Shown here: in pieces, positions 1-64,000 of the stretch
Layout: every line of letters starts with the position of its first letter
Position numbering within the stretch: the stretch's first letter is position 1
From: Narcine bancroftii
Lineage: Eukaryota
NCBI RefSeq assembly: GCF_036971445.1
Contig: NC_091481.1
Span: forward strand, 73,904,001 to 73,968,000
Length of the DNA stretch: 64,000 nucleotides
Reading direction: 5' to 3'
Position numbers and translations under genes: made by a program
The notes under the pieces: model-generated
Seen by the model: only the letters and a program-made list of their open reading frames with translations
Told to the model about the DNA's origin: nothing
Database searches by the model: none

Positions 1-1559
1 TTCCTGATTTCCCTCCTTTATCTTTTCTTCTCCCTTTCTCTCTCTCCCCTTTCTCTCCTTCTGCATTTTTTTTATCTTCACATCATTCTGCATCTCTTCC
101 TCCTCCCCAAATCAACATTGTCTCTCCCACCTTCCCTCTTTGGACAAGTCTCTCCTCTATATGCTGCCTCTTCCACACCACACCACCCCCCACCCACCCA
201 CATCACATTCCATCCGTGCGTCTATTTCTCTCTCACTTTTGCTCTGCACCATCACCTTCCCACCATCACTCGTCCGCCGGTTCCCCTTCTCGCCATCTCC
301 ATTCCCCCACTGATGCTCCCTGACAGTCTCCTCCTCCACTGTCTTATCTTGCACCATCTGCCCTCCTCCCATTTCCCTTCTACCCTCTTTCCATCATCCC
401 CTTCCCTCTCCAATCCTCCCCGACTCCTCCCTGCCATCTTCCTTCCCTACCCATCATCCTCCCCTCTAACTTCCCTCCATCCTTCTCCTCCTGTCCCTTA
501 TCCCTCCCCATCCCCTTCTCCTCTTCCCAAATTCTCACCTCATTCCTCTCTATCCTGTTCTCCCCTCCTCATCTCCACACCCTCACTCCTTCTCCTCCCT
601 CCCTCACTCTGTCACCCTCTCCTTACCCCCCACCCTCACCTCACCCCCCACCCTCTCCTCACCCTCTCTGTGTTCTGGTGCAGTGTTGGCCTCGAACCAG
701 GTTCTCCATCTGACCCAGACTCAGTCGTACGGGAGGATCGTCATCAGGCCAGGCCCACGGTTCAGGTCCAGCTCCTGATCCGTTGCAACGTGGAGTCCAA
801 GATCGCTTCCCTGCCCCTACACCATGCATCCCTGGTCAGAGACAGACCTACACGTGTCGGGTGGCCCCAGAAGATGTAGGGAGGGCCAAGAGGTTTGGGG
901 GTAGCTTTCCTTCCTGTCCTCCCTGAACCCTGCTCTCCTGCCCCACCAGCTCCATCTCCTTCCCATTCCCCTCACATCTGTAGCTTGGTGATGGAGCCCT
1001 TTTGGTGTCCTGAAAACTCCAGGGTGGATGTGTGTATATATACCTATTGTGCTCTCACCAGGAACCCAGTGTATCTGGGGCACAGATAATCTCAGCGGCT
1101 CACGTCGCATCCACAGGAAGTAAAGGGACAACCGATGTTTCAGGTCTGTGCCCTTCATGAACAAAAAGCAGCCAGGTGGCTGGATAAAAAGGTGGGGAGA
1201 GGATGGAGGAAGGGGCAGGGGGAGGAGCACAGACTAACAGGTAACGAGGTGGATACAGGGTAGAAGAGAAAGAGGCTGAGAGGTTATCGGGGGGGAAGGG
1301 CTAAGAGGAGAGAGACAGAGAGGTGGGAAAGGGAGATGGGGAGAGGTTCTCAGCTGCTTCTTTCTGCCCTCCCACCTGCATCTGTTACCTCTTACTGTTT
1401 TCCTTCTTCCCCTCCCTTCCTTCCTTTCCTCCACATCCTTTGTCCAATCTCCTCCCTTCTCTCTCCTCCTCCCCATTCCTCCTCTCCCCTCCCTCCTCCA
1501 CTCCTCCCCTTTTTCTTCTCTCCAACTCTCCCTCCTCACTGCCATTCATCCTCCACCTC

Positions 1560-2508
1560 CCTCTTCTTCCCTTTCCCTCCACCTCTTCTTCCCTTTCCCT
1601 CCACCTCTTCTTCCCTTTCCCTCCACCTCTTCTTCCCTTTCCCTCCACCTCTTCTTCCCTTTCCCTCCACCTCTTCTTCCCTTTCCCTCCACCTCTTCTT
1701 CCCTTTCCCTCCACCTCTTCTTCCCTTTCCCTCCACCTCTTCTTCCCTTTCCCTCCACCTCTTCTTCCCTTTCCCTCCACCTCTTCTTCCCTTTCCCTCC
1801 ACCTCTTCTTCCCTTTCCCTCCACCTCTTCTTCCCTTTCCCTCCACCTCTTCTTCCCTTTCCCTCCACCTCTTCTTCCCTTTCCCTCCACCTCTTCTTCC
1901 CTTTCCCTCCACCTCTTCTTCCCTTTCCCTCCACCTCTTCTTCCCTTTCCCTCCACCTCTTCTTCCCTTTCCCTCCACCTCTTCTTCCCTTTCCCTCCAC
2001 CTCTTCTTCCCTTTCCCTCCACCTCTTCTTCCCTTTCCCTCCACCTCTTCTTCCCTTTCCCTCCACCTCTTCTTCCCTTTCCCTCCACCTCTTCTTCCCT
2101 TTCCCTCCACCTCTTCTTCCCTTTCCCTCCACCTCTTCTTCCCTTTCCCTCCACCTCTTCTTCCCTTTCCCTCCACCTCTTCTTCCCTTTCCCTCCACCT
2201 CTTCTTCCCTTTCCCTCCACCTCTTCTTCCCTTTCCCTCCACCTCTTCTTCCCTTTCCCTCCACCTCTTCTTCCCTTTCCCTCCACCTCTTCTTCCCTTT
2301 CCCTCCACCTCTTCTTCCCTTTCCCTCCACCTCTTCTTCCCTTTCCCTCCACCTCTTCTTCCCTTTCCCTCCACCTCTTCTTCCCTTTCCCTCCACCTCT
2401 TCTTCCCTTTCCCTCCACCTCTTCTTCCCTTTCCCTCCACCTCTTCTTCCCTTTCCCTCCACCTCTTCTTCCCTTTCCCTCCACCTCTTCTTCCCTTTCC
2501 CTCCACCT
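1560..2508. repeat. 22-bp minisatellite (ccctccacctcttcttcccttt) x ~43
   Basis: Perfect 22-nt periodicity is directly visible. Confidence 0.97.
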
Positions 2509-3088
2509 CCTCCTTCCTTCCCCTACTCCCTTTTTACCACCCTCCAGCTGCCTGCCTACTCCTCCTCAACTCTCCTCCCATCCCTCCTCTCCTCCTTCTA
2601 TCCCAGCACCTCCCCTCCTTCCTATCCTCCCTCCTCTCCCTCCCACCTTCACCCTCACCCCTCCCTCCCATCCACCTTGCTCCTCATCACCCTCCTTCTC
2701 CCACCACCTAATCTCCTTCCAATCCTCTTTCCTCCTCCTCTCTCCTGTCCACCTTCCCCTCCTCTCCCTGTCCTCCCTCTCCCCTGTCCTCCCCCTCCCC
2801 TGTCCTCCCCCTCCTCCTCCCTCCCCTAACCTCCCCCTCCCTGCTTCCTTCCCCTCTTCACCCTCTCCCACCCTCACTGTCCTCCTCTCTGTTCCCTGCA
2901 TCCCCCTCACCCACCCATCCCCTCACCCTTCATCCCTTCCCTCCCTCACTGTCCTCCTCTGTTCCCTGCATTCCCCCTCACCCACCCATCCCCCTCACTC
3001 TTCCTCCCCACCCTCACTCCCTCCCTCCCCACCTCCCCTGCCTTCTCCTCCCCATCACCCACCTATCCCCATCCCCTCCATTTCCCCC

Positions 3089-3288
3089 NNNNNNNNNNNN
3101 NNNNNNNNNNNNNNNNNNNNNNNNNNNNNNNNNNNNNNNNNNNNNNNNNNNNNNNNNNNNNNNNNNNNNNNNNNNNNNNNNNNNNNNNNNNNNNNNNNNN
3201 NNNNNNNNNNNNNNNNNNNNNNNNNNNNNNNNNNNNNNNNNNNNNNNNNNNNNNNNNNNNNNNNNNNNNNNNNNNNNNNNNNNNNNNN
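3089..3288. other. Assembly gap (~200 N)
   Basis: Run of N. Confidence 0.98.
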
Positions 3289-3484
3289 NCCCCTTCCATT
3301 CTCCTCCCTTCCCTCCTCCCCTCCTCCATACCCCTGCCCCTCCCTCGCTCCCTTCTCCTCCCCTCCCCCCCACTCTTCTCCCCTCTCCCTTTCCCTCCCC
3401 CGTCCCCCTCTCCCTCCCCCCACTCTTCTCCCCTCTCCCTTTCCCTCTCCCGTCCCCCTCTCCCTCCCCGTTTTTTCTCATACC

Positions 3485-3570
3485 GTGAGGATGGGCTCAG
3501 ACCCGAAACGCTGGCCGCCCTTTACTTCCTGGAGACCCGGGTGCCCTGAGTTTCTCCAGTGGTTCTTGCT
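3485..3570 (+). mobile_element. Penelope-like element terminal-repeat fragment with degenerate hammerhead core; similar fragments at ~1090-1165 (-) and ~4395-4515 (+)
   Basis: gTGAGGA-tggg-ctcaga-ccc-GAAAC ... ctgagtttctccag. Resembles the tail following the GIY-YIG remnant at ~46200-46330. Confidence 0.5.
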
Positions 3571-4551
3571 CATCGCATGGCAATGCCGTTGCCCGCAGAC
3601 TTTCCTCCCCTTCTCGTTCTCTGCCTCATCTACTCGCTTCATATTCAAGTCCATGGTGGGGTCCACACCGAGAGCTCGTTTCGCCAGCTCTCCAACCAGT
3701 CATGCGACCAGTACAAAACCACCGAGAATCGGAGTGAAGGCAACGCTATTGCACTGGTCATCGGGGGCACAAGGTTCATGTTTTGGGAGAAGAGAATATT
3801 TAGCAGGTCGGGGTGCAGCGAGGGATCGTTTGTATGAATTGCCCGAGCGGGGACCGACGGGACAAGCGGTCTTCTCCTGCCTTCCCTTTCTTTTGACCCC
3901 CGTTTACTCAGTCCCGACTCGGGGAGATGGCCGAGTGAGTGGGGGCACAACTTGATGGGCCGCACAGGGACAGAACTTCACCTCCCCCTCCCCGTTCTGT
4001 CCATACAGAAACTCCTGTGTTGAACCATGATTAATTACGGTACTTGTTTAACTGTTCATTAACTGGTGAGGGCGGTTATTGCGATGGTCCACCACCTGAT
4101 GCCCACCCTCTGTGTCTGAACTTGAACAAGGAGCTGGCGGGACTCAGTGGGGCATTCCTCCTGGACAGCCTCAAATGCAGCGGCAGGAACATCCAGTCGT
4201 CTAATTTGAGGGAAGCCCCACTTCTGTCCGGTTCCATCTCTTATCCCCCAACTCCCGCTCTCACTTTGCCTCACTCGCCTACTGATTTTTCTCTCTACCC
4301 AGAGACTGTCCAGTATCTTAACGCTTTTTAGCTCCTCCCGAGTTTCACCCCACCCTCCCCTTAATATACTTGTTAACGCCCCCTTCCTACGGTGGTCTTG
4401 ATAAAGAGTCCTGACCCATAACTCTGGCTGTACATTTTGCTCCATTGCTGGTGCCTGACTCGCTGAGTCACTCCAGTTTCTTTTTGTTTGCTCAAGATTC
4501 CAGCCTCTGCCAAGTTTTGTGTTTCTCCCTTGTGCTACCAAGTTGGGATGA

Positions 4552-4810
4552 ACCGGACCTTTATGTGCACTGGCTTGTAAAGCCTGTGCAAGAACAGGTT
4601 GTCTACCGACCTGTGTGTGCGCTGGTTTGTAAATTCTGTGTAAGAGCATAGTTTATGCACCGACCTGTGTGTGCGCTGGTTTGTAAATTCTGTGTAAGAG
4701 CATAGTTTATGCACCGACCTGTGTGTGTGCTGGTTTGTAAATTCTGTGGAAGAACATGGTTTATACACCAACCTGTTAGGGAGCACTGGTTTGTGATTCT
4801 GCTCTGTTGA
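4552..4810. repeat. 54-bp minisatellite, ~4.5 copies
   Basis: ccgacctgtgtgtg recurs at 4606, 4660 and 4714, with degenerate flanking copies. Confidence 0.9.
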
Positions 4811-5021
4811 GAGTATCTCCACTCAGCTTGATGCTGGTGAATCCTCACACTGCACCAGGCACACAAATCCCACCACTGGTCTGTTGTGGCAAATTGCTGT
4901 TTGTGTTAAAGCTCCAGTGTATTGGTTTTCACAGAATTAGTGTTCCCTGGATTTTAATGTGCTTCTATTTAAACAAATAAAATGTTTGTTTATCTTGCTT
5001 CTGTCTGTGTTCTCTTGGATG

Positions 5022-6830
5022 TAGAAGCAGGGTGCCATTTCCCCACCTCAATTTTCTCTGCTCACTCCTCTACCAAGTCTCCATTTCCACAGTCCATTCC
5101 TCATGTTGTAACTTCCTTTGTGCCAGCCTTTCTTCCTATCCTTGTCCTTCTTCCTCTTTGTTGCCTGTCTCTCTTTGTCCTTGTTTAAATTTAAATTTGG
5201 ACATACAGCAGGGTAACAGGCCATTTTGGCCCATGAGTACGGCCCAGTTTGCACCAACTTAACCTACAACCATGGTACATTCAGAATGATGGGAGAAAAC
5301 CAGAGTCCTGGGGGAAGGCCCACACAGAGAATGTATGAACTCCTTACAGACAGCACGGGTCCCAGTCCTGATCACTGGCAGTGTAAAGGTGTTGCACTGA
5401 CCGCTACATCAACCGTGCTGCCTTTGGTGCCATGATGTTTTTGAATCTTTCACCATTTATTCTTCTAATCCACCTTCTACTCTTTCTTATTCTCTCCCAT
5501 CACTACTTCCTTTCCCTGCTTGTACCCGTTTCTTTAATTTACCTGCCATCTCCTCCTCCTCTCTCTCCTTGACCCTTCTCTCTCTGTCCTCTCCCTCACC
5601 CTCTGTGCCCCCTCTCAAAATGGCTCTCCTTCTCCTCTCTTGTCCCCTCCCTCTCCTTGTTCCATCTCTCTCATTCATTCCCTTTACCTCTCCTTGTACT
5701 CTCTCACACATTTCCCCCCCATAACTCTTGTTTTCTATCTCCTTGTCCCCTCTCCTTGCCCTGCCCCTCTCGCTCTCGTTCCCCCAATCATCCCCTCTCT
5801 CCTGTCCCGTCTCTCTCCATGTTCTCTTTCTTCCCCCACCCCCCCTCTCTCTCTCTCCTTTTACCCTCACAGTGTACAAATGTGTTTTTCTTTCTCTTTA
5901 GCTTTTTATCATTGAAGTGAGGGGACACAGTTTGATCAACATGCTGGTCAGGATGTCTGGTGTAATGGAGCTTCTTATTTTCTCAGCTGGTATTAATCAA
6001 ATATTGCAGATTTTGAATATATGGGTCAGTACTTCCTCCATGTCATTCCGTTTCTGGATTTGCCAAGTGTAGGGACTGCTATCCAGCTGCCAACAGTACA
6101 ATGGGGGCTCTTTAGAACATTATAGTACTGAAACAAGCCCCTTAGGCCTTTCTAATCTATGCTGAGTCCCACTGACCTGCACCCAGTCTATACCTCTCCC
6201 GTCTGTGTACCTGTCCAAATTCTTCTTAAATGTTAAATTTAAGCCTGCATTCACCACTTCAGCTGGCAGTTTGTTCCACACTCCCACCACTTTCTGTGTG
6301 AAGTTCCCTAAACCTTTCCCCTTTCACCCTTAACCCATGTTCTCTGGTTTGTATTTCACCTACCCTCAATGGAAAAAGCCTATCTGCATTTACTGCAGAT
6401 ACATACATACATCATGGCACCAAAGACACCAGGATTGATGTAGCGGTCAGTGCAACACCTTTACACTGCCAGTGATCAGGACCGAGACCCGTGCTGTCTG
6501 TAAGGAGTTCATACATTCTCTGTGTGGGCTTTCCCCCAGGAGTCTGGTTTCCTCCCATCATTCTGAATGTACCATGGTTGTAGGTTAAGTTGGTGTAAAC
6601 TGAGCCGTACTCATGGGCCAAAATGGCCTGTTACCCTGCTGTATGTCTAAATTTAAATTTAAACCAGGACAAAAAGAGAGAGACAGGCAGCAAAGAGGAA
6701 GAAGGACAAAGATAGGAAGAAAGGCTGGCACAAAGGAAGTTACAACACGAGGAATGGACTGTGGAAATGGAGACTTGGGAGAGGAGTGAACAGAGAAAGA
6801 TTGAGGAGGGGAAATGGCACCCTGCTTCTA
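5022..6830. repeat. Inverted duplication: arms 5022-5438 and 6409-6830
   Basis: tagaagcagggtgccatttcccc...ggtgccatgatgt is the reverse complement of acatcatggcacc...ggggaaatggcaccctgcttcta. Near-identical 69-aa ORFs occur on opposite strands. Confidence 0.93.
5187..5423 (-). mobile_element. tRNA-derived V-domain SINE (HE1-like); its duplicate lies at ~6421-6660 (+)
   Basis: tRNA-like head, V-domain-like ctgtaaggagtt..gtgggc..tctggtttcctccc, and a CR1-like tail ending ctgtatgtctaaatttaaa. Confidence 0.75.
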
Positions 6831-7146
6831 TCCCCCTTATAATTTTAAATATCTCTATCAAATCTCCCCTCCTTCTTCTGTGGTCAAGGAATAAAGTCCT
6901 AACCTGTTTAACCTTTCCCTGTAACTCAGTTCCTGAAGTTCAGGCAATATCCTAGTAAATCTATGCCCTCTTTCAATCTTGTATCTTTCCTGTAGTTAGG
7001 TGACTAAAACTGCACCCAATACAGTACATTTCTGATTTTCAAAATGCTTGCGACCAGACCTTAATTGGTTAACTGAATTTTTTGGATAACTGAGAAATTG
7101 CTTTAAAGCAGCCAAGTAGCATCAACAAAATACCTGCTTCGGCCAC

Positions 7147-7275
7147 CACTGATCCCCGACTCCTCCCCACCGCAGTCGCCGATCCCTGACACCTCCCCAC
7201 CGCTGTCGCCGATCCCCGACACCTCCCCACCGCAGTTGCCGATCCCCGACACCTCCCCACCACAGTCACTGATCC
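7147..7275. repeat. 30-bp GC-rich minisatellite, ~4.5 copies, inside the MITE
   Basis: Unit gatccccgacacctccccaccgcagtcgcc repeats. Confidence 0.9.
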
Positions 7276-7304
7276 TGCCCGGGAGCCCAAGGTCTCACCT
7301 CACC

Positions 7305-7385
7305 TTTAAGTGGTAGGAGATTGCACGTACAGTCCCAGGGATTGTCCTCCAGCAGAATTTCAGCGACCCCTGCTGAGGGTATTTG
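7305..7385 (-). pseudogene. Isolated SLITRK1-like LRR/LRRCT gene fragment (27 codons)
   Basis: [27 protein letters not shown] versus recalled SLITRK1 [25 protein letters not shown]. No other SLITRK sequence is seen nearby. Confidence 0.75.
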
Positions 7386-9088
7386 ACAGAGAGGGCGGCT
7401 TGGGGGAGCAGAGAGAGAGTGCATCTCAGGGGAGTGAGAGTGGTGCGGGGAGAAAGTGCCGCACAGGGGAGTGACGAAAGAACGTGGCGTGGGGGAGTGG
7501 GGAGAGAGTGTGGCATGGGCAAGCAGGAAGAGAGCATGGCTCAGGGGAGCGGGAAGTGGGAGTGATATTATGCTACAGGTCTTAGATGCCTCTCCTCTCA
7601 CAGTCAATGTGAAGGATGCCTTTGAAGGTCAATAGTTGTAGTGCCCAGAATGATTTGCAGCAAAATTTTGAAATAGTAGCATGTGCACCCACCACCCACC
7701 CCACCCCATTTCATGCCTTGAATTGCTTCACCTGGTTCTGAGTTCTTTTGTTACCAAACTAACACTAACAGCACATAAGACCCCCACATGAGCAACTTGG
7801 GTGAATTTTTTTCAACTTGTAATGTCCTGTTTCTGGCAAAAAAAAAATTCTGATAATTGAGAATCTTGGTAAAATTGTTTTTGGATAATTGGAAACTTAC
7901 TGGCCTTATCAATGTCTTGTACAACTTTACCATAACATCCCAACTCATACACTCAACACTATGATTTATGAAGGCTATTATGCCAAAAGCTCTCCTAGAA
8001 CAACCCAATCCACCTGTATTCCCAGGTCTCTCTGTTTCTCTACACTCCTCAGTGCCCAACCATTCACTGTGTATGTCCTTTCTTGGTTTATCCTTCGAAA
8101 ATGCAACAACTCACACTTGTCTGCATTAAATTCCATCTGACATTTTTCAGCCCATTTTTCCAGCCGGTCCAGATCCCTCCGCAAGCTTTGAAAACCTTTT
8201 TCGCTGTCCACAACACCTCCAATCTTAGTGTCATCTGGAAATGTGCTGATACAATTTACCACATTATCATCCAGATCATTGATATAGATGACAAGCAACA
8301 ATGGTCCCAGCACCAATCCCTGAAACACAACACTAGTCACAGGCTACTCTCTCTGGTTTCTCCTGTCCAGCCATTGTCAATCCAGTTCACTACTTCACAA
8401 TGAATACCTAGCACCTGAACCTTCTTGACTAACCTCCCATGTGTGACCTTGTCAAAGGCCTTACTAAAGTTCATAATATCCACAGCCTTTCCTTCATCAA
8501 CTTTCCTGGTAATCTCTTCAAAAAACTCAATAAGATTGGTTAAACGTGACCCCTACCTCGGACAAAGCCATGTTGTCTATCCCAAATCATTTTCTGGCTA
8601 TCCCAGTAATTGTATATCTGATCTCTCAGTACACTTTCCAATAATTTATCTACTACTGATGTCAGGCTCACTGGCCTACAATTTCTTAAACAATGAAACA
8701 AAAGCTAACCTCCAATTCTCTGGCACCACACCCATGGCTATTGACATTTTAAATATTTCTGCCAGATCCCCTGCAATTTTTAACCTCCCTCAAGTCATGA
8801 GGGAATATCTTGTCAGACCCTGTGGATTTATCCACACTTATTGCTTTAAGACACCAAGCACTTCTTCCTCTTTAATCTATGTAGGATCCATGACCTCACT
8901 GTTTGTTTTCCTTACTTCCCATAACTCAGTCCTCATTTCCTGAGTGAATACTGATGAAAAAAAATACATTTAAGACCTTCCCATCTCTTTGGTTCCATAC
9001 ATAGCCGACCACTCTGATCTTCAAGGGGACCAATTTTGTCCCTTTCTACCTTTTGTTCTTAATATACCTGTAGAAACCCATAGGATTT

Positions 9089-10763
9089 GATATGCCATAG
9101 TCATGGGCCAGTTAAGTGTTATACTAATACTGGGCTTTTACTAACAGACTATAACCACCACTAACCTGGTCAGTGGGAAAGCATCTCCACCTGTTATACC
9201 AGTAGGGTGGAGTATCTTAGCCATAGCCAATAGCAAGCAGTCAGTATAATATGCCCCTCCCCATTACATCATCACATTTGCTCCCCACAAAAATTGACCA
9301 ATTTTAATAAAATACAATATTGGCAAAAGTAAAACAAATTACAAAAGATTGCAAATAGAATTAATAGGAACATACAGCAGACAGGAAAAAAAAGCAGGCT
9401 GCAAGCCTGAGATAATACAGGGTGACTACACTCACTGTAATTATGGCTAAGATTAGAAATGGTCATAACAGAACTTCTAAGGAGGCTTTGAGATTCATGT
9501 TGATCTTCATAAGGGTACAGATGGAGGAGACTTATCTCTAACCAAAGGACTTCTGTCGCCAGGTGAGGAAGGGAGTGGAGAGTGCAAGGAAACATTCTCA
9601 TGAATAGGGTATTGTTCCTTGAGACGGGAAGGGTAGAGGAGGAGTCAGGTCAGTGGAAGAGCTAGCAGGCTATAGACCAGGCAAGGCTAAATCCATAAGG
9701 GAAACAGTGACCATCCTTCCATCATTAAAAATAACATGAGCATATTGCAATTAGGATGAGGCAGCTGAACACACACTACAAGCGGGTCAGCTTAACTGGG
9801 CCTAACATGTTTCTTAATAAAACATCTCCGGGCTTAAATAGCCAAGTCGGCAAGGTTGATGCAGTTTTTGATTTTCTAGTGAAAACAAAAGACACTGGTG
9901 AGGGGTCTCATTGGTAGCTGGACAAAGCCGTGTACAGATTGAGTTTAATGCTTTTGGCAGCACATCTTGCCAGCTGCTGGTGGTGAGACCTTTTGATTTT
10001 AGTGCAAGAGTGTTGGCTTTCAGATTGTACTGTTACTGTGCTCCACTTGACCATTACCCAATGGGTTATAGCTTGTAGAATGACCAGTAGCTATCCTCCT
10101 ATCAAGAAGGCATTGCTTAAATTCAGAACTCATGAAAGTTGACCCTCTGTCACTATGAATGAAGTTAGGATAACCAAAAATACTAAAAATAATATCAAGA
10201 CATTTAATAACAGAACAAGCAGAAATGTCAGCACATGGCATAGAGAAGGGAAAATGAGAGAATTCATCAATGATGTTAAGGAATTAGGAATTCTTAGTAT
10301 TTGAGGGTAGTGGTCCTTTAAAATCCATGCTGAGGTGTTCGAAAGGTCTAGATGCCTTAAATCAATGTGGAAGCAGAAGGCTTGTAATAGTGTGGTTTAC
10401 ACTCCACACAGACGGGGCACTCGTTAGTCAGTTTCTTGAAGTCTTGCAAACAAAGTGTTTTGTGGCATATTATGATAGGTTCTGAGGTGATTCAGTGCAT
10501 TCTGGTAGACAGCTGTTTCCCTAATCACTGAGTAGGGTACTTCTCCGAGGAGAAGGTCTATTTATGCTGCGTCTTGCACAACATTGTTCACTTGCATGAA
10601 TGCTTCAAAACACTGGAGCTAGTGGTGAAATATTTCTCCAGCTCAGGTGGCATCTTGATCTATTTCGAGGATTCCATGATTTAGGGAAGTATCCATGATT
10701 GAGAGTCTGTTAATAAAATTAATATGCCATAGACCTGGACCAGTCAAGTGTTATACTAATACT
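9089..10763 (-). mobile_element. Internally deleted Gypsy LTR retrotransposon (family A): 3' LTR ~9089-9276, integrase remnant, 5' LTR stub 10721-10763
   Basis: Integrase core FGYPNFIHSDRGSTF..STSYNPLGNGQVE. atatgccatag..aagtgttatactaatact occurs at both ends. A purine-rich tract abuts the 3' LTR. Confidence 0.8.
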
Positions 10764-10765
10764 TG

Positions 10766-12010
10766 TGTGACAGAATATAGATATGTTTTTGGGAGATAAA
10801 TTGGGGAAGGGTTTGTTAGGGTAGGTCACATACAAACACTTTAAAACAGATCTTATTTAAAATAATGGAGCTCTGCTAATGCTGGACATGTTGGGGCCTC
10901 AGAGCCTTTGCAAAAGCTTTGGAAAGTGACAAGAGACTTCACTAATGGATTGTTATTTACAAAAAGGTAACATGAAAGAGCTTGTCAGATCCACAGACAG
11001 TCAGGAGGGGAACTTGCTGTTCTAAGAGTGTCAAGTGGTTTTTAAGCAGAGAGAGTCAAACAGGATTTTTTGCTGGTTGAGAGAGAAAAGAGAAATACAC
11101 ACAGATACAGTTGCGAATTGGAACTGCAGCTGGGATTGGAACAGGACAAGCTTGTGGGAAACCCCATTTGGAGGATGGGTTGTGAATGGTTAGTTCAGCC
11201 TGGTCAAAGCCCTTGTGGTTCATGCAATAGGAGAGGACTGGATGTCTAATGTTTTACTTGAAATAGGAGAAACAAAAAGGCACTCTGGTGACCTGAGAGA
11301 AAGAGGTTGTCACCTGGAGAACCCTGACGGGGCAAGTATCTTCGACAAGACGCTGAAGTGCCTGAGTGTCCATCATATAATAAATCACTCTCTGAAAACT
11401 GACAAGAACTTTCGTGAGTGGTGACCATATACCTTTCAAGCACCAAAGCCTGGTGAACTTTATAGATGTTAAATTCTGTGTACAATATCAGAATTGCCTG
11501 CAACCAGTGAACTTGGAGGAATGAGAAGACAGATTGGACTGTGAACCAAAGAACGTTTCTGAACTTATACACACATTTCATACACGTGCTCTTAGAATTA
11601 GAAGGGGGTTAAGTTAGGTTAGTTAAGTCAATAGTGATAAGTTAAAGTGAGATTCTCTTTTCATGTTTAAAGATAATTAAACACAACCATTACCTACAGA
11701 GCTGTAGAGCAAGAGTAAAGAGGAACTGAAGGTTATTTCTAAGGTGTTAAAGATGATTGAAGCCAAGATCTGGATGAAGAAAATACAAACACAGAGGATT
11801 ATAGTGAAATATATAGTTGAGGGAAAATGTGTTGTGAAAGATAGATAATTTTCCAGAGGATAGATCTGTTGAATTGCAATTGGAGTTGGAGAAATTGAGG
11901 GTGGAAGAGGAAAGAGAAAAATTGAATTTTGAGTTGCAGAGACAACAATATGAGGCTGAAAAATAGATATATTAGGCAGAGGAAGCTGAAAAACAGAGGA
12001 AATATGTACT
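10766..12010 (+). mobile_element. Gypsy-type LTR (family B) fused to a gag N-terminal remnant; unit copies start at 19863, 28683 and 36531
   Basis: Starts TGTGACAG and is homologous to the solo LTRs at 46341 and 49316. Followed by a coiled-coil gag-like ELQLELEKLRVEEERE. Confidence 0.8.
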
Positions 12011-12175
12011 GAGCCCCGATCTGAAGTTTTGCACCTACCCTTAATCTAACTGTGCTTCGAGCAATAAAGCCCCATCATTCATATCCCCTTGCAATAACAC
12101 ATGTCTCACTCTTGGCAACATTGTCGTCATTCTTCTCTGCACACTCCAGCCTGACGAGATCTTTTCTGCAGCACG

Positions 12176-13790
12176 TCAGGTCAAGTTTAATGTCATCTGA
12201 TTGTACAAGTACAACCTGATGAAACAGCGTTCTACGGTCTGTGGTGCAAAACACACAAGGCACACAATGAGGCAGATCGCATGGATAGACAAAAAATACA
12301 TATGTGGGACAAGAATTCTATCTATAAAAATAAATAACTAAATATTGTTTTTTACCTATGAGAATCTCAGATGGTTAGTGTGCACAGTTCCTTTAGTCGT
12401 TCAGCATTCTCACTGCCCATGGGAAGAAGGTGTTCCTTAGCCTAGTGGTGCTGGCTTTGATACTCCTGCAGTTTAAACTTGACAGGAGCAGCTAAAATAT
12501 GCTGTGTGCAGGGTGGAAGGGATCATCAGTGATTTTGTGCCACCTCTTCAGACCATCCCAGTAGATCACGTTAGTGTGAGGGATGGGGGGAACACACAAG
12601 TGATCGTTTCTGCCACTTTTAAGGTCCTGTGGATTAACCTCCATTCCATTTCTATGCAGCAACCATACCACACTGTGATGAAGCTGGCCAGGACACACTC
12701 GATAGAGCTCCTGTAGAAGGTTGACATAATGGTGGCCGGAGGCCTTGCCTGCTTTAGAATTCTCAGAAAGTGCAGTCGCTGTTGCACCTCACGGCCAAGT
12801 AAAGACATGATGAGTGTCCAATTTAGGTCATTAGTTAAGTGAACTCCAAGGAACTTGGTGTTCGCCACTCTGTCTACTACAGAGTTGTTGATGTAGTGAA
12901 GGGTGGTTTTTCCTGGTTCTCCTGAAATACATGATCATCTCCTTTGTCTTGTCCACGTTGAGACTCAAACCATTTCATGAGAGTTTCCTCCTCTTCTCCG
13001 TAGTGTTACAAGAGGTAAACTTTAATTCAAAATTCCGCCCCCCCCCCCCCCACCTTTTATAATATTGCCCACTGGTTACTATGCAAATTTATATTACGGC
13101 ATAAAACTAATAAATTCCACAGCCTAAATATAACATATGTAATTAAAGTCTAAGTTATATTTCCAACCAGCCCACAGAAAAAACTTAGACACAATACAAA
13201 GACAAAACAAACAAGACTCACAAAACTTCAAACTCAACCGAAGCAAAGCTCAGAAACTAAATTTAGTTTTTTTGGTAAACTGAAGCCAAAAGATCTTAGA
13301 GGGCACAAAATTCGAAGTATTACTTGCAGAGAGAGGAACCACAGGCTTGGTCCGGATCCTTCTGGCTGCCTTTGAAATGATTCATCCTTTTTGAAATCCC
13401 AACATTCTAAACTGTCCTGCAGACCATGACCATGTCTGGGCCTTTTTCCACTCCACAACAACACCCAGTGGTGGTTTATTGTCCAAGTCCAGAATTTTTT
13501 TTCTTTTTCAATTCCTTCAGAGTCTGTCTCCCACTCTCTCAAGCAGTCCACCTTCACCTTGGCTCTGGCCCTCTAAGCCAAACTGTCACTTTTTAACATA
13601 AAACCACACAACACATAGGCCAATACACAACACAGAACTCTGTAACAGTGGCGTGATTTATAATTATTGCTGATGAGGCCAACGACTGCTGTGTTGTCTG
13701 CAAACTTGATGACACTGTTGGAGCTGGATCTGGGGATTCAAATATGGGTCAGTCGCGTGAACAGGAGTGGGCTGAGCACACAGCCCTGAG
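12176..13790 (-). mobile_element. Rex1/Babar LINE 3' part, interrupted by solo LTR-C; repeated in all four units
   Basis: FLGVHLTNDLNWT..QQRLHFLRILK..FYRSSIECVL..ITVWYG. PQGCVLSPLLF/KFAD-type RT motifs at 13660-13790. Confidence 0.85.
13004..13647. mobile_element. Solo LTR (family C); copies at 21296-22478, 30128-30844 and 38829-39407
   Basis: TGTTACA...TGTAACA termini with gtag/gtgg flanks. Interrupts the Rex1 RT. Confidence 0.8.
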
Positions 13791-14065
13791 GTGAAAAATA
13801 TCATAACTAATGTCCACATCTCAAAGTCATTGCAATTTTCAGTCTAGGGTTTCACAATCCTTCAATTTCACTAATTAAGCTCAGTGTCACGGAGCAATTT
13901 AATGTGGCTGATGTAATCCATTCATTATATTATTGAAATGGTCTATTTTTAACTCTATTGAAACCTCACAGTCCCTGTGGAAATCCCACATAGTATAAAT
14001 ACTCCAAAACAGTTCATCTAGAAAGTTTGATTCAGAGTAATTGCCCGCAGAATAAAGGGCAGAAA
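13790..14065 (+). promoter_or_regulatory. Putative GPCR proximal promoter with TATA box at 13994 (copies: TATA at 22825, 31191, 39754)
   Basis: TATAAATA lies 72 nt before the ATG. This is the only non-TE sequence upstream of the gene and is near-identical in all four copies. Confidence 0.6.
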
Positions 14066-16504
14066 ATGCTGGAAACATATTACGAGGTCGAGAAGATATT
14101 GTATGTTATCATTTCCGTCATTGGAGTTCCTGGTAAGTGAGTGGGACAATTTCAGTTCTGTAACTGTGCGCTTCCCGGACCTGATCGACTGATATTCATG
14201 TCACATAGCTTATTTCAACAGTTTGGAGTGGACCAAATTTCATAGGAGCAGATATAGGTTCTTCAGCTCAACGAGTCTGCCCCGCCATTCAATCATGAGC
14301 TCAGCCCCACTGCACAGCCTTCTCCCCATAACTTTTAACCTGTCTATTCAAGAACCTATCAATGTCTTCCTTACATACAAATCCAGTGACCTAACCTCCA
14401 CAACTGCCTACGGCAACAAATTCCACAGATTTACTACCCTCTGACTGAAGAAATTCCTCTGCATCTCTGTTCTAAGCGGACGCCCTTCAATCCTGAATCC
14501 TTCAACTCTCCTTCCATGGGAAACAACTTTCTGCATCTCCTCTGTCCACGTCTTGCAACATTCAAAACGTTTCATCCATTCTCCTAAATTCCAATGATAC
14601 AGGTCAAAACGGTCAAATGCTCCTCAGATGATCACTCTTCCATTCCTGGAATCATCCTTGTGAACCTCCTTTGAACCCTCTCCAATGTCAGCACATCCTT
14701 TCATAAGTAGGGAGCCCAAAACTTCGCACCATATTCCAAGCGGGGTCTCACCAGTGCCTTGTAAAGCCTCAACATCACATCCCGGCTCTTCTATTCTATT
14801 CCCCTCGGATCGAAAACAATAACCTGGGTTATTAATCCTGAAACATCACTGTATTTCTTTCCTCTTGCCAACAGACAAAACATCTCCTTTTTGTAGCAAC
14901 ACAAGAGAAACGTTGTGTCAAGAGGCACTGTGCATCGAGTTGTAACAGAGCTCGGGACAGGCAGCATTCAGAAAAGGTGTGCGGGGAGGGTTTGATATTG
15001 TGAAGTTGGATGTTTTTGAGTATCAGAGTGAAGACTTGATCCTGTGGTCACGGTGCACTCTGGATTCTGCCCCAGTTGGAAACCGCTGTCTGTCTGTGAA
15101 CAATTGTGATAGATCCCGAGAACCAGTGGCTGGAGATTTGCAGGCGGGCGGTCTGGTGAAATGTGAATTAATCCATTCTGCTGTCAGATTCTAAGATGCT
15201 CTTGCCTTGTCTCTGCAACCTCCCTTGCCCCATAAGATGCTGTTTAAAGAAATCTGATAAAACACGTCTGGTCAGGGTTTTACTCAGTGAAATGGGCTTT
15301 TGCTGTTCACCCCACAGAAGTGCTTGAACCCTTCTCGCTGAAGCCAACACGAGGATCCGTGACCCACATGTCACATTTGTCACCCCTCACGTTCTTCAAA
15401 ACTGGATTTTATGTGAAAATCCATCGGGTGTTCAAAATAGGAGAATGGGTTCAGTGATGAAGGGCTCAAGCTCAAAGCGTTGCTTAAGTATCATCTTTAC
15501 TGTATAAAGTAGACTCTTTGACACCTGAGTTCCCCCCACGTTGTGTTTTTCCTTGTGTTCAATAATGCCAAATGTGCTTGATCTCACTTTCTCCAGTGAA
15601 TGTGGTGGCAATTGTGATCCTATCCCGGGGAAAGTGCGGCCTTTCCACCTGCACCACTCGCTACCTGTTGGCCATGGCAGTGTCGGATCTACTGGTCATT
15701 ATAATTGTGGTAATTTTCTACCGATTATATTATCATTATTTTCCGGTAAATTTCCAGAATAGCACCAACGTGTGCAAAGCCATTTATGCCCTGGCTTATG
15801 CAGCTGCCAACTGTTCTGTCTGGTTCACTGTTTCTTTCACTCTCGACCGTTTTGTGGCCATTTGCTGTCAGAAACTGAAGACCAAATATTGCACCAGGAC
15901 CGTTGCGGCTTTTGTTGTAGTGACCACTGGCGTCCTGCTCTGTCTGAAAAACATTCCCTTCTACTTTGCCTATCAGCCAAGATGGATCATCAACAATGTA
16001 CCGTGGCTCTGTGTACTGACAGACAGTTATTACACTGACCCAGGGTGGGTGGCATTTGACTGGCTCGATAAAGTTTTAACTCCGTTGGTTCCTTTCGCTG
16101 TAATTCTGCTGCTCAACGCTTTGACGATCCGGCACATTTTAGTGGCCAATCGTGTCCGGAAGGGGCTAAAGAATCAGAGCAAGGGGGAGAACCGCAATGA
16201 CCCGGAGATGGAGAGCAGAAGGAGGTCTGTGGTTTTACTTTTCATGCTCTCCGCCAACTTCATCTTCCTGTGGCTGGTGTATGTGGTAGAATTCGCCTAC
16301 TATCAGATTGCACGGAGAGGAATAGATCGGAATCATTGGGAAATCATCTTTCACGAAGCTGGATATTTACTGAGTAATTTCAGCTGCTGCACGAACGCAT
16401 TTATTTATGCAGCGACTCAGTCCAAATTCAGGGGGCAGATCAAGATCGCGGTGAAATATCCAGTCAGCTCAATGCTTCAGTTCATGAATAAAGCGGCTCT
16501 TTGA
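14066..16504 (+). CDS. GPR139/GPR142-like class A GPCR, copy 1 (exons 14066-14132 and 15597-16504; 324 aa)
   Basis: Exon 1 MLETYYEVEKILYVIISVIGVP ends g|gtaagt. The acceptor is ttctccag|tg, giving a phase-1 join that completes TM1 (GVPVN). LAMAVSDLL, DRF, ECL cysteines, NAFIY and seven hydrophobic segments are present. Confidence 0.92.
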
Positions 16505-17134
16505 CTTGACCCAGCGGTGACCACATGACCCCATCCTGGTCTCCGCTTCCTGAAATTCACCCCAAAGTTCAGGTGCTTTCCTGGGTGGGACCATCAGCTC
16601 CGGACGTTTCCACGCTCACAATAACGCTCTCACCCTATTGCTTTCCAGATCGTGGCGAGGTTCAAGCCGTCTTTGCCAAAATGACAATCATCTCCCTTCT
16701 CCGACGGCTAAAGGAACCCTTAACCCCTGACCTTTCAAATGCCACCCTCTACCCGAGTCTCCCATGGTCATTGAGAAGCTGTGGGGAATGATAGCGACAT
16801 TCGACTACCGTCAGTCGGCGTCTGTGACGCTCCACTCCTGATGTTTCAATGTCGATATTGCAGAGTAAAAAGAAATCGAGTCGGCCAGCTGGGCCCGCAA
16901 CCCGGATCTGATTTTCAGTCACGGCCAACACACTCAAGCTTCAAATCCCACGTGGCTTAACAATTGTCTGTTTCTCTCAAACGTTGCTGCTTCTTCCAAT
17001 TTCGCCTCCATGGTAACCATTACCATACATTCTATGAGAGGCTATTTACAGGCACCTTGATTTAAAATGTTTGCTTTGTTCAAAATTCCCCTAATTGCTG
17101 AACGATATCTTCCCTGTCTGGCAGGTCCTTGTAT

Positions 17135-18185
17135 AACCATATAACAATTACAGCACGGAAACAGGCCTTTTTGTCATTTCTAGTCTACACCGAACCAAGT
17201 CCTCTCCTCTCGTCCCATCGACCAGCACCTTGCCCAGAACTCTCTATTCCCCTCCCATCCATATACCTATCCAATTTTCCTTAAATGACAAAATAGACCC
17301 TGCCGCCGCTACTACTCCCTGAAGCTCATTCCTCACAGCACCACTCTCTGAGAGAAGAATTTCCCTCTCATGATACTTCTAAACTTTTCCCCCCTTAACT
17401 CTTAACTCATGACGTCTTGTTTCAATCTCTCCCACTCTCAATGGAAAAAGCCTATCCACAACAATTCTATCTCATAATCTTAAATACCTCAATCAAATCC
17501 TCTCTCAACCTTCTGTGCTCCAAGGAATAAAGACCAAAGCTGTTCAATCTTTCTTTGCAATCTAGATTCTGAAACCAAGGTAACAATTTCATAAATCTTC
17601 TCTGCACTTTTTCTACCTTGTTGATATCCTTCCTATAATTCGGTGACCAGAATTGCACACAGAATTCCAAATATGGCTTCACCAATCCCTTGAACAGTTT
17701 CAACATGACTTCACAATTCCTGTATTCTATGCTTTGATTTATATAGGCCAGCATACTAAAAGCCGCCTTCACCGCCCTATCTACAAGAGATTCTACTTTT
17801 AAGGAACGATAAGCCATTATTCCTAGATCTTTCTGCTTGACTGCATTTCTCAATGCCCTCCCAGTTACTATGTATATCCTGTGTTGATTATTCCTTACAA
17901 AATCAATCACTTCATATTTATCAGCATTAAACTCCATCTGCCATCTTTCAGCCCACTGTTCTAAGCAGCCCAAATCCCTCTGCAATCTTTTATAACCTTC
18001 TTCATTATCTACAATTCCACCTATTTTAGTTTCATCCACATATTTACCAATCCAATTTACCACCCCATCATCCAGATCATTCATGTAAATGACAAACATG
18101 AAGGGACCCAATAGAGATCTCTGAGGCACACCGCTTGTTACCGACCTCCAGTCTGACAAACAGTTATCCACTTGACTAGACTCTC
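17135..18185 (-). mobile_element. CR1 LINE 3' fragment; copies at ~25955-27000, ~34345-34862 (internally deleted) and ~42907-43945
   Basis: ORF 17467-18171 VTSGVPQRSLLGP..WQMEFNADKY..FWSPNYRKDI. The tail matches the CR1 ending at 61745. Confidence 0.92.
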
Positions 18186-18189
18186 TGGT

Positions 18190-18560
18190 GTGTTTCCATA
18201 AGATCCCATCATTCTTTTAAACCCCACAGAGTACATATCCAAGCTTTTATCCAACGACATTTATTGAGATGAGAGGCAATTCGGCGCCTGCCAAAATTTC
18301 CATTTCAATGACCATTCCCATACTGGTATAACCGTCCTGGCTTCACCCATTAAGAGCGTGGGTCCAAATGTAATATTGAGGAACAGCACATCACGTTTCC
18401 TGGTGGACACCCAATGCTATGAATATCCTTGGTCACCTATACTTTGGTCTGATTACACGATTCTGATCTATTTGCCTATTTGTTTTCTCTCTGTCTAAAA
18501 TCCCATCACAGTTTTGTTTCCCTTTACCCAGCTCTCCTCATTTGCGACCATCTGTCTACC
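18190..18560 (+). mobile_element. Decayed Penelope-like GIY-YIG C-terminal fragment (present in each unit)
   Basis: catttcaatgaccattcccatact..gaggaacagcacatcacgtttc resembles HFN..SH..EEQHLIF, also seen at ~45880-45980. Confidence 0.55.
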
Positions 18561-19420
18561 ACGCTATGGTCGTTTATCCCTTCCCAGCTTCTCACCCCAA
18601 TGTGAATGCTGGTGCAACGAGCTACAATGTGTCTGCATATTGTTTTTTCCTGATCTCCTCTCCCCAGCCTCATTCTCTGGCGATCACCAGTGTTTGTCAT
18701 CCCTCCTTCATGTTAATGAATCCGTGATCGTTTTGATATGACGTGAGTTTCCCCGCAAAAAAAAGATATATTTCCAATCACCTCGTTTGTCTTTCGCTGC
18801 TTATTCCTGATAAACCAAATACCAATGATCTCTCCAAACATTTTGTATCATGTAGGTTTATATGTTGTTAACCATGTGCTCTTCAGCTGACTGACGGAAC
18901 CCATCTTTCTTGTCAGGATGATTTGTTATTTGCTGAGGTCTTAGCGAGTGATCTGCCACTGATCATCTGCTGTCTGTCTCTTGGATTGCTTTGTCAGCTC
19001 ACTTCAGATGGTCCCATCTTCAAACCACTGGATGCCCCCTTGAATATGCCGAGTGCCTGGCTTTGAGTGGTGATGTTCAGCCTCAGGCTGATTCTGGTTT
19101 TTGGCCACATTATGGTCATTCTTACCAGGGTATCCTGAACATCACCATTAATCTTCTTCACACGAAGAATTCTGACATTGTAGGGTCAAGGATCACATTC
19201 TGCTGGAGATGTCATGGAGTAAAAACTATAACTAATAAAAAAAAATACCTTCGAGGATAAAAAAAAAAGCGGGCTGTCTTAAACAGCAGTTCCTCACAAA
19301 AATGTTTGTTGAGGAATGTTGGTCTTCATGTCATGATGATGTTAGTCCAGATATGCTCTCCAGCATCTTAAACCTTATCCATGTAGGAAAGGTTCACTGG
19401 ATTGAGTCGTGGGACATTAG

Positions 19421-19851
19421 GACATCCGCCCTACCTGATGTGTTAATGGTGTTCTGTATCAGGCAGCCATGGACTGTTTGACCTGCTAAATTTATATGTG
19501 ATCAATTTGTTGCCAGAAACTCAAAACAAAATATTGCACTGGGAGAACTGTGGCTGTGGTTCTGACATCAACAGGCATTCTGCTCTTGAATAAAACAAGT
19601 CACTCAATTTAACACCAACCATAATTATCAGCAATACACCGTGGTTCGTTAAAATTTAACCAGGTTATTTTAGTGATCCGAGGTGGGTGGATTTGATTGG
19701 TTCGATACTGTATCACTCATCCCGCTGCTGCTGAATGCCCTGACACAGTGTAGTGGTCGGTCAAGGTGCTGCGGGTTGGGTTGTAGAGCGAAGGGAGAGC
19801 CAGAGATGCTGAGCTGGAGGGAGGTCTGTGGTTTTACTCTTCACCATCTCC
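19421..19851 (+). pseudogene. Degenerate GPR139-like GPCR pseudogene (TM3-TM6), unit 1
   Basis: Collinear remnants VLYQAAMDC, FICDQFVA, CQKLKTKYCTGRTVAVVLTSTGILL, IISNTPWF, YFSDPRW, FDWFDT, LLLNALT, PEM and RSVVLLFTIS, with stops and frameshifts. Confidence 0.88.
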
Positions 19852-21703
19852 TGTTCCTGAGGTGTGACAGAGTATATCGACATGTTTTTGGGAGATAATT
19901 TGGGAAAGGTTTGTTAGAGTTGGCCATTATAAACACTTTAAAACAGATCTGATTTGAAATACTGGACCTCTGCTAATACTAGACATATGGGCTCCACAGC
20001 ATTTGCAAGAGCTTTGGGAAGTGCCCAAGAGACTTCACTAATGGATTGTTGGTTATGAAAAGGCAACAGATGAAAGATCTTGTTGAAGCCACCTTCTATC
20101 TGGGAAGGAACTTGCTGTTCTAAGAGGGTCATGTGGTTTTGCAAGCAGAGGATTAAAGTTGAGGGAAAATGTGTTGAGAAAGATAGATAATTTTCCAGAG
20201 GATAGATCTGTTGAATTGCAATTGGAGTTGGAGAAATTGAGAGTGGAAGAGGAAAGAGAGAAATGGAATTTTGAGTTGCAGAGACAACAATATGAGGCTG
20301 AAAAACAGAGGAAATAGGTACTGAGCCCCGATCTGAAGCTTTGCACGTACCGTTAATCTACCTGTGCTTCGAGCAATAAAGCCCCATCATTTATATCCCC
20401 TTGCAATAACACATATCTCCCTCTTGGCAACATTGTCGTCATTCTTCTCTGCACACTCAAGCCTGACGAGATCTTTACTGCAGAAAGTCAAGTTTAATGT
20501 CATCTGATTGTACAAGTACTGCCTGATGAAACAGCGTTCTCCGGTCCGCAGTGCAAAACACACAAGGCACACAATGAGGCAGATCGCATGGATAGATAAA
20601 AAATACATATGTGGTACAAGAATTCTATCTATAAAAATAAATAACTAAATATTGTTTTTTCCCTATGAGAATCTCAGATGGTTAGTGTGCGCAGTTCCTT
20701 TAGTCGCTCAGCATTCTCACTGCCCATGGGAAGGTGTTCCTTAGCCTAGTGGTTCTGGCTTTGATACTCCTGTAGATTTTCCTTGATATGAGCAGCTAAA
20801 ATATGATGTGTGCAGGGTGGAAGGGATCCTCAGTGATTTTGTGCCCCCTCTTCATATCATCCCGGTAGATCATGTCAGTGTGGGGGATGGGGGAACACAC
20901 AAGTGATCGTTTCTGCCACTTTTAAGGTCCTGTGGATTAACCTCCATTCCATTTCTCTGCAGCAACCGTACCACACTGTGATGCAGCTGGCCAGGACACA
21001 CTCAATAGAGCTCCTGTAGAAGGTTGACATAATGGTGGCTGGTAGCCTTGCCTGCTTCAGAATTCTCAGAAAGTGCAGTCGCTGTTGCACCTCCCGATAT
21101 GGTGAGTGTCCAAGTTAGGTCATTAGTTAAGTGAAGTCCAAGGAACTTGGTGATTGCCACTCTGTCTACTACAGAGTTGTTGATGTAGTGAAGGGTGGTT
21201 GATCTTGGTTCTCCTGAAATACACACTCATCTCCTTTGTCTTGTCTGCATTGAGACTCGAACCATTTCACGAGAGTTTCCACCTCTTCTCTGTAGTGTTA
21301 CAAGATCAAACCAGCAACCACAAAGAAGGTATATCACACAGGAGTAAAGATGAACAATTACTTTATTATCAAAATTTCACTTTCAAATTTTAATTCAAAA
21401 TCCCCCCCCCCCCCTTTTATAGCATTGCCCACTGGTCACTATGCAAATTTCTATTACAGTGTAAAACTACTAAATTCCCCAGCCTAAATAAAGTCTAAGT
21501 TATATTTCCAACCAGCCCACAGATAAAACTTAGACACAATACAAAGACAAAACACACACAAGACTCACAAAACTTTGAACTCAACCGAAGCAAAGATCAT
21601 AAACAAAATTCAATTTGTTTGGTAAACTGAAGCCAAAAGATCTAACAGAGAGGGAGATAGAGAGAGAGAGAGAGAGCACAAATTCGAAGTGTTGCTTGCA
21701 GAG

Positions 21704-22138
21704 TGTTATAGATAGAGAATTTGGGTTAAAAAGGGTTTACGTTAAAATGTGATGATTAGTCATAAAAGGGGGCTAACCACTAGAGTTTAGCTGGAAAATG
21801 TTACAACAGACTTGCAACAGATTTAACTACAGAGAGACATGCAGGAGCCAAAGATTGATAAAGAGTGAAAAACAGAATTTGGTGTGAGCAGAGGTCATGA
21901 AGGATCGTGGTGTGCGTGACTATCAGTAATCAGGATGATTCTGCAAAAACTAACCAATTGAAGCAGTGTAGTGGAGATGCCGAAGGACAAGCAAATTGTA
22001 TAAAAAACAATGCACTGTATGTATCGGGGCTTGACTTGGCAAGAAGCCGGTTGAGTCCAACTCTGCAGACTTGTGAATAAAGCTTGTCGTGTCACCGATC
22101 TTAAAGAGACTCATTTGTGAGAATTTGTGTTTCTGACA
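21704..22138 (+). mobile_element. Solo LTR (family D), unique to unit 2
   Basis: TG...CA termini, perfect 5-bp TSD cagag, TATA-like tataaaa and AATAAA. The site is empty in the other units. Confidence 0.9.
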
Positions 22139-22896
22139 CAGAGAGAGGAACCACGGGCTTGGTCTGGATCCTTCTGGCTGCCTTTGGAATGATTCATCCT
22201 TTTTGAAATCCCAACATTCTAAACTGTCCTGCAGACCATGGCCATGTCTGGGCATTTTTCCAATCCACAACACCACCCAGTGGTGGTTTATTGTCCAAGT
22301 CCAGAAATTTTTTTCTTTTTCAATTCCTTCAGAGTCTGTCTCCCACTCTCTCAAGCACTCCACCTTCACCTTGGCTCTGGCCCTCTAAGCCAAACTGTCA
22401 CTTTTTAACATAAAACCACACAACACATAGGCCAATACACAACACCTAGGCCAATACACAACACAGAACTCTGTAACAGTGGCGCGATTTATAATTATTG
22501 CTGATGAGGCCAACGACTGCTGTGTTGTCTGCAAACTTGATGACACTGTTGGAGCTGGATCTGGGGATTCAAATATGGGTCAGTCGCGTGAACAGGAGTG
22601 GGCTGAGCACACAGCCCAGAGGTGAAAAATATCGTAACTAATGTCCCCATCTCAAAGTCATTGCAATTGTCAGTCTAGGGTTTCACAATCCTTCAATTTC
22701 ACTAATTAAGCTCAGTGTCACGGAGCAATTTAATGTGGCTGATGTAATCCATTCATTATATTATTGAAATGGTCTATTTTTAACTCTATTGAAACCTCAC
22801 AGTCCCTGTGGAAATCCCACATAGTATAAATACTCCAAAACAGTTCATCTAGAAAGTTTGATTCAGAGTAATTGCCCGCAGAATAAAGGGCAGAAA

Positions 22897-25306
22897 ATGC
22901 TGGAAACATATTACGAGGTCGAGAAGATATTGTATGTTATCATTTCCGTCATTGGAGTTCCTGGTAAGTGAGTGGGACAATTTCAGTTCTGTAACTGTGC
23001 GCTTCCCGGACCTGATCGACTGATATTCATGTCACATAGCTTATTTCAACAGTTTGGAGTGGACCAAATTTCATAGGAGCAGATATAGGTTCTTCAGCTC
23101 AACGAGTCTGCCCCGCCATTCAATCATGAGCTCAGCCCCACTGCACAGCCTTCTCCCCATAACTTTTAACCTGTCTATTCAAGAACCTATCAATGTCTTC
23201 CTTACATACAAATCCAGTGACTTAACCTCCACAACTGCCTACGGCAACAAATTCCACAGATTTACTGCCCTCTGACTGAAGAAATTCCTCCGCATCTCTG
23301 TTCTAAGCGGACGCCCTTCAATTCTGAAGTTGTGCCCTCTTGTATTCAACTCCCCCTCCATGGGAAACAACTTTCTGCATCTCCTCTGTCCGCACCTTGC
23401 ACCATTCAAAATGTTTCATCCCTTCTCCTAAATTCTAATGATACAGGCCAAAACGGTCAAATGCTCCTCAGATGATCACTCTTTCATTCCTGGAATCATC
23501 CTTGTGAACCTCCTTTGAACCCTCTTGAATGTCAGCACATCCTTTCATAAATAGGGAGCCAAAACTTCTCACCATATTCCAAGTGAGGACTCACCAGTGC
23601 CTTGTAAAGCCTCAGCATCACATCGCTGCTCTTCTATTCTATTCCCCTCGGAACGAAAGCCACAACCTGGGTTATTAATCGTGAAATATCGCTGTGTTTC
23701 ATTCCTCTTCTGAACAGACAAAACATCTCCTTTTTGTAACACACAGGGGACACGTTATGTCAAGAGACACGTTGCATCCAGTTGTAACAGAGCTCGGGAC
23801 AGGCAGCATTCAGAAAAGGTGTGCGGGGAGGGTTTGATATTGTGAAGTTGGATGTTTTTGAGTATCAGAGTGAAGACTTGATCTGGATTCTGCCACAGTT
23901 GGAAACCGCTGTCTGTCTGTGAACTATTGTGATAGATCCCGAGAACCAGTGGCTGCAGATTTGCAGGCAGGCGGTCTGGTGAAATGTCAGATTCTAAGAT
24001 GCCCTTGCCTTGTCTCTGCAACCTCCCTTGCCCCATAAGATGCTGTTTAAAAAAATCTGATAAAACACGTCTGGTCAGGGTTTTACTCAGTGAAATGGGC
24101 TTTTGCTGTTCACCCCACAGAAGTGCTTGAACCCTTCTCCCTGAAGCCGACACTAGGATCCATGACCCACATGTCACATTTGTCGCCCCTCACCTACTTC
24201 AAAACTGGATTTTACGTGAAAATCCATCGGGTTTTCAAAATAGGAGAATGGGTTCAGTGATGAAGGGCTCAAGCTCAAAGCGTTGCTTAAGTATCATCTT
24301 TATTGTTAAAGTAGACTCTTTGACACCTGTGTTCCCCCCGCGTTGTGCTTTTCCTTGTGTTCAATAATGCCAAATGTGCTTGATCTCACTTTCTCCAGTG
24401 AATGTGGTGGCGATTGTGATCCTGTCCCGGGGAAAGTGCGGCCTTTCCACCTGCACCACTCGCTACCTGTTGGCCATGGCAGTGTCGGATCTACTGGTCA
24501 TTATAATTGTGGTCATTTTCTACCGATTATATTATCATTATTTTCCGGTGAATTTCCAGAATAGCACCAATGTGTGCAGAGCCATTTATGCCCTGACGTA
24601 TGTAGCTGCCAACTGTTCTGTCTGGTTTACTGTTACTTTCACCCTCGATCGTTTTGTGGCCATTTGCTGTCAGAAACTGAAGACCAAATATTGCACCGGG
24701 ACCATTGCAACTTTTGTTGTAGCGACCACTGGCGTCCTGCTCTGTCTGAAAAACATTCCCTTCTACTTTGCCTATCAGCCAAGATGGATCATCGACAATG
24801 TACCGTGGCTCTGTGTACTGACAGACAGTTATTACACTGACCCAGGGTGGGTGGCATTTGACTGGCTCGATAAGGTTTTAACTCCATTGGTTCCTTTCGC
24901 TGTAATTCTGCTGCTCAACGTTTTGACGATCCGGCACATTTTAGTGGCCAATCGTGTCCGGAAGGGGCTAAAGAATCAGAGCAAGGGGGAGAACCGCAAC
25001 GACCCGGAGATGGAGAGCAGAAGGAGGTCTGTGGTTTTACTTTTCACGCTCTCCGCCAGCTTCATCTTCCTGTGGCTGGTGTATGTGGTAGAATTCGCCT
25101 ACTATCAGATCGCATGGAGCGGAATAGATCGGAATCATTGGGAAATCATCTTTCACGAAGCTGGATATTTACTGAGTAATTTCAGCTGCTGCACGAACAC
25201 ATTTATTTATGCTGCGACTCAGTCCAAATTCAGGGGGCAGATTCAGATTGCGGTGAAATATCCAGTCAGCTCAATGCTTCAGTTCATGAAGAAAGCGGCT
25301 CTTTGA
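22897..25306 (+). CDS. GPR139/GPR142-like GPCR, copy 2 (exons 22897-22963 and 24399-25306; 324 aa)
   Basis: Same structure and splice sites as copy 1; intact ORF. Confidence 0.92.
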
Positions 25307-28240
25307 CTCGACCCAGCGGTGACCACATGACCCCATCCTGGTCTCCGCTTCCTGAAATTCACCCCAAAGTTCAGGTACTTTCCTGGGTGGGACCATCAGC
25401 TCCGGACGTTTCCACGCTCACAGATAACGCTCTCACCCTATTGCTTTCCATATCGTGGTGAGGTTTGAGCCGTCTTTGCCAAAATGACAATCATCTTCCT
25501 TCGCCGACGGCTAAAGGAACCCTTAACCCCTGACCTTTCAGGTGCCACCCTCTACCCGAGTCTCCCATGGTCAGCGAGAAGCTGTGGGGAATGATAGCGA
25601 CATCCGACTCCCGTCAGTCGGCGTCTGTGACGCTCCACTCCTGATGTTTCAATGTCGATATTGCAGAGTAAAAAGAAATCGAGTCGGCCAGCTGGGCCCT
25701 CAACCCGGATCTGATTTTCAGTCACGGCCAACACACTCAAGCTTCAAATCCCTCATGGCACATCTAAACTTCACTAACTTAACAATTGTCTGTTTTTCTC
25801 AAACAATGCTGCTTCGGCCAATTTCGCCTCCATTGTAACCAATACGATACATTCTATGAGAGGCTATTTACAGGCACCTTGATTTAAAATGTTTGCTTTG
25901 TTCAAAATTCCCCTAATTGCTGAACGATATCTTCCCTGTCTGGCAGGTCCTTGTTTAACCATATAACAATTACAGCACGGAAACAGGCCTTTTTGTCATT
26001 TCTAGTCTACACCGAACCAAGTCCTCTCCTCTAGTCCCATCGACCTGCCCAGAACTCTCTATTCCCCTCCCATCCATATACCTATCCAATTTTCCTTAAA
26101 TGACAAAATAGACCCTGCCGCCGCTACTACTCCCTGAAGCTCATTCCTCACAGCACCACTCTCTGAGAGAAGAATTTCCCTCTCATGATACTTCTAAACT
26201 TTTCCCCCCTTAACTCTTAACTCATGACGTCTTGTTTCAATCACTCCCACTCTCAATGGAAAAAGCCTATCCACAACAATTCTATCTCATAATCTTAAAT
26301 ACCTCAATCAAATCCTCTCTCAACCTTCTGTGCTCCAAGGAATAAAGACCAAATCTGTTCAATCTTTCTTTGTAATCTAGATTCTGAATCCAAGGTAACA
26401 TTTTCATAAATCTTCTCTGCACTTTCTCTACCTTGTTGATATCCTTCCTATAATTCGGTGACCAGAATTACACACAGAATTCCAAATTTGGCTTCAGCAA
26501 TCCCTTGAACAGTTTCAACATCACTTCACAATTCCTGTATTCTATGCTTTGATTTATATAGGCCAGCATACTAAAAGCCGCCTTCACCACCCTATCTACA
26601 AGAGATTCTACCTTTAGGGAACGATGAGCCATTATTCCTAGATCTTTCTGCTTCACTGCATTTCTCAATGCCCTCCCATTTACTATGTATATCCTGTGTT
26701 GATTATTCCTTACAAAATCAATCACTTCATATTTATCAGCATTAAACTCCATCTGCCATCTTTCAGCCCACTGTTCTAAGCAGCCCAAATCCCTCTGCAA
26801 TCTTTTATAACCTTCTTCATTATCTAAAATTCCACCTATTTTAGTTTCATCCACATATTTACCAATCCAATTTACCACCCCATCATCCAGATCATTCATG
26901 TAAATGACAAACATGAAGGGACCCAATAGAGATCCCTGAGGCACACCGCTTGTTACCGAAATCCAGTCTGACAAACTGTTATCCACTTGACTAGACTCTC
27001 TGGTATGTTTCCATAAGATCCCATCATTCTTCTAAAACCCACAGAGTACATATCCAAGCCTTTATCCAACGACAGTTATTGAAATAAGAGGCAATTCGGC
27101 GCCTGCCATAATTTCCATTTCGATGACCATTCCCATACTGGTATAACCGTCCTGGCTTCACCCATTAAGAGCGTGGGTCCAAATGTAATATTGAGGAACA
27201 GCACATCACGTTTCCTGGTGGACACCCAATGCTATGAATATCCTTGGTCACCTATACTTTGGTCTGATTGCACGATTCTGATCTATTTGCCTATTTATTT
27301 TCTCTCTGTCTAAAATCCCATCACAGTTTTGTTTCCCTTTACCCAGCTCTCCTCATTTGCGACCATCTGTCTACCACGCTATGGTCGTTTATCCCTTCCC
27401 AGCTTCTCACCCCAATGTGAATGCTGGTGCAACGAGCTACAATGTGTCTGCATATTGTTTTTTCCTGATCTCCTCTCCCCAGCCTCATTCTCTGGCGATC
27501 ACCAGTGTTTGTCATCCCTCCTTCATGTTAATGAATCCGTGATCGTTTTGATATGACATGTGAGTTTCCCCGCAAAAAAAAGATATATTCTTTCCAATCA
27601 CCTCGTTTGTCTTTCGCTGCTTATTCCTGATAAACCAAATACCAATGATCTCTCCAAACATTTTGTATCATGTACGTTTCCACGTTGTTAACCATGTGCT
27701 CTTCAGCTGACTGACGGAACCCCTCTTTCTCGTCAGGATGATTTGTTTTTTGCTGAGGTTTGAGCGAGTGATCTGCCACTGATCATCTGCTGTCTGTCTC
27801 TTGGATTGCTTTGTCAGCTCACTTCAGATGGTCCCATCTTCAAACCACTGGATGCCCCCTTAAATATGCCGAGGGTCTGGCTTTGAAGGGTGATGTTCAG
27901 CCTCAGGCTGATTCTGGTTTTTGTCCACATTATGGTCATTCTTACCAGGGTATCCTGAACATCACCATTAATCTTCTTCACACGAAGAATTCTGACATTG
28001 TAGGGTCAAGGATCACATTCTGCTGGAGATGTCATGGAGTAAAAACTATAACTAATAAAAAAAATACCTTCGAGGATAAAAAAAAAAAGCGGGCTGTCTT
28101 AAACAGCAGTTCCTCACAAAAATGTTTGTTGAGGAATGTTGGTCTTCATGTCATGATGATGTTAGTCCAGATATGCTCTCCAGCATCTTAAACCTTATCC
28201 ATGTAGGAAAGGTTCACTGGATTGAGTTGTGGGACATTAG

Positions 28241-28671
28241 GACATCCGCCCTACCTGATGTGTTAATGGTGTTCTGTATCAGGCAGCCATGGACTGTTTG
28301 ACCTGCTAAATTTATATGTGATCAATTTGTTGCCAGAAACTCAAAACAAAATATTGCACTGGGAGAACTGTGGCTGTGGTTCTGACATCAACAGGCATTC
28401 TGCTCTTGAATAAAACAAGTCACTCAATTTAACACCAACCATAATTATCAGCAATACACCGTGGTTCGTTAAAATTTAACCAGGTTATTTTAGTGATCCG
28501 AGGTGGGTGGATTTGATTGGTTCGATACTGTATCACTCATCCCACTGCTGCTGAATGCCCTGACACAGTGTAGTGGTCGGTCAAGGTGCTGTGGGTTGGG
28601 GTGTAGAGCGAAGGGAGAGCCAGAGATGCTGAGCTGGAGAGAGGTCTGAGGTTTTACTCTTCACCATCTCC
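28241..28671 (+). pseudogene. Degenerate GPCR pseudogene, unit 2
   Basis: Duplicate of 19421-19851. Confidence 0.88.
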
Positions 28672-31262
28672 TGTGCCTGAGGTGTGACAGAGTATATCGA
28701 CATGTTTTTGGGAGATAATTTGGGAAAAGTTTGTTAGAGTAGGCCACTACAAACACTTTAAAACAGATCTGATTTGAAATACTGGACCTCTGCTAATACT
28801 AGACATATGGGCTCCACAGCATTTGCAAGAGCGTTGGGAAGTGCCCAAGAGACTTCACTAATGGATTGTTGGTTACGAAAAGGCAACAGATGAAAGATCT
28901 TGTTGAAGCACCTTCTATCTGGGAAGGAACTTGCTGTTCTAAGAGGGTCATGTGGTTTTGCAAGCAGAGGATTAAAGTTGAGGGAAAATGTGTTGAGAAA
29001 GATAGATAATTTTCCAGAGGATAGATCTGTTGAATTGCAATTGGAGTTGGAGAAATTGAGGGTGGAAGAGGAAAGAGAGAAATGGAATTTTGAGTTGCAG
29101 AGACAACAATATGAGGCTGAAAAACAGAGGAAATAGGTACTGAGCCCCGATCTGAAGCTTTGCACATACCGTTAATCTACCTGTGCTTCGAGCAATAAAG
29201 CCCCATCATTTATATCCCCTTGCAATAACACATATCTCCCTCTTGGCAACATTGTCATCATTCTTCTCTGCACACTCAAGCCTGACGAGATCTTTATTGC
29301 AGAAAGTCAAGTTTAATGTCATCTGATTGTACAAGTACAACCTGATGGAACAGCGTTCTCCGGTCCGCAGTGCAAAATACACAAGGCACACAATGAGGCA
29401 GATCGCATGGATAGATAAAAAATGCATATGTGGGACAAGAATTCTATCTATAAAAATAAATAAAAATAAATAACTAAATATTGATTTTTACCTATGATAA
29501 TCTCAGATGGTTAGTGTGCGCAGTTCCTTTAGTCGTTCAGCATTCTCACTGCCCATGGGAAGAAGGTGTTCCTTAGCCTAGTGGTGCTGGCTTTGATACT
29601 CCTGTAGTTTTTCCTTTATATGAGCAGCTAAAATATGATGTGTGCAGGGTGGAAGGGATCCTCAGTGATTTTGTGCCCCCTCTTCATATCATCCCGGTAG
29701 ATCATGTCAGTGTGGGGGATGGGGGAACACACAAGTGATCGTTTCTGCCACTTTTAAGGTCCTGTGGATTAACCTCCATTCCATTTCTCTGCAGCAACCA
29801 TACCACACTGTGATGCAGCTGGCCAGGACACACTCAATAGAGCTCCTGTAGAAGGTTGACATAATGGTGGCCGGTAGCCTTGCCTGCTTCAGAATTCTCA
29901 GAAAGTGCAGTCGCTGTTGCACCTCCCGATATGGTGAGTGTCCAAGTTAGGTCATTAGTTAAGTGAACTCCAAGGAACTTGGTGATCGCCACTCTGTCTA
30001 CTACAGAGTTGTTGATGTAGTGAAGGGTGGTTGATCTTGGTTCTCCTGAAATACACACTCATCTCCTTTGTCTTGTCTGCGTTGAGACTTGAACCATTTC
30101 ACGAGAGTTTCCACCTCTTCTCTGTAGTGTTACAAGATCAAACCAGCAACCACAAAGAAGGTATATCACACAGGAGTAAAGATGAACAATTACTTTCAAT
30201 TACTTTCAACCATTAATTCAAAATCCTTCCCCCCCCACTTTTTATAGCATTGCCCACTGGTTACTATGCAAATTTCTATTACAGTGTAAAACTACTAAAT
30301 TCCCCAGCCTAAATAAAATCTAAGTCATATTTCCAACCAGCCCACAGATAAAACTTAGTCACAATACAAAGACAAAACACACACAAGACTCACAAAACTT
30401 TGAACTCAACCGAAGCAAAGATCATAAACAAAATTCAGTTTGTTTGTTAAACTGAAGCCAAAAGATCTAACAGAGAGGGAGATAGAGAGAGAGAGAGAGA
30501 GCACAAAATTCAAAGTGTTGCTTGCAGAGAGAGGAACCACGGGCTTGGTCCGGATCCTCTGGCTGCCTTTGGAATGATTCATCCTTTTTGAAATCCCAAC
30601 ATTCTAAACTGTCCTGCAGACCATGACCATGTCTGGGCCTTTTTCCACTCCACAACACCACCCAGTGGTGGTTTATTGTCCAAGTCCAGAAATTTTTTTC
30701 TTTTTCAATTCCTTCAGAGTCTGTCTCCCACTCTCTCAAGCAGTCCACCTTCACCTTGGCTCTGGCCCTCTAAGCCAAACTGTCACTTTTTAACATAAAA
30801 CCACACAACACATAGGCCAATACACAACACAGAACTCTGTAACAGTGGCGCGATTTATAATTATTGCTGATGAGGCCAACGACTGCTGTGTTGTCTGCAA
30901 ACTTGATGACACTGTTGGAGCTGGATCTGGGGATTCAAATATGGGTCAGTCGCATGAAACGGAGCGGGCTGAGCACACAGCCCTCAGGTGAAAAATATCG
31001 TAACTAATGTCCACATCTCAAAGTCATTGCAATTGTCAGTCTAGGGTTTCACAATCCTTCAATTTCACTAATTAAGCTCAGCGTCACGGAGCAATTTAAT
31101 GTGGCTGATGTAATCCATTCATTATATTATTGAAATGGTCTATTTTTAACTCTATTGAAACCTCACAGTCCCTGTGGAAATCCCACATAGTATAAATACT
31201 CCAAAACAGTTCATCTAGAAAGTTTGATTCAGAGTAATTGCCCGCAGAATAAAGGGCAGAAA

Positions 31263-33694
31263 ATGCTGGAAACATATTACGAGGTCGAGAAGATATTGTA
31301 TGTTATCATTTCCGTCATTGGAGTTCCTGGTAAGTGAGAGGGACAATTTCAGTTCTGTAACTGTGCGCTTCCCGGACCTGATCGACTGATATTCATGTCA
31401 CATAGCTTATTTCAACAGTTTGGAGTGGACCAAATTTCATAGGAGCAGATATAGGTTCTTCAGCTCAACGAGTCTGCCCCGCCATTCAATCATGAGCTCA
31501 GCCCCACTGCACAGCCTTCTCCCCATAACTTTTAACCTGTCTATTCAAGAACCTATCAATGTCTTCCTTACATACAAATCCAGTGACTTAACCTCCACAA
31601 CTGCCTACGGCAACAAATTCCACAGATTTACTGCCCTCTGACTGAAGAAATTCCTCCGCATCTCTGTTCTAAGCGGACGCCCTTCAATTCTGAAGTTGTG
31701 CCCTCTTGTATTCAACTCCCCCTCCATGGGAAACAACTTTCTGCATCTCCTCTGTCCGCACCTTGCACCATTCAAAATGTTTCATCCCTTCTCCTAAATT
31801 CTAATGATACAGGCCAAAACGGTCAAATGCTCCTCAGATGATCACTCTTTCATTCCTGGAATCATCCTTGTGAACCTCCTTTGAACCCTCTTGAATGTCA
31901 GCACATCCTTTCATAAATAGGGAGCCCAAAACTTCTCACCATATTCCAAGTGAGGACTCACCAGTGCCTTGTAAAGCCTCAGCATCACATCGCTGCTCTT
32001 CTATTCTATTCCCCTCGGAACGAAAGCCACAACCTGGGTTATTAATCGTGAAATATCGCTGTGTTTCATTCCTCTTCTGAACAGACAAAACATCTCCTTT
32101 TTGTAACACACAGGGGACACGTTATGTCAAGAGACACGTTGCATCCAGTTGTAACAGAGCTCGGGACAGGCAGCATTCAGAAAAGGTGTGCGGGGAGGGT
32201 TTGATATTGTGAAGTTGGATGTTTTTGAGTATCAGAGTGAAGACTTGATCTGGATTCTGCCACAGTTGGAAACCGCTGTCTGTCTGTGAACTATTGTGAT
32301 AGATCCCGAGAACGAGTGGCTGCAGATTTGCAGGCAGGCGGTCTGGTGAAATGTGAATTAATCCATTCTGCTGTCAGATTCTAAGATGCCCTTGCCTTGT
32401 CTCTGCAACCTCCCTTGCCCCATAAGATGCTGTTTAAAGAAATCTGATAAAACACGTCTGGTCAGGGTTTTACTCAGTGAAATGGGCTTTTGCTGTTCAC
32501 CCCACAGAAGTGCTTGAACCCTTCTCCCTGAAGCCTACACTAGGATCCGTGACCCACATGTCACATTTGTCGCCCCTCACCTACTTCAAAACTGGATTTT
32601 ACGTGAAAATCCATCGGGTTTTCAAAATAGGAGAATGGGTTCAGTGATGAAGGGCTCAAGCTCAAAGCGTTGCTTAAGTATCATCTTTACTGTATAAAGT
32701 AGACTCTTTGACACCTGTGTTCCCCCCGCGTTGTGCTTTTCCTTGTGTTCAATAATGCCAAATGTGCTTGATCTCACTTTCTCCAGTGAATGTGGTGGCG
32801 ATTGTGATCCTGTCCCGGGGAAAGTGCGGCCTTTCCACCTGCACCACTCGCTACCTGTTGGCCATGGCAGTGTCGGATCTACTGGTCATTATAATTGTGG
32901 TCATTTTCTACCGATTATATTATCATTATTTTCCGATGAATTTCCAGAATAGCACCAACGTGTGCAGAGCCATTTATGCCCTGACGTATGCAGCTGGCAA
33001 CTGTTCTGTCTGGTTCACTGTTACTTTCACTCTCGATCGTTTTGTGGCCATTTGCTGTCAGAAACTGAAGACCAAATATTGCACCGGGACCATTGCAACT
33101 TTTGTTGTAGCGACCACCGGCGTCCTGCTCTGTCTGAAAAACATTCCCTTCTACTTTGCCTATCAGCCAAGATGGATCATCGACAATGTACCGTGGCTCT
33201 GTGTACTGACAGACAGTTATTACACTGACCCAGGGTGGGTGGCATTTGACTGGCTGGATAAGGTTTTAACTCCATTGGTTCCTTTCGCTGTAATTCTGCT
33301 GCTCAACGTTTTGACGATCCGGCACATTTTAGTGGCCAATCGTGTCCGGAAGGGGCTAAAGAATCAGAGCAAGGGGGAGAACCGCAACGACCCGGAGATG
33401 GAGAGCAGAAGGAGGTCTGTGGTTTTACTTTTCACGCTCTCCGCCAGCTTCATCTTCCTGTGGCTGGTGTATGTGGTAGAATTCGCCTACTATCAGATCG
33501 CATGGAGCGGAATAGATCGGAATCATTGGGAAATCATCTTTCACGAAGCTGGATATTTACTGAGTAATTTCAGCTGCTGCACGAACACATTTATTTATGC
33601 TGCGACTCAGTCCAAATTCAGGGGGCAGATTCAGATTGCGGTGAAATATCCAGTCAGCTCAATGCTTCAGTTCATGAAGAAAGCGGCTCTTTGA
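31263..33694 (+). CDS. GPR139/GPR142-like GPCR, copy 3 (exons 31263-31329 and 32787-33694; 324 aa)
   Basis: Same structure; 3 aa differences from copy 2. Confidence 0.92.
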
Positions 33695-36088
33695 CTCGAC
33701 CCAGCGGTGACCACATGACCCCATCCTGGTCTCCGCTTCCTGAAATTCACCCCAAAGTTCAGGTGTTTTCCTGGGTGGGACCATCAGCTCCGGACGTTTC
33801 CACGCTCACAGCTAACGCTCTCACCCTATTGCTTTCCATATCGTGGTGAGGTTCAAGCCGTCTTTGCCAAAATGACAATCATCTCCCTTCTCCGACGGCT
33901 AAAGGAACCCTTAACCCCTGACCTTTCAGGTGCCACCCTCTACCCGAGTCTCCCATGGTCAGCGAGAAGCTGTGGGGAATGATAGCGACATCCGACTCCC
34001 GTCAGTCGGCGTCTGTGACGCTCCACTCCTGATGTTTCAATGTCGATATTGCAGAGTAAAAAGAAATCGAGTCGGCCAGCTGGGCCCTCAACCCGGATCT
34101 GATTTTCAGTCACGGCCAACACACTCAAGCTTCAAATCCCTCATGGCACATCTAAACTTCACTAACTTAACAATTGTCTGTTTTTCTCAAACAATGCTGC
34201 TTCGGCCAATTTCGCCTCCATTGTAACCAATACGATACATTCTATGAGAGGCTATTTACAGGCACCTTGATGTAAAACGTTTGCTATGTTCAAAATTCCT
34301 CTAATTGCTGAATGATATCTTCCCTGTCTGGCAGGACCTTGTATAACCATATAACAATTACAGCACGGAATCAGGCCATTTTGTCATTTCTAGTCCGCAC
34401 GGAACCAAGTCCTCTCCTCTAGTCCCATCGACCTGCCCAGAACTCTCTATTCCCCTCCCATCCATATACCTATCCAATTTTTCTTAAATGACAAAATAGA
34501 CCCTGCCGCCACTACTGCTCCCGGAAGCTCATTCCACACAGCACCACTCTCTGAGAGAAGAATTTCCCTCTCATGATACTTCTAAACTTTTCCCCCCTTA
34601 ACTCATGACCTCTTGTTTCAATCTCTCCCACTCTCAATGGAAAAAGCCTATCCACAACAACACTATCTCATAATCTTAAATACCTCAATCAAAACCTTCT
34701 GTGCTCCAAGGAATAAAGACCAAAGCTGTTCAATCTTTCTTTGTAATCTAGATTCTGAATCCAAGGTAACATTTTCGTAAATCTTCTCTGCACTCTCTCT
34801 GAGGCACACCGCTTGTTACCGACCTCCAGTCTGACAAACAGTTATCCACTTGACTAGACTCTCTGGTATGTTTCCATAAGATCCCATTATTCTTCTAAAA
34901 CCCACAGAGTACATATCCAAGCTTTTATCCAACGACATTTATTGAAATAAGAGGCAATTCGGCGCCTGCCATAATTTCCATTTCAATGACCATTCCCATA
35001 CTGGTATAACTGTCCTGGCTTCACCCATTAACAGCGTGGGTCCAAATGTAATATTGAGGAACAGCACATCACGTTTCCTGGTGGACACCCAATGCTATGA
35101 ATATCCTTGGTCACCTATACTTTGGTCTGATTGCACGATTCTGATCTATTTGCCTATTTATTTTCTCTCTGTCTAAAATCCCATCACAGTTTTATTTCCC
35201 TCTACCCAGCTCCCCTCATTCGCAACCATCTGTCTGCCACGCTATGTCGTTTATCCCTTCCCAGCTTCTCACCCCAATATGAATGCTGGTGCAACGAGCT
35301 ACAATGCGTCTGCATATTGTTTTTTCCTGATCTCCTCTCCCCAGCCTCATTCTCTGGCGATCACCAGTGTTTGTCATCCCTCCTTCATGTTAATGAATCC
35401 GTGATCGTTTTGATATGGCATGTGAGTTTCCCCGCAAAAATAAGATAAATTCTTTCCAGTCACCTCGTTTGTCTTTCGCTGCTTATTCCTGATAAACCAA
35501 ATACCGATGATCTCTCCAAACATTTTGTATCATGTACGTTTCCATGTTGTTGACAATGTGCTCTTCAGCTGACTGACGCAACCCCTCTTTCTCATCAGGA
35601 TGATTTGTTTTTTTGCTGAGGTTTGAGCGAGTGATCTGCCACTGATCAGCTGCTTGGATTGCTTTGTCAGCTCACTTCAGATGGTCCAAGCTTCAAACCA
35701 CTGGATGTCCCCTTGAATATGCCGAGGGCCTGGCTTTGAGTGGTGATGTTCAGCCTCAGGCTGATTCTGGTTTTTGGCCACATTATGGTCATTCTTACCA
35801 GGGTATCCTGAACATCACCATTAATCTTCTTTACACGAGGAATTCTGACATTGTAGGGTCAAGGGCCACATTCTGCTGGAGATGTCATGGAGTAAAAACT
35901 ATAACTAATAAAAAAAACCTTCGAGGATAAACAAAAGTGGGCTGTCTTAAACAGCAGTTCCTCATAGTAGTATTTGTCGAGGAATGTTGGTCTTCATGTC
36001 ATGATGATGTTAGTCCAGATATCCTCTCCAGCATCTTGAACCTTATCCATGTAGGAAAGGTTCGCCGGATGGAGTCGTGGGACATTAG

Positions 36089-36519
36089 GACATCCGCCCT
36101 ACCTGATGTGTTAATGGTGTTCTGTATCAGGCAGCCATGGACTGTTTGACCTGCTAAATTTATATGTGATCAATTTGTTGCCAGAAACTCAAAACAAAAT
36201 ATTGCACTGGGAGAACTGTGGCTGTGGTTCTGACATCAACAGGCATTCTGCTCTTGAATAAAACAAGTCACTCAATTTAACACCAACCATAATTATCTGC
36301 AATACACTGTGGTTCGTTAAAATTTAACCAGGTTATTTTAGTGATCCGAGGTGGGTGGGTTTGATTGGTTCGATACTGTATCACTCATCCCACTGCTGCT
36401 GAATGCCCTGACACAGTGTAGTGGTCGGTCGAGGTGCTGAGGGTTGGGGTGTAGAGCGAAGGGAGAGCCAGAGATGCTGAGCTGGAGGGAGGTCTGAGGT
36501 TTTACTCTTCACTATCTTC
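36089..36519 (+). pseudogene. Degenerate GPCR pseudogene, unit 3
   Basis: Duplicate of 19421-19851. Confidence 0.88.
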
Positions 36520-36816
36520 TGTGCCTGAGGTGTGACAGAGTATATCAACATGTTTATGGGAGATAATTTGGGAAAAGTTTGTTAGAGTAGGCCATTATAA
36601 ACACTTTAAAACAGATCTGATTTGAAATACTGGACCTCTGCTAATACTAGACATATGGGCTCCACAGCATTTGCAAGAGCTTTGGGAAGTGCCCAAGAGA
36701 CTTCACTAATGGATTGTTGGTTACGAAAAGGCAACAGATGAAAGATCTTGTTGAAGCCACCTTCTATCTGGGAAGGAACTTGCTGTTCTAAGAGGGTCAT
36801 GTGGTTTTGCAAGCAG

Positions 36817-36960
36817 NNNNNNNNNNNNNNNNNNNNNNNNNNNNNNNNNNNNNNNNNNNNNNNNNNNNNNNNNNNNNNNNNNNNNNNNNNNNNNNNNNNN
36901 NNNNNNNNNNNNNNNNNNNNNNNNNNNNNNNNNNNNNNNNNNNNNNNNNNNNNNNNNNNN
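36817..36960. other. Assembly gap (144 N) within the unit 3/4 junction LTR
   Basis: Run of N. Confidence 0.98.
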
Positions 36961-39825
36961 TTTACAGCCAGCAATAGCAGCTGGGACTGGAACAGGACAA
37001 GCTGGCAAGCTTTTGCAAAACCCCATTTTGGAAGACGGATTCTTATTTCAGCCTGGTCAAAGCCCTTGTGGGACATGCAAAAGGAGAAGGCTAGCTGTCT
37101 AATGTTTCACTTGAAATAAAAGAAACAAAAAGAAACTCTGTGTGACCTGAAAGAAAGAGGTTATCATCTGGAGAACCCTGGAGGGGGCAAGTTTTGTCAG
37201 CAAGACACTGAGGTGGATGATTAAAAAGGAATCAGTTGCGGATGTCCTGGAACAATGAATCTCTCTCTGAAAACTGACAAGAACCTTCGTAAGTGGTGAC
37301 CATATACCTTTCAAGCAACGAAGCCTGGTGAGCTTTATAAATGTTAAATTCTGTGCACAGTATCAGAATTGCTTGCAACCAGTGAACTTGGAGGTATGAG
37401 AAGACAGATTGGACTGTGAATCAAAGAACATTTCTGAACTTACACACACATTACATACACGTGCTCTTAGAATTAGAAGGGGGTTAAGTTAGGTTAGTTA
37501 AGTCAATAGTGATGATAAAGTGAGATTCTCTTTTCATGTTTAAAGATAATTAAACACAACCATCACCTGCAGAGCTGCAGAGCAAGAGAAAAGAGGAACT
37601 GAAGGTTATTTCTAAAGATGATTGAAGCCAAGATCTGGATGAAGTAAATACAAAGACAGAGGATTAAAGTTGAGGGAAAATGTGTTGAGAAAGATAGATA
37701 ATTTTCCTGAGTATAGATCTGTTGAATTGTAATTGGAGTTGGAGATATTGTGGGTGGAAGAGGAATTTTGAGTTGCAGAGACAACAATATGAGGCTGAAA
37801 AACAGATATATGAAGCAGAGGAAGCTGAAAAACAGAGGAAAAATGTACTGAGCCCCGATCTGAAGCTTTGCACGTACCGTTAATCTACCTGTGCTTCGAG
37901 CAATAAAGCCCCATCATTCATATCCCCTTTGCAATAACACGTCTCACTCATGGCAACATTATCGTCATTCTTCTCTGCACTCTCAAGCCTGACGAGATCT
38001 TTTCTGCACCACGTCAAGTCAAGTTTAATGTCATCAGATTGTACAAGTACAACCTGATGAAACAGCGTTCTACGGTCTGCGGTGCAAAACACACAAGGCA
38101 CACAATGAGGCAGATCGCATGGTAGACAAAAAAATGCATATGTGGGACAAGAATTCTATCTATAAAAATAAATAACTTATTTTTTTTTTACCTATGAAAA
38201 TCTCAGATGGTTAGTGTGCGCAGTTCCTTTAGTCGTTCAGCATTCTCACTGCCCATGGGAAGAAGGTGTTCCTTAGCCTAGTGGTGCTGGCTTTGATACT
38301 CCTGTAGTTTTTCCTTGATATGAGCAGCTAAAATATGATGTGTGCAGGGTGGAAGGGATCCTCAGTGATTTTGTGCCCCCTCTTCATACCATCCCGGTAG
38401 ATCATGTCAGTGTGGGGAAAGGGGGGAACACACAAGTGATCATTTCTGCCACTTTTAAGGTCCTGTGGATTAACCTCCATTCCATTTCTCTGCAGCAACC
38501 GTACCACACTGTGATGCAGCCGGCCAGGACACATTCGATAGAGCTCCTGTAGACTGTTGACATAATGGTGGCCGGTAGCCTTGCCTGCTTCAGAATTCTC
38601 AGAAAGTGCAGTCGCTGTTGCACCTCCCGACATGGTGAGAGTCCAAGTTAGGTCATTAGTTAAGTGAACTCCAAGGAACTTGGTGTTCGCCACTCTGTCT
38701 ACTACAGAGTTGTTGATGAGGTGAAGGGTGGTTGATCTTGGTTCTCCTGAAATACACATTCATCTCCTTTGTCTTGTCTGCGTTGAGACTCGAACCATTT
38801 CATGAGAGTTTCCACCTCTTCTCTGTAGTGTTACAAGATCAAACCAGCAACCACAAAGAAGGTATATCACACAGGAGTAATGATGAACAATTACTTTATT
38901 AACAAAAATTCACTTTCAAACTTTAATTCAAAATCCCCCCCCCCCACCCTTTCATAGCATTGCCCACTGGTCACTATGCAAATTTCTATTACAGTGTAAA
39001 ACTACTAAATTCCCCAGCCTAAATATAACATTTGGTAAACTGAAGCCAAAAGATCTTAGAGGGCACAAAATTCGAAGTGTTGCTTGCAGAGAGAGGAACC
39101 ACAGGCTTGGTCCGGATCCTTCTGGCTGCCTTTGGAATGATTCATCCTTTTTGAAATCCCAACATTCTAAACTGTCCTGCAGACCATGACCATGTCTGGG
39201 CCTTTTTCCACTCCACAACACCACCCAGTGGTGGTTTATTGTCCAAGTCCAGAAATTTTTTTCTTTTTCAATTCCTTCAGAGTCTGTCTCCCACTCTCTC
39301 AAGCACTCCACCTTCACCTTGGCTCTGGCCCTCTAAGCCAAACTGTCACTTTTTAACATAAAACCACATAACACATAGGCCAATACACAACACAGAACTC
39401 TGTAACAGTGGCGCGATTTATAATTATTGCTGATGAGGCCAACGACTGCTGTGTTGTCTGCAAACTTGATGACACTGTTGGAGCTGGATCTGGGGATTCA
39501 AATATGGGTCAGTCGCATGAAACGGAGCGGGCTGAGCACACAGCCCTCAGGTGAAAAATATCGTAACTAATGTCCACATCTCAAAGTCATTGCAATTGTC
39601 AGTCTAGGGTTTCACAATCCTTCAATTTCACTAATTAAGCTCAGCGTCACGGAGCAATTTAATGTGGCTGATGTAATCCATTCATTATATTATTGAAATG
39701 GTCTATTTTTAACTCTATTGAAACCTCACAGTCCCTGTGGAAATCCCACATAGTATAAATACTCCTAAACAGTTCATCTAGAAAGTTTGATTCAGAGTAA
39801 TTGCCCGCAGAATAAAGGGCAGAAA

Positions 39826-42258
39826 ATGCTGGAAACATATTACGAGGTCGAGAAGATATTGTATGTTATCATTTCCGTCATTGGAGTTCCTGGTAAGTGA
39901 GTGGGACAATTTCAGTTCTGTAACTGTGCGCTTCCCGGACCTGATCGACTGATATTCATGTCACATAGCTTATTTCAACAGTTTGGAGTGGACCAAATTT
40001 CATAGGAGCAGATATAGGTTCTTCAGCTCAACGAGTCTGCCCCGCCATTCAATCATGAGCTCAGCCCCACTGCACAGCCTTCTCCCCATAACTTTTAACC
40101 TGTCTATTCAAGAACCTATCAATGTCTTCCTTACATACAAATCCAGTGACTTAACCTCCACAACTGCCTACGGCAACAAATTCCACAGATTTACTGCCCT
40201 CTGACTGAAGAAATTCCTCCGCATCTCTGTTCTAAGCGGACGCCCTTCAATCCTGAAGTTGTGCCCTCTTGTATTCAACTCCCCCTCCATGGGAAACAAC
40301 TTTCTGCATCTCCTCTGTCCGCACCTTGCACCATTCAAAATGTTTCATCCCTTCTCCTAAATTCCAATGATACAGGCCAAAACGGTCAAATGCTCCTCAG
40401 ATGATCACTCTTTCATTCCTGGAATCATCCTTGTGAACCTCCTTTGAACCCTCTTGAATGTCAGCACATCCTTTCATAAATAGGGAGCCCAAAACTTCTC
40501 ACCATACATCCAAGTGAGGACTCACCAGTGCCTTGTAAAGCCTCAGCATCACATCCCTGCTCTTCTATTCTATTCCCCTCGGAACGAAAGCCACAACCTG
40601 GGTTATTAATCGTGAAATATTGCTGTATTTCATTCCTCTTCTGAACAGACAAAACATCTCCTTTTTGTAACAACACAGTGGACACGTTATGTCAAGAGGC
40701 ACCTTGCGTCAAGTTGTAACAGAGCTTGGGACAGGCAGCATTCAGAAAAGGTGTGCGGGGAGGGTTTGATATTGTGAAGTTGGATGTTTTTGAGTATCAG
40801 AGTGAAGACTTGATCTGGATTCTGCCACAGTTGGAAACCGCTGTCTGTCTGTGAACTATTGTGATAGATCCCGAGAACGAGTGGCTGCAGATTTGCAGGC
40901 AGGCGGTCTGGTGAAATGTGAATTAATCCATTCTGCTGTCAGATTCTAAGATGCCCTTGCCTTGTCTCTGCAACCTCCCTTGCCCCATAAGATGCTGTTT
41001 CACGAAATCTGATAAAACACGTCTGGTCAGGGTTTTACTCTGTGAAATGGGCTTTCGCTGTTCAACCCACACAAGTACTTGAACCCTTCTCCTTGAAGCC
41101 GACACGTGGATCCATGACCCACATGTCACATTTGTCGCCCCTCACCTACTTCAAAACTGGATTTTACGTGAAAATCCATCGGGTGTTCAAAATAGGAGAA
41201 TGGGTTCAGTGATGAAGGGCTCAAGCTCAAAGCGTTGCTTAAGTATCATCTTTACTGTATAAAGTAGACTCTATGACACCTGAGTTCCCCCCACGTTGTG
41301 CTTTTCCTTGTGTTCAATAATGCCAATGTGCTTGATCTCACTTTCTCCAGTGAATGTGGTGGCAATTGTGATCCTGTCCCGGGGAAAGTGCGGCCTTTCC
41401 ACCTGCACCACTCGCTACCTGTTGGCCATGGCAGTGTCGGATCTACTGGTCATTATAATTGTGGTCATTTTCTACCGATTATATTATCATTATTTTCCGG
41501 TGAATTTCCAGAATAGCACCAACGTGTGCAAAGCCATTTATGCCCTGGCTTATGCAGCTGCCAACTGTTCTGTCTGGTTCACTGTTACTTTCACTCTCGA
41601 TCGTTTTGTGGCCATTTGCTGTCAGAAACTGAAGACCAAATATTGCACCGGGACTGTTGCGGCTTTTGTTGTAGTGACCACCGGCGTCCTGCTCAGCCTG
41701 AAAAACATTCCCTTCTACTTTGCCTATCAGCCAAGATGGATCTTTGACAATGTACCGTGGCTCTGTGTACTGACAGACAGTTATTACACTGACCCAGGGT
41801 GGGTGGCATTTGACTGGCTCGATAAAGTTTTAACTCCGTTGGTTCCTTTCGCTGTAATTCTGCTGCTCAATGCTTTGACGATCCGGCACATTTTAGTGGC
41901 CAGTCGTGTCCGGAAGGGGCTAAAGAATCAGAGCAAGGGGGAGAACCGCAACGACCCGGAGATGGAGAGCAGAAGGAGGTCTGTGGTGTTACTTTTCACG
42001 CTCTCCGCCAGCTTCATCTTCCTGTGGCTGGTGTATGTGGTAGAATTCGCCTACTATCAGATCTCATGGAGCGGAATAGATCGGAATCATTGGGAAATAA
42101 TCTTTCACGAAGCTGGATATTTACTGAGTAATTTCAGCTGCTGCACGAACACATTTATTTATGCTGCGACTCAATCCAAATTCAGGGGGCAGATCAAGAT
42201 CGCGGTGAAATATCCAGTCATCTCAATGCTTCAGTTCATGAATAAAGCGGCTCTTTGA
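39826..42258 (+). CDS. GPR139/GPR142-like GPCR, copy 4 (exons 39826-39892 and 41351-42258; 324 aa)
   Basis: Same structure and splice sites; intact ORF. Confidence 0.92.
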
Positions 42259-44216
42259 CTTGACCCAGCGGTGACCACATGACCCCATCCTGGTCTCCGC
42301 TTCCTGAAATTCACCCCAAAGTTCAGGTGCTTTCCTGGGTGGGACCATCAGCTCCGGACGTTTCCACGCTCACAGATAACGCTCTCACCCTATTGCTTTC
42401 CATATCGTGGTGAGGTCCGAGCCGTCCTGGCCGAAACGATGATCATCTCCCTTCCCTGACGGCTAAAGGAACCCTTAACCCCTGACCTTTCAGGTGCCAC
42501 CCTCTACCCGAGTCTCCCATGGTCAGCGAGAAGCTGTGGGGAATGATAGCGACATCCGACTCCCGTCAGTCGGCGTCTGTGACGCTCCACTCCTGATGTT
42601 TCAATGTCGATATTGCAGAGTAAAAAGAAATCGAGTCGGCCAGCTGGGCCCTCAACCCGGATCTGATTTTCAGTCACGGCCAACACACTCAAGCTTCAAA
42701 TCCCTCATGGCACATCTAAACTTCACTAACTTAACAATTGTCTGTTTTTCTCAAACAATGCTGCTTCGGCCAATTTCGCCTCCATTGTAACCAATACGAT
42801 ACATTCTATGAGAGGCTATTTACAGGCACCTTGATGTAAAACGTTTGTTATGTTGAAAATTCCTCTAATTGCTGAATGATATCTTCCCTGTCTGGCAGGA
42901 CCTTGTATAACCATATAACAATTACAGCACGGAATCAGGCCATTTTGTCATTTCTAGTCCGCACGGAACCAAGTCCTCTCCTCTAGTCCCATCGACCTGC
43001 CCAGAACTCTCTATTCCCCTCCCATCCATATACCTATCCAATTTTCCTTAAATGACAAAATAGACCCTGCCGCTGCTACTGCTCCGGGAAGCTCTTTCCA
43101 CACAGCACCACTCTCTGAGAGAAGAATTTCCCCCTCATGATTCTTCTAAACTTTTCCCTCTTAACTCATGACCTCTTGTTTCAATCTCTCCTACTCTCAA
43201 TGGAAAAAGTCTCTCCACAACAACTCTATCTATTCCCCTCATAATCTTAAATATCTCAATCAAATCCTTTCTCAACCTTTTGTGCTCCAAGGAATAAAGA
43301 CCAAATCTGTTCAATCTTTCTTTGTAATCTAGATTCTGAATCCAAGTTAACATTTTCGTAAATCTTCTCTGCATTCTCTCTACCTTGTCGATATCCTTCC
43401 TATAATTTGGTGACCAGAATTGCACACAGTATTCCAAAATTGGCTTCATCAATGCCTTGAACAGTTTCAACATCACTTCCCAACTTCTGTATTCTATACT
43501 TTGATTTATATAGGCCAGCCTACTAAAAGCCTTCTACCTATCTACAAGAGATTCTACCTTCAGGGAATGATGAACCATTATTCCTAGATCTTTCTGCTCA
43601 ACTGCATTTCTCAATGCCCTCCCATTTACTATGTATGTCCTGTGTTGATTACTTCTTCCAAAATCAATCACTTCATATTTATCAGCAATAAACTCCATCT
43701 GCCATTTTTCAGCCCATTCTTCCAATCAGTGCAAATCCCTCTGCAAACTTTTAAAACCTTCATTATCCACAATTTTACCTATTTTTATATCATCCACGTA
43801 TTTACCAATCCAATTTACCACCCCATCATCCAGATCATTCATGTAAATGACAAACATGAAGGGACCCAATAGAGATCCCTGAGGCACACCGCTTGTTACC
43901 GACCTCCAGCCTGACAAACAGTTATCCACTCGACTAGGCTCTTTGGCATGTTTCCATAAGATCCCATCATTCTTCTAAAACTCACAGAATACATATCCAA
44001 GCTTTTATCCAATGACATTTATCGAAATGAGTGGCAATTTGGCGCCTGCCATAATTTCCGTTTCGATAACCATCCTGGCTTCACCCATTAATAGCGTGGG
44101 TCCAAATCTAATATTAGGAACAGCACATCATGTTCCTGGTGGACACCCAATGCTATGAATATCCTTGATCACCTATACCTTGGTCTGATTGCACGATTCT
44201 GATCTATTTACCTATC

Positions 44217-44959
44217 TTGTCGGAGCCACCTTCTATATGGAAAAGAACTTGCTGTTCTAAGAGGGTCATGTTGTTTTGCAAGGAGAGAGAGAGTCTAACA
44301 GATTTTTTTTCTCAGAGAGAGAGAGTGAGAGAGAGAGATCGCTTCTACAGTTTTACAGCCAGCAATAGCATCTGGAACTGGAACAGGACAAGCTTGCAAA
44401 CTTGTGGAAAACACCATTTTGGAAGATGGGTTCTTATTTCAGCCTGGTCAAAGCCCTTGTAAGTCATGCAAAAGGAGAAGACTGGTTGTCTAATGTTTCA
44501 CTTGAAATAAAAGAAACAAAAAGGAACTCTGTATGACCTGAAAGAAAGAGGTTATCATCTGGAGAACCCTGATGGGGGCAAGTTTTGTCAGCAAGACACT
44601 GAAGTGGCTGATTAAAAAGGAATCAGTTGTGGATGTCCTGGAACAATGAATCTCTCTCTGAAAACCGACAAGAACCTTCGTGTGCACAGTATAAGAATTG
44701 CCTGCAACCAGTGAACTTGGAGGAATGAGAAGACAGATTGGACTGTGAATCAAAGAACGTTTATGAACCTACACAAACATTACATATACGTGCTGTTAGA
44801 ATTAGAAGCGGGGTTAGGTTAGTTAAGTCAATGGTGATGTTAAAGTGAGATTCTCTTTTCATGTTTAAAGATAATTAAAAGGAACTTTTGTTTAAGTAGC
44901 CATTTATCTTGGTGAATATCTACTGCTGCTGTGTTTATGGGTTCTCTGGACTCGTAACA
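44217..44959 (+). mobile_element. LTR family B, 5'-deleted, closing the array
   Basis: Homologous to the other LTR-B copies; intact 3' end ctcgtaaca. Confidence 0.85.
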
Positions 44960-46335
44960 GATGAAATTTGTAGCCATGAGCACTCATATGGGTCACAGCT
45001 ACCCCATTTGTTTGTTAGATTTGTGGAGCAAGCCGACACAGGGAAGAACCCCCAGTGTTTTCTCAGGTATACCGACAACTACATTGGGGCCACCTCATTC
45101 ACCCATGATTAGCTTGTCAACTTCATCCACTTAGGCCAACTTCCACGCTGATCTCAAACTCACCTGATCCATCTGGATAACACCCTCCCCTTCCTGGATC
45201 TGCCTCCATCCATACTATAAACCCTCCAACCCCCACAATTATATGAACTACACTTCCTCACACCCTGCCTCCTGCAAAGATTCCATCTCCTTTTCTCATT
45301 TTCTCCACTTCTGCCCCATCTGTTCCAAAGATGAGCTCTCTTAATCCAGAGCTTCTGAAATGGCTGCCTTTGTCCGCAAACGTGGCTTCCCCATCACCAC
45401 CAACTCAGCCCTCAACTGCATTTCCTCCATTTCCTGCTTATCTTCCCTGGCCCCCTCTGCCCCAAGATGCAACAAACATAGAATCCCTCTTATCCTCACC
45501 TACCACCCACCAGCCTCCACATCCAACACATCATCTATCGTAATTTCTGGCACTTACTACAGGATCCCACCACCAGACACATTTTTCCCTCTTGACCTTC
45601 CGTCTGGTCTGCTCCCTCTACGATTCCCTCTTGCACTCATCCCTCCCCACCCATCGCACCCCTGACACCTTCCTCTGTGCCCAAAGGAAGTAAAACACTT
45701 GCGCCCACACCTCCACCACCGTCCGGGGCTCCAAACAGGCCTGTAGACTTATTTACTGCATTCAGTGCACCCTTTGTGGCATTCTCTACATTGGAGAGAC
45801 AGGTCGCAGACTAGGAGATCACTTTGCTCAGCACCTCTGCTCTGTTTGCAATCACTGTGACCTCCCAGTGGCCAAGCATTTAAATTCCTGGTCACATCCC
45901 CATGCTCACAGGTCCATCCATGAGACATCCATGTCTCACCTTGACCACTCACAGATTGGAGGAACCACACCTTATTTTCCATCTAAGTACTCGCTAGCCA
46001 CATGACATGAACATTGACCACTACTTTACATTGAACCTTCTTGCCTTTATATGCCCTCCCCTTTTCCTGTCTTTCCACACAGTCCTGCCATCCCCTGCCC
46101 CTCATTTCTGCTGTCCCCTCCCTCCTTTCTCCATCTAAGATCTCCAGCCTTTGCCAAACCCCTCCCCCAACATTTTTGATCTGATGCTTGCCGGCATTTT
46201 CCCATTGGTCTCTAACCCAAAACATCAGTTAGGTATCATTTCCTTTGCAACATAAAGGACTCTATTTAACCTGTTGAGCTTCTCCAGCATTTTGTGCTTT
46301 TATTTCAACCACAGTGACTGTAGAATTCTGTGATT
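44960..46335 (+). mobile_element. Penelope-like retroelement remnant (RT C-terminus, GIY-YIG, terminal repeat)
   Basis: Decayed VAM..MG, LFVRFVEQ, FLRYTDNYIGA and LPFLDL; IYCIQCTLCGILYIGETGRRLGDHFAQH. Confidence 0.85.
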
Positions 46336-46340
46336 TACAT

Positions 46341-47356
46341 TATTACGAGCCCAAATGACCCCAAAACCCAGCAGAAAGAGATAGTCATCTTGACAAGTAG
46401 TTACTGAAACAAAAGTTGTTTTTAATTATCTTTAAACATGAAAGAATCAAACTTTAACTTATCACTATTAACTACCCAACTTAATCCCCTTTTAATTCTA
46501 AGTGCATGTATATGTAATGTGTGTGTAAATTTAAGAAAAGTTATTTGGTTTACAGTTCAATCTCACTTCTCATTCTTCCAAGTTCTCTGGTTGCAGGCAA
46601 TTCTTATAATGTGCACAGAATTTAACATATATAAAGTTCACCAGGCTTTAGTGCTTGAAAGGTAAATGTTTACTGCTCAGGAAGGTTCTTGTAGGGTTTG
46701 CAGAGAGAGATTTGTTGTTCCAGGATTTCCACAACTGAGGTACCACCATTAGTCACCTCAATGTCTTGCTGATGAAACTTGCCCCATCAGGGTTCTCCAG
46801 ATGATAACCTCTTTCTTTCAGGCTATCACAGAGTTCATTTCTGTTCCACTTATTCTAAGAGAAGCATCAGACAGATAGCACTTCCAGCCATCTGCCACTC
46901 TGGAGCTTCTGTTTCAGTTCCAACAAGCTTCTCCTGGCTGGCACTGTTCAGTCTCTCTCTCCATCTCTGAGATTCCCACTGCCAGCCACATGTCCTTCTC
47001 TCTCTTACTTGCAATACCCCCTCCTTCTCCAGCAAGTAATAGTAGTTAGCCTTCTGCTCCCATCTGTTGTTTTAGGTAAACAAACCTCTCATTGACATTT
47101 GAGTGAGCACTTTGCAGAGAGGTCAGAAATGTCCAACACTGACAACCTGACTCCAGGCCATTCATTTCATGACATCATTTTAATTAGCACCTTCTTGTGA
47201 AATGTGCATAGCATTCTGCATAGTTCCTGTAAAGTCACTGAATATGAATTCTTCAGTATTTCAAATAAGATCTGTTTTAAAGTGTGTGTATTTATGTAAT
47301 CTACTCTAATTTTTACAAATTTATCTCCCAAAAACATTTCCAAATATTCCATCACA
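46341..47356 (-). mobile_element. Solo LTR family B
   Basis: Reverse complement of LTR-B; flanks acat/acac (imperfect 4-bp TSD). Confidence 0.85.
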
Positions 47357-47387
47357 ACACCAATTCCCCTTTAATATCTTCAGCTGG

Positions 47388-47600
47388 GGGTGGCAAATTT
47401 GTGGAACTTGTTGTCATGGGCGGTTGTTGAGGCCAAGTGATTTGAAAGACAGATAGGTTATTGATTATCGAGGTCATCAAAGGTTATGGGGAGAAGGCTG
47501 GGCAGTGGGGCTGAGTGGGGAAATGAATCAGATCATGATTAAATGGTGAGACACACTCGATGGGCTGAATGGCCTATTTCTGCTCCTACATTGTATGGTT
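47388..47600 (+). mobile_element. CR1 3' tail
   Basis: aaggttatggggagaaggc..gatgggctgaatggcctatttctgctcct. Confidence 0.75.
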
Positions 47601-48015
47601 CCATGGTGATAAACTGGTGAAAGCAATTTGAGAACTGAGGGAGCAGTTGAGTCGTAAGTTGAGAACTGCAGAGAAAAAAAGCTGGAAGTGGTGAACTGGG
47701 GAAGGAAGAGCAAAATTAGGAATTATAACGCAACTAATTAGCAGGAAAGTGGCAGTAACCAAGAAAGAGAAAGAGGACCCACTGAATGGGGAAGTGCGTC
47801 AGGATAACTGTTGAGGAAAAGCACAGTTATGAACTGGGAGAATGCAAGAGGAAAGAAAAATGTTTTCGATTTCTCAACAATTGTCTTTCAGCCACTGGGT
47901 GCTGAGCCTGTCCTCAGATTGACTCCTTCCGTCGTCGTTGTGAGCCTGCCTCTCAGTAAAAGATTGTTTTTGAATAAAATCTTTGCAATCGATGGGTGTC
48001 TCAATTAGCGTAGAT

Positions 48016-48580
48016 GGGCAGCACATTTAGCGCAATTGCCATTTAATGCCCCAGTTACATGGCAGTTGGAAAGGGCCTGACCTGGTCAACCTCATTGGAA
48101 TCCAACTGGGTCGCTGACCTACCTCAGAGGTAGTCAGGGAACCCAGTTAAACTTACCTAGGTCTCATCATTGCCGATTTGAACAAAAAATGTGGGACAGG
48201 CTTATTCCGGTGACGTCAACATTTGCGTGCATGCGTCACCGGGCAGCCAGCATCTGAACATCCAGCAGTCCTTCCGTGAGTGGGTGACAAGTCATTGCAG
48301 GGGCAGAATCCCTCTTAAATCACTGGGTTGGTGATTTAATGGATCCATCCACCTGCGATTTAAAAGGTTATTTCCATACCTCTTCACTAGTAATCGCATC
48401 TGGGTCCTAGGAGGACTACCCAGGTGCTGCAATTTAAAAGGGGCTGTAATGGAGATTGGGACTGGGGTTCGAATTCTGCGCTGTCTGTAAGGAGTTTGTA
48501 CATTCTCCCCATGTCTGTGGGGGCTCTGGTTTCCTCCCACCATTCGAACAATACTAAGCTTTAAATTAATTGGGTGTTTC
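48016..48580 (+). mobile_element. V-domain SINE split by a putative PIF/Harbinger-like MITE (48047-48445)
   Basis: The SINE head at 48016-48045 resumes at ~48450 (ggggttcgaat..ctgtaaggagtttgtac). The insert has imperfect TIRs gccccagttacatggcag / ctgcaatttaaaaggggc. Confidence 0.55.
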
Positions 48581-50254
48581 CCCATTAAATATTTTCCTCT
48601 GCACTCTTGTATTAATTGTGCTCTGCATGTACTGTTGCCTCCAATTACTCCAATAAATACTTAAGGCCATTCTCCCCATTTACACCCCTGTCCTTGATCA
48701 TATTTTATTACACATATAGTTGTACTTTACTGTGTCTCAGTGCCCCATTTGGTGTTGTGCTCCCCAGGTCCGAACATATTGTTTCCTGGCTAGTTCCCCA
48801 TTTGCTGTTTCCTCTACATTTCCCCACTTACTGTCCAATACCCATTTCCAAAATGACTGTTCCGTCCCCATTTTATTGCCCCATGCCCTCCAAACTGTTA
48901 CCTCCCTCACACCCTATTTATTGTTCCCTCCACTGAACACAATTAGCCTTCCTTACCCATTTTCAAGCTTACTGTTCACTCCCCAATTCCTCCCCCCACC
49001 CTGTCCCCTACTTTCTGTTCAGTTAATAGCTCACCACATACTGTTCTCAGGTTTGCTCCATTTTACTGTTCCCTTCTTTAAATAAGTGCTCCAATATCCC
49101 TTCTGCTCTCTTGGCCTCCGCGATTACCTATAGCTCCAAGACCAACATGTCCTAATTGATCTCCTCCTTCCGGTAATTTGACCAAAATAAACCTAAATGA
49201 CAGATCAATACTCACATGTCGTGCTGCCTCCCCACAGATAAACGTCCCAATTACCATTTGCTGCTTCGACATCATTCAACTGATACAGGCCTCAAAAGGC
49301 TTAAGTCACGCCATCTGTTACGAGCCCAAAGGACCCCAACACCCAGCAGCAATAGACAATCATTAAGGCAAGTCTTTACTTAAACAAAGGTTGTTTTTAA
49401 TTATCTTTAAACATGAAAACAGAATCAAACTTTAACTTATCTCTTTACTTAACTAACCCAAATTAACCCCCTTCTAATTCTAAGCGCACGTGTATGTAAT
49501 GTGTGTGTAAATTTAAGAAAAGTTCTTTGGTTCACTGTTCAATCTCACTTCTCCTTCTTCCAACTTCTCTGGTTGCAGGCAATTCTTATACTGTGCACAG
49601 AATTTAACATGTATAAAGTTCACCAGGCTTTAGTGTTCGAAAGGTAAATGTTTACCGCTCAGGAAGGTTCTTGTAGAGTTTGCAGAGAGAGATTTGTTGT
49701 TCCAGGATTTTCACAACTAAGGTACCACCATTAGTCACCCCAATGACTCTCTGATAAAATTTGCCCCATCAGGGTTTTCCAGATGGTAACCTCCTTATTC
49801 AGGCTACCACGGGAGGAGTCACGTGATGGAGTAGTGGCTGGTCAGGGAACTCCAGCCCTCTCCGGAAAAGTTTAAAAACAAAACACAAAGGCACCAACAT
49901 AAAAATTAAAACAAAGTGAAAGTAAAGGTGGGAAGAAAATGGCAGCGAAGAAAGAAAAGTCAAAAGCAACGGGAAGAAGAGAAGAAGAAAGAACGTGGGA
50001 AGAAGAGAAGAAGAAAGAACATTGGAAGAAGAAGGTGAAGGCCTTACCTGTCCGAGGAGGCCCACCGCGGAGAGAGAAGCCCGCCCCCTAAGGTCAGTTG
50101 AAGTCCCAAGCTCGGGACTACAAAAATGGCTCGCGGAGCCAAGTAAAAGTGCGCAACCGCGCATGCGCGGCTCCTCGCGCATGTGCGATGCGCATGAAAA
50201 AAAAAACACTGATGGGAGGGGGACCAGCTGAGGAGTCGATCTCCACAGCTGAGA

Positions 50255-51207
50255 GTGACAGCTGCAACACAACAACAGGAAGAGAACATAGAAAACAACG
50301 AGAACAAGAAAGAAGAGAGTAAAAAGAAAACAAGGAAACAACAGATGACCAACCCAGAGGAAGAAGAAGAAGAAGAACATAGAGAAATGGAAGAAGAAGG
50401 GAAAGGCAAGACAATGGATATATATTTTTTTAAAGAATATATGGAATCAGTAAAAGAATGGCAATCACAAGAATGTAGTGAAATAAAAAGAAGAATAAAA
50501 AGTGCAGAAGAAAAAATGAATAGATTAGAGATGGTCATGTCAGATATAGGAAAAAGAGTGGACAAGGTGGAAGTACGAGAAACAGCCGTAGAAAGGGAAG
50601 TAGAGGACTTAAAAGAGAAATTAGAAGAATCTAATAAAAAAGTTAGAGGCACAAGAGCTGTTAGCTCAGAAGATAGATATAATGGAAAACTATAATAGAA
50701 GAAATAATATAAAGATAGTGGGCCTTAAGGAAGATGAAGAAGGCAAGAATATGAGAGAATTTATAGAAGATTGGATCCCCAGGGTCCTAGGAAGAACAGA
50801 ATTACAGGAAGAAATGGAAATAGAAAGGGCACATAGAACATTAGCCCCGAAACCACAGCCACAACAAAAACCAAGATCCATTTTAGTAAAATTCTTAAGA
50901 TATACAACGGAGAAAATATACTGGAGAAAGCAATGAAGAAAATAAGAGAAGACAAAAGCCACTGGAATACAAAGGTCAAAACATTTTTTTCTATCCAGTC
51001 ATAAGTTTTGAACTCCTGAAGAAGAGAAAGGAGTTTAATACAGCAAAAACGATCCTATGGAAAAAAGGATATAAATTTATGCTAAAGTACCCAGCAGTAC
51101 TTAAAATAGTTATTCCAGGGCAGCAAAACAGACTATTCTCGGATCCGGAGGAAGCACGAAAATTTGCAGAACAACTACAAAACAGACAGAGAGATGAAGA
51201 CATGTAA
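50255..51207 (+). pseudogene. L1 ORF1p (coiled coil + RRM + CTD), frameshifted
   Basis: ENYNRRNNIKIVGLKE..EIERAHRTLAPKP..PRSILVKFLRY, split across frames. Confidence 0.85.
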
Positions 51208-51230
51208 CGAGAGTAAAAATGACCACGGAC

Positions 51231-51250
51231 TATATGTATCTGTGTATATG

Positions 51251-51293
<43 letters not shown>

Positions 51294-51330
51294 AGTGTGT
51301 GTGTATGTATATATGTGTGTACATGAGTGT
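51231..51330. repeat. (TA)n/(TG)n microsatellite in the L1 inter-ORF spacer
   Basis: Directly visible dinucleotide run. Confidence 0.9.
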
Positions 51331-51750
51331 ATCCGTATTTAAAGGAAAATATATAGAGTATAGATAAGAATTAATAAGGGAATGAAAGGGAAGAGAGGAA
51401 GTAAGGAGGGAATTAAGAGAGTGACCTTTGTTATATATGAAAATTGAAATCTTTTCTGGGGGGGGCTGGGTGAGGAGGAGTTACGGTCACTGCGAAATCA
51501 GTTGACGCTTGCGAGTGAATTCGCAAATCCAAATGGAGAGGGGAGATGTGGTTGCCCGACAAGGGATAAAGGGCAACTCAGGAAGGGGAGGGGATAGTGG
51601 GGTTAAAGAAATTTTAGACAGGAGAATAAGGGAAATGTTTGATGTTTTAGAAATGTTGTCTTATAAAGTGTTCAAAACAAGAAAGCAGAAATGGATAAGA
51701 AGGAAAGGTGATGATGAGGAAATGGAAAGGAAAGAAAAACAAAGTATGAA

Positions 51751-54700
51751 ATGGCTACGTTAAACTATATGACTTTAAATATTAACAGAATACATAACCA
51801 AATCAAAAGGAAGAAACTGCTAAATTTACTGAAAAAAGAAAAAATTGATATAGCATTCGTGCAAGAAACACATTTAACTGAAATGGAGCACAAGAAATTA
51901 AAGAGAGATTGGATAGGACATGTAACAGCAGCGTCATATAATTCAAAAGCTAGAGGAGTAGCTATATTAATCAGTAAAAATGTACCAATTAAAATAGAAG
52001 AGGAAATAATAGATCCAGCAGGGAGATATGTAATGATAAAAAGTCAGATTTATTCGGAGTTTTGGAATTTACTCAATGTATATTCACCTAACGAAAAAGA
52101 TCAAAAATTTATGCAAGATATTTTTTTGAAGATAGCAGACACGCAAGGGAACATACTAATAGGAGGGGATTTCAACCTTAATTTGGATTCAAACATGGAT
52201 AAAACTGGGAAAAAAATTAACAGAAAGAACAAAGTAACCAAATTTATAATTAAATCGATGGAAGAAATGCAACTTTTGGATATATGGAGGAAACAACACC
52301 CAAAGGAAAAGGAATATTCATATTATTCGGGTAGATATAAAACATACTCAAGAATAGACCTATTCCTGTTATCAGCTCGCATGCAAGACAGAGTTAGAAA
52401 AACTGAATATAAAGCTAGAATATTATCGGACCACTCACCCCTGATATTGACAATAGAGTTAGAGGACATCCCTCCAAGAATGTATAGATGGAGATTAAAC
52501 TCCATGCTACTTAAAAGGCAGGATTTTAGAGAATTCATTGAAAGACAAATTAAAATGTACTTTGAAATAAATACGGAAGCAGCGAAAGATAAGTTTATAC
52601 TATGGGACGCAATGAAAGCGTTCATCAGAGGGCAAATAATAAGTTATGTAACCAAGATGAAGAAGGACTACAATCAGGAAACAGAGCAGTTGGAAAGGGA
52701 AATAATAAATATAGAAAAAGAATTAGCAATGAAGGAAAACACAACTAAAAGAAGAGAATTGGCAGATAAAAAAATAAAATATAAAACACTACAAACATAT
52801 AAGGTGGAGAAGAACATAATGAAGACAAAACAGAAATATTATGAACTAGGAGAAAAAACGCACAAAATTCTAGCGTGGCAGCTTAAGACAGAACAAACTA
52901 AGAGAATGGTATTGGCATCAAGGAAAAAAGACAAACAAATCACATATAATCGAACGGAGATTAATTCAGAGAATTCCACGAACAATTATACTCAACTGAA
53001 AACGAAGGGAAAGAAGACAAAATAGATGAATTTTTAACTAAAATTGAACTACCAAAATTACAAATAGAGGAACAAAATAAATTAACAGAACCATTTGAAA
53101 TAGTAGAAATACAAGAGATAATAAAAAAACTACCAAATAATAAAACACCAGGAGAGGATGGATTCCCAATAGAATTCTATAAAATATTTAAAGATTTATT
53201 AATTCCTCCCCTTCTGGAAGTATTCAACCAGATTGATAAAACACAAAGCTTACCAGATTCACGCAAAACAGCAATAATTTCAGTAATACCAAAGACAGGG
53301 AAAGATCCACTCGCACCAGCGTCATATAGACCAATATCTTTACTTAACACAGATTATAAGATAATAGCTAAACTATTAGCAAACAGATTAGCCGACTATG
53401 TACCAAAAATAGTAAATCTAGACCAAACTGGATTTATTAAAAAAGACGAACAACAGACAATATTTGTAAATTTATTAACTTAATTCATGCAGTAGAAGGG
53501 AATAAAGCTCCAACAGTAGCGGTTGCTTTAGATGCAGAGAAGGCCTTTGACAGAGTAGAATGGAATTATTTATTCAAAGTATTACAAAAATTCAGTTTAC
53601 CAGAGAAGTATATTAATTGGATTAAAGCATTATATAAGGGGCCATTGGCGAAAGTGACAGTAAATGGATATATATCAAAGCAATTTAACTTAAGCAGATC
53701 AACAAGGCAGGGATGCCCACTATCACCCTTATTGTTCGCATTAGCCATAGAACCACTAGCAGAACTGATAAGAACAGAAAATAAAATAAAAGGGATAAAA
53801 ATAAAAGACAAGGAATATAAAATCAGTTTATTTGCAGATGACGTTATAGTATACTTAACAGAAACAGAAATATCAATAAAAGAATTACATAAGAAGTTGA
53901 AGGAATATGGAGAAGTGTCGGGTTACAAGATTAATGCAAATAAAAGTGAAGCAATGCCAATGAATAATGCGGATTTCTCAAAATTTAAGAAAGAATCACC
54001 ATTCAGATGGCAAATGCAAGCAATACGATACCTAGGTATACAAATAAATAAAAACCTCGGCCATCTATATAAACTCAATTATTATCCACTAATGAAAAAA
54101 TTACAGGACGACTTAGAGCATTGGAAAGACCTACCACTAACACTAATAGGAAGGATAAACTGTATTAAAATGAACATTTTCCCAAGGATACAATAACTAT
54201 TTCAGGCATTCCCAATACACTTGATGGAGAAATTCTTCAAGGAGTTAAAGAAAATAATAAGGAAATTTTTATGGAAAGGGGGGAAACCGAGGATAACACT
54301 AGATAAATTAACAGAATGGTATAAACAAGGAGGCTTACAACTGCCAAACTTTAAAAATTATTATAGAGCCGCACAATTAAGATACTTAACAGATTTTTAT
54401 CAAACAAGGGAAAAGCCAGATTGGACTAGATTAGAACTAGATAAATACCTGAACATATATTATATAAATGGGATGAAAAATTGGTACAACATAGGAATTC
54501 TCCAGTATTACATCATCTGCTCAATATTTGGAAGTAGATTCATGTAGAAATGAATAAAACAAATTACCAATTACCAAAACTAATACTGACGCAAAATCAG
54601 CTAATCCCTTTTACAATAGATAACCTTTCCTTTAGAGAATGGGAGAAAAAAGGGATCAAAAGAATAGAAAATTGCTTTTCAGGAAATAAATTACTATCCT

Positions 54701-55527
54701 TTGAACAAATGAGGATAAATATAATATAACTCAAGATACAGTGTTGGCATACTACCAACTGAAATCCTACTTGAAGGACAAATTGGGAAGCAGTCTGAGG
54801 TTACCAGAGGGAAATAATTTTGAATATGTGATTACAGACACAATGATAATCAAAAAATTTATAACAAATATGTATATTAAACTGCAAGAAAAGGAGAATG
54901 AGGAAACAAATGGTAAAACTAAACAAAAATGGGAACAAGATTTAAACATAAAGATAAAGAAGGAAACATGGGAGAAGTTATGCTCTGGAACTATGAGAAA
55001 TACAATAAACACGAGGTTACGTATGATACAATATAACTGGATACACAGGCTATACATTACACCTCAAAAGTTAAATAAATGGAACCCAACAGTATCTGTC
55101 AGATGTTTTCGTTGTAAAAAGGACATGGGAACAACAATTCATGCAATCTGGACGTGTGAGAAAGTGAAAAAAATTTGGGAAGATCTAAACCAGATATTAA
55201 ATAAAATCACAGAAAGCAATATACCAAAAAACCCAGAGATCTTCCTCCTAAGTAACATAAAAAACAAAGAATTTGGACTTGATTTGGATGGTGCACAAAA
55301 AAAGATTTGTTAGGATAGCCCTAGCTGTAGCAAAAAAATGTATTATGTCAGCCTGGAAATTAGAAGATAACTTGAGAATACAACAATGGTATATAGAAAT
55401 GAATAAATGTATTCCATTAGAAAAAATAACATATAATTTAAGAAATAATATTACAATATTTGAACAAATATGGGAATCATACATGAAACACAATAGAGAA
55501 AACCTACCGGGGACATCTACCACCTAA
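51751..55527 (+). pseudogene. L1 ORF2p (APE endonuclease, RT, CCHC) with several frameshifts and a stop
   Basis: FVQETHL, GGDFN, SRIDLF, SDHSP; RQGCPLSP, LFADD, YLGI; CFRC..HAIWTC. Confidence 0.93.
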
Positions 55528-56984
55528 AATGACAGAAGGAGAAGGAAATGAAAAGAATTGACTCAGTGGAATTTCTTGTTTATTTTTATTGAGTGAAAAC
55601 ATTGTTTGACGGGTTTAATGTATCTTAGATTCTGTACTTTAAATGAATGGGAGGGGAGGTAGGGAGGGTGGGATGGGAAGTGGGGGGGAAGAAAACGACA
55701 CTGTATATATTTGAAAAGAAAAATGTATGTATCTTGATCAATGTGGTTTATAGTGTGAAAAATAAAAAAAATTCAAAAAAAATTCAGGCTACCACACAAT
55801 TCCTTTCTGTTCCCCTTATTCCAAGAGAAACATCAGACAGATAGCACTTCCAGCCATCCGCCACTCTGGAGCTTTTCATCAGTTTCAACCAGCTCTTCCT
55901 GGCTTGCACTGTTAAACTGCTTTTCAGTGTCACACATACTAGCTGAGATTGCTTCTCTTCTCTCCCTCTCTCTCCAACTGAGACTCCAGAAAGCCCAAGT
56001 GACTTTCTCACTTGCCAAAACCCCCCACCTTCTTCAGCAAACAACAGGAGTTCTTCTCTTTCGTCAAGATGTGACCTTTCTGTGAGCACTTTGCAGAAAG
56101 GTACTTGTAGCCAGTTTGTCTCCTCCAAAACAATGGTCTTTCATTTCATGACATCATTTCAATTAGCACCTACTTGTGAAATGTGCATCACATTCTCCAG
56201 ATATCCTGCAATGTTATTGAATATGAATTCTTCAGTCTTTCAAATAAGATCTGTTTTAAAATGTGTGCATGTATGTAACCCACTAATCTTACCAAATTCT
56301 CCCAAATATTTATCCATTACACACCCCAGTACTAAAACATTGATTGTCCCTTGTCTCCTTTTGCTTTTCTACCCTCAACTAAAAGGATTGGTTTGGCACA
56401 GAAAGCAAAATCTGCATGAATCTACAAATATCCGTGTTGATACAGTTCACAACCACAAAATCAAGCATTGTAAGTCATTCCAAACAAAATAATAGTTCAT
56501 ACACCCACAAAGATTTCTGACCACTTGCTGCCAGAACAATACAACAAAGGTCATAAACAGGAGTAAGACTCTTTGCTGGCTGGATCTTTATTCTGATCCA
56601 GATGGAAGCTCCAAGTTTCCCACCTGGGGTAAATCAATTCCATGATGGGTTGTCTCTACATTCTATTAATTTCGCTGTTCCTTCCCCAAATTCTTAAACT
56701 GAATTCTTAAGCTAAGTCCTGAAATGTGATCATATCCGCTCAACTGTTGTGGTTCACCAATGGTCACCTGTCTTTACAGTGTCGCGTTTCATTAACTCTG
56801 GCAAAAGCTTCAGGGTTTAATTATGTTTGTTTTTCACCGTGGTTGCAGTCTGAGCAACCTGTTGTCCTTTGTTATGGCCCTGAATTTGACCGGTTTAGAC
56901 CAGATCAGTCAAACCACAGTTTTAAGTGACTCCAGGACACACAATAGTGGTTTGTAAGCATAGTCGCACATATTTAATTTTTTT

Positions 56985-57140
56985 TTAAATTAGACATATG
57001 GTAACAGGCCCTTCCAGCCCACAAGCCAATGCAGTCCAATTACACCCAATTAACCTAGAACCCCTGGTACATTTCGAACGGTGGGAGGAAAGAGAGTCCC
57101 CAATGAAACCCTGCAGACACTGGAGAATGTACAAGCTCCT
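56985..57140 (-). mobile_element. V-domain SINE 3' part
   Basis: ttaaattagacat..gtaacaggccc..gtgggaggaa..gagaatgtacaagctcctt, matching the other copies. Confidence 0.7.
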
Positions 57141-57299
57141 TGTCCACATCTATTCCTTCAAAACAGATGCTAAAGAACAAGTCATTTCGTTGCTCTGCTT
57201 CTACTGCCATGACCTTATTCCAGTCACTATTTTGAATTAAATTCCAGCCAATAGCTCCCCTCTCTTCTTGAATTAAAGATATTTCTCGCATGAAACGTT

Positions 57300-58010
57300 T
57301 CAAATGTTGAAAGGCATAGACAGAGTAAATGTAAAAAGGTTGTTTCCCATGATGAGAAAATGAAGAGGAAGAGGGGAAGTTATTGCAGGGTGTTCACTTA
57401 GAACAGAGATGCAGAGGAATTTCTTCACCAGAGGGTGGTACATCTGTAGAATTCCTTGCCATAGCTGGTTGTAGAGGCTCGGTCATTGGGTGTGTTTAAG
57501 ACAGAGATTGGTAGGTTCTTGATTAACCAGGGTTTCAAAGGTTCTGGTGAGAAGGGTGGGCAGCAGGGCTGAGTGGGAAAATGGATGAGATCTTTAATAA
57601 ATGGTGGGGCTGAATCGATGTGCTGAATAGCCTATTTCTGATTATATGAATTATGAACTTAGGAATCTGAGAGGCGCAGATAATGTAGAGAGTCGGCATC
57701 TTTTTTTCCTCAGGGCAGGAACAGCAAACATCAGAGGGCATCTGTTCAAAGTGAAGGGAGGAAACTTTAATGGAGACAACAGGGATAAGTTTTTGTACAC
57801 TGAGTTGTGGGTGCCTGGAATGCATTGCAAAGTGTAGTGAGGGAGGCTGGAACATTAGGGGCATTTATAATACTCTTACAAAGGCACCTAAATGAAAGAA
57901 AAATAGAGGGTTATGAATTTGGTAGGGCTTAGTCTTAAAAAAAATGTTTTAAGTCATCACAACATCTTTGGCTGAAGGGGCTCTCCTGGGCTGTTCCATG
58001 TCTAAGTCTA
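57300..58010 (+). mobile_element. Two tandem CR1 3' fragments
   Basis: GIDRV/LFP-like ORF ends and gctgaatagcct / ggctgaaggg tails. Confidence 0.7.
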
Positions 58011-59152
58011 GATTTTTTAAACAAAGGGACTACATTGTCCATTCTCCAATCCTCTGGAAATTCCACTGTGGCCAAGAAGGATTCAAAGATAATTGCCTAA
58101 GGCCCAGCAATCTCTTCCCACAGTTCCCATAGCAACGTGGGGTACATCTCGTCCAGTCCTGGGGACTTATAAAACTTACGTTTTTAAGGTGGTCAGGCAC
58201 TTTCTCTTTCTTAATTTCAACACGGTCCAGCTCATTAGCCTTTTTCATTTTAACCATGTTCCCAAACTGATCTCACTCTCTCTGCCTCGCTTCTTTCACC
58301 AGCAGCTGCCTCTCCTGCCCCGGATACCAGTCTCAACCCATCTGCCATCACCGGAGGCTTTCTGTCTGCTGAATCCGTTGGTGGTGGGAAGTGGGAGTTG
58401 GAGCTAGGGCCCAGGAGCTCCTCATACCTGGAAACATGATCCCTACTCCCGCCAGATGAACTTCTCCCCATTCACTAACATTGGTCTGAGGGAAGAATCA
58501 GTCTATGGGAGACTGACAGAGTAACTTTATGCCCGGGCTGTCCTCAGCAAACAATCACAACCTGGGATCTTTCCTCTGAACATGTCTCCTGAGGCTGTAT
58601 TCTCCACGCAAACTCGCAGAAACAGGAGGGAGTGGACGTATCTGCTGGGACCATGCTGGAGTTGCAATCTGACAGCAACAATCCTGGGTTAATGTTCTCA
58701 TAATTCCGGTTCAGATTGGAAAGAAGAAAAGGTAATCCCCATTGGGGAATTGAACCCCATTCTTCCATGTGACATGTGGGGATACTAACCACAACACTAA
58801 TAAGTTATGAATGGGGGAGATAATTAGTACGTCGGATTGTCAGGGAACAGGAGGGTTTGCAGTCTCACCCCCAACGTTACTCACCGACGGCACCACTGGC
58901 ACCTATCACACCCCCTCTTCTCAGCTGACGGGAGGGATCTCTCGATTTTTTTTTTGTTCCTTATAAAACACCTTCAAGGCAGATTCTGTCCTGCTGTTAC
59001 CACACTCATCAATCGACCATCCACTCATGGAACATGAGTACACTCATGTACACTCTCTCTTCAGCACCAGGCTGTCCATTTTGTTTTAGGGAACTCCACC
59101 CTGTACAATTTGCCTGAGTTCAAAACTGTTCCCTGCATGTTTCTCTCTTATA

Positions 59153-59505
59153 GACAATAGACAGTAGGTGTTGCAATAGGCCAATTGACTCGTCGAGCCA
59201 GCACCACCATTTTTCAGATCATGGCTGATCATTCACTATTAGTATCCATTCCCTGCCTTATCCCCATAACCCTTAACTCCCCTGTTCACAAGAGCCTTAT
59301 CTAACTCCCTTTTGAAATATATCCAGCGAATCTTCCCCCACTACCCTCTGCGGCAACGCATTCCACAGATCCACACTTCTCTGGGTAAAAAAAAATTCTC
59401 TTCATCTCCGTCCTAAAAGGCATTCCCTGTATTCTTAAACTATGCCTTCTAGCCCTAGTCTCTCCCAACAATGGGAACATGTAATCTGATTTCACCCTGT
59501 CTAGC
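59153..59505 (-). mobile_element. CR1 3' fragment
   Basis: ORF 59301-59510 GLDRVKSDYMFPLLGETRARRHSLRIQGMPFRTEMKR. Confidence 0.8.
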
Positions 59506-61745
59506 CCCACTAGAGAGGGGGCAGTGTTGGATCTACCATTGGGGAATGAGATAGGGCAGGTGACTGAGGTGTGTGTTGGGGAGCACTTTGGATCCAGTGA
59601 TCATGGTACCATTAGTTTCAATATAATTATGGAATGGGATAGGTCTGGTCCGACGATGAAGGTCTTTGAGTGGGGGAAAGCCAGATTTGAAGAAATGAGA
59701 AGGGATTTGCAAGGAGTGGTTTGGGCTGATTTGTTTTTATAGGAAGGAGGTGGAGGGGAATTGGAGGGCATTTAAAGTTGAGATTTTGAGGTTTGAAAGA
59801 GCCATGGTTTTCAAGGAAGATTAGAAAGTAGATTCGATATAAAAGGGAGGCTTACATTAAATACAGGAAGCAAGGGATGGACGAGATGCTTGGAAAATAC
59901 ATGGAATGTAAAAAGAAATTAGAAAAGCGAAAAGAAGGTACGAAGTGGCTATAGTGAACAGGGTGAAAGTAAATCCAAAGGGTTTTTACAAATATGTGAA
60001 TAGCAAAAGGAGAGTGATGAATAAAATTGATCCCTTAGAGAATCGGAGTGGACAAATGTGTGCAGAACCGAATGAGATGGGGGAGTTATTGAATGAGTTC
60101 TTCTCTTCGGTATTCACTAGGGAAAAGAATAATGGAATCATGTAGGATAAGAGAAGCAAAAGGGGTGATTATGGAAAATGTAGGGATTAGGAAAGAGGGG
60201 GTGTTGGAACTTTTGAGACATATAAAAGTGAATAAATCTCTGGGTCCCAATGGGATTTTCCCCAGGACCTTACGCGAAATCAGGGAGGAAATAGCAGAGG
60301 CTCTGACAGTGATTTTTCATGGTGCTGCAGGATTGGCGTGTCGCAAACGTGGTTGTTCTATTTAAAAAGGAATCCAGGTGTAGGCCCAGCAATTATAGGC
60401 CATTAAGTTTGACGTCGGTGGCCATTAAACTAATGGAAGGTATTCTTGGAGATAATATGTATAAGTATCTGGAGAGGCAGGAACACCCAACATGGGTTTG
60501 TTTGGGGAAGGTCATGTTTGACAAATCTTGTTGAATTTTTTGAGGAGGTGATTAGGAAGTTGGATGAGGGTAGAGCAGTACATGTGGTCTATATGGATTT
60601 CAGTAAGGCCTTCAATGAGGTTCTACATGGAAGGTTGGTAAGGAAGGTTCAGGCACTAGGTATTAAAGTTGAGATAGTCAGATGGGTTCAATGGAGGCTG
60701 AAAGGTAGATGCCAGAGAGTCATGATGGATAACTGTCTGTCAGGATGGAGGCCAGTGATCAGCGGTATGCCCCAGTGATGGGTGTTGGGTCCCTTGTTGT
60801 TCGTCATTTACATTAATGATTTGGATGATGGAGTGGTAAATTGGGTTAGTAAATTTGCAGACGATACAAAAATAGGGGGAGTTGTAAATAGTGAAGATGG
60901 TTTTCAGGGACTGCAGAAGGATTTGAACGGCTTAGAAGAGTGAGCTGAAAGGTGGCAGATGGAATTTAATATCGTTAAGTGTGAGGTGCTTCATTTTGGG
61001 AAAAATAATCAAAACGGGAGATATACATTGAAGGGGAGGGGGGCATTGAGGAATGCAGAGGAACAGAGAGATCATGGAATAACAGTTCATCATTCTTTGA
61101 AAGTGGATTCTCATGTAGATAGGATGGTGAAGAAGGCTTTTGGTATGCTGGCCTTTATAAATCAAAGCATAGAATATACGAGTTGGGAGGGGTTGTTGAG
61201 ACTATTCAAGGCATTGGTGAGACCAAGTTTGGAATATGTGTGCAGTTCTGGACCCCAAAATATAGGAAGGATATCAATAAGATAGAGAGGGTGCAGAGAA
61301 GATTTACCAAAATGTTGCCTGGATTGCAGTATCTAGAATACAAAGAAAGATTGAGTAGACTGGGTCTTTATTCATTGGAGCATAGAAGGTTGAGGGGGGA
61401 TTTGATAGAGGTATTTAAGATTGAGGGGGATAGATAGAGTTGATGTGGATAGGCTCTTTCCCTTGAGGGTAGGTGAGATTGGAATGAGGGTTCATAAGTT
61501 AAGGGTTAAGGGCAAAAGTTTAGAAGTAACATGAGAGGAAGCATCTTTACTCAGAGAGTAGGGGCTGAGTGGAATGATCTTCGAGAAGAGGTGGTTGCAG
61601 CAGGGTCAATTTTGTCATTTAAGAGAAGGTTGGATGAGTGCATGGAGTGGAGGGTTATGGACAGGGAGCAGGTAGAGGAGATCACTTAAATCAGTGTGGA
61701 CTAGAGGGGCCGAGATGGCCTGTTTCCGTACTGTAATTGTTATAT
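59506..61745 (+). mobile_element. CR1 LINE, 5'-truncated, decayed ORF2
   Basis: VGEHFGSSDH, NPKGFYKY, NYRPLSLTS, GRSCLTNLVEFFEEV, YMDFSKAF, KFADDTK; tail ggcctgtttccgtactgtaattgttat. Confidence 0.93.
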
Positions 61746-61749
61746 ATGA

Positions 61750-62890
61750 TTTTGGTTTATATAAATCTTGTGTCTGAAAAATTTTCTGAATTGATTCCAG
61801 ATCTTCAATCTATGTGTTATTTTTATGGTTTTTTTTGTCAGCTTTTGACCAGAGATAGGTAAAGATGACCTCAATACTGCCCAGAGGGAGGTAGTTCTGA
61901 AGGACTTCATCTCAATCCAAGTAAGATCTGTCTTTTCACAATGCAACAATAATCACATATTTCTTATAGTTAAGTCACTTTTTAATGAATGGAATTTTTT
62001 ATGTATTAATAGTTTCAAAGATCTTTTTCTGCAACAACATTTTATATCTTCAACAACTGGGGATGATATTTAACCTATCAAATAGACATTACTCTCAAAT
62101 TCCACATTTTGTTCACTCTAAGCTTTAAAGCATTTCCCGACCCAAATTTCATCGATGACCTCTTTGAGTTACAATTTATTCATAAGGGCACGATATCTGC
62201 TTTATATTATAAACTATTATATGAAAGCAATTTCTTGAGGTGGAGTTAAAACTGAATGGGTGAATGATCTGAATATCTCTTTCTCAGAAGAAGAATGGAC
62301 TTCAGTTTTGGGCCTGATTTACGGTTCATCGTTGTCGTTGTGCACTCGGCATGGTCTTATTCAATTCAAAGTTCTCCAACGTCAAACTTGATCAAATTTA
62401 TTCTGATATGAGTTCACTTGGTGACAAATGGAAAATATTCAGTGCGTCTTTGCTGACCATGTTTTGGACTTGCCCTAATTTGAAAGTATTGGACCGACAT
62501 TTTTAGAACTTCTTCAACCCATTTTAGGATCACTTTAGATCCTGCATGATTTGCTTTTTCTAAAGTTATAAATATTATCTGATCTTCTCTAATGAAAGAC
62601 AGGCTGTCGCATTCTCCGTCAGGCGTGAGGATGAATGTCGCTGGGCGAGTGCGTTTGGATCCCCTGAGGCCACTTGTTCGGATTTAAAACAACATACAAT
62701 ATGAATTTTTACCTTAATTGTCATGGGCTTGAATTATTTTTCTTCATTACCTCTAACAATATTGTAACTAGATTTAGAATTAAGTTGTATTGCTACTGTA
62801 CCATATGTTATTATTTGTAAATCTGCCAAGGTCTCATTGCAATTGGTTTACTGCTTTTTTGTTTGCTTTTCTGAGATAAAAATCAATAAA
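61750..62890 (+). mobile_element. Old L1 3' fragment
   Basis: Decayed FSEEEW, CTRHGLIQFKVL and HMFWTCP-like motifs; ends in aaaatcaataaa. Confidence 0.65.
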
Positions 62891-62996
62891 GGTAAGGAAG
62901 AAGTTGATTTGCCTGGATACCATGAGAAGAAAGTATTTCAATGTATCCAGGTGCACATGAGAGTAAAACAATTCAATCCTTGAGAGATTTATTTGT

Positions 62997-63201
62997 TTTA
63001 GACATACAGCACAGTAACAGGCCATTTCAGCCCATGAGCCCGATTAACCTACAACCTGCGTTACATTAAGACCCTGGAGAAAACCCACACAGACACAGGG
63101 AGTACATACAAACTCCTTACAGACAGCATGGGATTGGAACCTCGGTCCCGATTGCTGGCGCTGTAAAGGCGTTGCGCTAACTGCTACTCAACTGCGCCAC
63201 C
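62997..63201 (-). mobile_element. V-domain tRNA-SINE
   Basis: Tail gacatacagcacagtaacaggcc and head gctggcgctgtaaaggcgttgcgctaac. Confidence 0.8.
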
Positions 63202-63307
63202 CCAACTGACTTCCTTTGTAGCGGGAATGATGGGCTGTTATTCAGACTCGACTGTGTGTTGTGAGAAACGCACCATCGTGACTTGTGTTCTGCCACCGAG
63301 ATGAACA

Positions 63308-64000
63308 TATCAGAATCAGGATTTATTGTCATGACCAAGTCATGAAATTCGCTGTTTTGTGGCAGCATCACAGGGCAAACATTCATATTATAACCATCTT
63401 GCAACATTACTATAAAAAATAAAAATAATAGGGCACGAAAAGTGAGGCCGTGTCTTTGGTTAATTGATTATTCAGGAATCTGATGCCAGTTGGGAGGAAG
63501 CTGTCCTTGTGCCACTGAGTGATCATCTTTAGGCTCCTGTACCTTTTTCCCTGATGGTGGCAGTGAAGAGGGGATGGCCTGGGTGGTGGGGGTCTTTGAG
63601 CATAGAGATTGCTTTTTTAAGACATCACCTCTTGTAGATGTCCTTGATGGAATGAAGTCTTGTGCCTGTGATGTTGCAGGCCAAGTTAACAACCCTCTGG
63701 AGTTTATTCTTGACCTGAGAGTTGGCACCTCCATACCAGGCAATGATGCAACCAGCCAGAATAGTGGCCTAGAATTTGTTGCCTCTTGATCAGCACTGAG
63801 GTAATAAGGGTATTGAAGGCTGAGCTGTATTTGATGAAGAGCAACTGTGTGTGTATGAATGGCTGTTTTCGAGGTGATCCAGAGCTGAGTGGAGATCCAG
63901 TAATATTGCCCCTGCTGTGGAGCAATTGTGACGATAGGGAAATTGCAGTGGGCCTGGATCTTTGTTTAGGTACGTTTAAACTCTGGCCATGACAGTAGAA
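63308..64000 (-). mobile_element. Rex1/Babar LINE fragment
   Basis: 3' end atcagaatcaggatttattgtcat; YSSAFNT motif; DPHHPGH-like C-terminus in an alternative frame. Confidence 0.75.

What the first reader, a model, noticed from the sequence alone, without database searches (positions are those of the whole stretch)
7022..7902. Tigger/pogo-like MITE carrying a captured SLITRK1-like coding fragment (Pack-TIR-like)
Seen: an 881-bp insert with imperfect CAGTA TIRs splits a CR1 at a TA. It contains a 30-bp minisatellite and, on the minus strand, 27 open codons (7305-7385) matching the first LRRCT region of SLITRK1 as I recall it. SLITRK coding regions are normally uninterrupted, so an isolated piece is not a native exon. 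The piece is bracketed by cag|...aaag|gtgagg, which would make a frame-preserving 66-nt phase 1-1 cassette. Inference: host-gene capture by a DNA transposon, with exonisation or antisense-regulation potential.
Basis: partly seen in the sequence, partly recalled or inferred. Interest (0 to 1): 0.72.

Follow-up and report, generated by a model that had tools for sequence, protein, structure and literature searches.

The report
Ray transposon carrying SLITRK1 gene pieces
A small jumping DNA element in an electric ray carries three broken pieces of the nerve-cell gene SLITRK1, and one piece has spread as a common repeat in three species, probably as a passenger rather than a working exon.

Summary
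The capture is real and larger than reported. The 881-bp insert (7022-7902) splits a LINE and has 23-bp imperfect TIRs (17/23). It carries three colinear minus-strand SLITRK1 pieces, not one: about aa 1-32 (7699-7625), aa 43-67 (7623-7549, two stops) and aa 209-232 (7382-7305; aa 211-232 are 22/22 identical to Narcine SLITRK1). The host is an electric ray near Narcine.

Public contigs show the third piece plus the 30-bp minisatellite as a high-copy repeat in three organisms (82, 53 and 78 contigs share one variant; roughly hundreds of copies). Both termini are multicopy but about ten times rarer.

Best reading: a multicopy Pack-TIR of pogo/Tigger-like build that took the 5' third of the SLITRK1 coding sequence, eroded it by internal deletions and was then amplified.

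Corrections: the right-hand TA is missing (about 13 nt lost), so no TSD is shown. The in-frame 66-nt cassette looks peculiar to this copy (65/68 nt in most others that align there). No splicing was seen. Not shown: TIRs around most fragment copies, or an autonomous partner.

The parts
6827..7021 (-). LINE (CR1-like) RT remnant, left flank; ends in the TA at 7020-7021
   Evidence: table 7
7022..7044 (+). Left TIR, about 23 bp, starts CAGTA
   Evidence: 17/23 match to the right end, 3 of 200,000 random pairs; multicopy, depth 177-205 at 7051-7066 in X1
7067..7102 (+). Subterminal segment with a GGATAA-type motif, repeated at 7878-7901 (79%) and inverted at 7842-7856 (87%); candidate transposase-binding motifs (inference)
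   Evidence: D4, I2; depth about 1,600 in X1 at 7074-7076
7151..7275 (+). 30-bp GC- and CpG-rich minisatellite, 4.2 copies; travels with SLITRK1 piece 1 in other copies
   Evidence: linked contigs table 8
7298..7306 (-). Donor-like site AAG|GTGAGG (8/9 to the recalled consensus MAG|GTRAGT), exactly at the 3' end of SLITRK1 homology; CAG|GTGAGG in most other copies
   Evidence: T>G at 7306 in 78-99.6% of depth
7305..7370 (-). SLITRK1 piece 1: aa 211-232 (start of the first LRRCT), intact
   Evidence: 22/22 to Narcine
7371..7376 (-). 6-nt insertion between Pro210 and Gly211; its TCAGC is an inverted copy of GCTGA just downstream; it creates the NAGNAG acceptor
   Evidence: 7-nt version inferred in other copies table 4
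7377..7382 (-). SLITRK1 Ile209-Pro210, in frame with piece 1 in this copy
7388..7548 (-). Degenerate 26-bp C/T-rich repeat in place of aa 68-208; no SLITRK1 similarity left
   Evidence: 6 of 40 shuffles scored as high
7549..7623 (-). SLITRK1 piece 2: aa 43-67 (LRRNT region), 19/25 to Narcine, two stop codons
   Evidence: tblastn E 1.3e-5 in the window; score 96 vs shuffle maximum 38, 0 of 40
7625..7699 (-). SLITRK1 piece 3: about aa 1-32 (N-terminal leader), two in-frame gaps of about 4-5 codons; one extra base (7624) shifts the frame relative to piece 2
   Evidence: score 52-54 vs shuffle mean 22 and maximum 41, 0 of 150 for each of two queries
7880..7902 (-). Right TIR; no TA follows; TG microhomology with the lost LINE stretch
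   Evidence: multicopy, depth 184-336 at 7836-7871 in X1
7903..8686 (-). LINE (CR1-like) RT remnant, right flank

Best explanation
One copy of a non-autonomous cut-and-paste element with short TIRs (pogo/Tigger-like build) that carries a decayed copy of the 5' coding part of the host's own SLITRK1, i.e. a multicopy Pack-TIR. Steps: (1) An ancestral element took in about 700 nt, Met1 to Lys232, probably by template switching during gap repair or replication [capture shown; mechanism inferred]. (2) Internal deletions, a 26-bp repeat expansion and a short inverted-copy insertion reduced it to three colinear pieces [pieces shown; order of events inferred]. (3) A transposase supplied in trans multiplied it, and a derived subfamily marked by T>G at 7306 took piece 1 plus the minisatellite to high copy number in at least three species [high copy shown from contigs; that TIRs drove it is inferred]. 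(4) This copy entered a TA in a LINE, and a later deletion of about 13 nt between two TG dinucleotides removed the right TA [junction shown; cause inferred]. The fragment is most likely a neutral passenger, transcribed only as part of other RNAs.
For: Three pieces in native order and on one strand, all inside ends fixed by the LINE break. TIR match 17/23, 3 of 200,000 random pairs. Both termini multicopy at similar depth: X1 177-205 left and 184-336 right, against 6.28 for the contig identical to this locus. At 7306, 82, 53 and 78 contigs in runs of organisms A, B and C share one variant; total depth there is 3,106, 9,194 and 15,042. Contigs join the minisatellite to piece 1 (e.g. 7188-7370, 7242-7391), and one (7064-7197) joins the left subterminal segment to the minisatellite (table 8). 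A second genomic copy holds minisatellite, piece 1 and 39 nt of piece 2 (joint 7370 to 7584, X1 and X10). Narcine SLITRK1 fits best (54/63 aa among 18 species) and the window's GPCR is 94% identical to Narcine against 73% or less for the other listed hits. The captured part is the 5' end with no poly(A), unlike a retrocopy.
Against: No TA on the right, so no TSD. The 7160-7370 block is about ten times deeper than the termini, with a dip at 7125-7159 (X1 190) and none at 7440-7474, and no listed contig spans the element: most fragment copies are not shown to carry these TIRs. Summed depth is not a copy number by the tool's own caveat. No autonomous partner and no native DNA could be examined (no genome). 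The Narcine lead is one residue over Rhinoraja (53/63). Piece 1 has 0 changes in 24 codons against 9 in 39 for pieces 2 and 3 (Fisher p 0.01, post hoc), and a strong donor sits exactly at the breakpoint (0.16% of random 66-nt windows); a pure passenger does not predict either.
Confidence: 0.7

Rival explanations
1. Composite element: the abundant unit (minisatellite plus piece 1) belongs to a different mobile family, such as a Helitron-like or retroposed element or a TIR family with other ends, and this TIR-bounded copy is a rare ancestor or recombinant.
For: Block depth 2,166-5,802 against about 180-340 at the termini in X1; dips on both sides of the block; many listed pieces end at 7363-7370. 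Vertebrate Helitrons do amplify captured gene fragments: 12,382 copies in a bat (PMC4224331, passages).
Against: Pieces 2 and 3 are colinear with piece 1 inside the same TIRs. The left subterminal segment 7070-7124 is also deep (1,172-1,660 in X1). AT-rich, decayed ends are expected to drop below an 80% likeness cut-off with short contigs (inference). The insert's own ends are not Helitron-like.
Confidence: 0.15
2. Functional cassette: piece 1 is kept because the element supplies an alternative exon, a terminal-exon donor, or antisense or small RNA against slitrk1.
For: Donor 8/9 exactly at the breakpoint and an acceptor within 12 nt: 0.03% of random 66-nt windows have both. Piece 1 is less decayed than pieces 2 and 3 (p 0.01-0.02). 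One copy lies in a 1,390-nt contig of depth 223.6 in the putative RNA run X10.
Against: Other copies give 65 or 68 nt (table 4; co-occurrence of the indels inferred from matching depths). Five of 8 listed X10 pieces cross the donor unspliced, and none of the 15 joints shown (268 hidden) uses 7304. No chimeric protein with the piece was seen or 49 (weak negatives). Here the element lies 6.2 kb upstream of, and antisense to, the nearest gene found. Piece 1 was picked because it is intact (ascertainment). That X10 is RNA is a guess.
Confidence: 0.1
3. A decayed SLITRK1 duplicate or retrocopy whose TIR-like ends are chance, or a native exon of a multi-exon LRR gene.
For: No TSD; pieces 2 and 3 are near single-copy in the contigs (depth 8.5-96 in X1).
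Against: TIR match at independently fixed ends; termini multicopy; 5' part without 3' end or poly(A); stops and a frameshift in pieces 2 and 3; no other LRR exon in 64 kb; the insert sits inside a LINE ORF; SLITRK1 is intronless in pig, human and mouse (PMC4215120, passages).
Confidence: 0.05

Closest known systems
Multicopy Pack-TIRs of animals (Tan et al. 2021, PMC8277862; sections 7, 9 and 14, abstract, passages and a supplement search seen)
   Same: Host sequence captured between the two ends of one TIR element, then moved by transposition; TcMariner is one of the two main carriers (115 of 370); captured pieces are short (median 224 bp).
   Different: Only four multicopy cases were found there (three frog, one alligator; the frog example has three copies). 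Elephant shark had 0 Pack-TIRs and 'SLITRK' is absent from 12 supplementary files. Here the cargo is coding, broken into three pieces, and one piece reaches roughly hundreds of copies in three species. It would fail that paper's 80-120% length filter.
pogo/Tigger transposons (PMC7386202, PMC9219625; passages seen)
   Same: Short TIR (40 bp or less; Tigger 8-33 bp); TA at the left junction; Tigger is reported in chondrichthyans.
   Different: No transposase in the insert, no right TA, no partner identified. TA plus a short TIR does not separate pogo from Tc1/mariner. The link between CAG-type ends and pogo/Tigger is recalled, not found in the passages read.
Plant Pack-MULEs and Pack-TYPE elements (PMC8903248; passages seen)
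   Same: Non-autonomous TIR elements carrying coding fragments; some families exceed 100 copies (maize hAT and PIF); some supply exons.
   Different: Plant systems; Mariner Pack-TYPEs there are mostly low copy; no exon use is shown here.
Bat Helitrons with captured gene fragments (PMC4224331; passages seen)
   Same: Vertebrate DNA transposons that amplified captured host fragments, biased to 5' gene parts (54 genes, 12,382 copies).
   Different: Rolling-circle elements without TIRs; this insert has TIR ends.

Membership tests
Pack-TIR | Internal host-derived sequence with an unambiguous parent gene | tested here: met
   SLITRK1 at protein level, three pieces
Pack-TIR | Flanked by both ends of one TIR element that exists as a repeat family | tested here: met
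   17/23 TIR; both ends multicopy in three organisms
Pack-TIR | Operational filter of Tan et al.: 90% or more DNA identity and 80-120% length against the parent | tested here: not met
   About 395 nt (7699-7305) against about 696 nt of parent codons, 57%. DNA identity not testable. The filter selects young captures and does not define the mechanism.
Pack-TIR (multicopy) | Several dispersed full copies with distinct TSDs | tested here: inconclusive
   Fragment and ends are multicopy, but no listed contig spans the element; no genome
Pack-TIR | Parent locus not itself flanked by the element (not a segmental duplication) | not testable with these tools
   Native DNA not available
pogo/Tigger | TA target-site duplication | tested here: inconclusive
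   Left TA present; right TA absent along with 11 nt of LINE, consistent with a later deletion
pogo/Tigger | Short TIR (40 bp or less) | tested here: met
   About 23 bp; range
pogo/Tigger | pogo-type DDE transposase in the element, or in a partner with the same TIR | not testable with these tools
   The only frame of 120 aa or more in the insert is 7266-7628, which has no Pfam hit; partner search needs a genome
Helitron | 5' TC and 3' CTRR ends, inserted between A and T (recalled) | tested here: not met
   Insert ends are CAG...CTG; the inner block's own ends could not be defined
Processed pseudogene | 3' end with poly(A) and a TSD (recalled) | tested here: not met
   Only aa 1-232 present; no similarity to aa 233-697 (12 of 40 shuffles as high)
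Exonised TE cassette | Spliced reads joining both sites to host exons | tested here: inconclusive
   None among the 15 of 283 joints shown; 5 of 8 listed X10 pieces read through the donor; contigs only, RNA status guessed

The most novel reading that the evidence does not exclude
A vertebrate TIR family has spread a SLITRK1-derived module with a ready-made splice donor to hundreds of loci in electric rays, and piece 1 is selectively kept because some copies act as exons or as antisense or small-RNA sources that feed back on slitrk1.
Probability: 0.12. Interest if true: 0.78.

Novelty: new variant of a known kind. Interest (0 to 1): 0.5.

Why it matters
The one animal-wide survey found multicopy Pack-TIRs rare (four cases; three copies in the example shown) and none in its elephant shark genome. 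A coding fragment of a conserved neuronal gene carried to roughly hundreds of copies across three species would show plant-style Pack behaviour at scale in a vertebrate. It also offers a series (long three-piece copy, then short amplified subfamily) for dating capture, erosion and amplification. Practically, hundreds of near-identical SLITRK1 snippets can disturb read mapping, probes and gene prediction at slitrk1.

Tried and rejected
No whole genome was held, so full-length copies could not be counted. No second copy of the element in the window. Rfam on 6400-8600: 0 hits. Pfam on the 29-aa peptide and the 120-aa frame: 0 hits. No RNA holder was listed by the run search, which says nothing about expression. 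A 22-mer from piece 1 gave 5 metagenome hits, 0 viral and 1 prokaryote genome; all six matched the element over the 22 nt only and lie in GC-rich, bacterial-looking DNA, so they are chance. phmmer over 1.84 billion representatives gave 21 hits; only P0007 exceeded 70% identity, so no high-identity chimera was seen (the others were not inspected one by one). The alternative open frame across the cassette gave 6 candidates, none at E 10 or better. Both negatives are weak because of clustering. No stable DNA fold at 7290-7400 (z 0.90). No SLITRK1 remnant in 7383-7548, 7022-7304 or 7700-7902 (6, 12 and 8 of 40 shuffles as high). Zero depth at 7440-7474 in all four runs, and at 7650-7684 in X5 and X9, is not used as evidence of absence. 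Earlier scan notes: nothing returned. Literature searches that returned no description of this element: (listings only); most subscription papers are outside the library, and Repbase and Dfam were not searchable.

Full report
Setting. The window holds four tandem two-exon GPCR genes (7tm_1; first coding exon about 14066-14132, second from 15597) among LINE remnants. The GPCR is 94% identical to a Narcine bancroftii GPR139-like protein and 73% or less to the other listed hits (best 120 of 1,856 shown), so the host is an electric ray in or near Narcine.

The insert. Joining 6827-7021 to 7903-8340 gives one continuous alignment with four other LINE copies in the window (66-68%), so 7022-7902 is an insertion into a LINE RT frame. 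Its ends match as inverted repeats at 17 of 23 positions; 3 of 200,000 random window pairs do as well. A GGATAA-type motif recurs subterminally. The left junction is TA|CAGTA. The right junction is TACTG|GCC, while other LINE copies read CAATA CTCCAAATTTG GCC at this site (table 7). Eleven LINE bases, plus a second TA if there was one, are missing. A 13-nt deletion between the element's last TG and the LINE's TG would explain this (inference). A TSD is therefore not demonstrated.

The cargo. tblastn of the native proteins against all 64 kb found a second piece at 7623-7549 (aa 43-67, E 1.3e-5) and no other LRR exon. A gapped alignment found a third at 7699-7625 (about aa 1-32; score 52-54, 0 of 150 shuffles for each of two queries). 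All three lie on the minus strand in native order. Two in-frame gaps of 4-5 codons interrupt piece 3; aa 33-42 are replaced by one base; piece 2 has two stops; aa 68-208 are replaced by a 26-bp C/T-rich repeat with no remaining similarity. Across 63 comparable residues in 18 named species, Narcine fits best (54), Rhinoraja next (53), and sharks and Callorhinchus 44-51; this agrees with a donor in the host's own lineage but discriminates weakly. SLITRK1 is intronless in pig, human and mouse (PMC4215120, passages); the ray gene's structure was not seen. The cargo is the 5' third without a 3' end or poly(A), which argues against LINE retroposition.

Copy number. Contigs of four runs were laid on 6950-7970 at 80% likeness (4 of 12 listed runs). 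A contig identical to this locus over 7585-7937 has depth 6.28 in X1. Over piece 1 the summed depth is 2,166-4,221 in X1, 5,873-7,761 in X5 (organism B) and 10,030-22,285 in X9 (organism C). At 7306, 82, 53, 78 and 14 contigs (X1, X5, X9, X10) share T>G, making up 91, 99.6, 96 and 78% of depth. Summed depth is not a copy number, but the ratio suggests some 200-700 copies in organism A and the contig counts imply at least tens. Listed pieces (32 of 25,489) join the minisatellite to piece 1 in all three organisms. The termini are also multicopy (X1: 177-205 at 7051-7066; 184-336 at 7836-7871) but about ten times shallower than the block, and no listed piece spans the element. Pieces 2 and 3 are shallow (8.5-96 in X1). 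One other genomic copy holds minisatellite, piece 1 and 39 nt of piece 2 (joint 7370 to 7584 in X1 and X10). This window's copy keeps the native Lys232 codon and all three pieces, so it looks closer to the founder than the amplified subfamily (inference).

The proposed exon. The donor AAG|GTGAGG matches the recalled consensus at 8 of 9 and lies exactly where homology ends; 0.16% of 126,394 random 66-nt windows have such a donor at their end, and 0.03% also have an acceptor. Against exon use: Ile209-Pro210 lie upstream of the acceptor, which is formed by a 6-nt insertion whose core is an inverted copy of the bases just downstream, a pattern expected from template switching (inference). Among contigs that align that far (a minority of those on piece 1), 62, 98, 83 and 54% of depth carries +AA after 7375, with a matching 1-nt loss at 7370/7371 (table 4), giving 65 or 68 nt. 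In the putative RNA run, 5 of 8 listed pieces cross the donor unspliced; none of 15 joints shown uses it (268 hidden). One copy sits in a 1,390-nt X10 contig of depth 223.6, a hint of transcription if X10 is RNA. Protein searches found no chimera (weak). This copy lies 6.2 kb upstream of, and antisense to, the nearest gene found. Piece 1 is better preserved than pieces 2 and 3 (0/24 against 9/39 changes, p 0.01), but it was selected for being intact; this remains unexplained.

Mechanism. Most likely (0.7): capture of the SLITRK1 5' coding region into a short-TIR non-autonomous element, erosion by internal deletion, amplification in trans, and insertion here at a TA. Capture, three pieces, high copy of piece 1 and multicopy ends are shown. 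Template switching, the order of events, the pogo/Tigger transposase and TIR-driven spread of most copies are inferred. Rivals: the abundant block belongs to another mobile family (0.15); piece 1 is functional (0.1); decayed duplicate or native exon (0.05).

Comparison. It works like the multicopy Pack-TIRs of Tan et al. [quoted passage not shown] It differs in carrying a fragmented coding cargo at far higher apparent copy number across species. High-copy captured fragments are known in vertebrates for bat Helitrons (PMC4224331) and in plants for Pack-TYPE elements (PMC8903248). pogo/Tigger membership is compatible with TIR length and the left TA but unproven. Searches showed no paper on this element; repeat libraries were not searchable, so the family may already be catalogued without the SLITRK1 link.

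Verdict. A real gene capture by a TIR-bounded repeat; a new, apparently high-copy variant of a known kind; regulatory or exon function unsupported so far. Interest 0.5.

Noticed in passing
window 13,300-44,200: Four tandem two-exon GPR139-like GPCR genes (second exons near 15597, 24399, 32787, 41350) in segmental units of about 8.5 kb, 93-97% identical, each including LINE remnants; all four second-exon frames are open.
   Followed up: partly
window 5022-5438 and 6409-6830: A 422-bp segment duplicated in inverted orientation at 94% identity, about 1 kb apart; the second copy abuts the LINE that hosts the element.
   Followed up: no
P0007 (Rhincodon typus, EukProt model g48312.t1): This predicted SLITRK1 stops matching at the same lysine as the element's cargo and continues with unrelated sequence, whereas the NCBI Rhincodon protein is full length. 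It may be a prediction or assembly artefact, a cryptic donor, or a repeat-caused misjoin.
   Followed up: partly
window 49,800-55,300: Long plus-strand non-LTR retrotransposon with ORF1-like and endonuclease/RT frames broken into several pieces, L1/Tx1-like by recall.
   Followed up: no
window 1560-2524: 22-bp C/T-rich tandem array, 43.9 copies at 99% identity, within a low-complexity region next to an assembly gap.
   Followed up: no
window 4548-4776: 54-bp tandem repeat, 4.3 copies, 86%.
   Followed up: no
run X10 record 11 and run X1 record 1, on window 7188-7370: The same other copy of the element appears in DNA (depth 7) and in a 1,390-nt contig of the putative RNA run (depth 223.6); its host transcript is unknown.
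   Followed up: no

Follow-up and report, generated by a model that had tools for sequence, protein, structure and literature searches.

GPR139 and GPR142 are orphan class A receptors, and GPR139 responds to L-Trp and L-Phe, mainly via Gq/11. PMC8557429 places them as sisters of protostome FMRFamide/myosuppressin-type receptors; nematode srw receptors are described in PMC2576165 as related to FMRFamide/myosuppressin receptors, expanded by birth and death and proposed to sense environmental peptides. Non-mammalian GPR139-like orphans have been reported under the names 'GPR210A/B' (Rinne 2019, PMC6504862) and 'Orphan 139-like' (PMC5207463), the former paper mentioning sharks 0 times. The described receptor complement of cartilaginous fishes is small: 8 OR-type, 3 ORA, 3 TAAR, 2 TARL and ~35 V2R-type genes are counted in the catshark (PMC11979771), and the whale shark paper describes these fishes as having a 'paucity' of GPCRs (PMC8455134).

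Here, we describe a tandem array of receptor genes from the electric ray Narcine bancroftii, found in a stretch of 64,000 nucleotides of contig NC_091481.1 (hereafter called the window). They are young copies in an expanded cartilaginous-fish family, which would most likely represent an undescribed repertoire of receptors for external chemicals, a reading to which we give a probability of about 45%. A literature search on GPR139 and on cartilaginous fishes, covering few subscription papers, yielded no published description of this expansion.

Four tandem class A receptor genes

The initial annotation of the window proposed four intact 324-residue class A GPCR genes in tandem, which exon models and the Pfam signature PF00001 confirm (Table 1). 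Each gene comprises a 67-nt exon 1, a GT..AG phase-1 intron of 1435-1464 nt and exon 2, and the four products are identical to RefSeq proteins that all bear the name 'probable GPR139'. The first coding base is at 14066, and not at 13790, where the feature had been made to start. Scored on the exon 2 part alone, PF00001 matches all four copies (E 4e-21 to 4e-22, 76-79 bits for a cut-off of 30.5) and is the sole Pfam match to these proteins. A structure model (pLDDT 89.6) has seven long helices, with TM1 starting around residues 2-10, and the copies harbour a DRF motif and the cysteines C82 (TM3) and C161 (ECL2), which are class A hallmarks. They are class A (rhodopsin-like) GPCRs. The other motifs listed at the outset were all found as well, namely an NST sequon at residues 77-79 (ECL1), FIFLWLVY without P6.50 and N-[A/T]-FIY, and the N-terminal sequon is absent in all four copies, as claimed.

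Table 1. Features of the window, in window coordinates
Feature	Position	Strand	Details
Receptor copy 1	14066..16504	+	exon 1 14066-14132, intron 14133-15596, exon 2 15597-16504; 324 aa; XP_069765406.1
Receptor copy 2	22897..25306	+	exon 1 22897-22963, intron 22964-24398, exon 2 24399-25306; 324 aa; XP_069763861.1 (P0001)
Receptor copy 3	31263..33694	+	exon 1 31263-31329, intron 31330-32786, exon 2 32787-33694; 324 aa; XP_069763862.1
Receptor copy 4	39826..42258	+	exon 1 39826-39892, intron 39893-41350, exon 2 41351-42258; 324 aa; XP_069763863.1
TATA-like box TATAAAT	13993..13999	+	~70 nt 5' of copy 1 ATG; present in 4/4 copies; putative role, from sequence
Tandem segmental duplication	11126..44220	+	4 units of ~8.4-8.8 kb; self-blastn
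Decayed family fragment, copy a	19421..19850	+	TM3 to TM5/ICL3, stops and frameshifts; tblastn, sequence
Decayed family fragment, copy b	28241..28650	+	tblastn
Decayed family fragment, copy c	36089..36500	+	tblastn

The four units, each containing a receptor gene and LINE remnants, are recent segmental duplicates with 93-97% identity across 4-8 kb. By self-blastn, positions 13327-21703 and 22139-30529 are 95.6% identical over 8451 nt, and positions 30496-34800 and 39058-43381 are 97.2% identical. Units 1-3 additionally harbour a decayed fragment of a family member. What had been described as older pseudogenes is thus a single fragment, triplicated as part of the repeated unit; since its three copies are near-identical in translation and are carried by that unit, they represent one gene death, not several. 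No additional family genes are present within 20 kb on each side of the window, so the local cluster consists of four genes.

Size and turnover of the family in the ray genome

A protein search of the ray genome yielded 2115 candidates. The best 130 of these were scored, and all 130 pass, across 14 contigs; 112 of them have no internal stop, in a set that is biased toward best matches. Three motif searches gave genome-wide counts of 359, 402 and 407, with 0, 1 and 36 in the respective controls. Capture-recapture gave a rough total of ~570 loci, a figure that is based on the first 100 places listed, with clustered and non-independent misses, and that includes pseudogenes. The family therefore comprises at least 400 and an estimated 400-600 GPCR loci, under one automatic GPR139 label. 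Strong odorant-receptor matches in this genome amount to one at E<=1e-30 among the 67 candidates scored.

Intact and broken copies occur in clusters on many contigs, including a near-identical array of seven copies ~12 kb apart at C11:188.84-188.92 Mb. Deep subfamilies are alike at just 40-50%, and many divergent subfamilies have been retained from chimaera to rays. The genome-wide count thus bears out the proposed lineage expansion with clustered birth and death, and the family turns over via tandem duplication and loss.

Relationship to GPR139 and to bony-vertebrate genes

The nearest characterized receptor is GPR139, which gives the best sequence match (E 7e-11) and, with 7vug, the best fold match. 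Family members and GPR139/GPR142 share W6x48, D-R at 3x49-50 and Y7x53, and P7x50 is absent in GPR139 and in the family alike. A phase-1 intron in TM1, at the P|xN site, is common to the family and to the ray's own GPR139, in agreement with the equivalent position announced by the initial annotation; the AG acceptor falls at the same codon in 30/30 ray loci read and in ray GPR139, for which this concerns the acceptor side only. The window genes are thus GPR139/142-related in a wide sense. However, the family forms a clade of its own at a large distance from GPR139 and has hundreds of copies rather than one, most of its members lack P6x50, and the TM3 and ECL2 cysteines present in the family are absent from the ray GPR139 row of the alignment.

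Ray GPR139 is a separate locus at C24:21.5 Mb, with E 6e-78 over 138 aa to human GPR139, compared with 7e-11 for the window gene; the sequence of this GPR139 locus shows four frame changes. Phylogenetic trees were built with 55 and 17 family rows, hand-picked for spread and near-full length, and with a single named GPR142 sequence. The node uniting the family with an amphibian/sturgeon gene has support values of 100/99, the family alone 90/62, and an AU test rejects a clade of the family with GPR139/142 (p-AU 0.0017). The separate locus and the AU test exclude the case of true GPR139 genes with a mere local duplication and, together with the loss of Trp/Phe-pocket residues (see below), rule out that the window copies are GPR139 orthologues. 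The expanded family is therefore kin to GPR139 yet non-orthologous, as had been suspected, and it is not its direct sister, as the closest kin in the tree is the apparently single-copy amphibian/sturgeon gene, followed by a coelacanth/teleost gene. The former may be either the sister of the family or its most basal branch.

Among the 120 matches listed, 116 bear names, all of sharks or rays, and 18 of the 19 family clusters looked up are chondrichthyan (one of them Callorhinchus), the remaining one being without a name. A strict restriction to chondrichthyans was nevertheless rejected because of the close bony-vertebrate gene. The family nests among the GPR139-like orphans cited above and shares a short N-terminus with those of non-mammals. 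In contrast, the orphans retain P6x50 and form one cluster per bony-vertebrate species. P0232 and the P0233/P0304 group are likely candidates for GPR210A/B of Rinne 2019.

Several features had been singled out as special marks of the family. The short N-terminus and the N-[A/T]-FIY motif without proline do not qualify, because both are found in its kin: the former is common to the single-copy bony-vertebrate relatives, and GPR139 itself has N-F-F-L-Y without P7.50, making both ancestral. The ECL1 sequon, present in 15 of 104 relatives only, was similarly discarded as a family trait.

Variable pocket and conserved inner face

In an alignment of 104 relatives, mean column entropy is 0.41 bits in the inner half, 1.44 in the outer half and 2.00 at 19 pocket positions, which were assigned via alignment to GPR139 numbering rather than by docking. 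By this measure the inner, predicted G-protein-facing surface is nearly fixed, and the putative ligand pocket differs widely among members.

The key residues of the GPR139 Trp/Phe pocket (PMC8807744, PMC5430874) include F3x33, H5x43, W6x48, R6x51 and N7x38, which are Y, D, W, Y and Y, respectively, in the window copies. One of the five is left in 74/104 near and 23/45 diverse relatives, and none of the 149 aligned family rows has more than three. As the GPR139 pocket residues are mostly lost, Trp/Phe as a ligand by descent was rejected, and most members are unlikely to recognize aromatic amino acids. The near subfamily, to which the window copies belong, harbours Asp at 5x40 (93/104) and 5x43 (86/104), with a mean net pocket charge of -2.8 (n=104) vs -0.8 in 45 diverse members. 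This acidic pocket points to amines or basic peptides, rather than Trp/Phe, as potential ligands.

Values of dN/dS among the window copies (0.18-0.34) indicate that they are under purifying selection. In 12 close, non-independent pairs, pN/pS is 0.41 in the pocket, 0.51 in the outer and 0.37 in the inner part; with a pocket ratio below 1, diversifying or positive selection is not demonstrated.

Comparison with other large receptor repertoires

Like the OR, TAAR, V1R/ORA and V2R repertoires, the family is large and clustered, evolves by birth and death, and consists of compact GPCR genes with a short N-terminus and a variable pocket. It differs from them in that only PF00001 matched, and not the 7tm_4, V1R or 7tm_3 profiles, and in that its genes have a coding intron. 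Amine receptors are absent from the 25 PDB sequence matches of the window protein. Membership in the OR, TAAR, V1R or V2R families was rejected on the basis of the Pfam and PDB matches. The parallel with nematode srw is an expansion out of the same FMRFamide/myosuppressin/MIP receptor clade (PMC2576165); the two expansions are independent, in different phyla, and PF10324, carried by 17-74% of members in look-alike clusters, has no match to the four window proteins at E 0.001.

Transcript-type data

Three sequencing runs of the same species are presumed to be RNA and were used as assembled contigs without tissue labels, whose depths cannot rank genes. No RNA run containing copy 4 itself was listed. 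Contigs from all three runs cover exon 2, the numbers of mismatches in three X1 contigs are those predicted for copy 3, and colinear paralogue contigs of the family occur in 3/3 runs. No exon 1-exon 2 joint was found among the 15 joints listed out of 145. No contig of the three runs falls in bins 39614-39727 (upstream) and 40640-41095 (unique intron), gaps that are uninformative. Four short-contig proteins bear no sign of spliced mRNA: none (0/4) has exon 1, and P0071 starts with intron-like residues. If none of the runs comes from a sensory organ, the presence of family contigs in all three tells against a purely olfactory family.

Putative functions of the family

We propose that the family of 400-600 loci expanded within cartilaginous fishes out of a single ancestral gene related to GPR139, which apparently persists as one copy in amphibians and sturgeon, and that the four window genes are young products of tandem duplication in that family. 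A fixed inner face combined with a differing pocket would mean that many ligands feed one signalling path. Most probably the receptors would read external chemicals in chemosensory cells of the nose, mouth, gill, skin or gut: the family has traits of a chemosensory repertoire, being large, clustered and subject to birth and death and varying more in the pocket than on the side that faces the G protein, and nematode srw provides a precedent. We hold more tentatively that it might be an additional chemoreceptor family of vertebrates, and the largest of cartilaginous fishes, with several hundred receptors expressed sparsely in olfactory cells or solitary chemosensory cells. In that case OR/TAAR/V1R/V2R surveys would have overlooked a repertoire that serves smell or taste in sharks and rays and that originates from the same receptor clade as nematode srw. 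In PMC11979771, a catshark brain and olfactory library has 0 GPCRs among its 50 most specific genes, which is a weak counterpoint because V2Rs are also absent from that list.

The main rival, somewhat unlikely in our view, is an innate-immune or neuro-immune repertoire in granulocytes, other leukocytes or free nerve endings, directed at microbial, parasite or damage-derived peptides. It would take the place of FPRs or MRGPRs, which have sensing roles of this kind and acidic pockets, in families that are not known to reach hundreds of loci. The acidic Asp residues of the near subfamily suit such a role, as do the paralogue contigs in all three unlabelled presumed-RNA runs, which blood-borne cells would yield. 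Cartilaginous fishes are reported to lack MAS1 and its relatives (PMC8455134), which would leave the role vacant. However, the number of loci exceeds FPR or MRGPR family sizes, and the family, whose best sequence and fold matches are to GPR139, is not related to the FPR, chemokine or MAS receptors. A variable pocket with a fixed inner face is equally compatible with immune receptors and with receptors for external chemicals; the acidic pocket, strong in the near subfamily, is much weaker in diverse members. An immune function would make the family a repertoire of innate receptors in cartilaginous fishes, the sister group of bony vertebrates.

It is more doubtful that this is a mixed family without a single function, whose subfamilies were recruited to brain, gonad, gut and electro- or mechanosensory organs for endogenous peptides or metabolites. 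The wide divergence of deep subfamilies and their differing pocket chemistry would fit, as would the aromatic-ended neuropeptides bound by the wider clade (PMC8557429) and the expression of catshark OR and some V2R genes in many non-olfactory organs (PMC11979771). Nevertheless, endogenous-peptide receptors are usually stable one-to-one orthologues (PMC2576165), whereas copies of this family turn over within one species. Mostly neutral amplification of a compact gene by unequal crossing over in repeat-rich, unstable regions, leaving most copies redundant or silent, would account for the near-identical arrays, the decayed fragment duplicated together with the receptor gene and the lack of demonstrated positive selection, but is improbable given the low dN/dS of the window copies, the persistence of divergent subfamilies from chimaera to rays and the rarity of internal stops, the latter in best-matching loci.

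Whatever the function, the low receptor count of cartilaginous fishes would no longer stand with 400-600 loci that share a single automatic label. With the reading as receptors for external chemicals, chemical discrimination by sharks and rays despite few known receptors becomes testable via already existing RNA data. The apparently single-copy amphibian gene (Xenopus, axolotl) provides a model for the ancestral function.

The four receptor genes and their duplication units

Self-comparison of the window revealed four tandem units of ~8.4-8.8 kb each, with 93-97% identity. Each unit harbours one two-exon gene (copies 1-4, listed in the table), with exons of 67 and 908 nt separated by a phase-1 intron (GT-AG) 1435-1464 nt long. 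The products, all 324 residues long, differ from one another at 3-18 residues and match the 7tm_1 profile, and the predicted structure is a seven-helix receptor fold (pLDDT 89.6). Four RefSeq proteins of Narcine bancroftii named 'probable G-protein coupled receptor 139' each correspond to one of the spliced models, and the genes are therefore already annotated, though by automatic label only. The motifs listed in the initial annotation are present in all four copies. It also described several older pseudogenes; the decayed sequence is indeed there, as a single fragment whose three copies have moved along with the unit. The 20 kb on each side of the window contain no additional family gene.

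Between copies, dN/dS is 0.18-0.34. Divergence is uneven along the units, and this patchiness points to gene conversion or to unequal crossing over, both of which are expected to give such a pattern. Within positions 13000-44220 of the window, the intron of copy 2 differs from that of copy 4 by 2.0% and its exon 2 by 3.5%; for copies 1 and 4 the corresponding values are 4.9% and 3.1%. Upstream, the divergence between copies 3 and 4 is 0.5%. In unit 3, ~500 bp of a LINE remnant are missing. Taken by itself, the cluster is an ordinary tandem duplication of recent date.

Features of the window and of other contigs of the Narcine bancroftii genome
Feature	Location	Strand	Remark
Pyrimidine-rich tandem array	window ~1500-2560		yields long spurious open frames
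Copy 1	window 14066-16504	+	receptor gene
Copy 2	window 22897-25306	+	receptor gene
Copy 3	window 31263-33694	+	receptor gene
Copy 4	window 39826-42258	+	receptor gene
Long AT-rich element	window ~50200-55500	+	presumably LINE-like, labelled from motifs
Endonuclease-like frame, 435 aa	window 51718-53025	+	label presumed from motifs
Ray GPR139	C24:21.506 Mb	-	true GPR139
GPR139-like gene	C15:228.48 Mb		outside the large family
Candidate orthologue of coelacanth P0232	C11:229.97 Mb		in pieces

A very large family in cartilaginous fishes

The family behind the local cluster is real and very large. In an exon 2 search of the ray genome, the best 130 of 2115 candidates were scored and all passed, with a lowest identity of 46% and a spread over 14 contigs; 18 of them carry an internal stop within the match, and the other 112 none. 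Exact DNA patterns of conserved motifs occur at 359, 402 and 407 places in the genome (0, 1 and 36 for the reversed controls). Pairing of TM3 with TM7 places (45 pairs between the first 100 listed TM3 places and 70 TM7 places of the same range) gives a rough total of ~570 loci, broken ones counted. The splice acceptor lies at the same codon in all 30 loci read. Of the 67 candidates scored in the genome with an odorant-receptor profile, one matched at E<=1e-30.

Beyond the ray, 1969 protein clusters matched, and the 116 named ones among the 120 listed are all from sharks or rays. Among 19 family clusters whose source was checked, 18 come from chondrichthyans, including one from Callorhinchus milii. 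P0157, a family receptor model from Chiloscyllium punctatum, falls into one cluster with a 601-aa form and a protein named 'RING-type domain-containing protein', possibly reflecting a fused annotation with an adjoining RING gene.

As far as literature searches reach, the family is undescribed: we found no published description of its expansion, subscription journals being mostly beyond the search. Neither GPR139 nor GPR142 occurs in the main text of the catshark sensory genome paper (PMC11979771), and a paper on the catshark repertoire deals with OR, TAAR, ORA, V2R and taste receptors (PMC6368271). GPR139-like sets of bony fish and coelacanth were named GPR210A/B by Rinne 2019 (PMC6504862), which makes no mention of sharks. 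An 'Orphan 139-like' group is described, its ligand not known there (PMC5207463), and PMC12294341 names GPR139 in a reference only.

Relationship to GPR139

In an unfiltered search, the identity of full-length matches falls from at least 40% to ~30%. The latter group consists of two bony-vertebrate lineages, also labelled GPR139: one from the coelacanth and a teleost, the other, in which each listed species has one cluster, from amphibians and sturgeon. The 25 matches listed for the amphibian/sturgeon gene (P0233, P0285-P0304) include 20 amphibian clusters and one from sturgeon, and no amniote or teleost. This conserved gene carries the RefSeq label GPR139, yet is nearest to the shark family.

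Trees were built from hand-picked rows, with nine proteins taken to be invertebrate as the outgroup. In the 48-row tree, the family groups with the amphibian/sturgeon lineage (100/99), followed by the coelacanth/teleost lineage (95/91), and GPR139/142 fall outside this assemblage; the family by itself is supported at only 90/62. A constrained grouping of the family with the GPR139/142 clade was rejected (p-AU 0.0017, 48-row tree). An 86-row tree is consistent with this topology and places the chimaera protein inside the family, so the expansion would predate the chimaera/elasmobranch split. That this is a large family distinct from GPR139 is almost certain.

The ray also possesses a true GPR139, found as one other pattern match (E 6e-78 against the human protein), with ordinary orthologues. 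Its first 148 aligned residues are 96% identical to stingray GPR139, and its exon 2 harbours four frame changes. Many single-base indels with few substitutions give the appearance of assembly error, the alternative being recent gene loss; such errors could raise pseudogene counts in this assembly. The GPR139-like gene on C15 has an open exon 2 and its acceptor at the same place, and branches below the coelacanth/teleost group. Judging from sequence, the C11 locus is likely the orthologue of P0232: its pieces, with frame changes, are 54-65% identical to that protein, whose residues 74-161 were not found there.

Pocket and G-protein-facing surface

GPR139 pocket residues (PMC8807744, PMC5430874) were transferred to the family by alignment. 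These positions are near-invariant in 13 GPR139 sequences and highly variable in 104 near relatives of copies 1-4, in which hardly any variation is seen in ICL1, ICL2 or the ends of ICL3. In these relatives, entropy averages 2.00 bits over 19 pocket positions, against 1.44 in the outer half and 0.41 in the inner half. At most three of five key GPR139 pocket residues are retained in any of 149 members (the 104 plus 45 diverse ones), making GPR139-type Trp/Phe sensing unlikely for most. The pocket of the window's subfamily is acidic (mean charge -2.8 over 16 positions): 93 of the 104 have D5x40 and 86 have D5x43. The mean is only -0.8 in the 45 diverse members. P6x50, retained in 4/104 near and 7/45 diverse members, shows a derived, near-general loss. 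The absent P7x50 and short N-terminus, initially taken as special marks, are common to kin, and the ECL1 sequon is no family trait, occurring in 15/104 relatives.

Putative transcription

Copy 4 served as the reference, at 80% likeness, for aligning three runs of the same species that are guessed to be RNA. All three contain contigs with many differences along exon 2, and the contigs listed for each run include one from a colinear paralogue. In one run (X1), contigs of 202, 222 and 231 nt on exon 2 and the 3' flank show 7, 11 and 0 differences from copy 4, the counts that separate it from copy 3. This fits putative transcription of copy 3 and other members, although the runs may contain DNA; the run alignments listed for copy 4 include no splice joint.

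Possible functions

Our leading, still tentative reading, at a probability of roughly 45%, is that chemosensory cells use the family as a repertoire for detecting external chemicals. The family, turning over by duplication and loss under purifying selection and combining a coupling face that is fixed with a pocket that varies, would bind a different ligand set with each receptor and signal through one common G-protein type; GPR139 itself couples mainly via Gq/11 (PMC8807744). Endogenous-peptide receptors are mostly stable single orthologues, whereas the nematode srw family, a member of the same wider clade (PMC8557429, PMC12208981), shows fast turnover and is a proposed sensor of environmental peptides (PMC2576165). 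It is organised similarly to known chemoreceptor repertoires, yet is a member of none. Against this reading, pN/pS is below 1 everywhere, including the pocket (0.41, from 12 non-independent pairs). An immune or neuro-immune repertoire, likened to FPR and MRGPR receptors, is the main and less probable alternative; in its favour, cartilaginous fishes reportedly lack relatives of MAS1 (PMC8455134). Mixed internal roles are less probable still. Mostly neutral copying is improbable for genes under purifying selection.

Other elements

The long AT-rich element downstream of the receptor genes presumably encodes ORF1-like, endonuclease-like and reverse-transcriptase-like frames, broken by frameshifts. 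The 10 kb flanks on both sides of the window (L036, L037) contain open frames that we take to resemble retrotransposon pol pieces.
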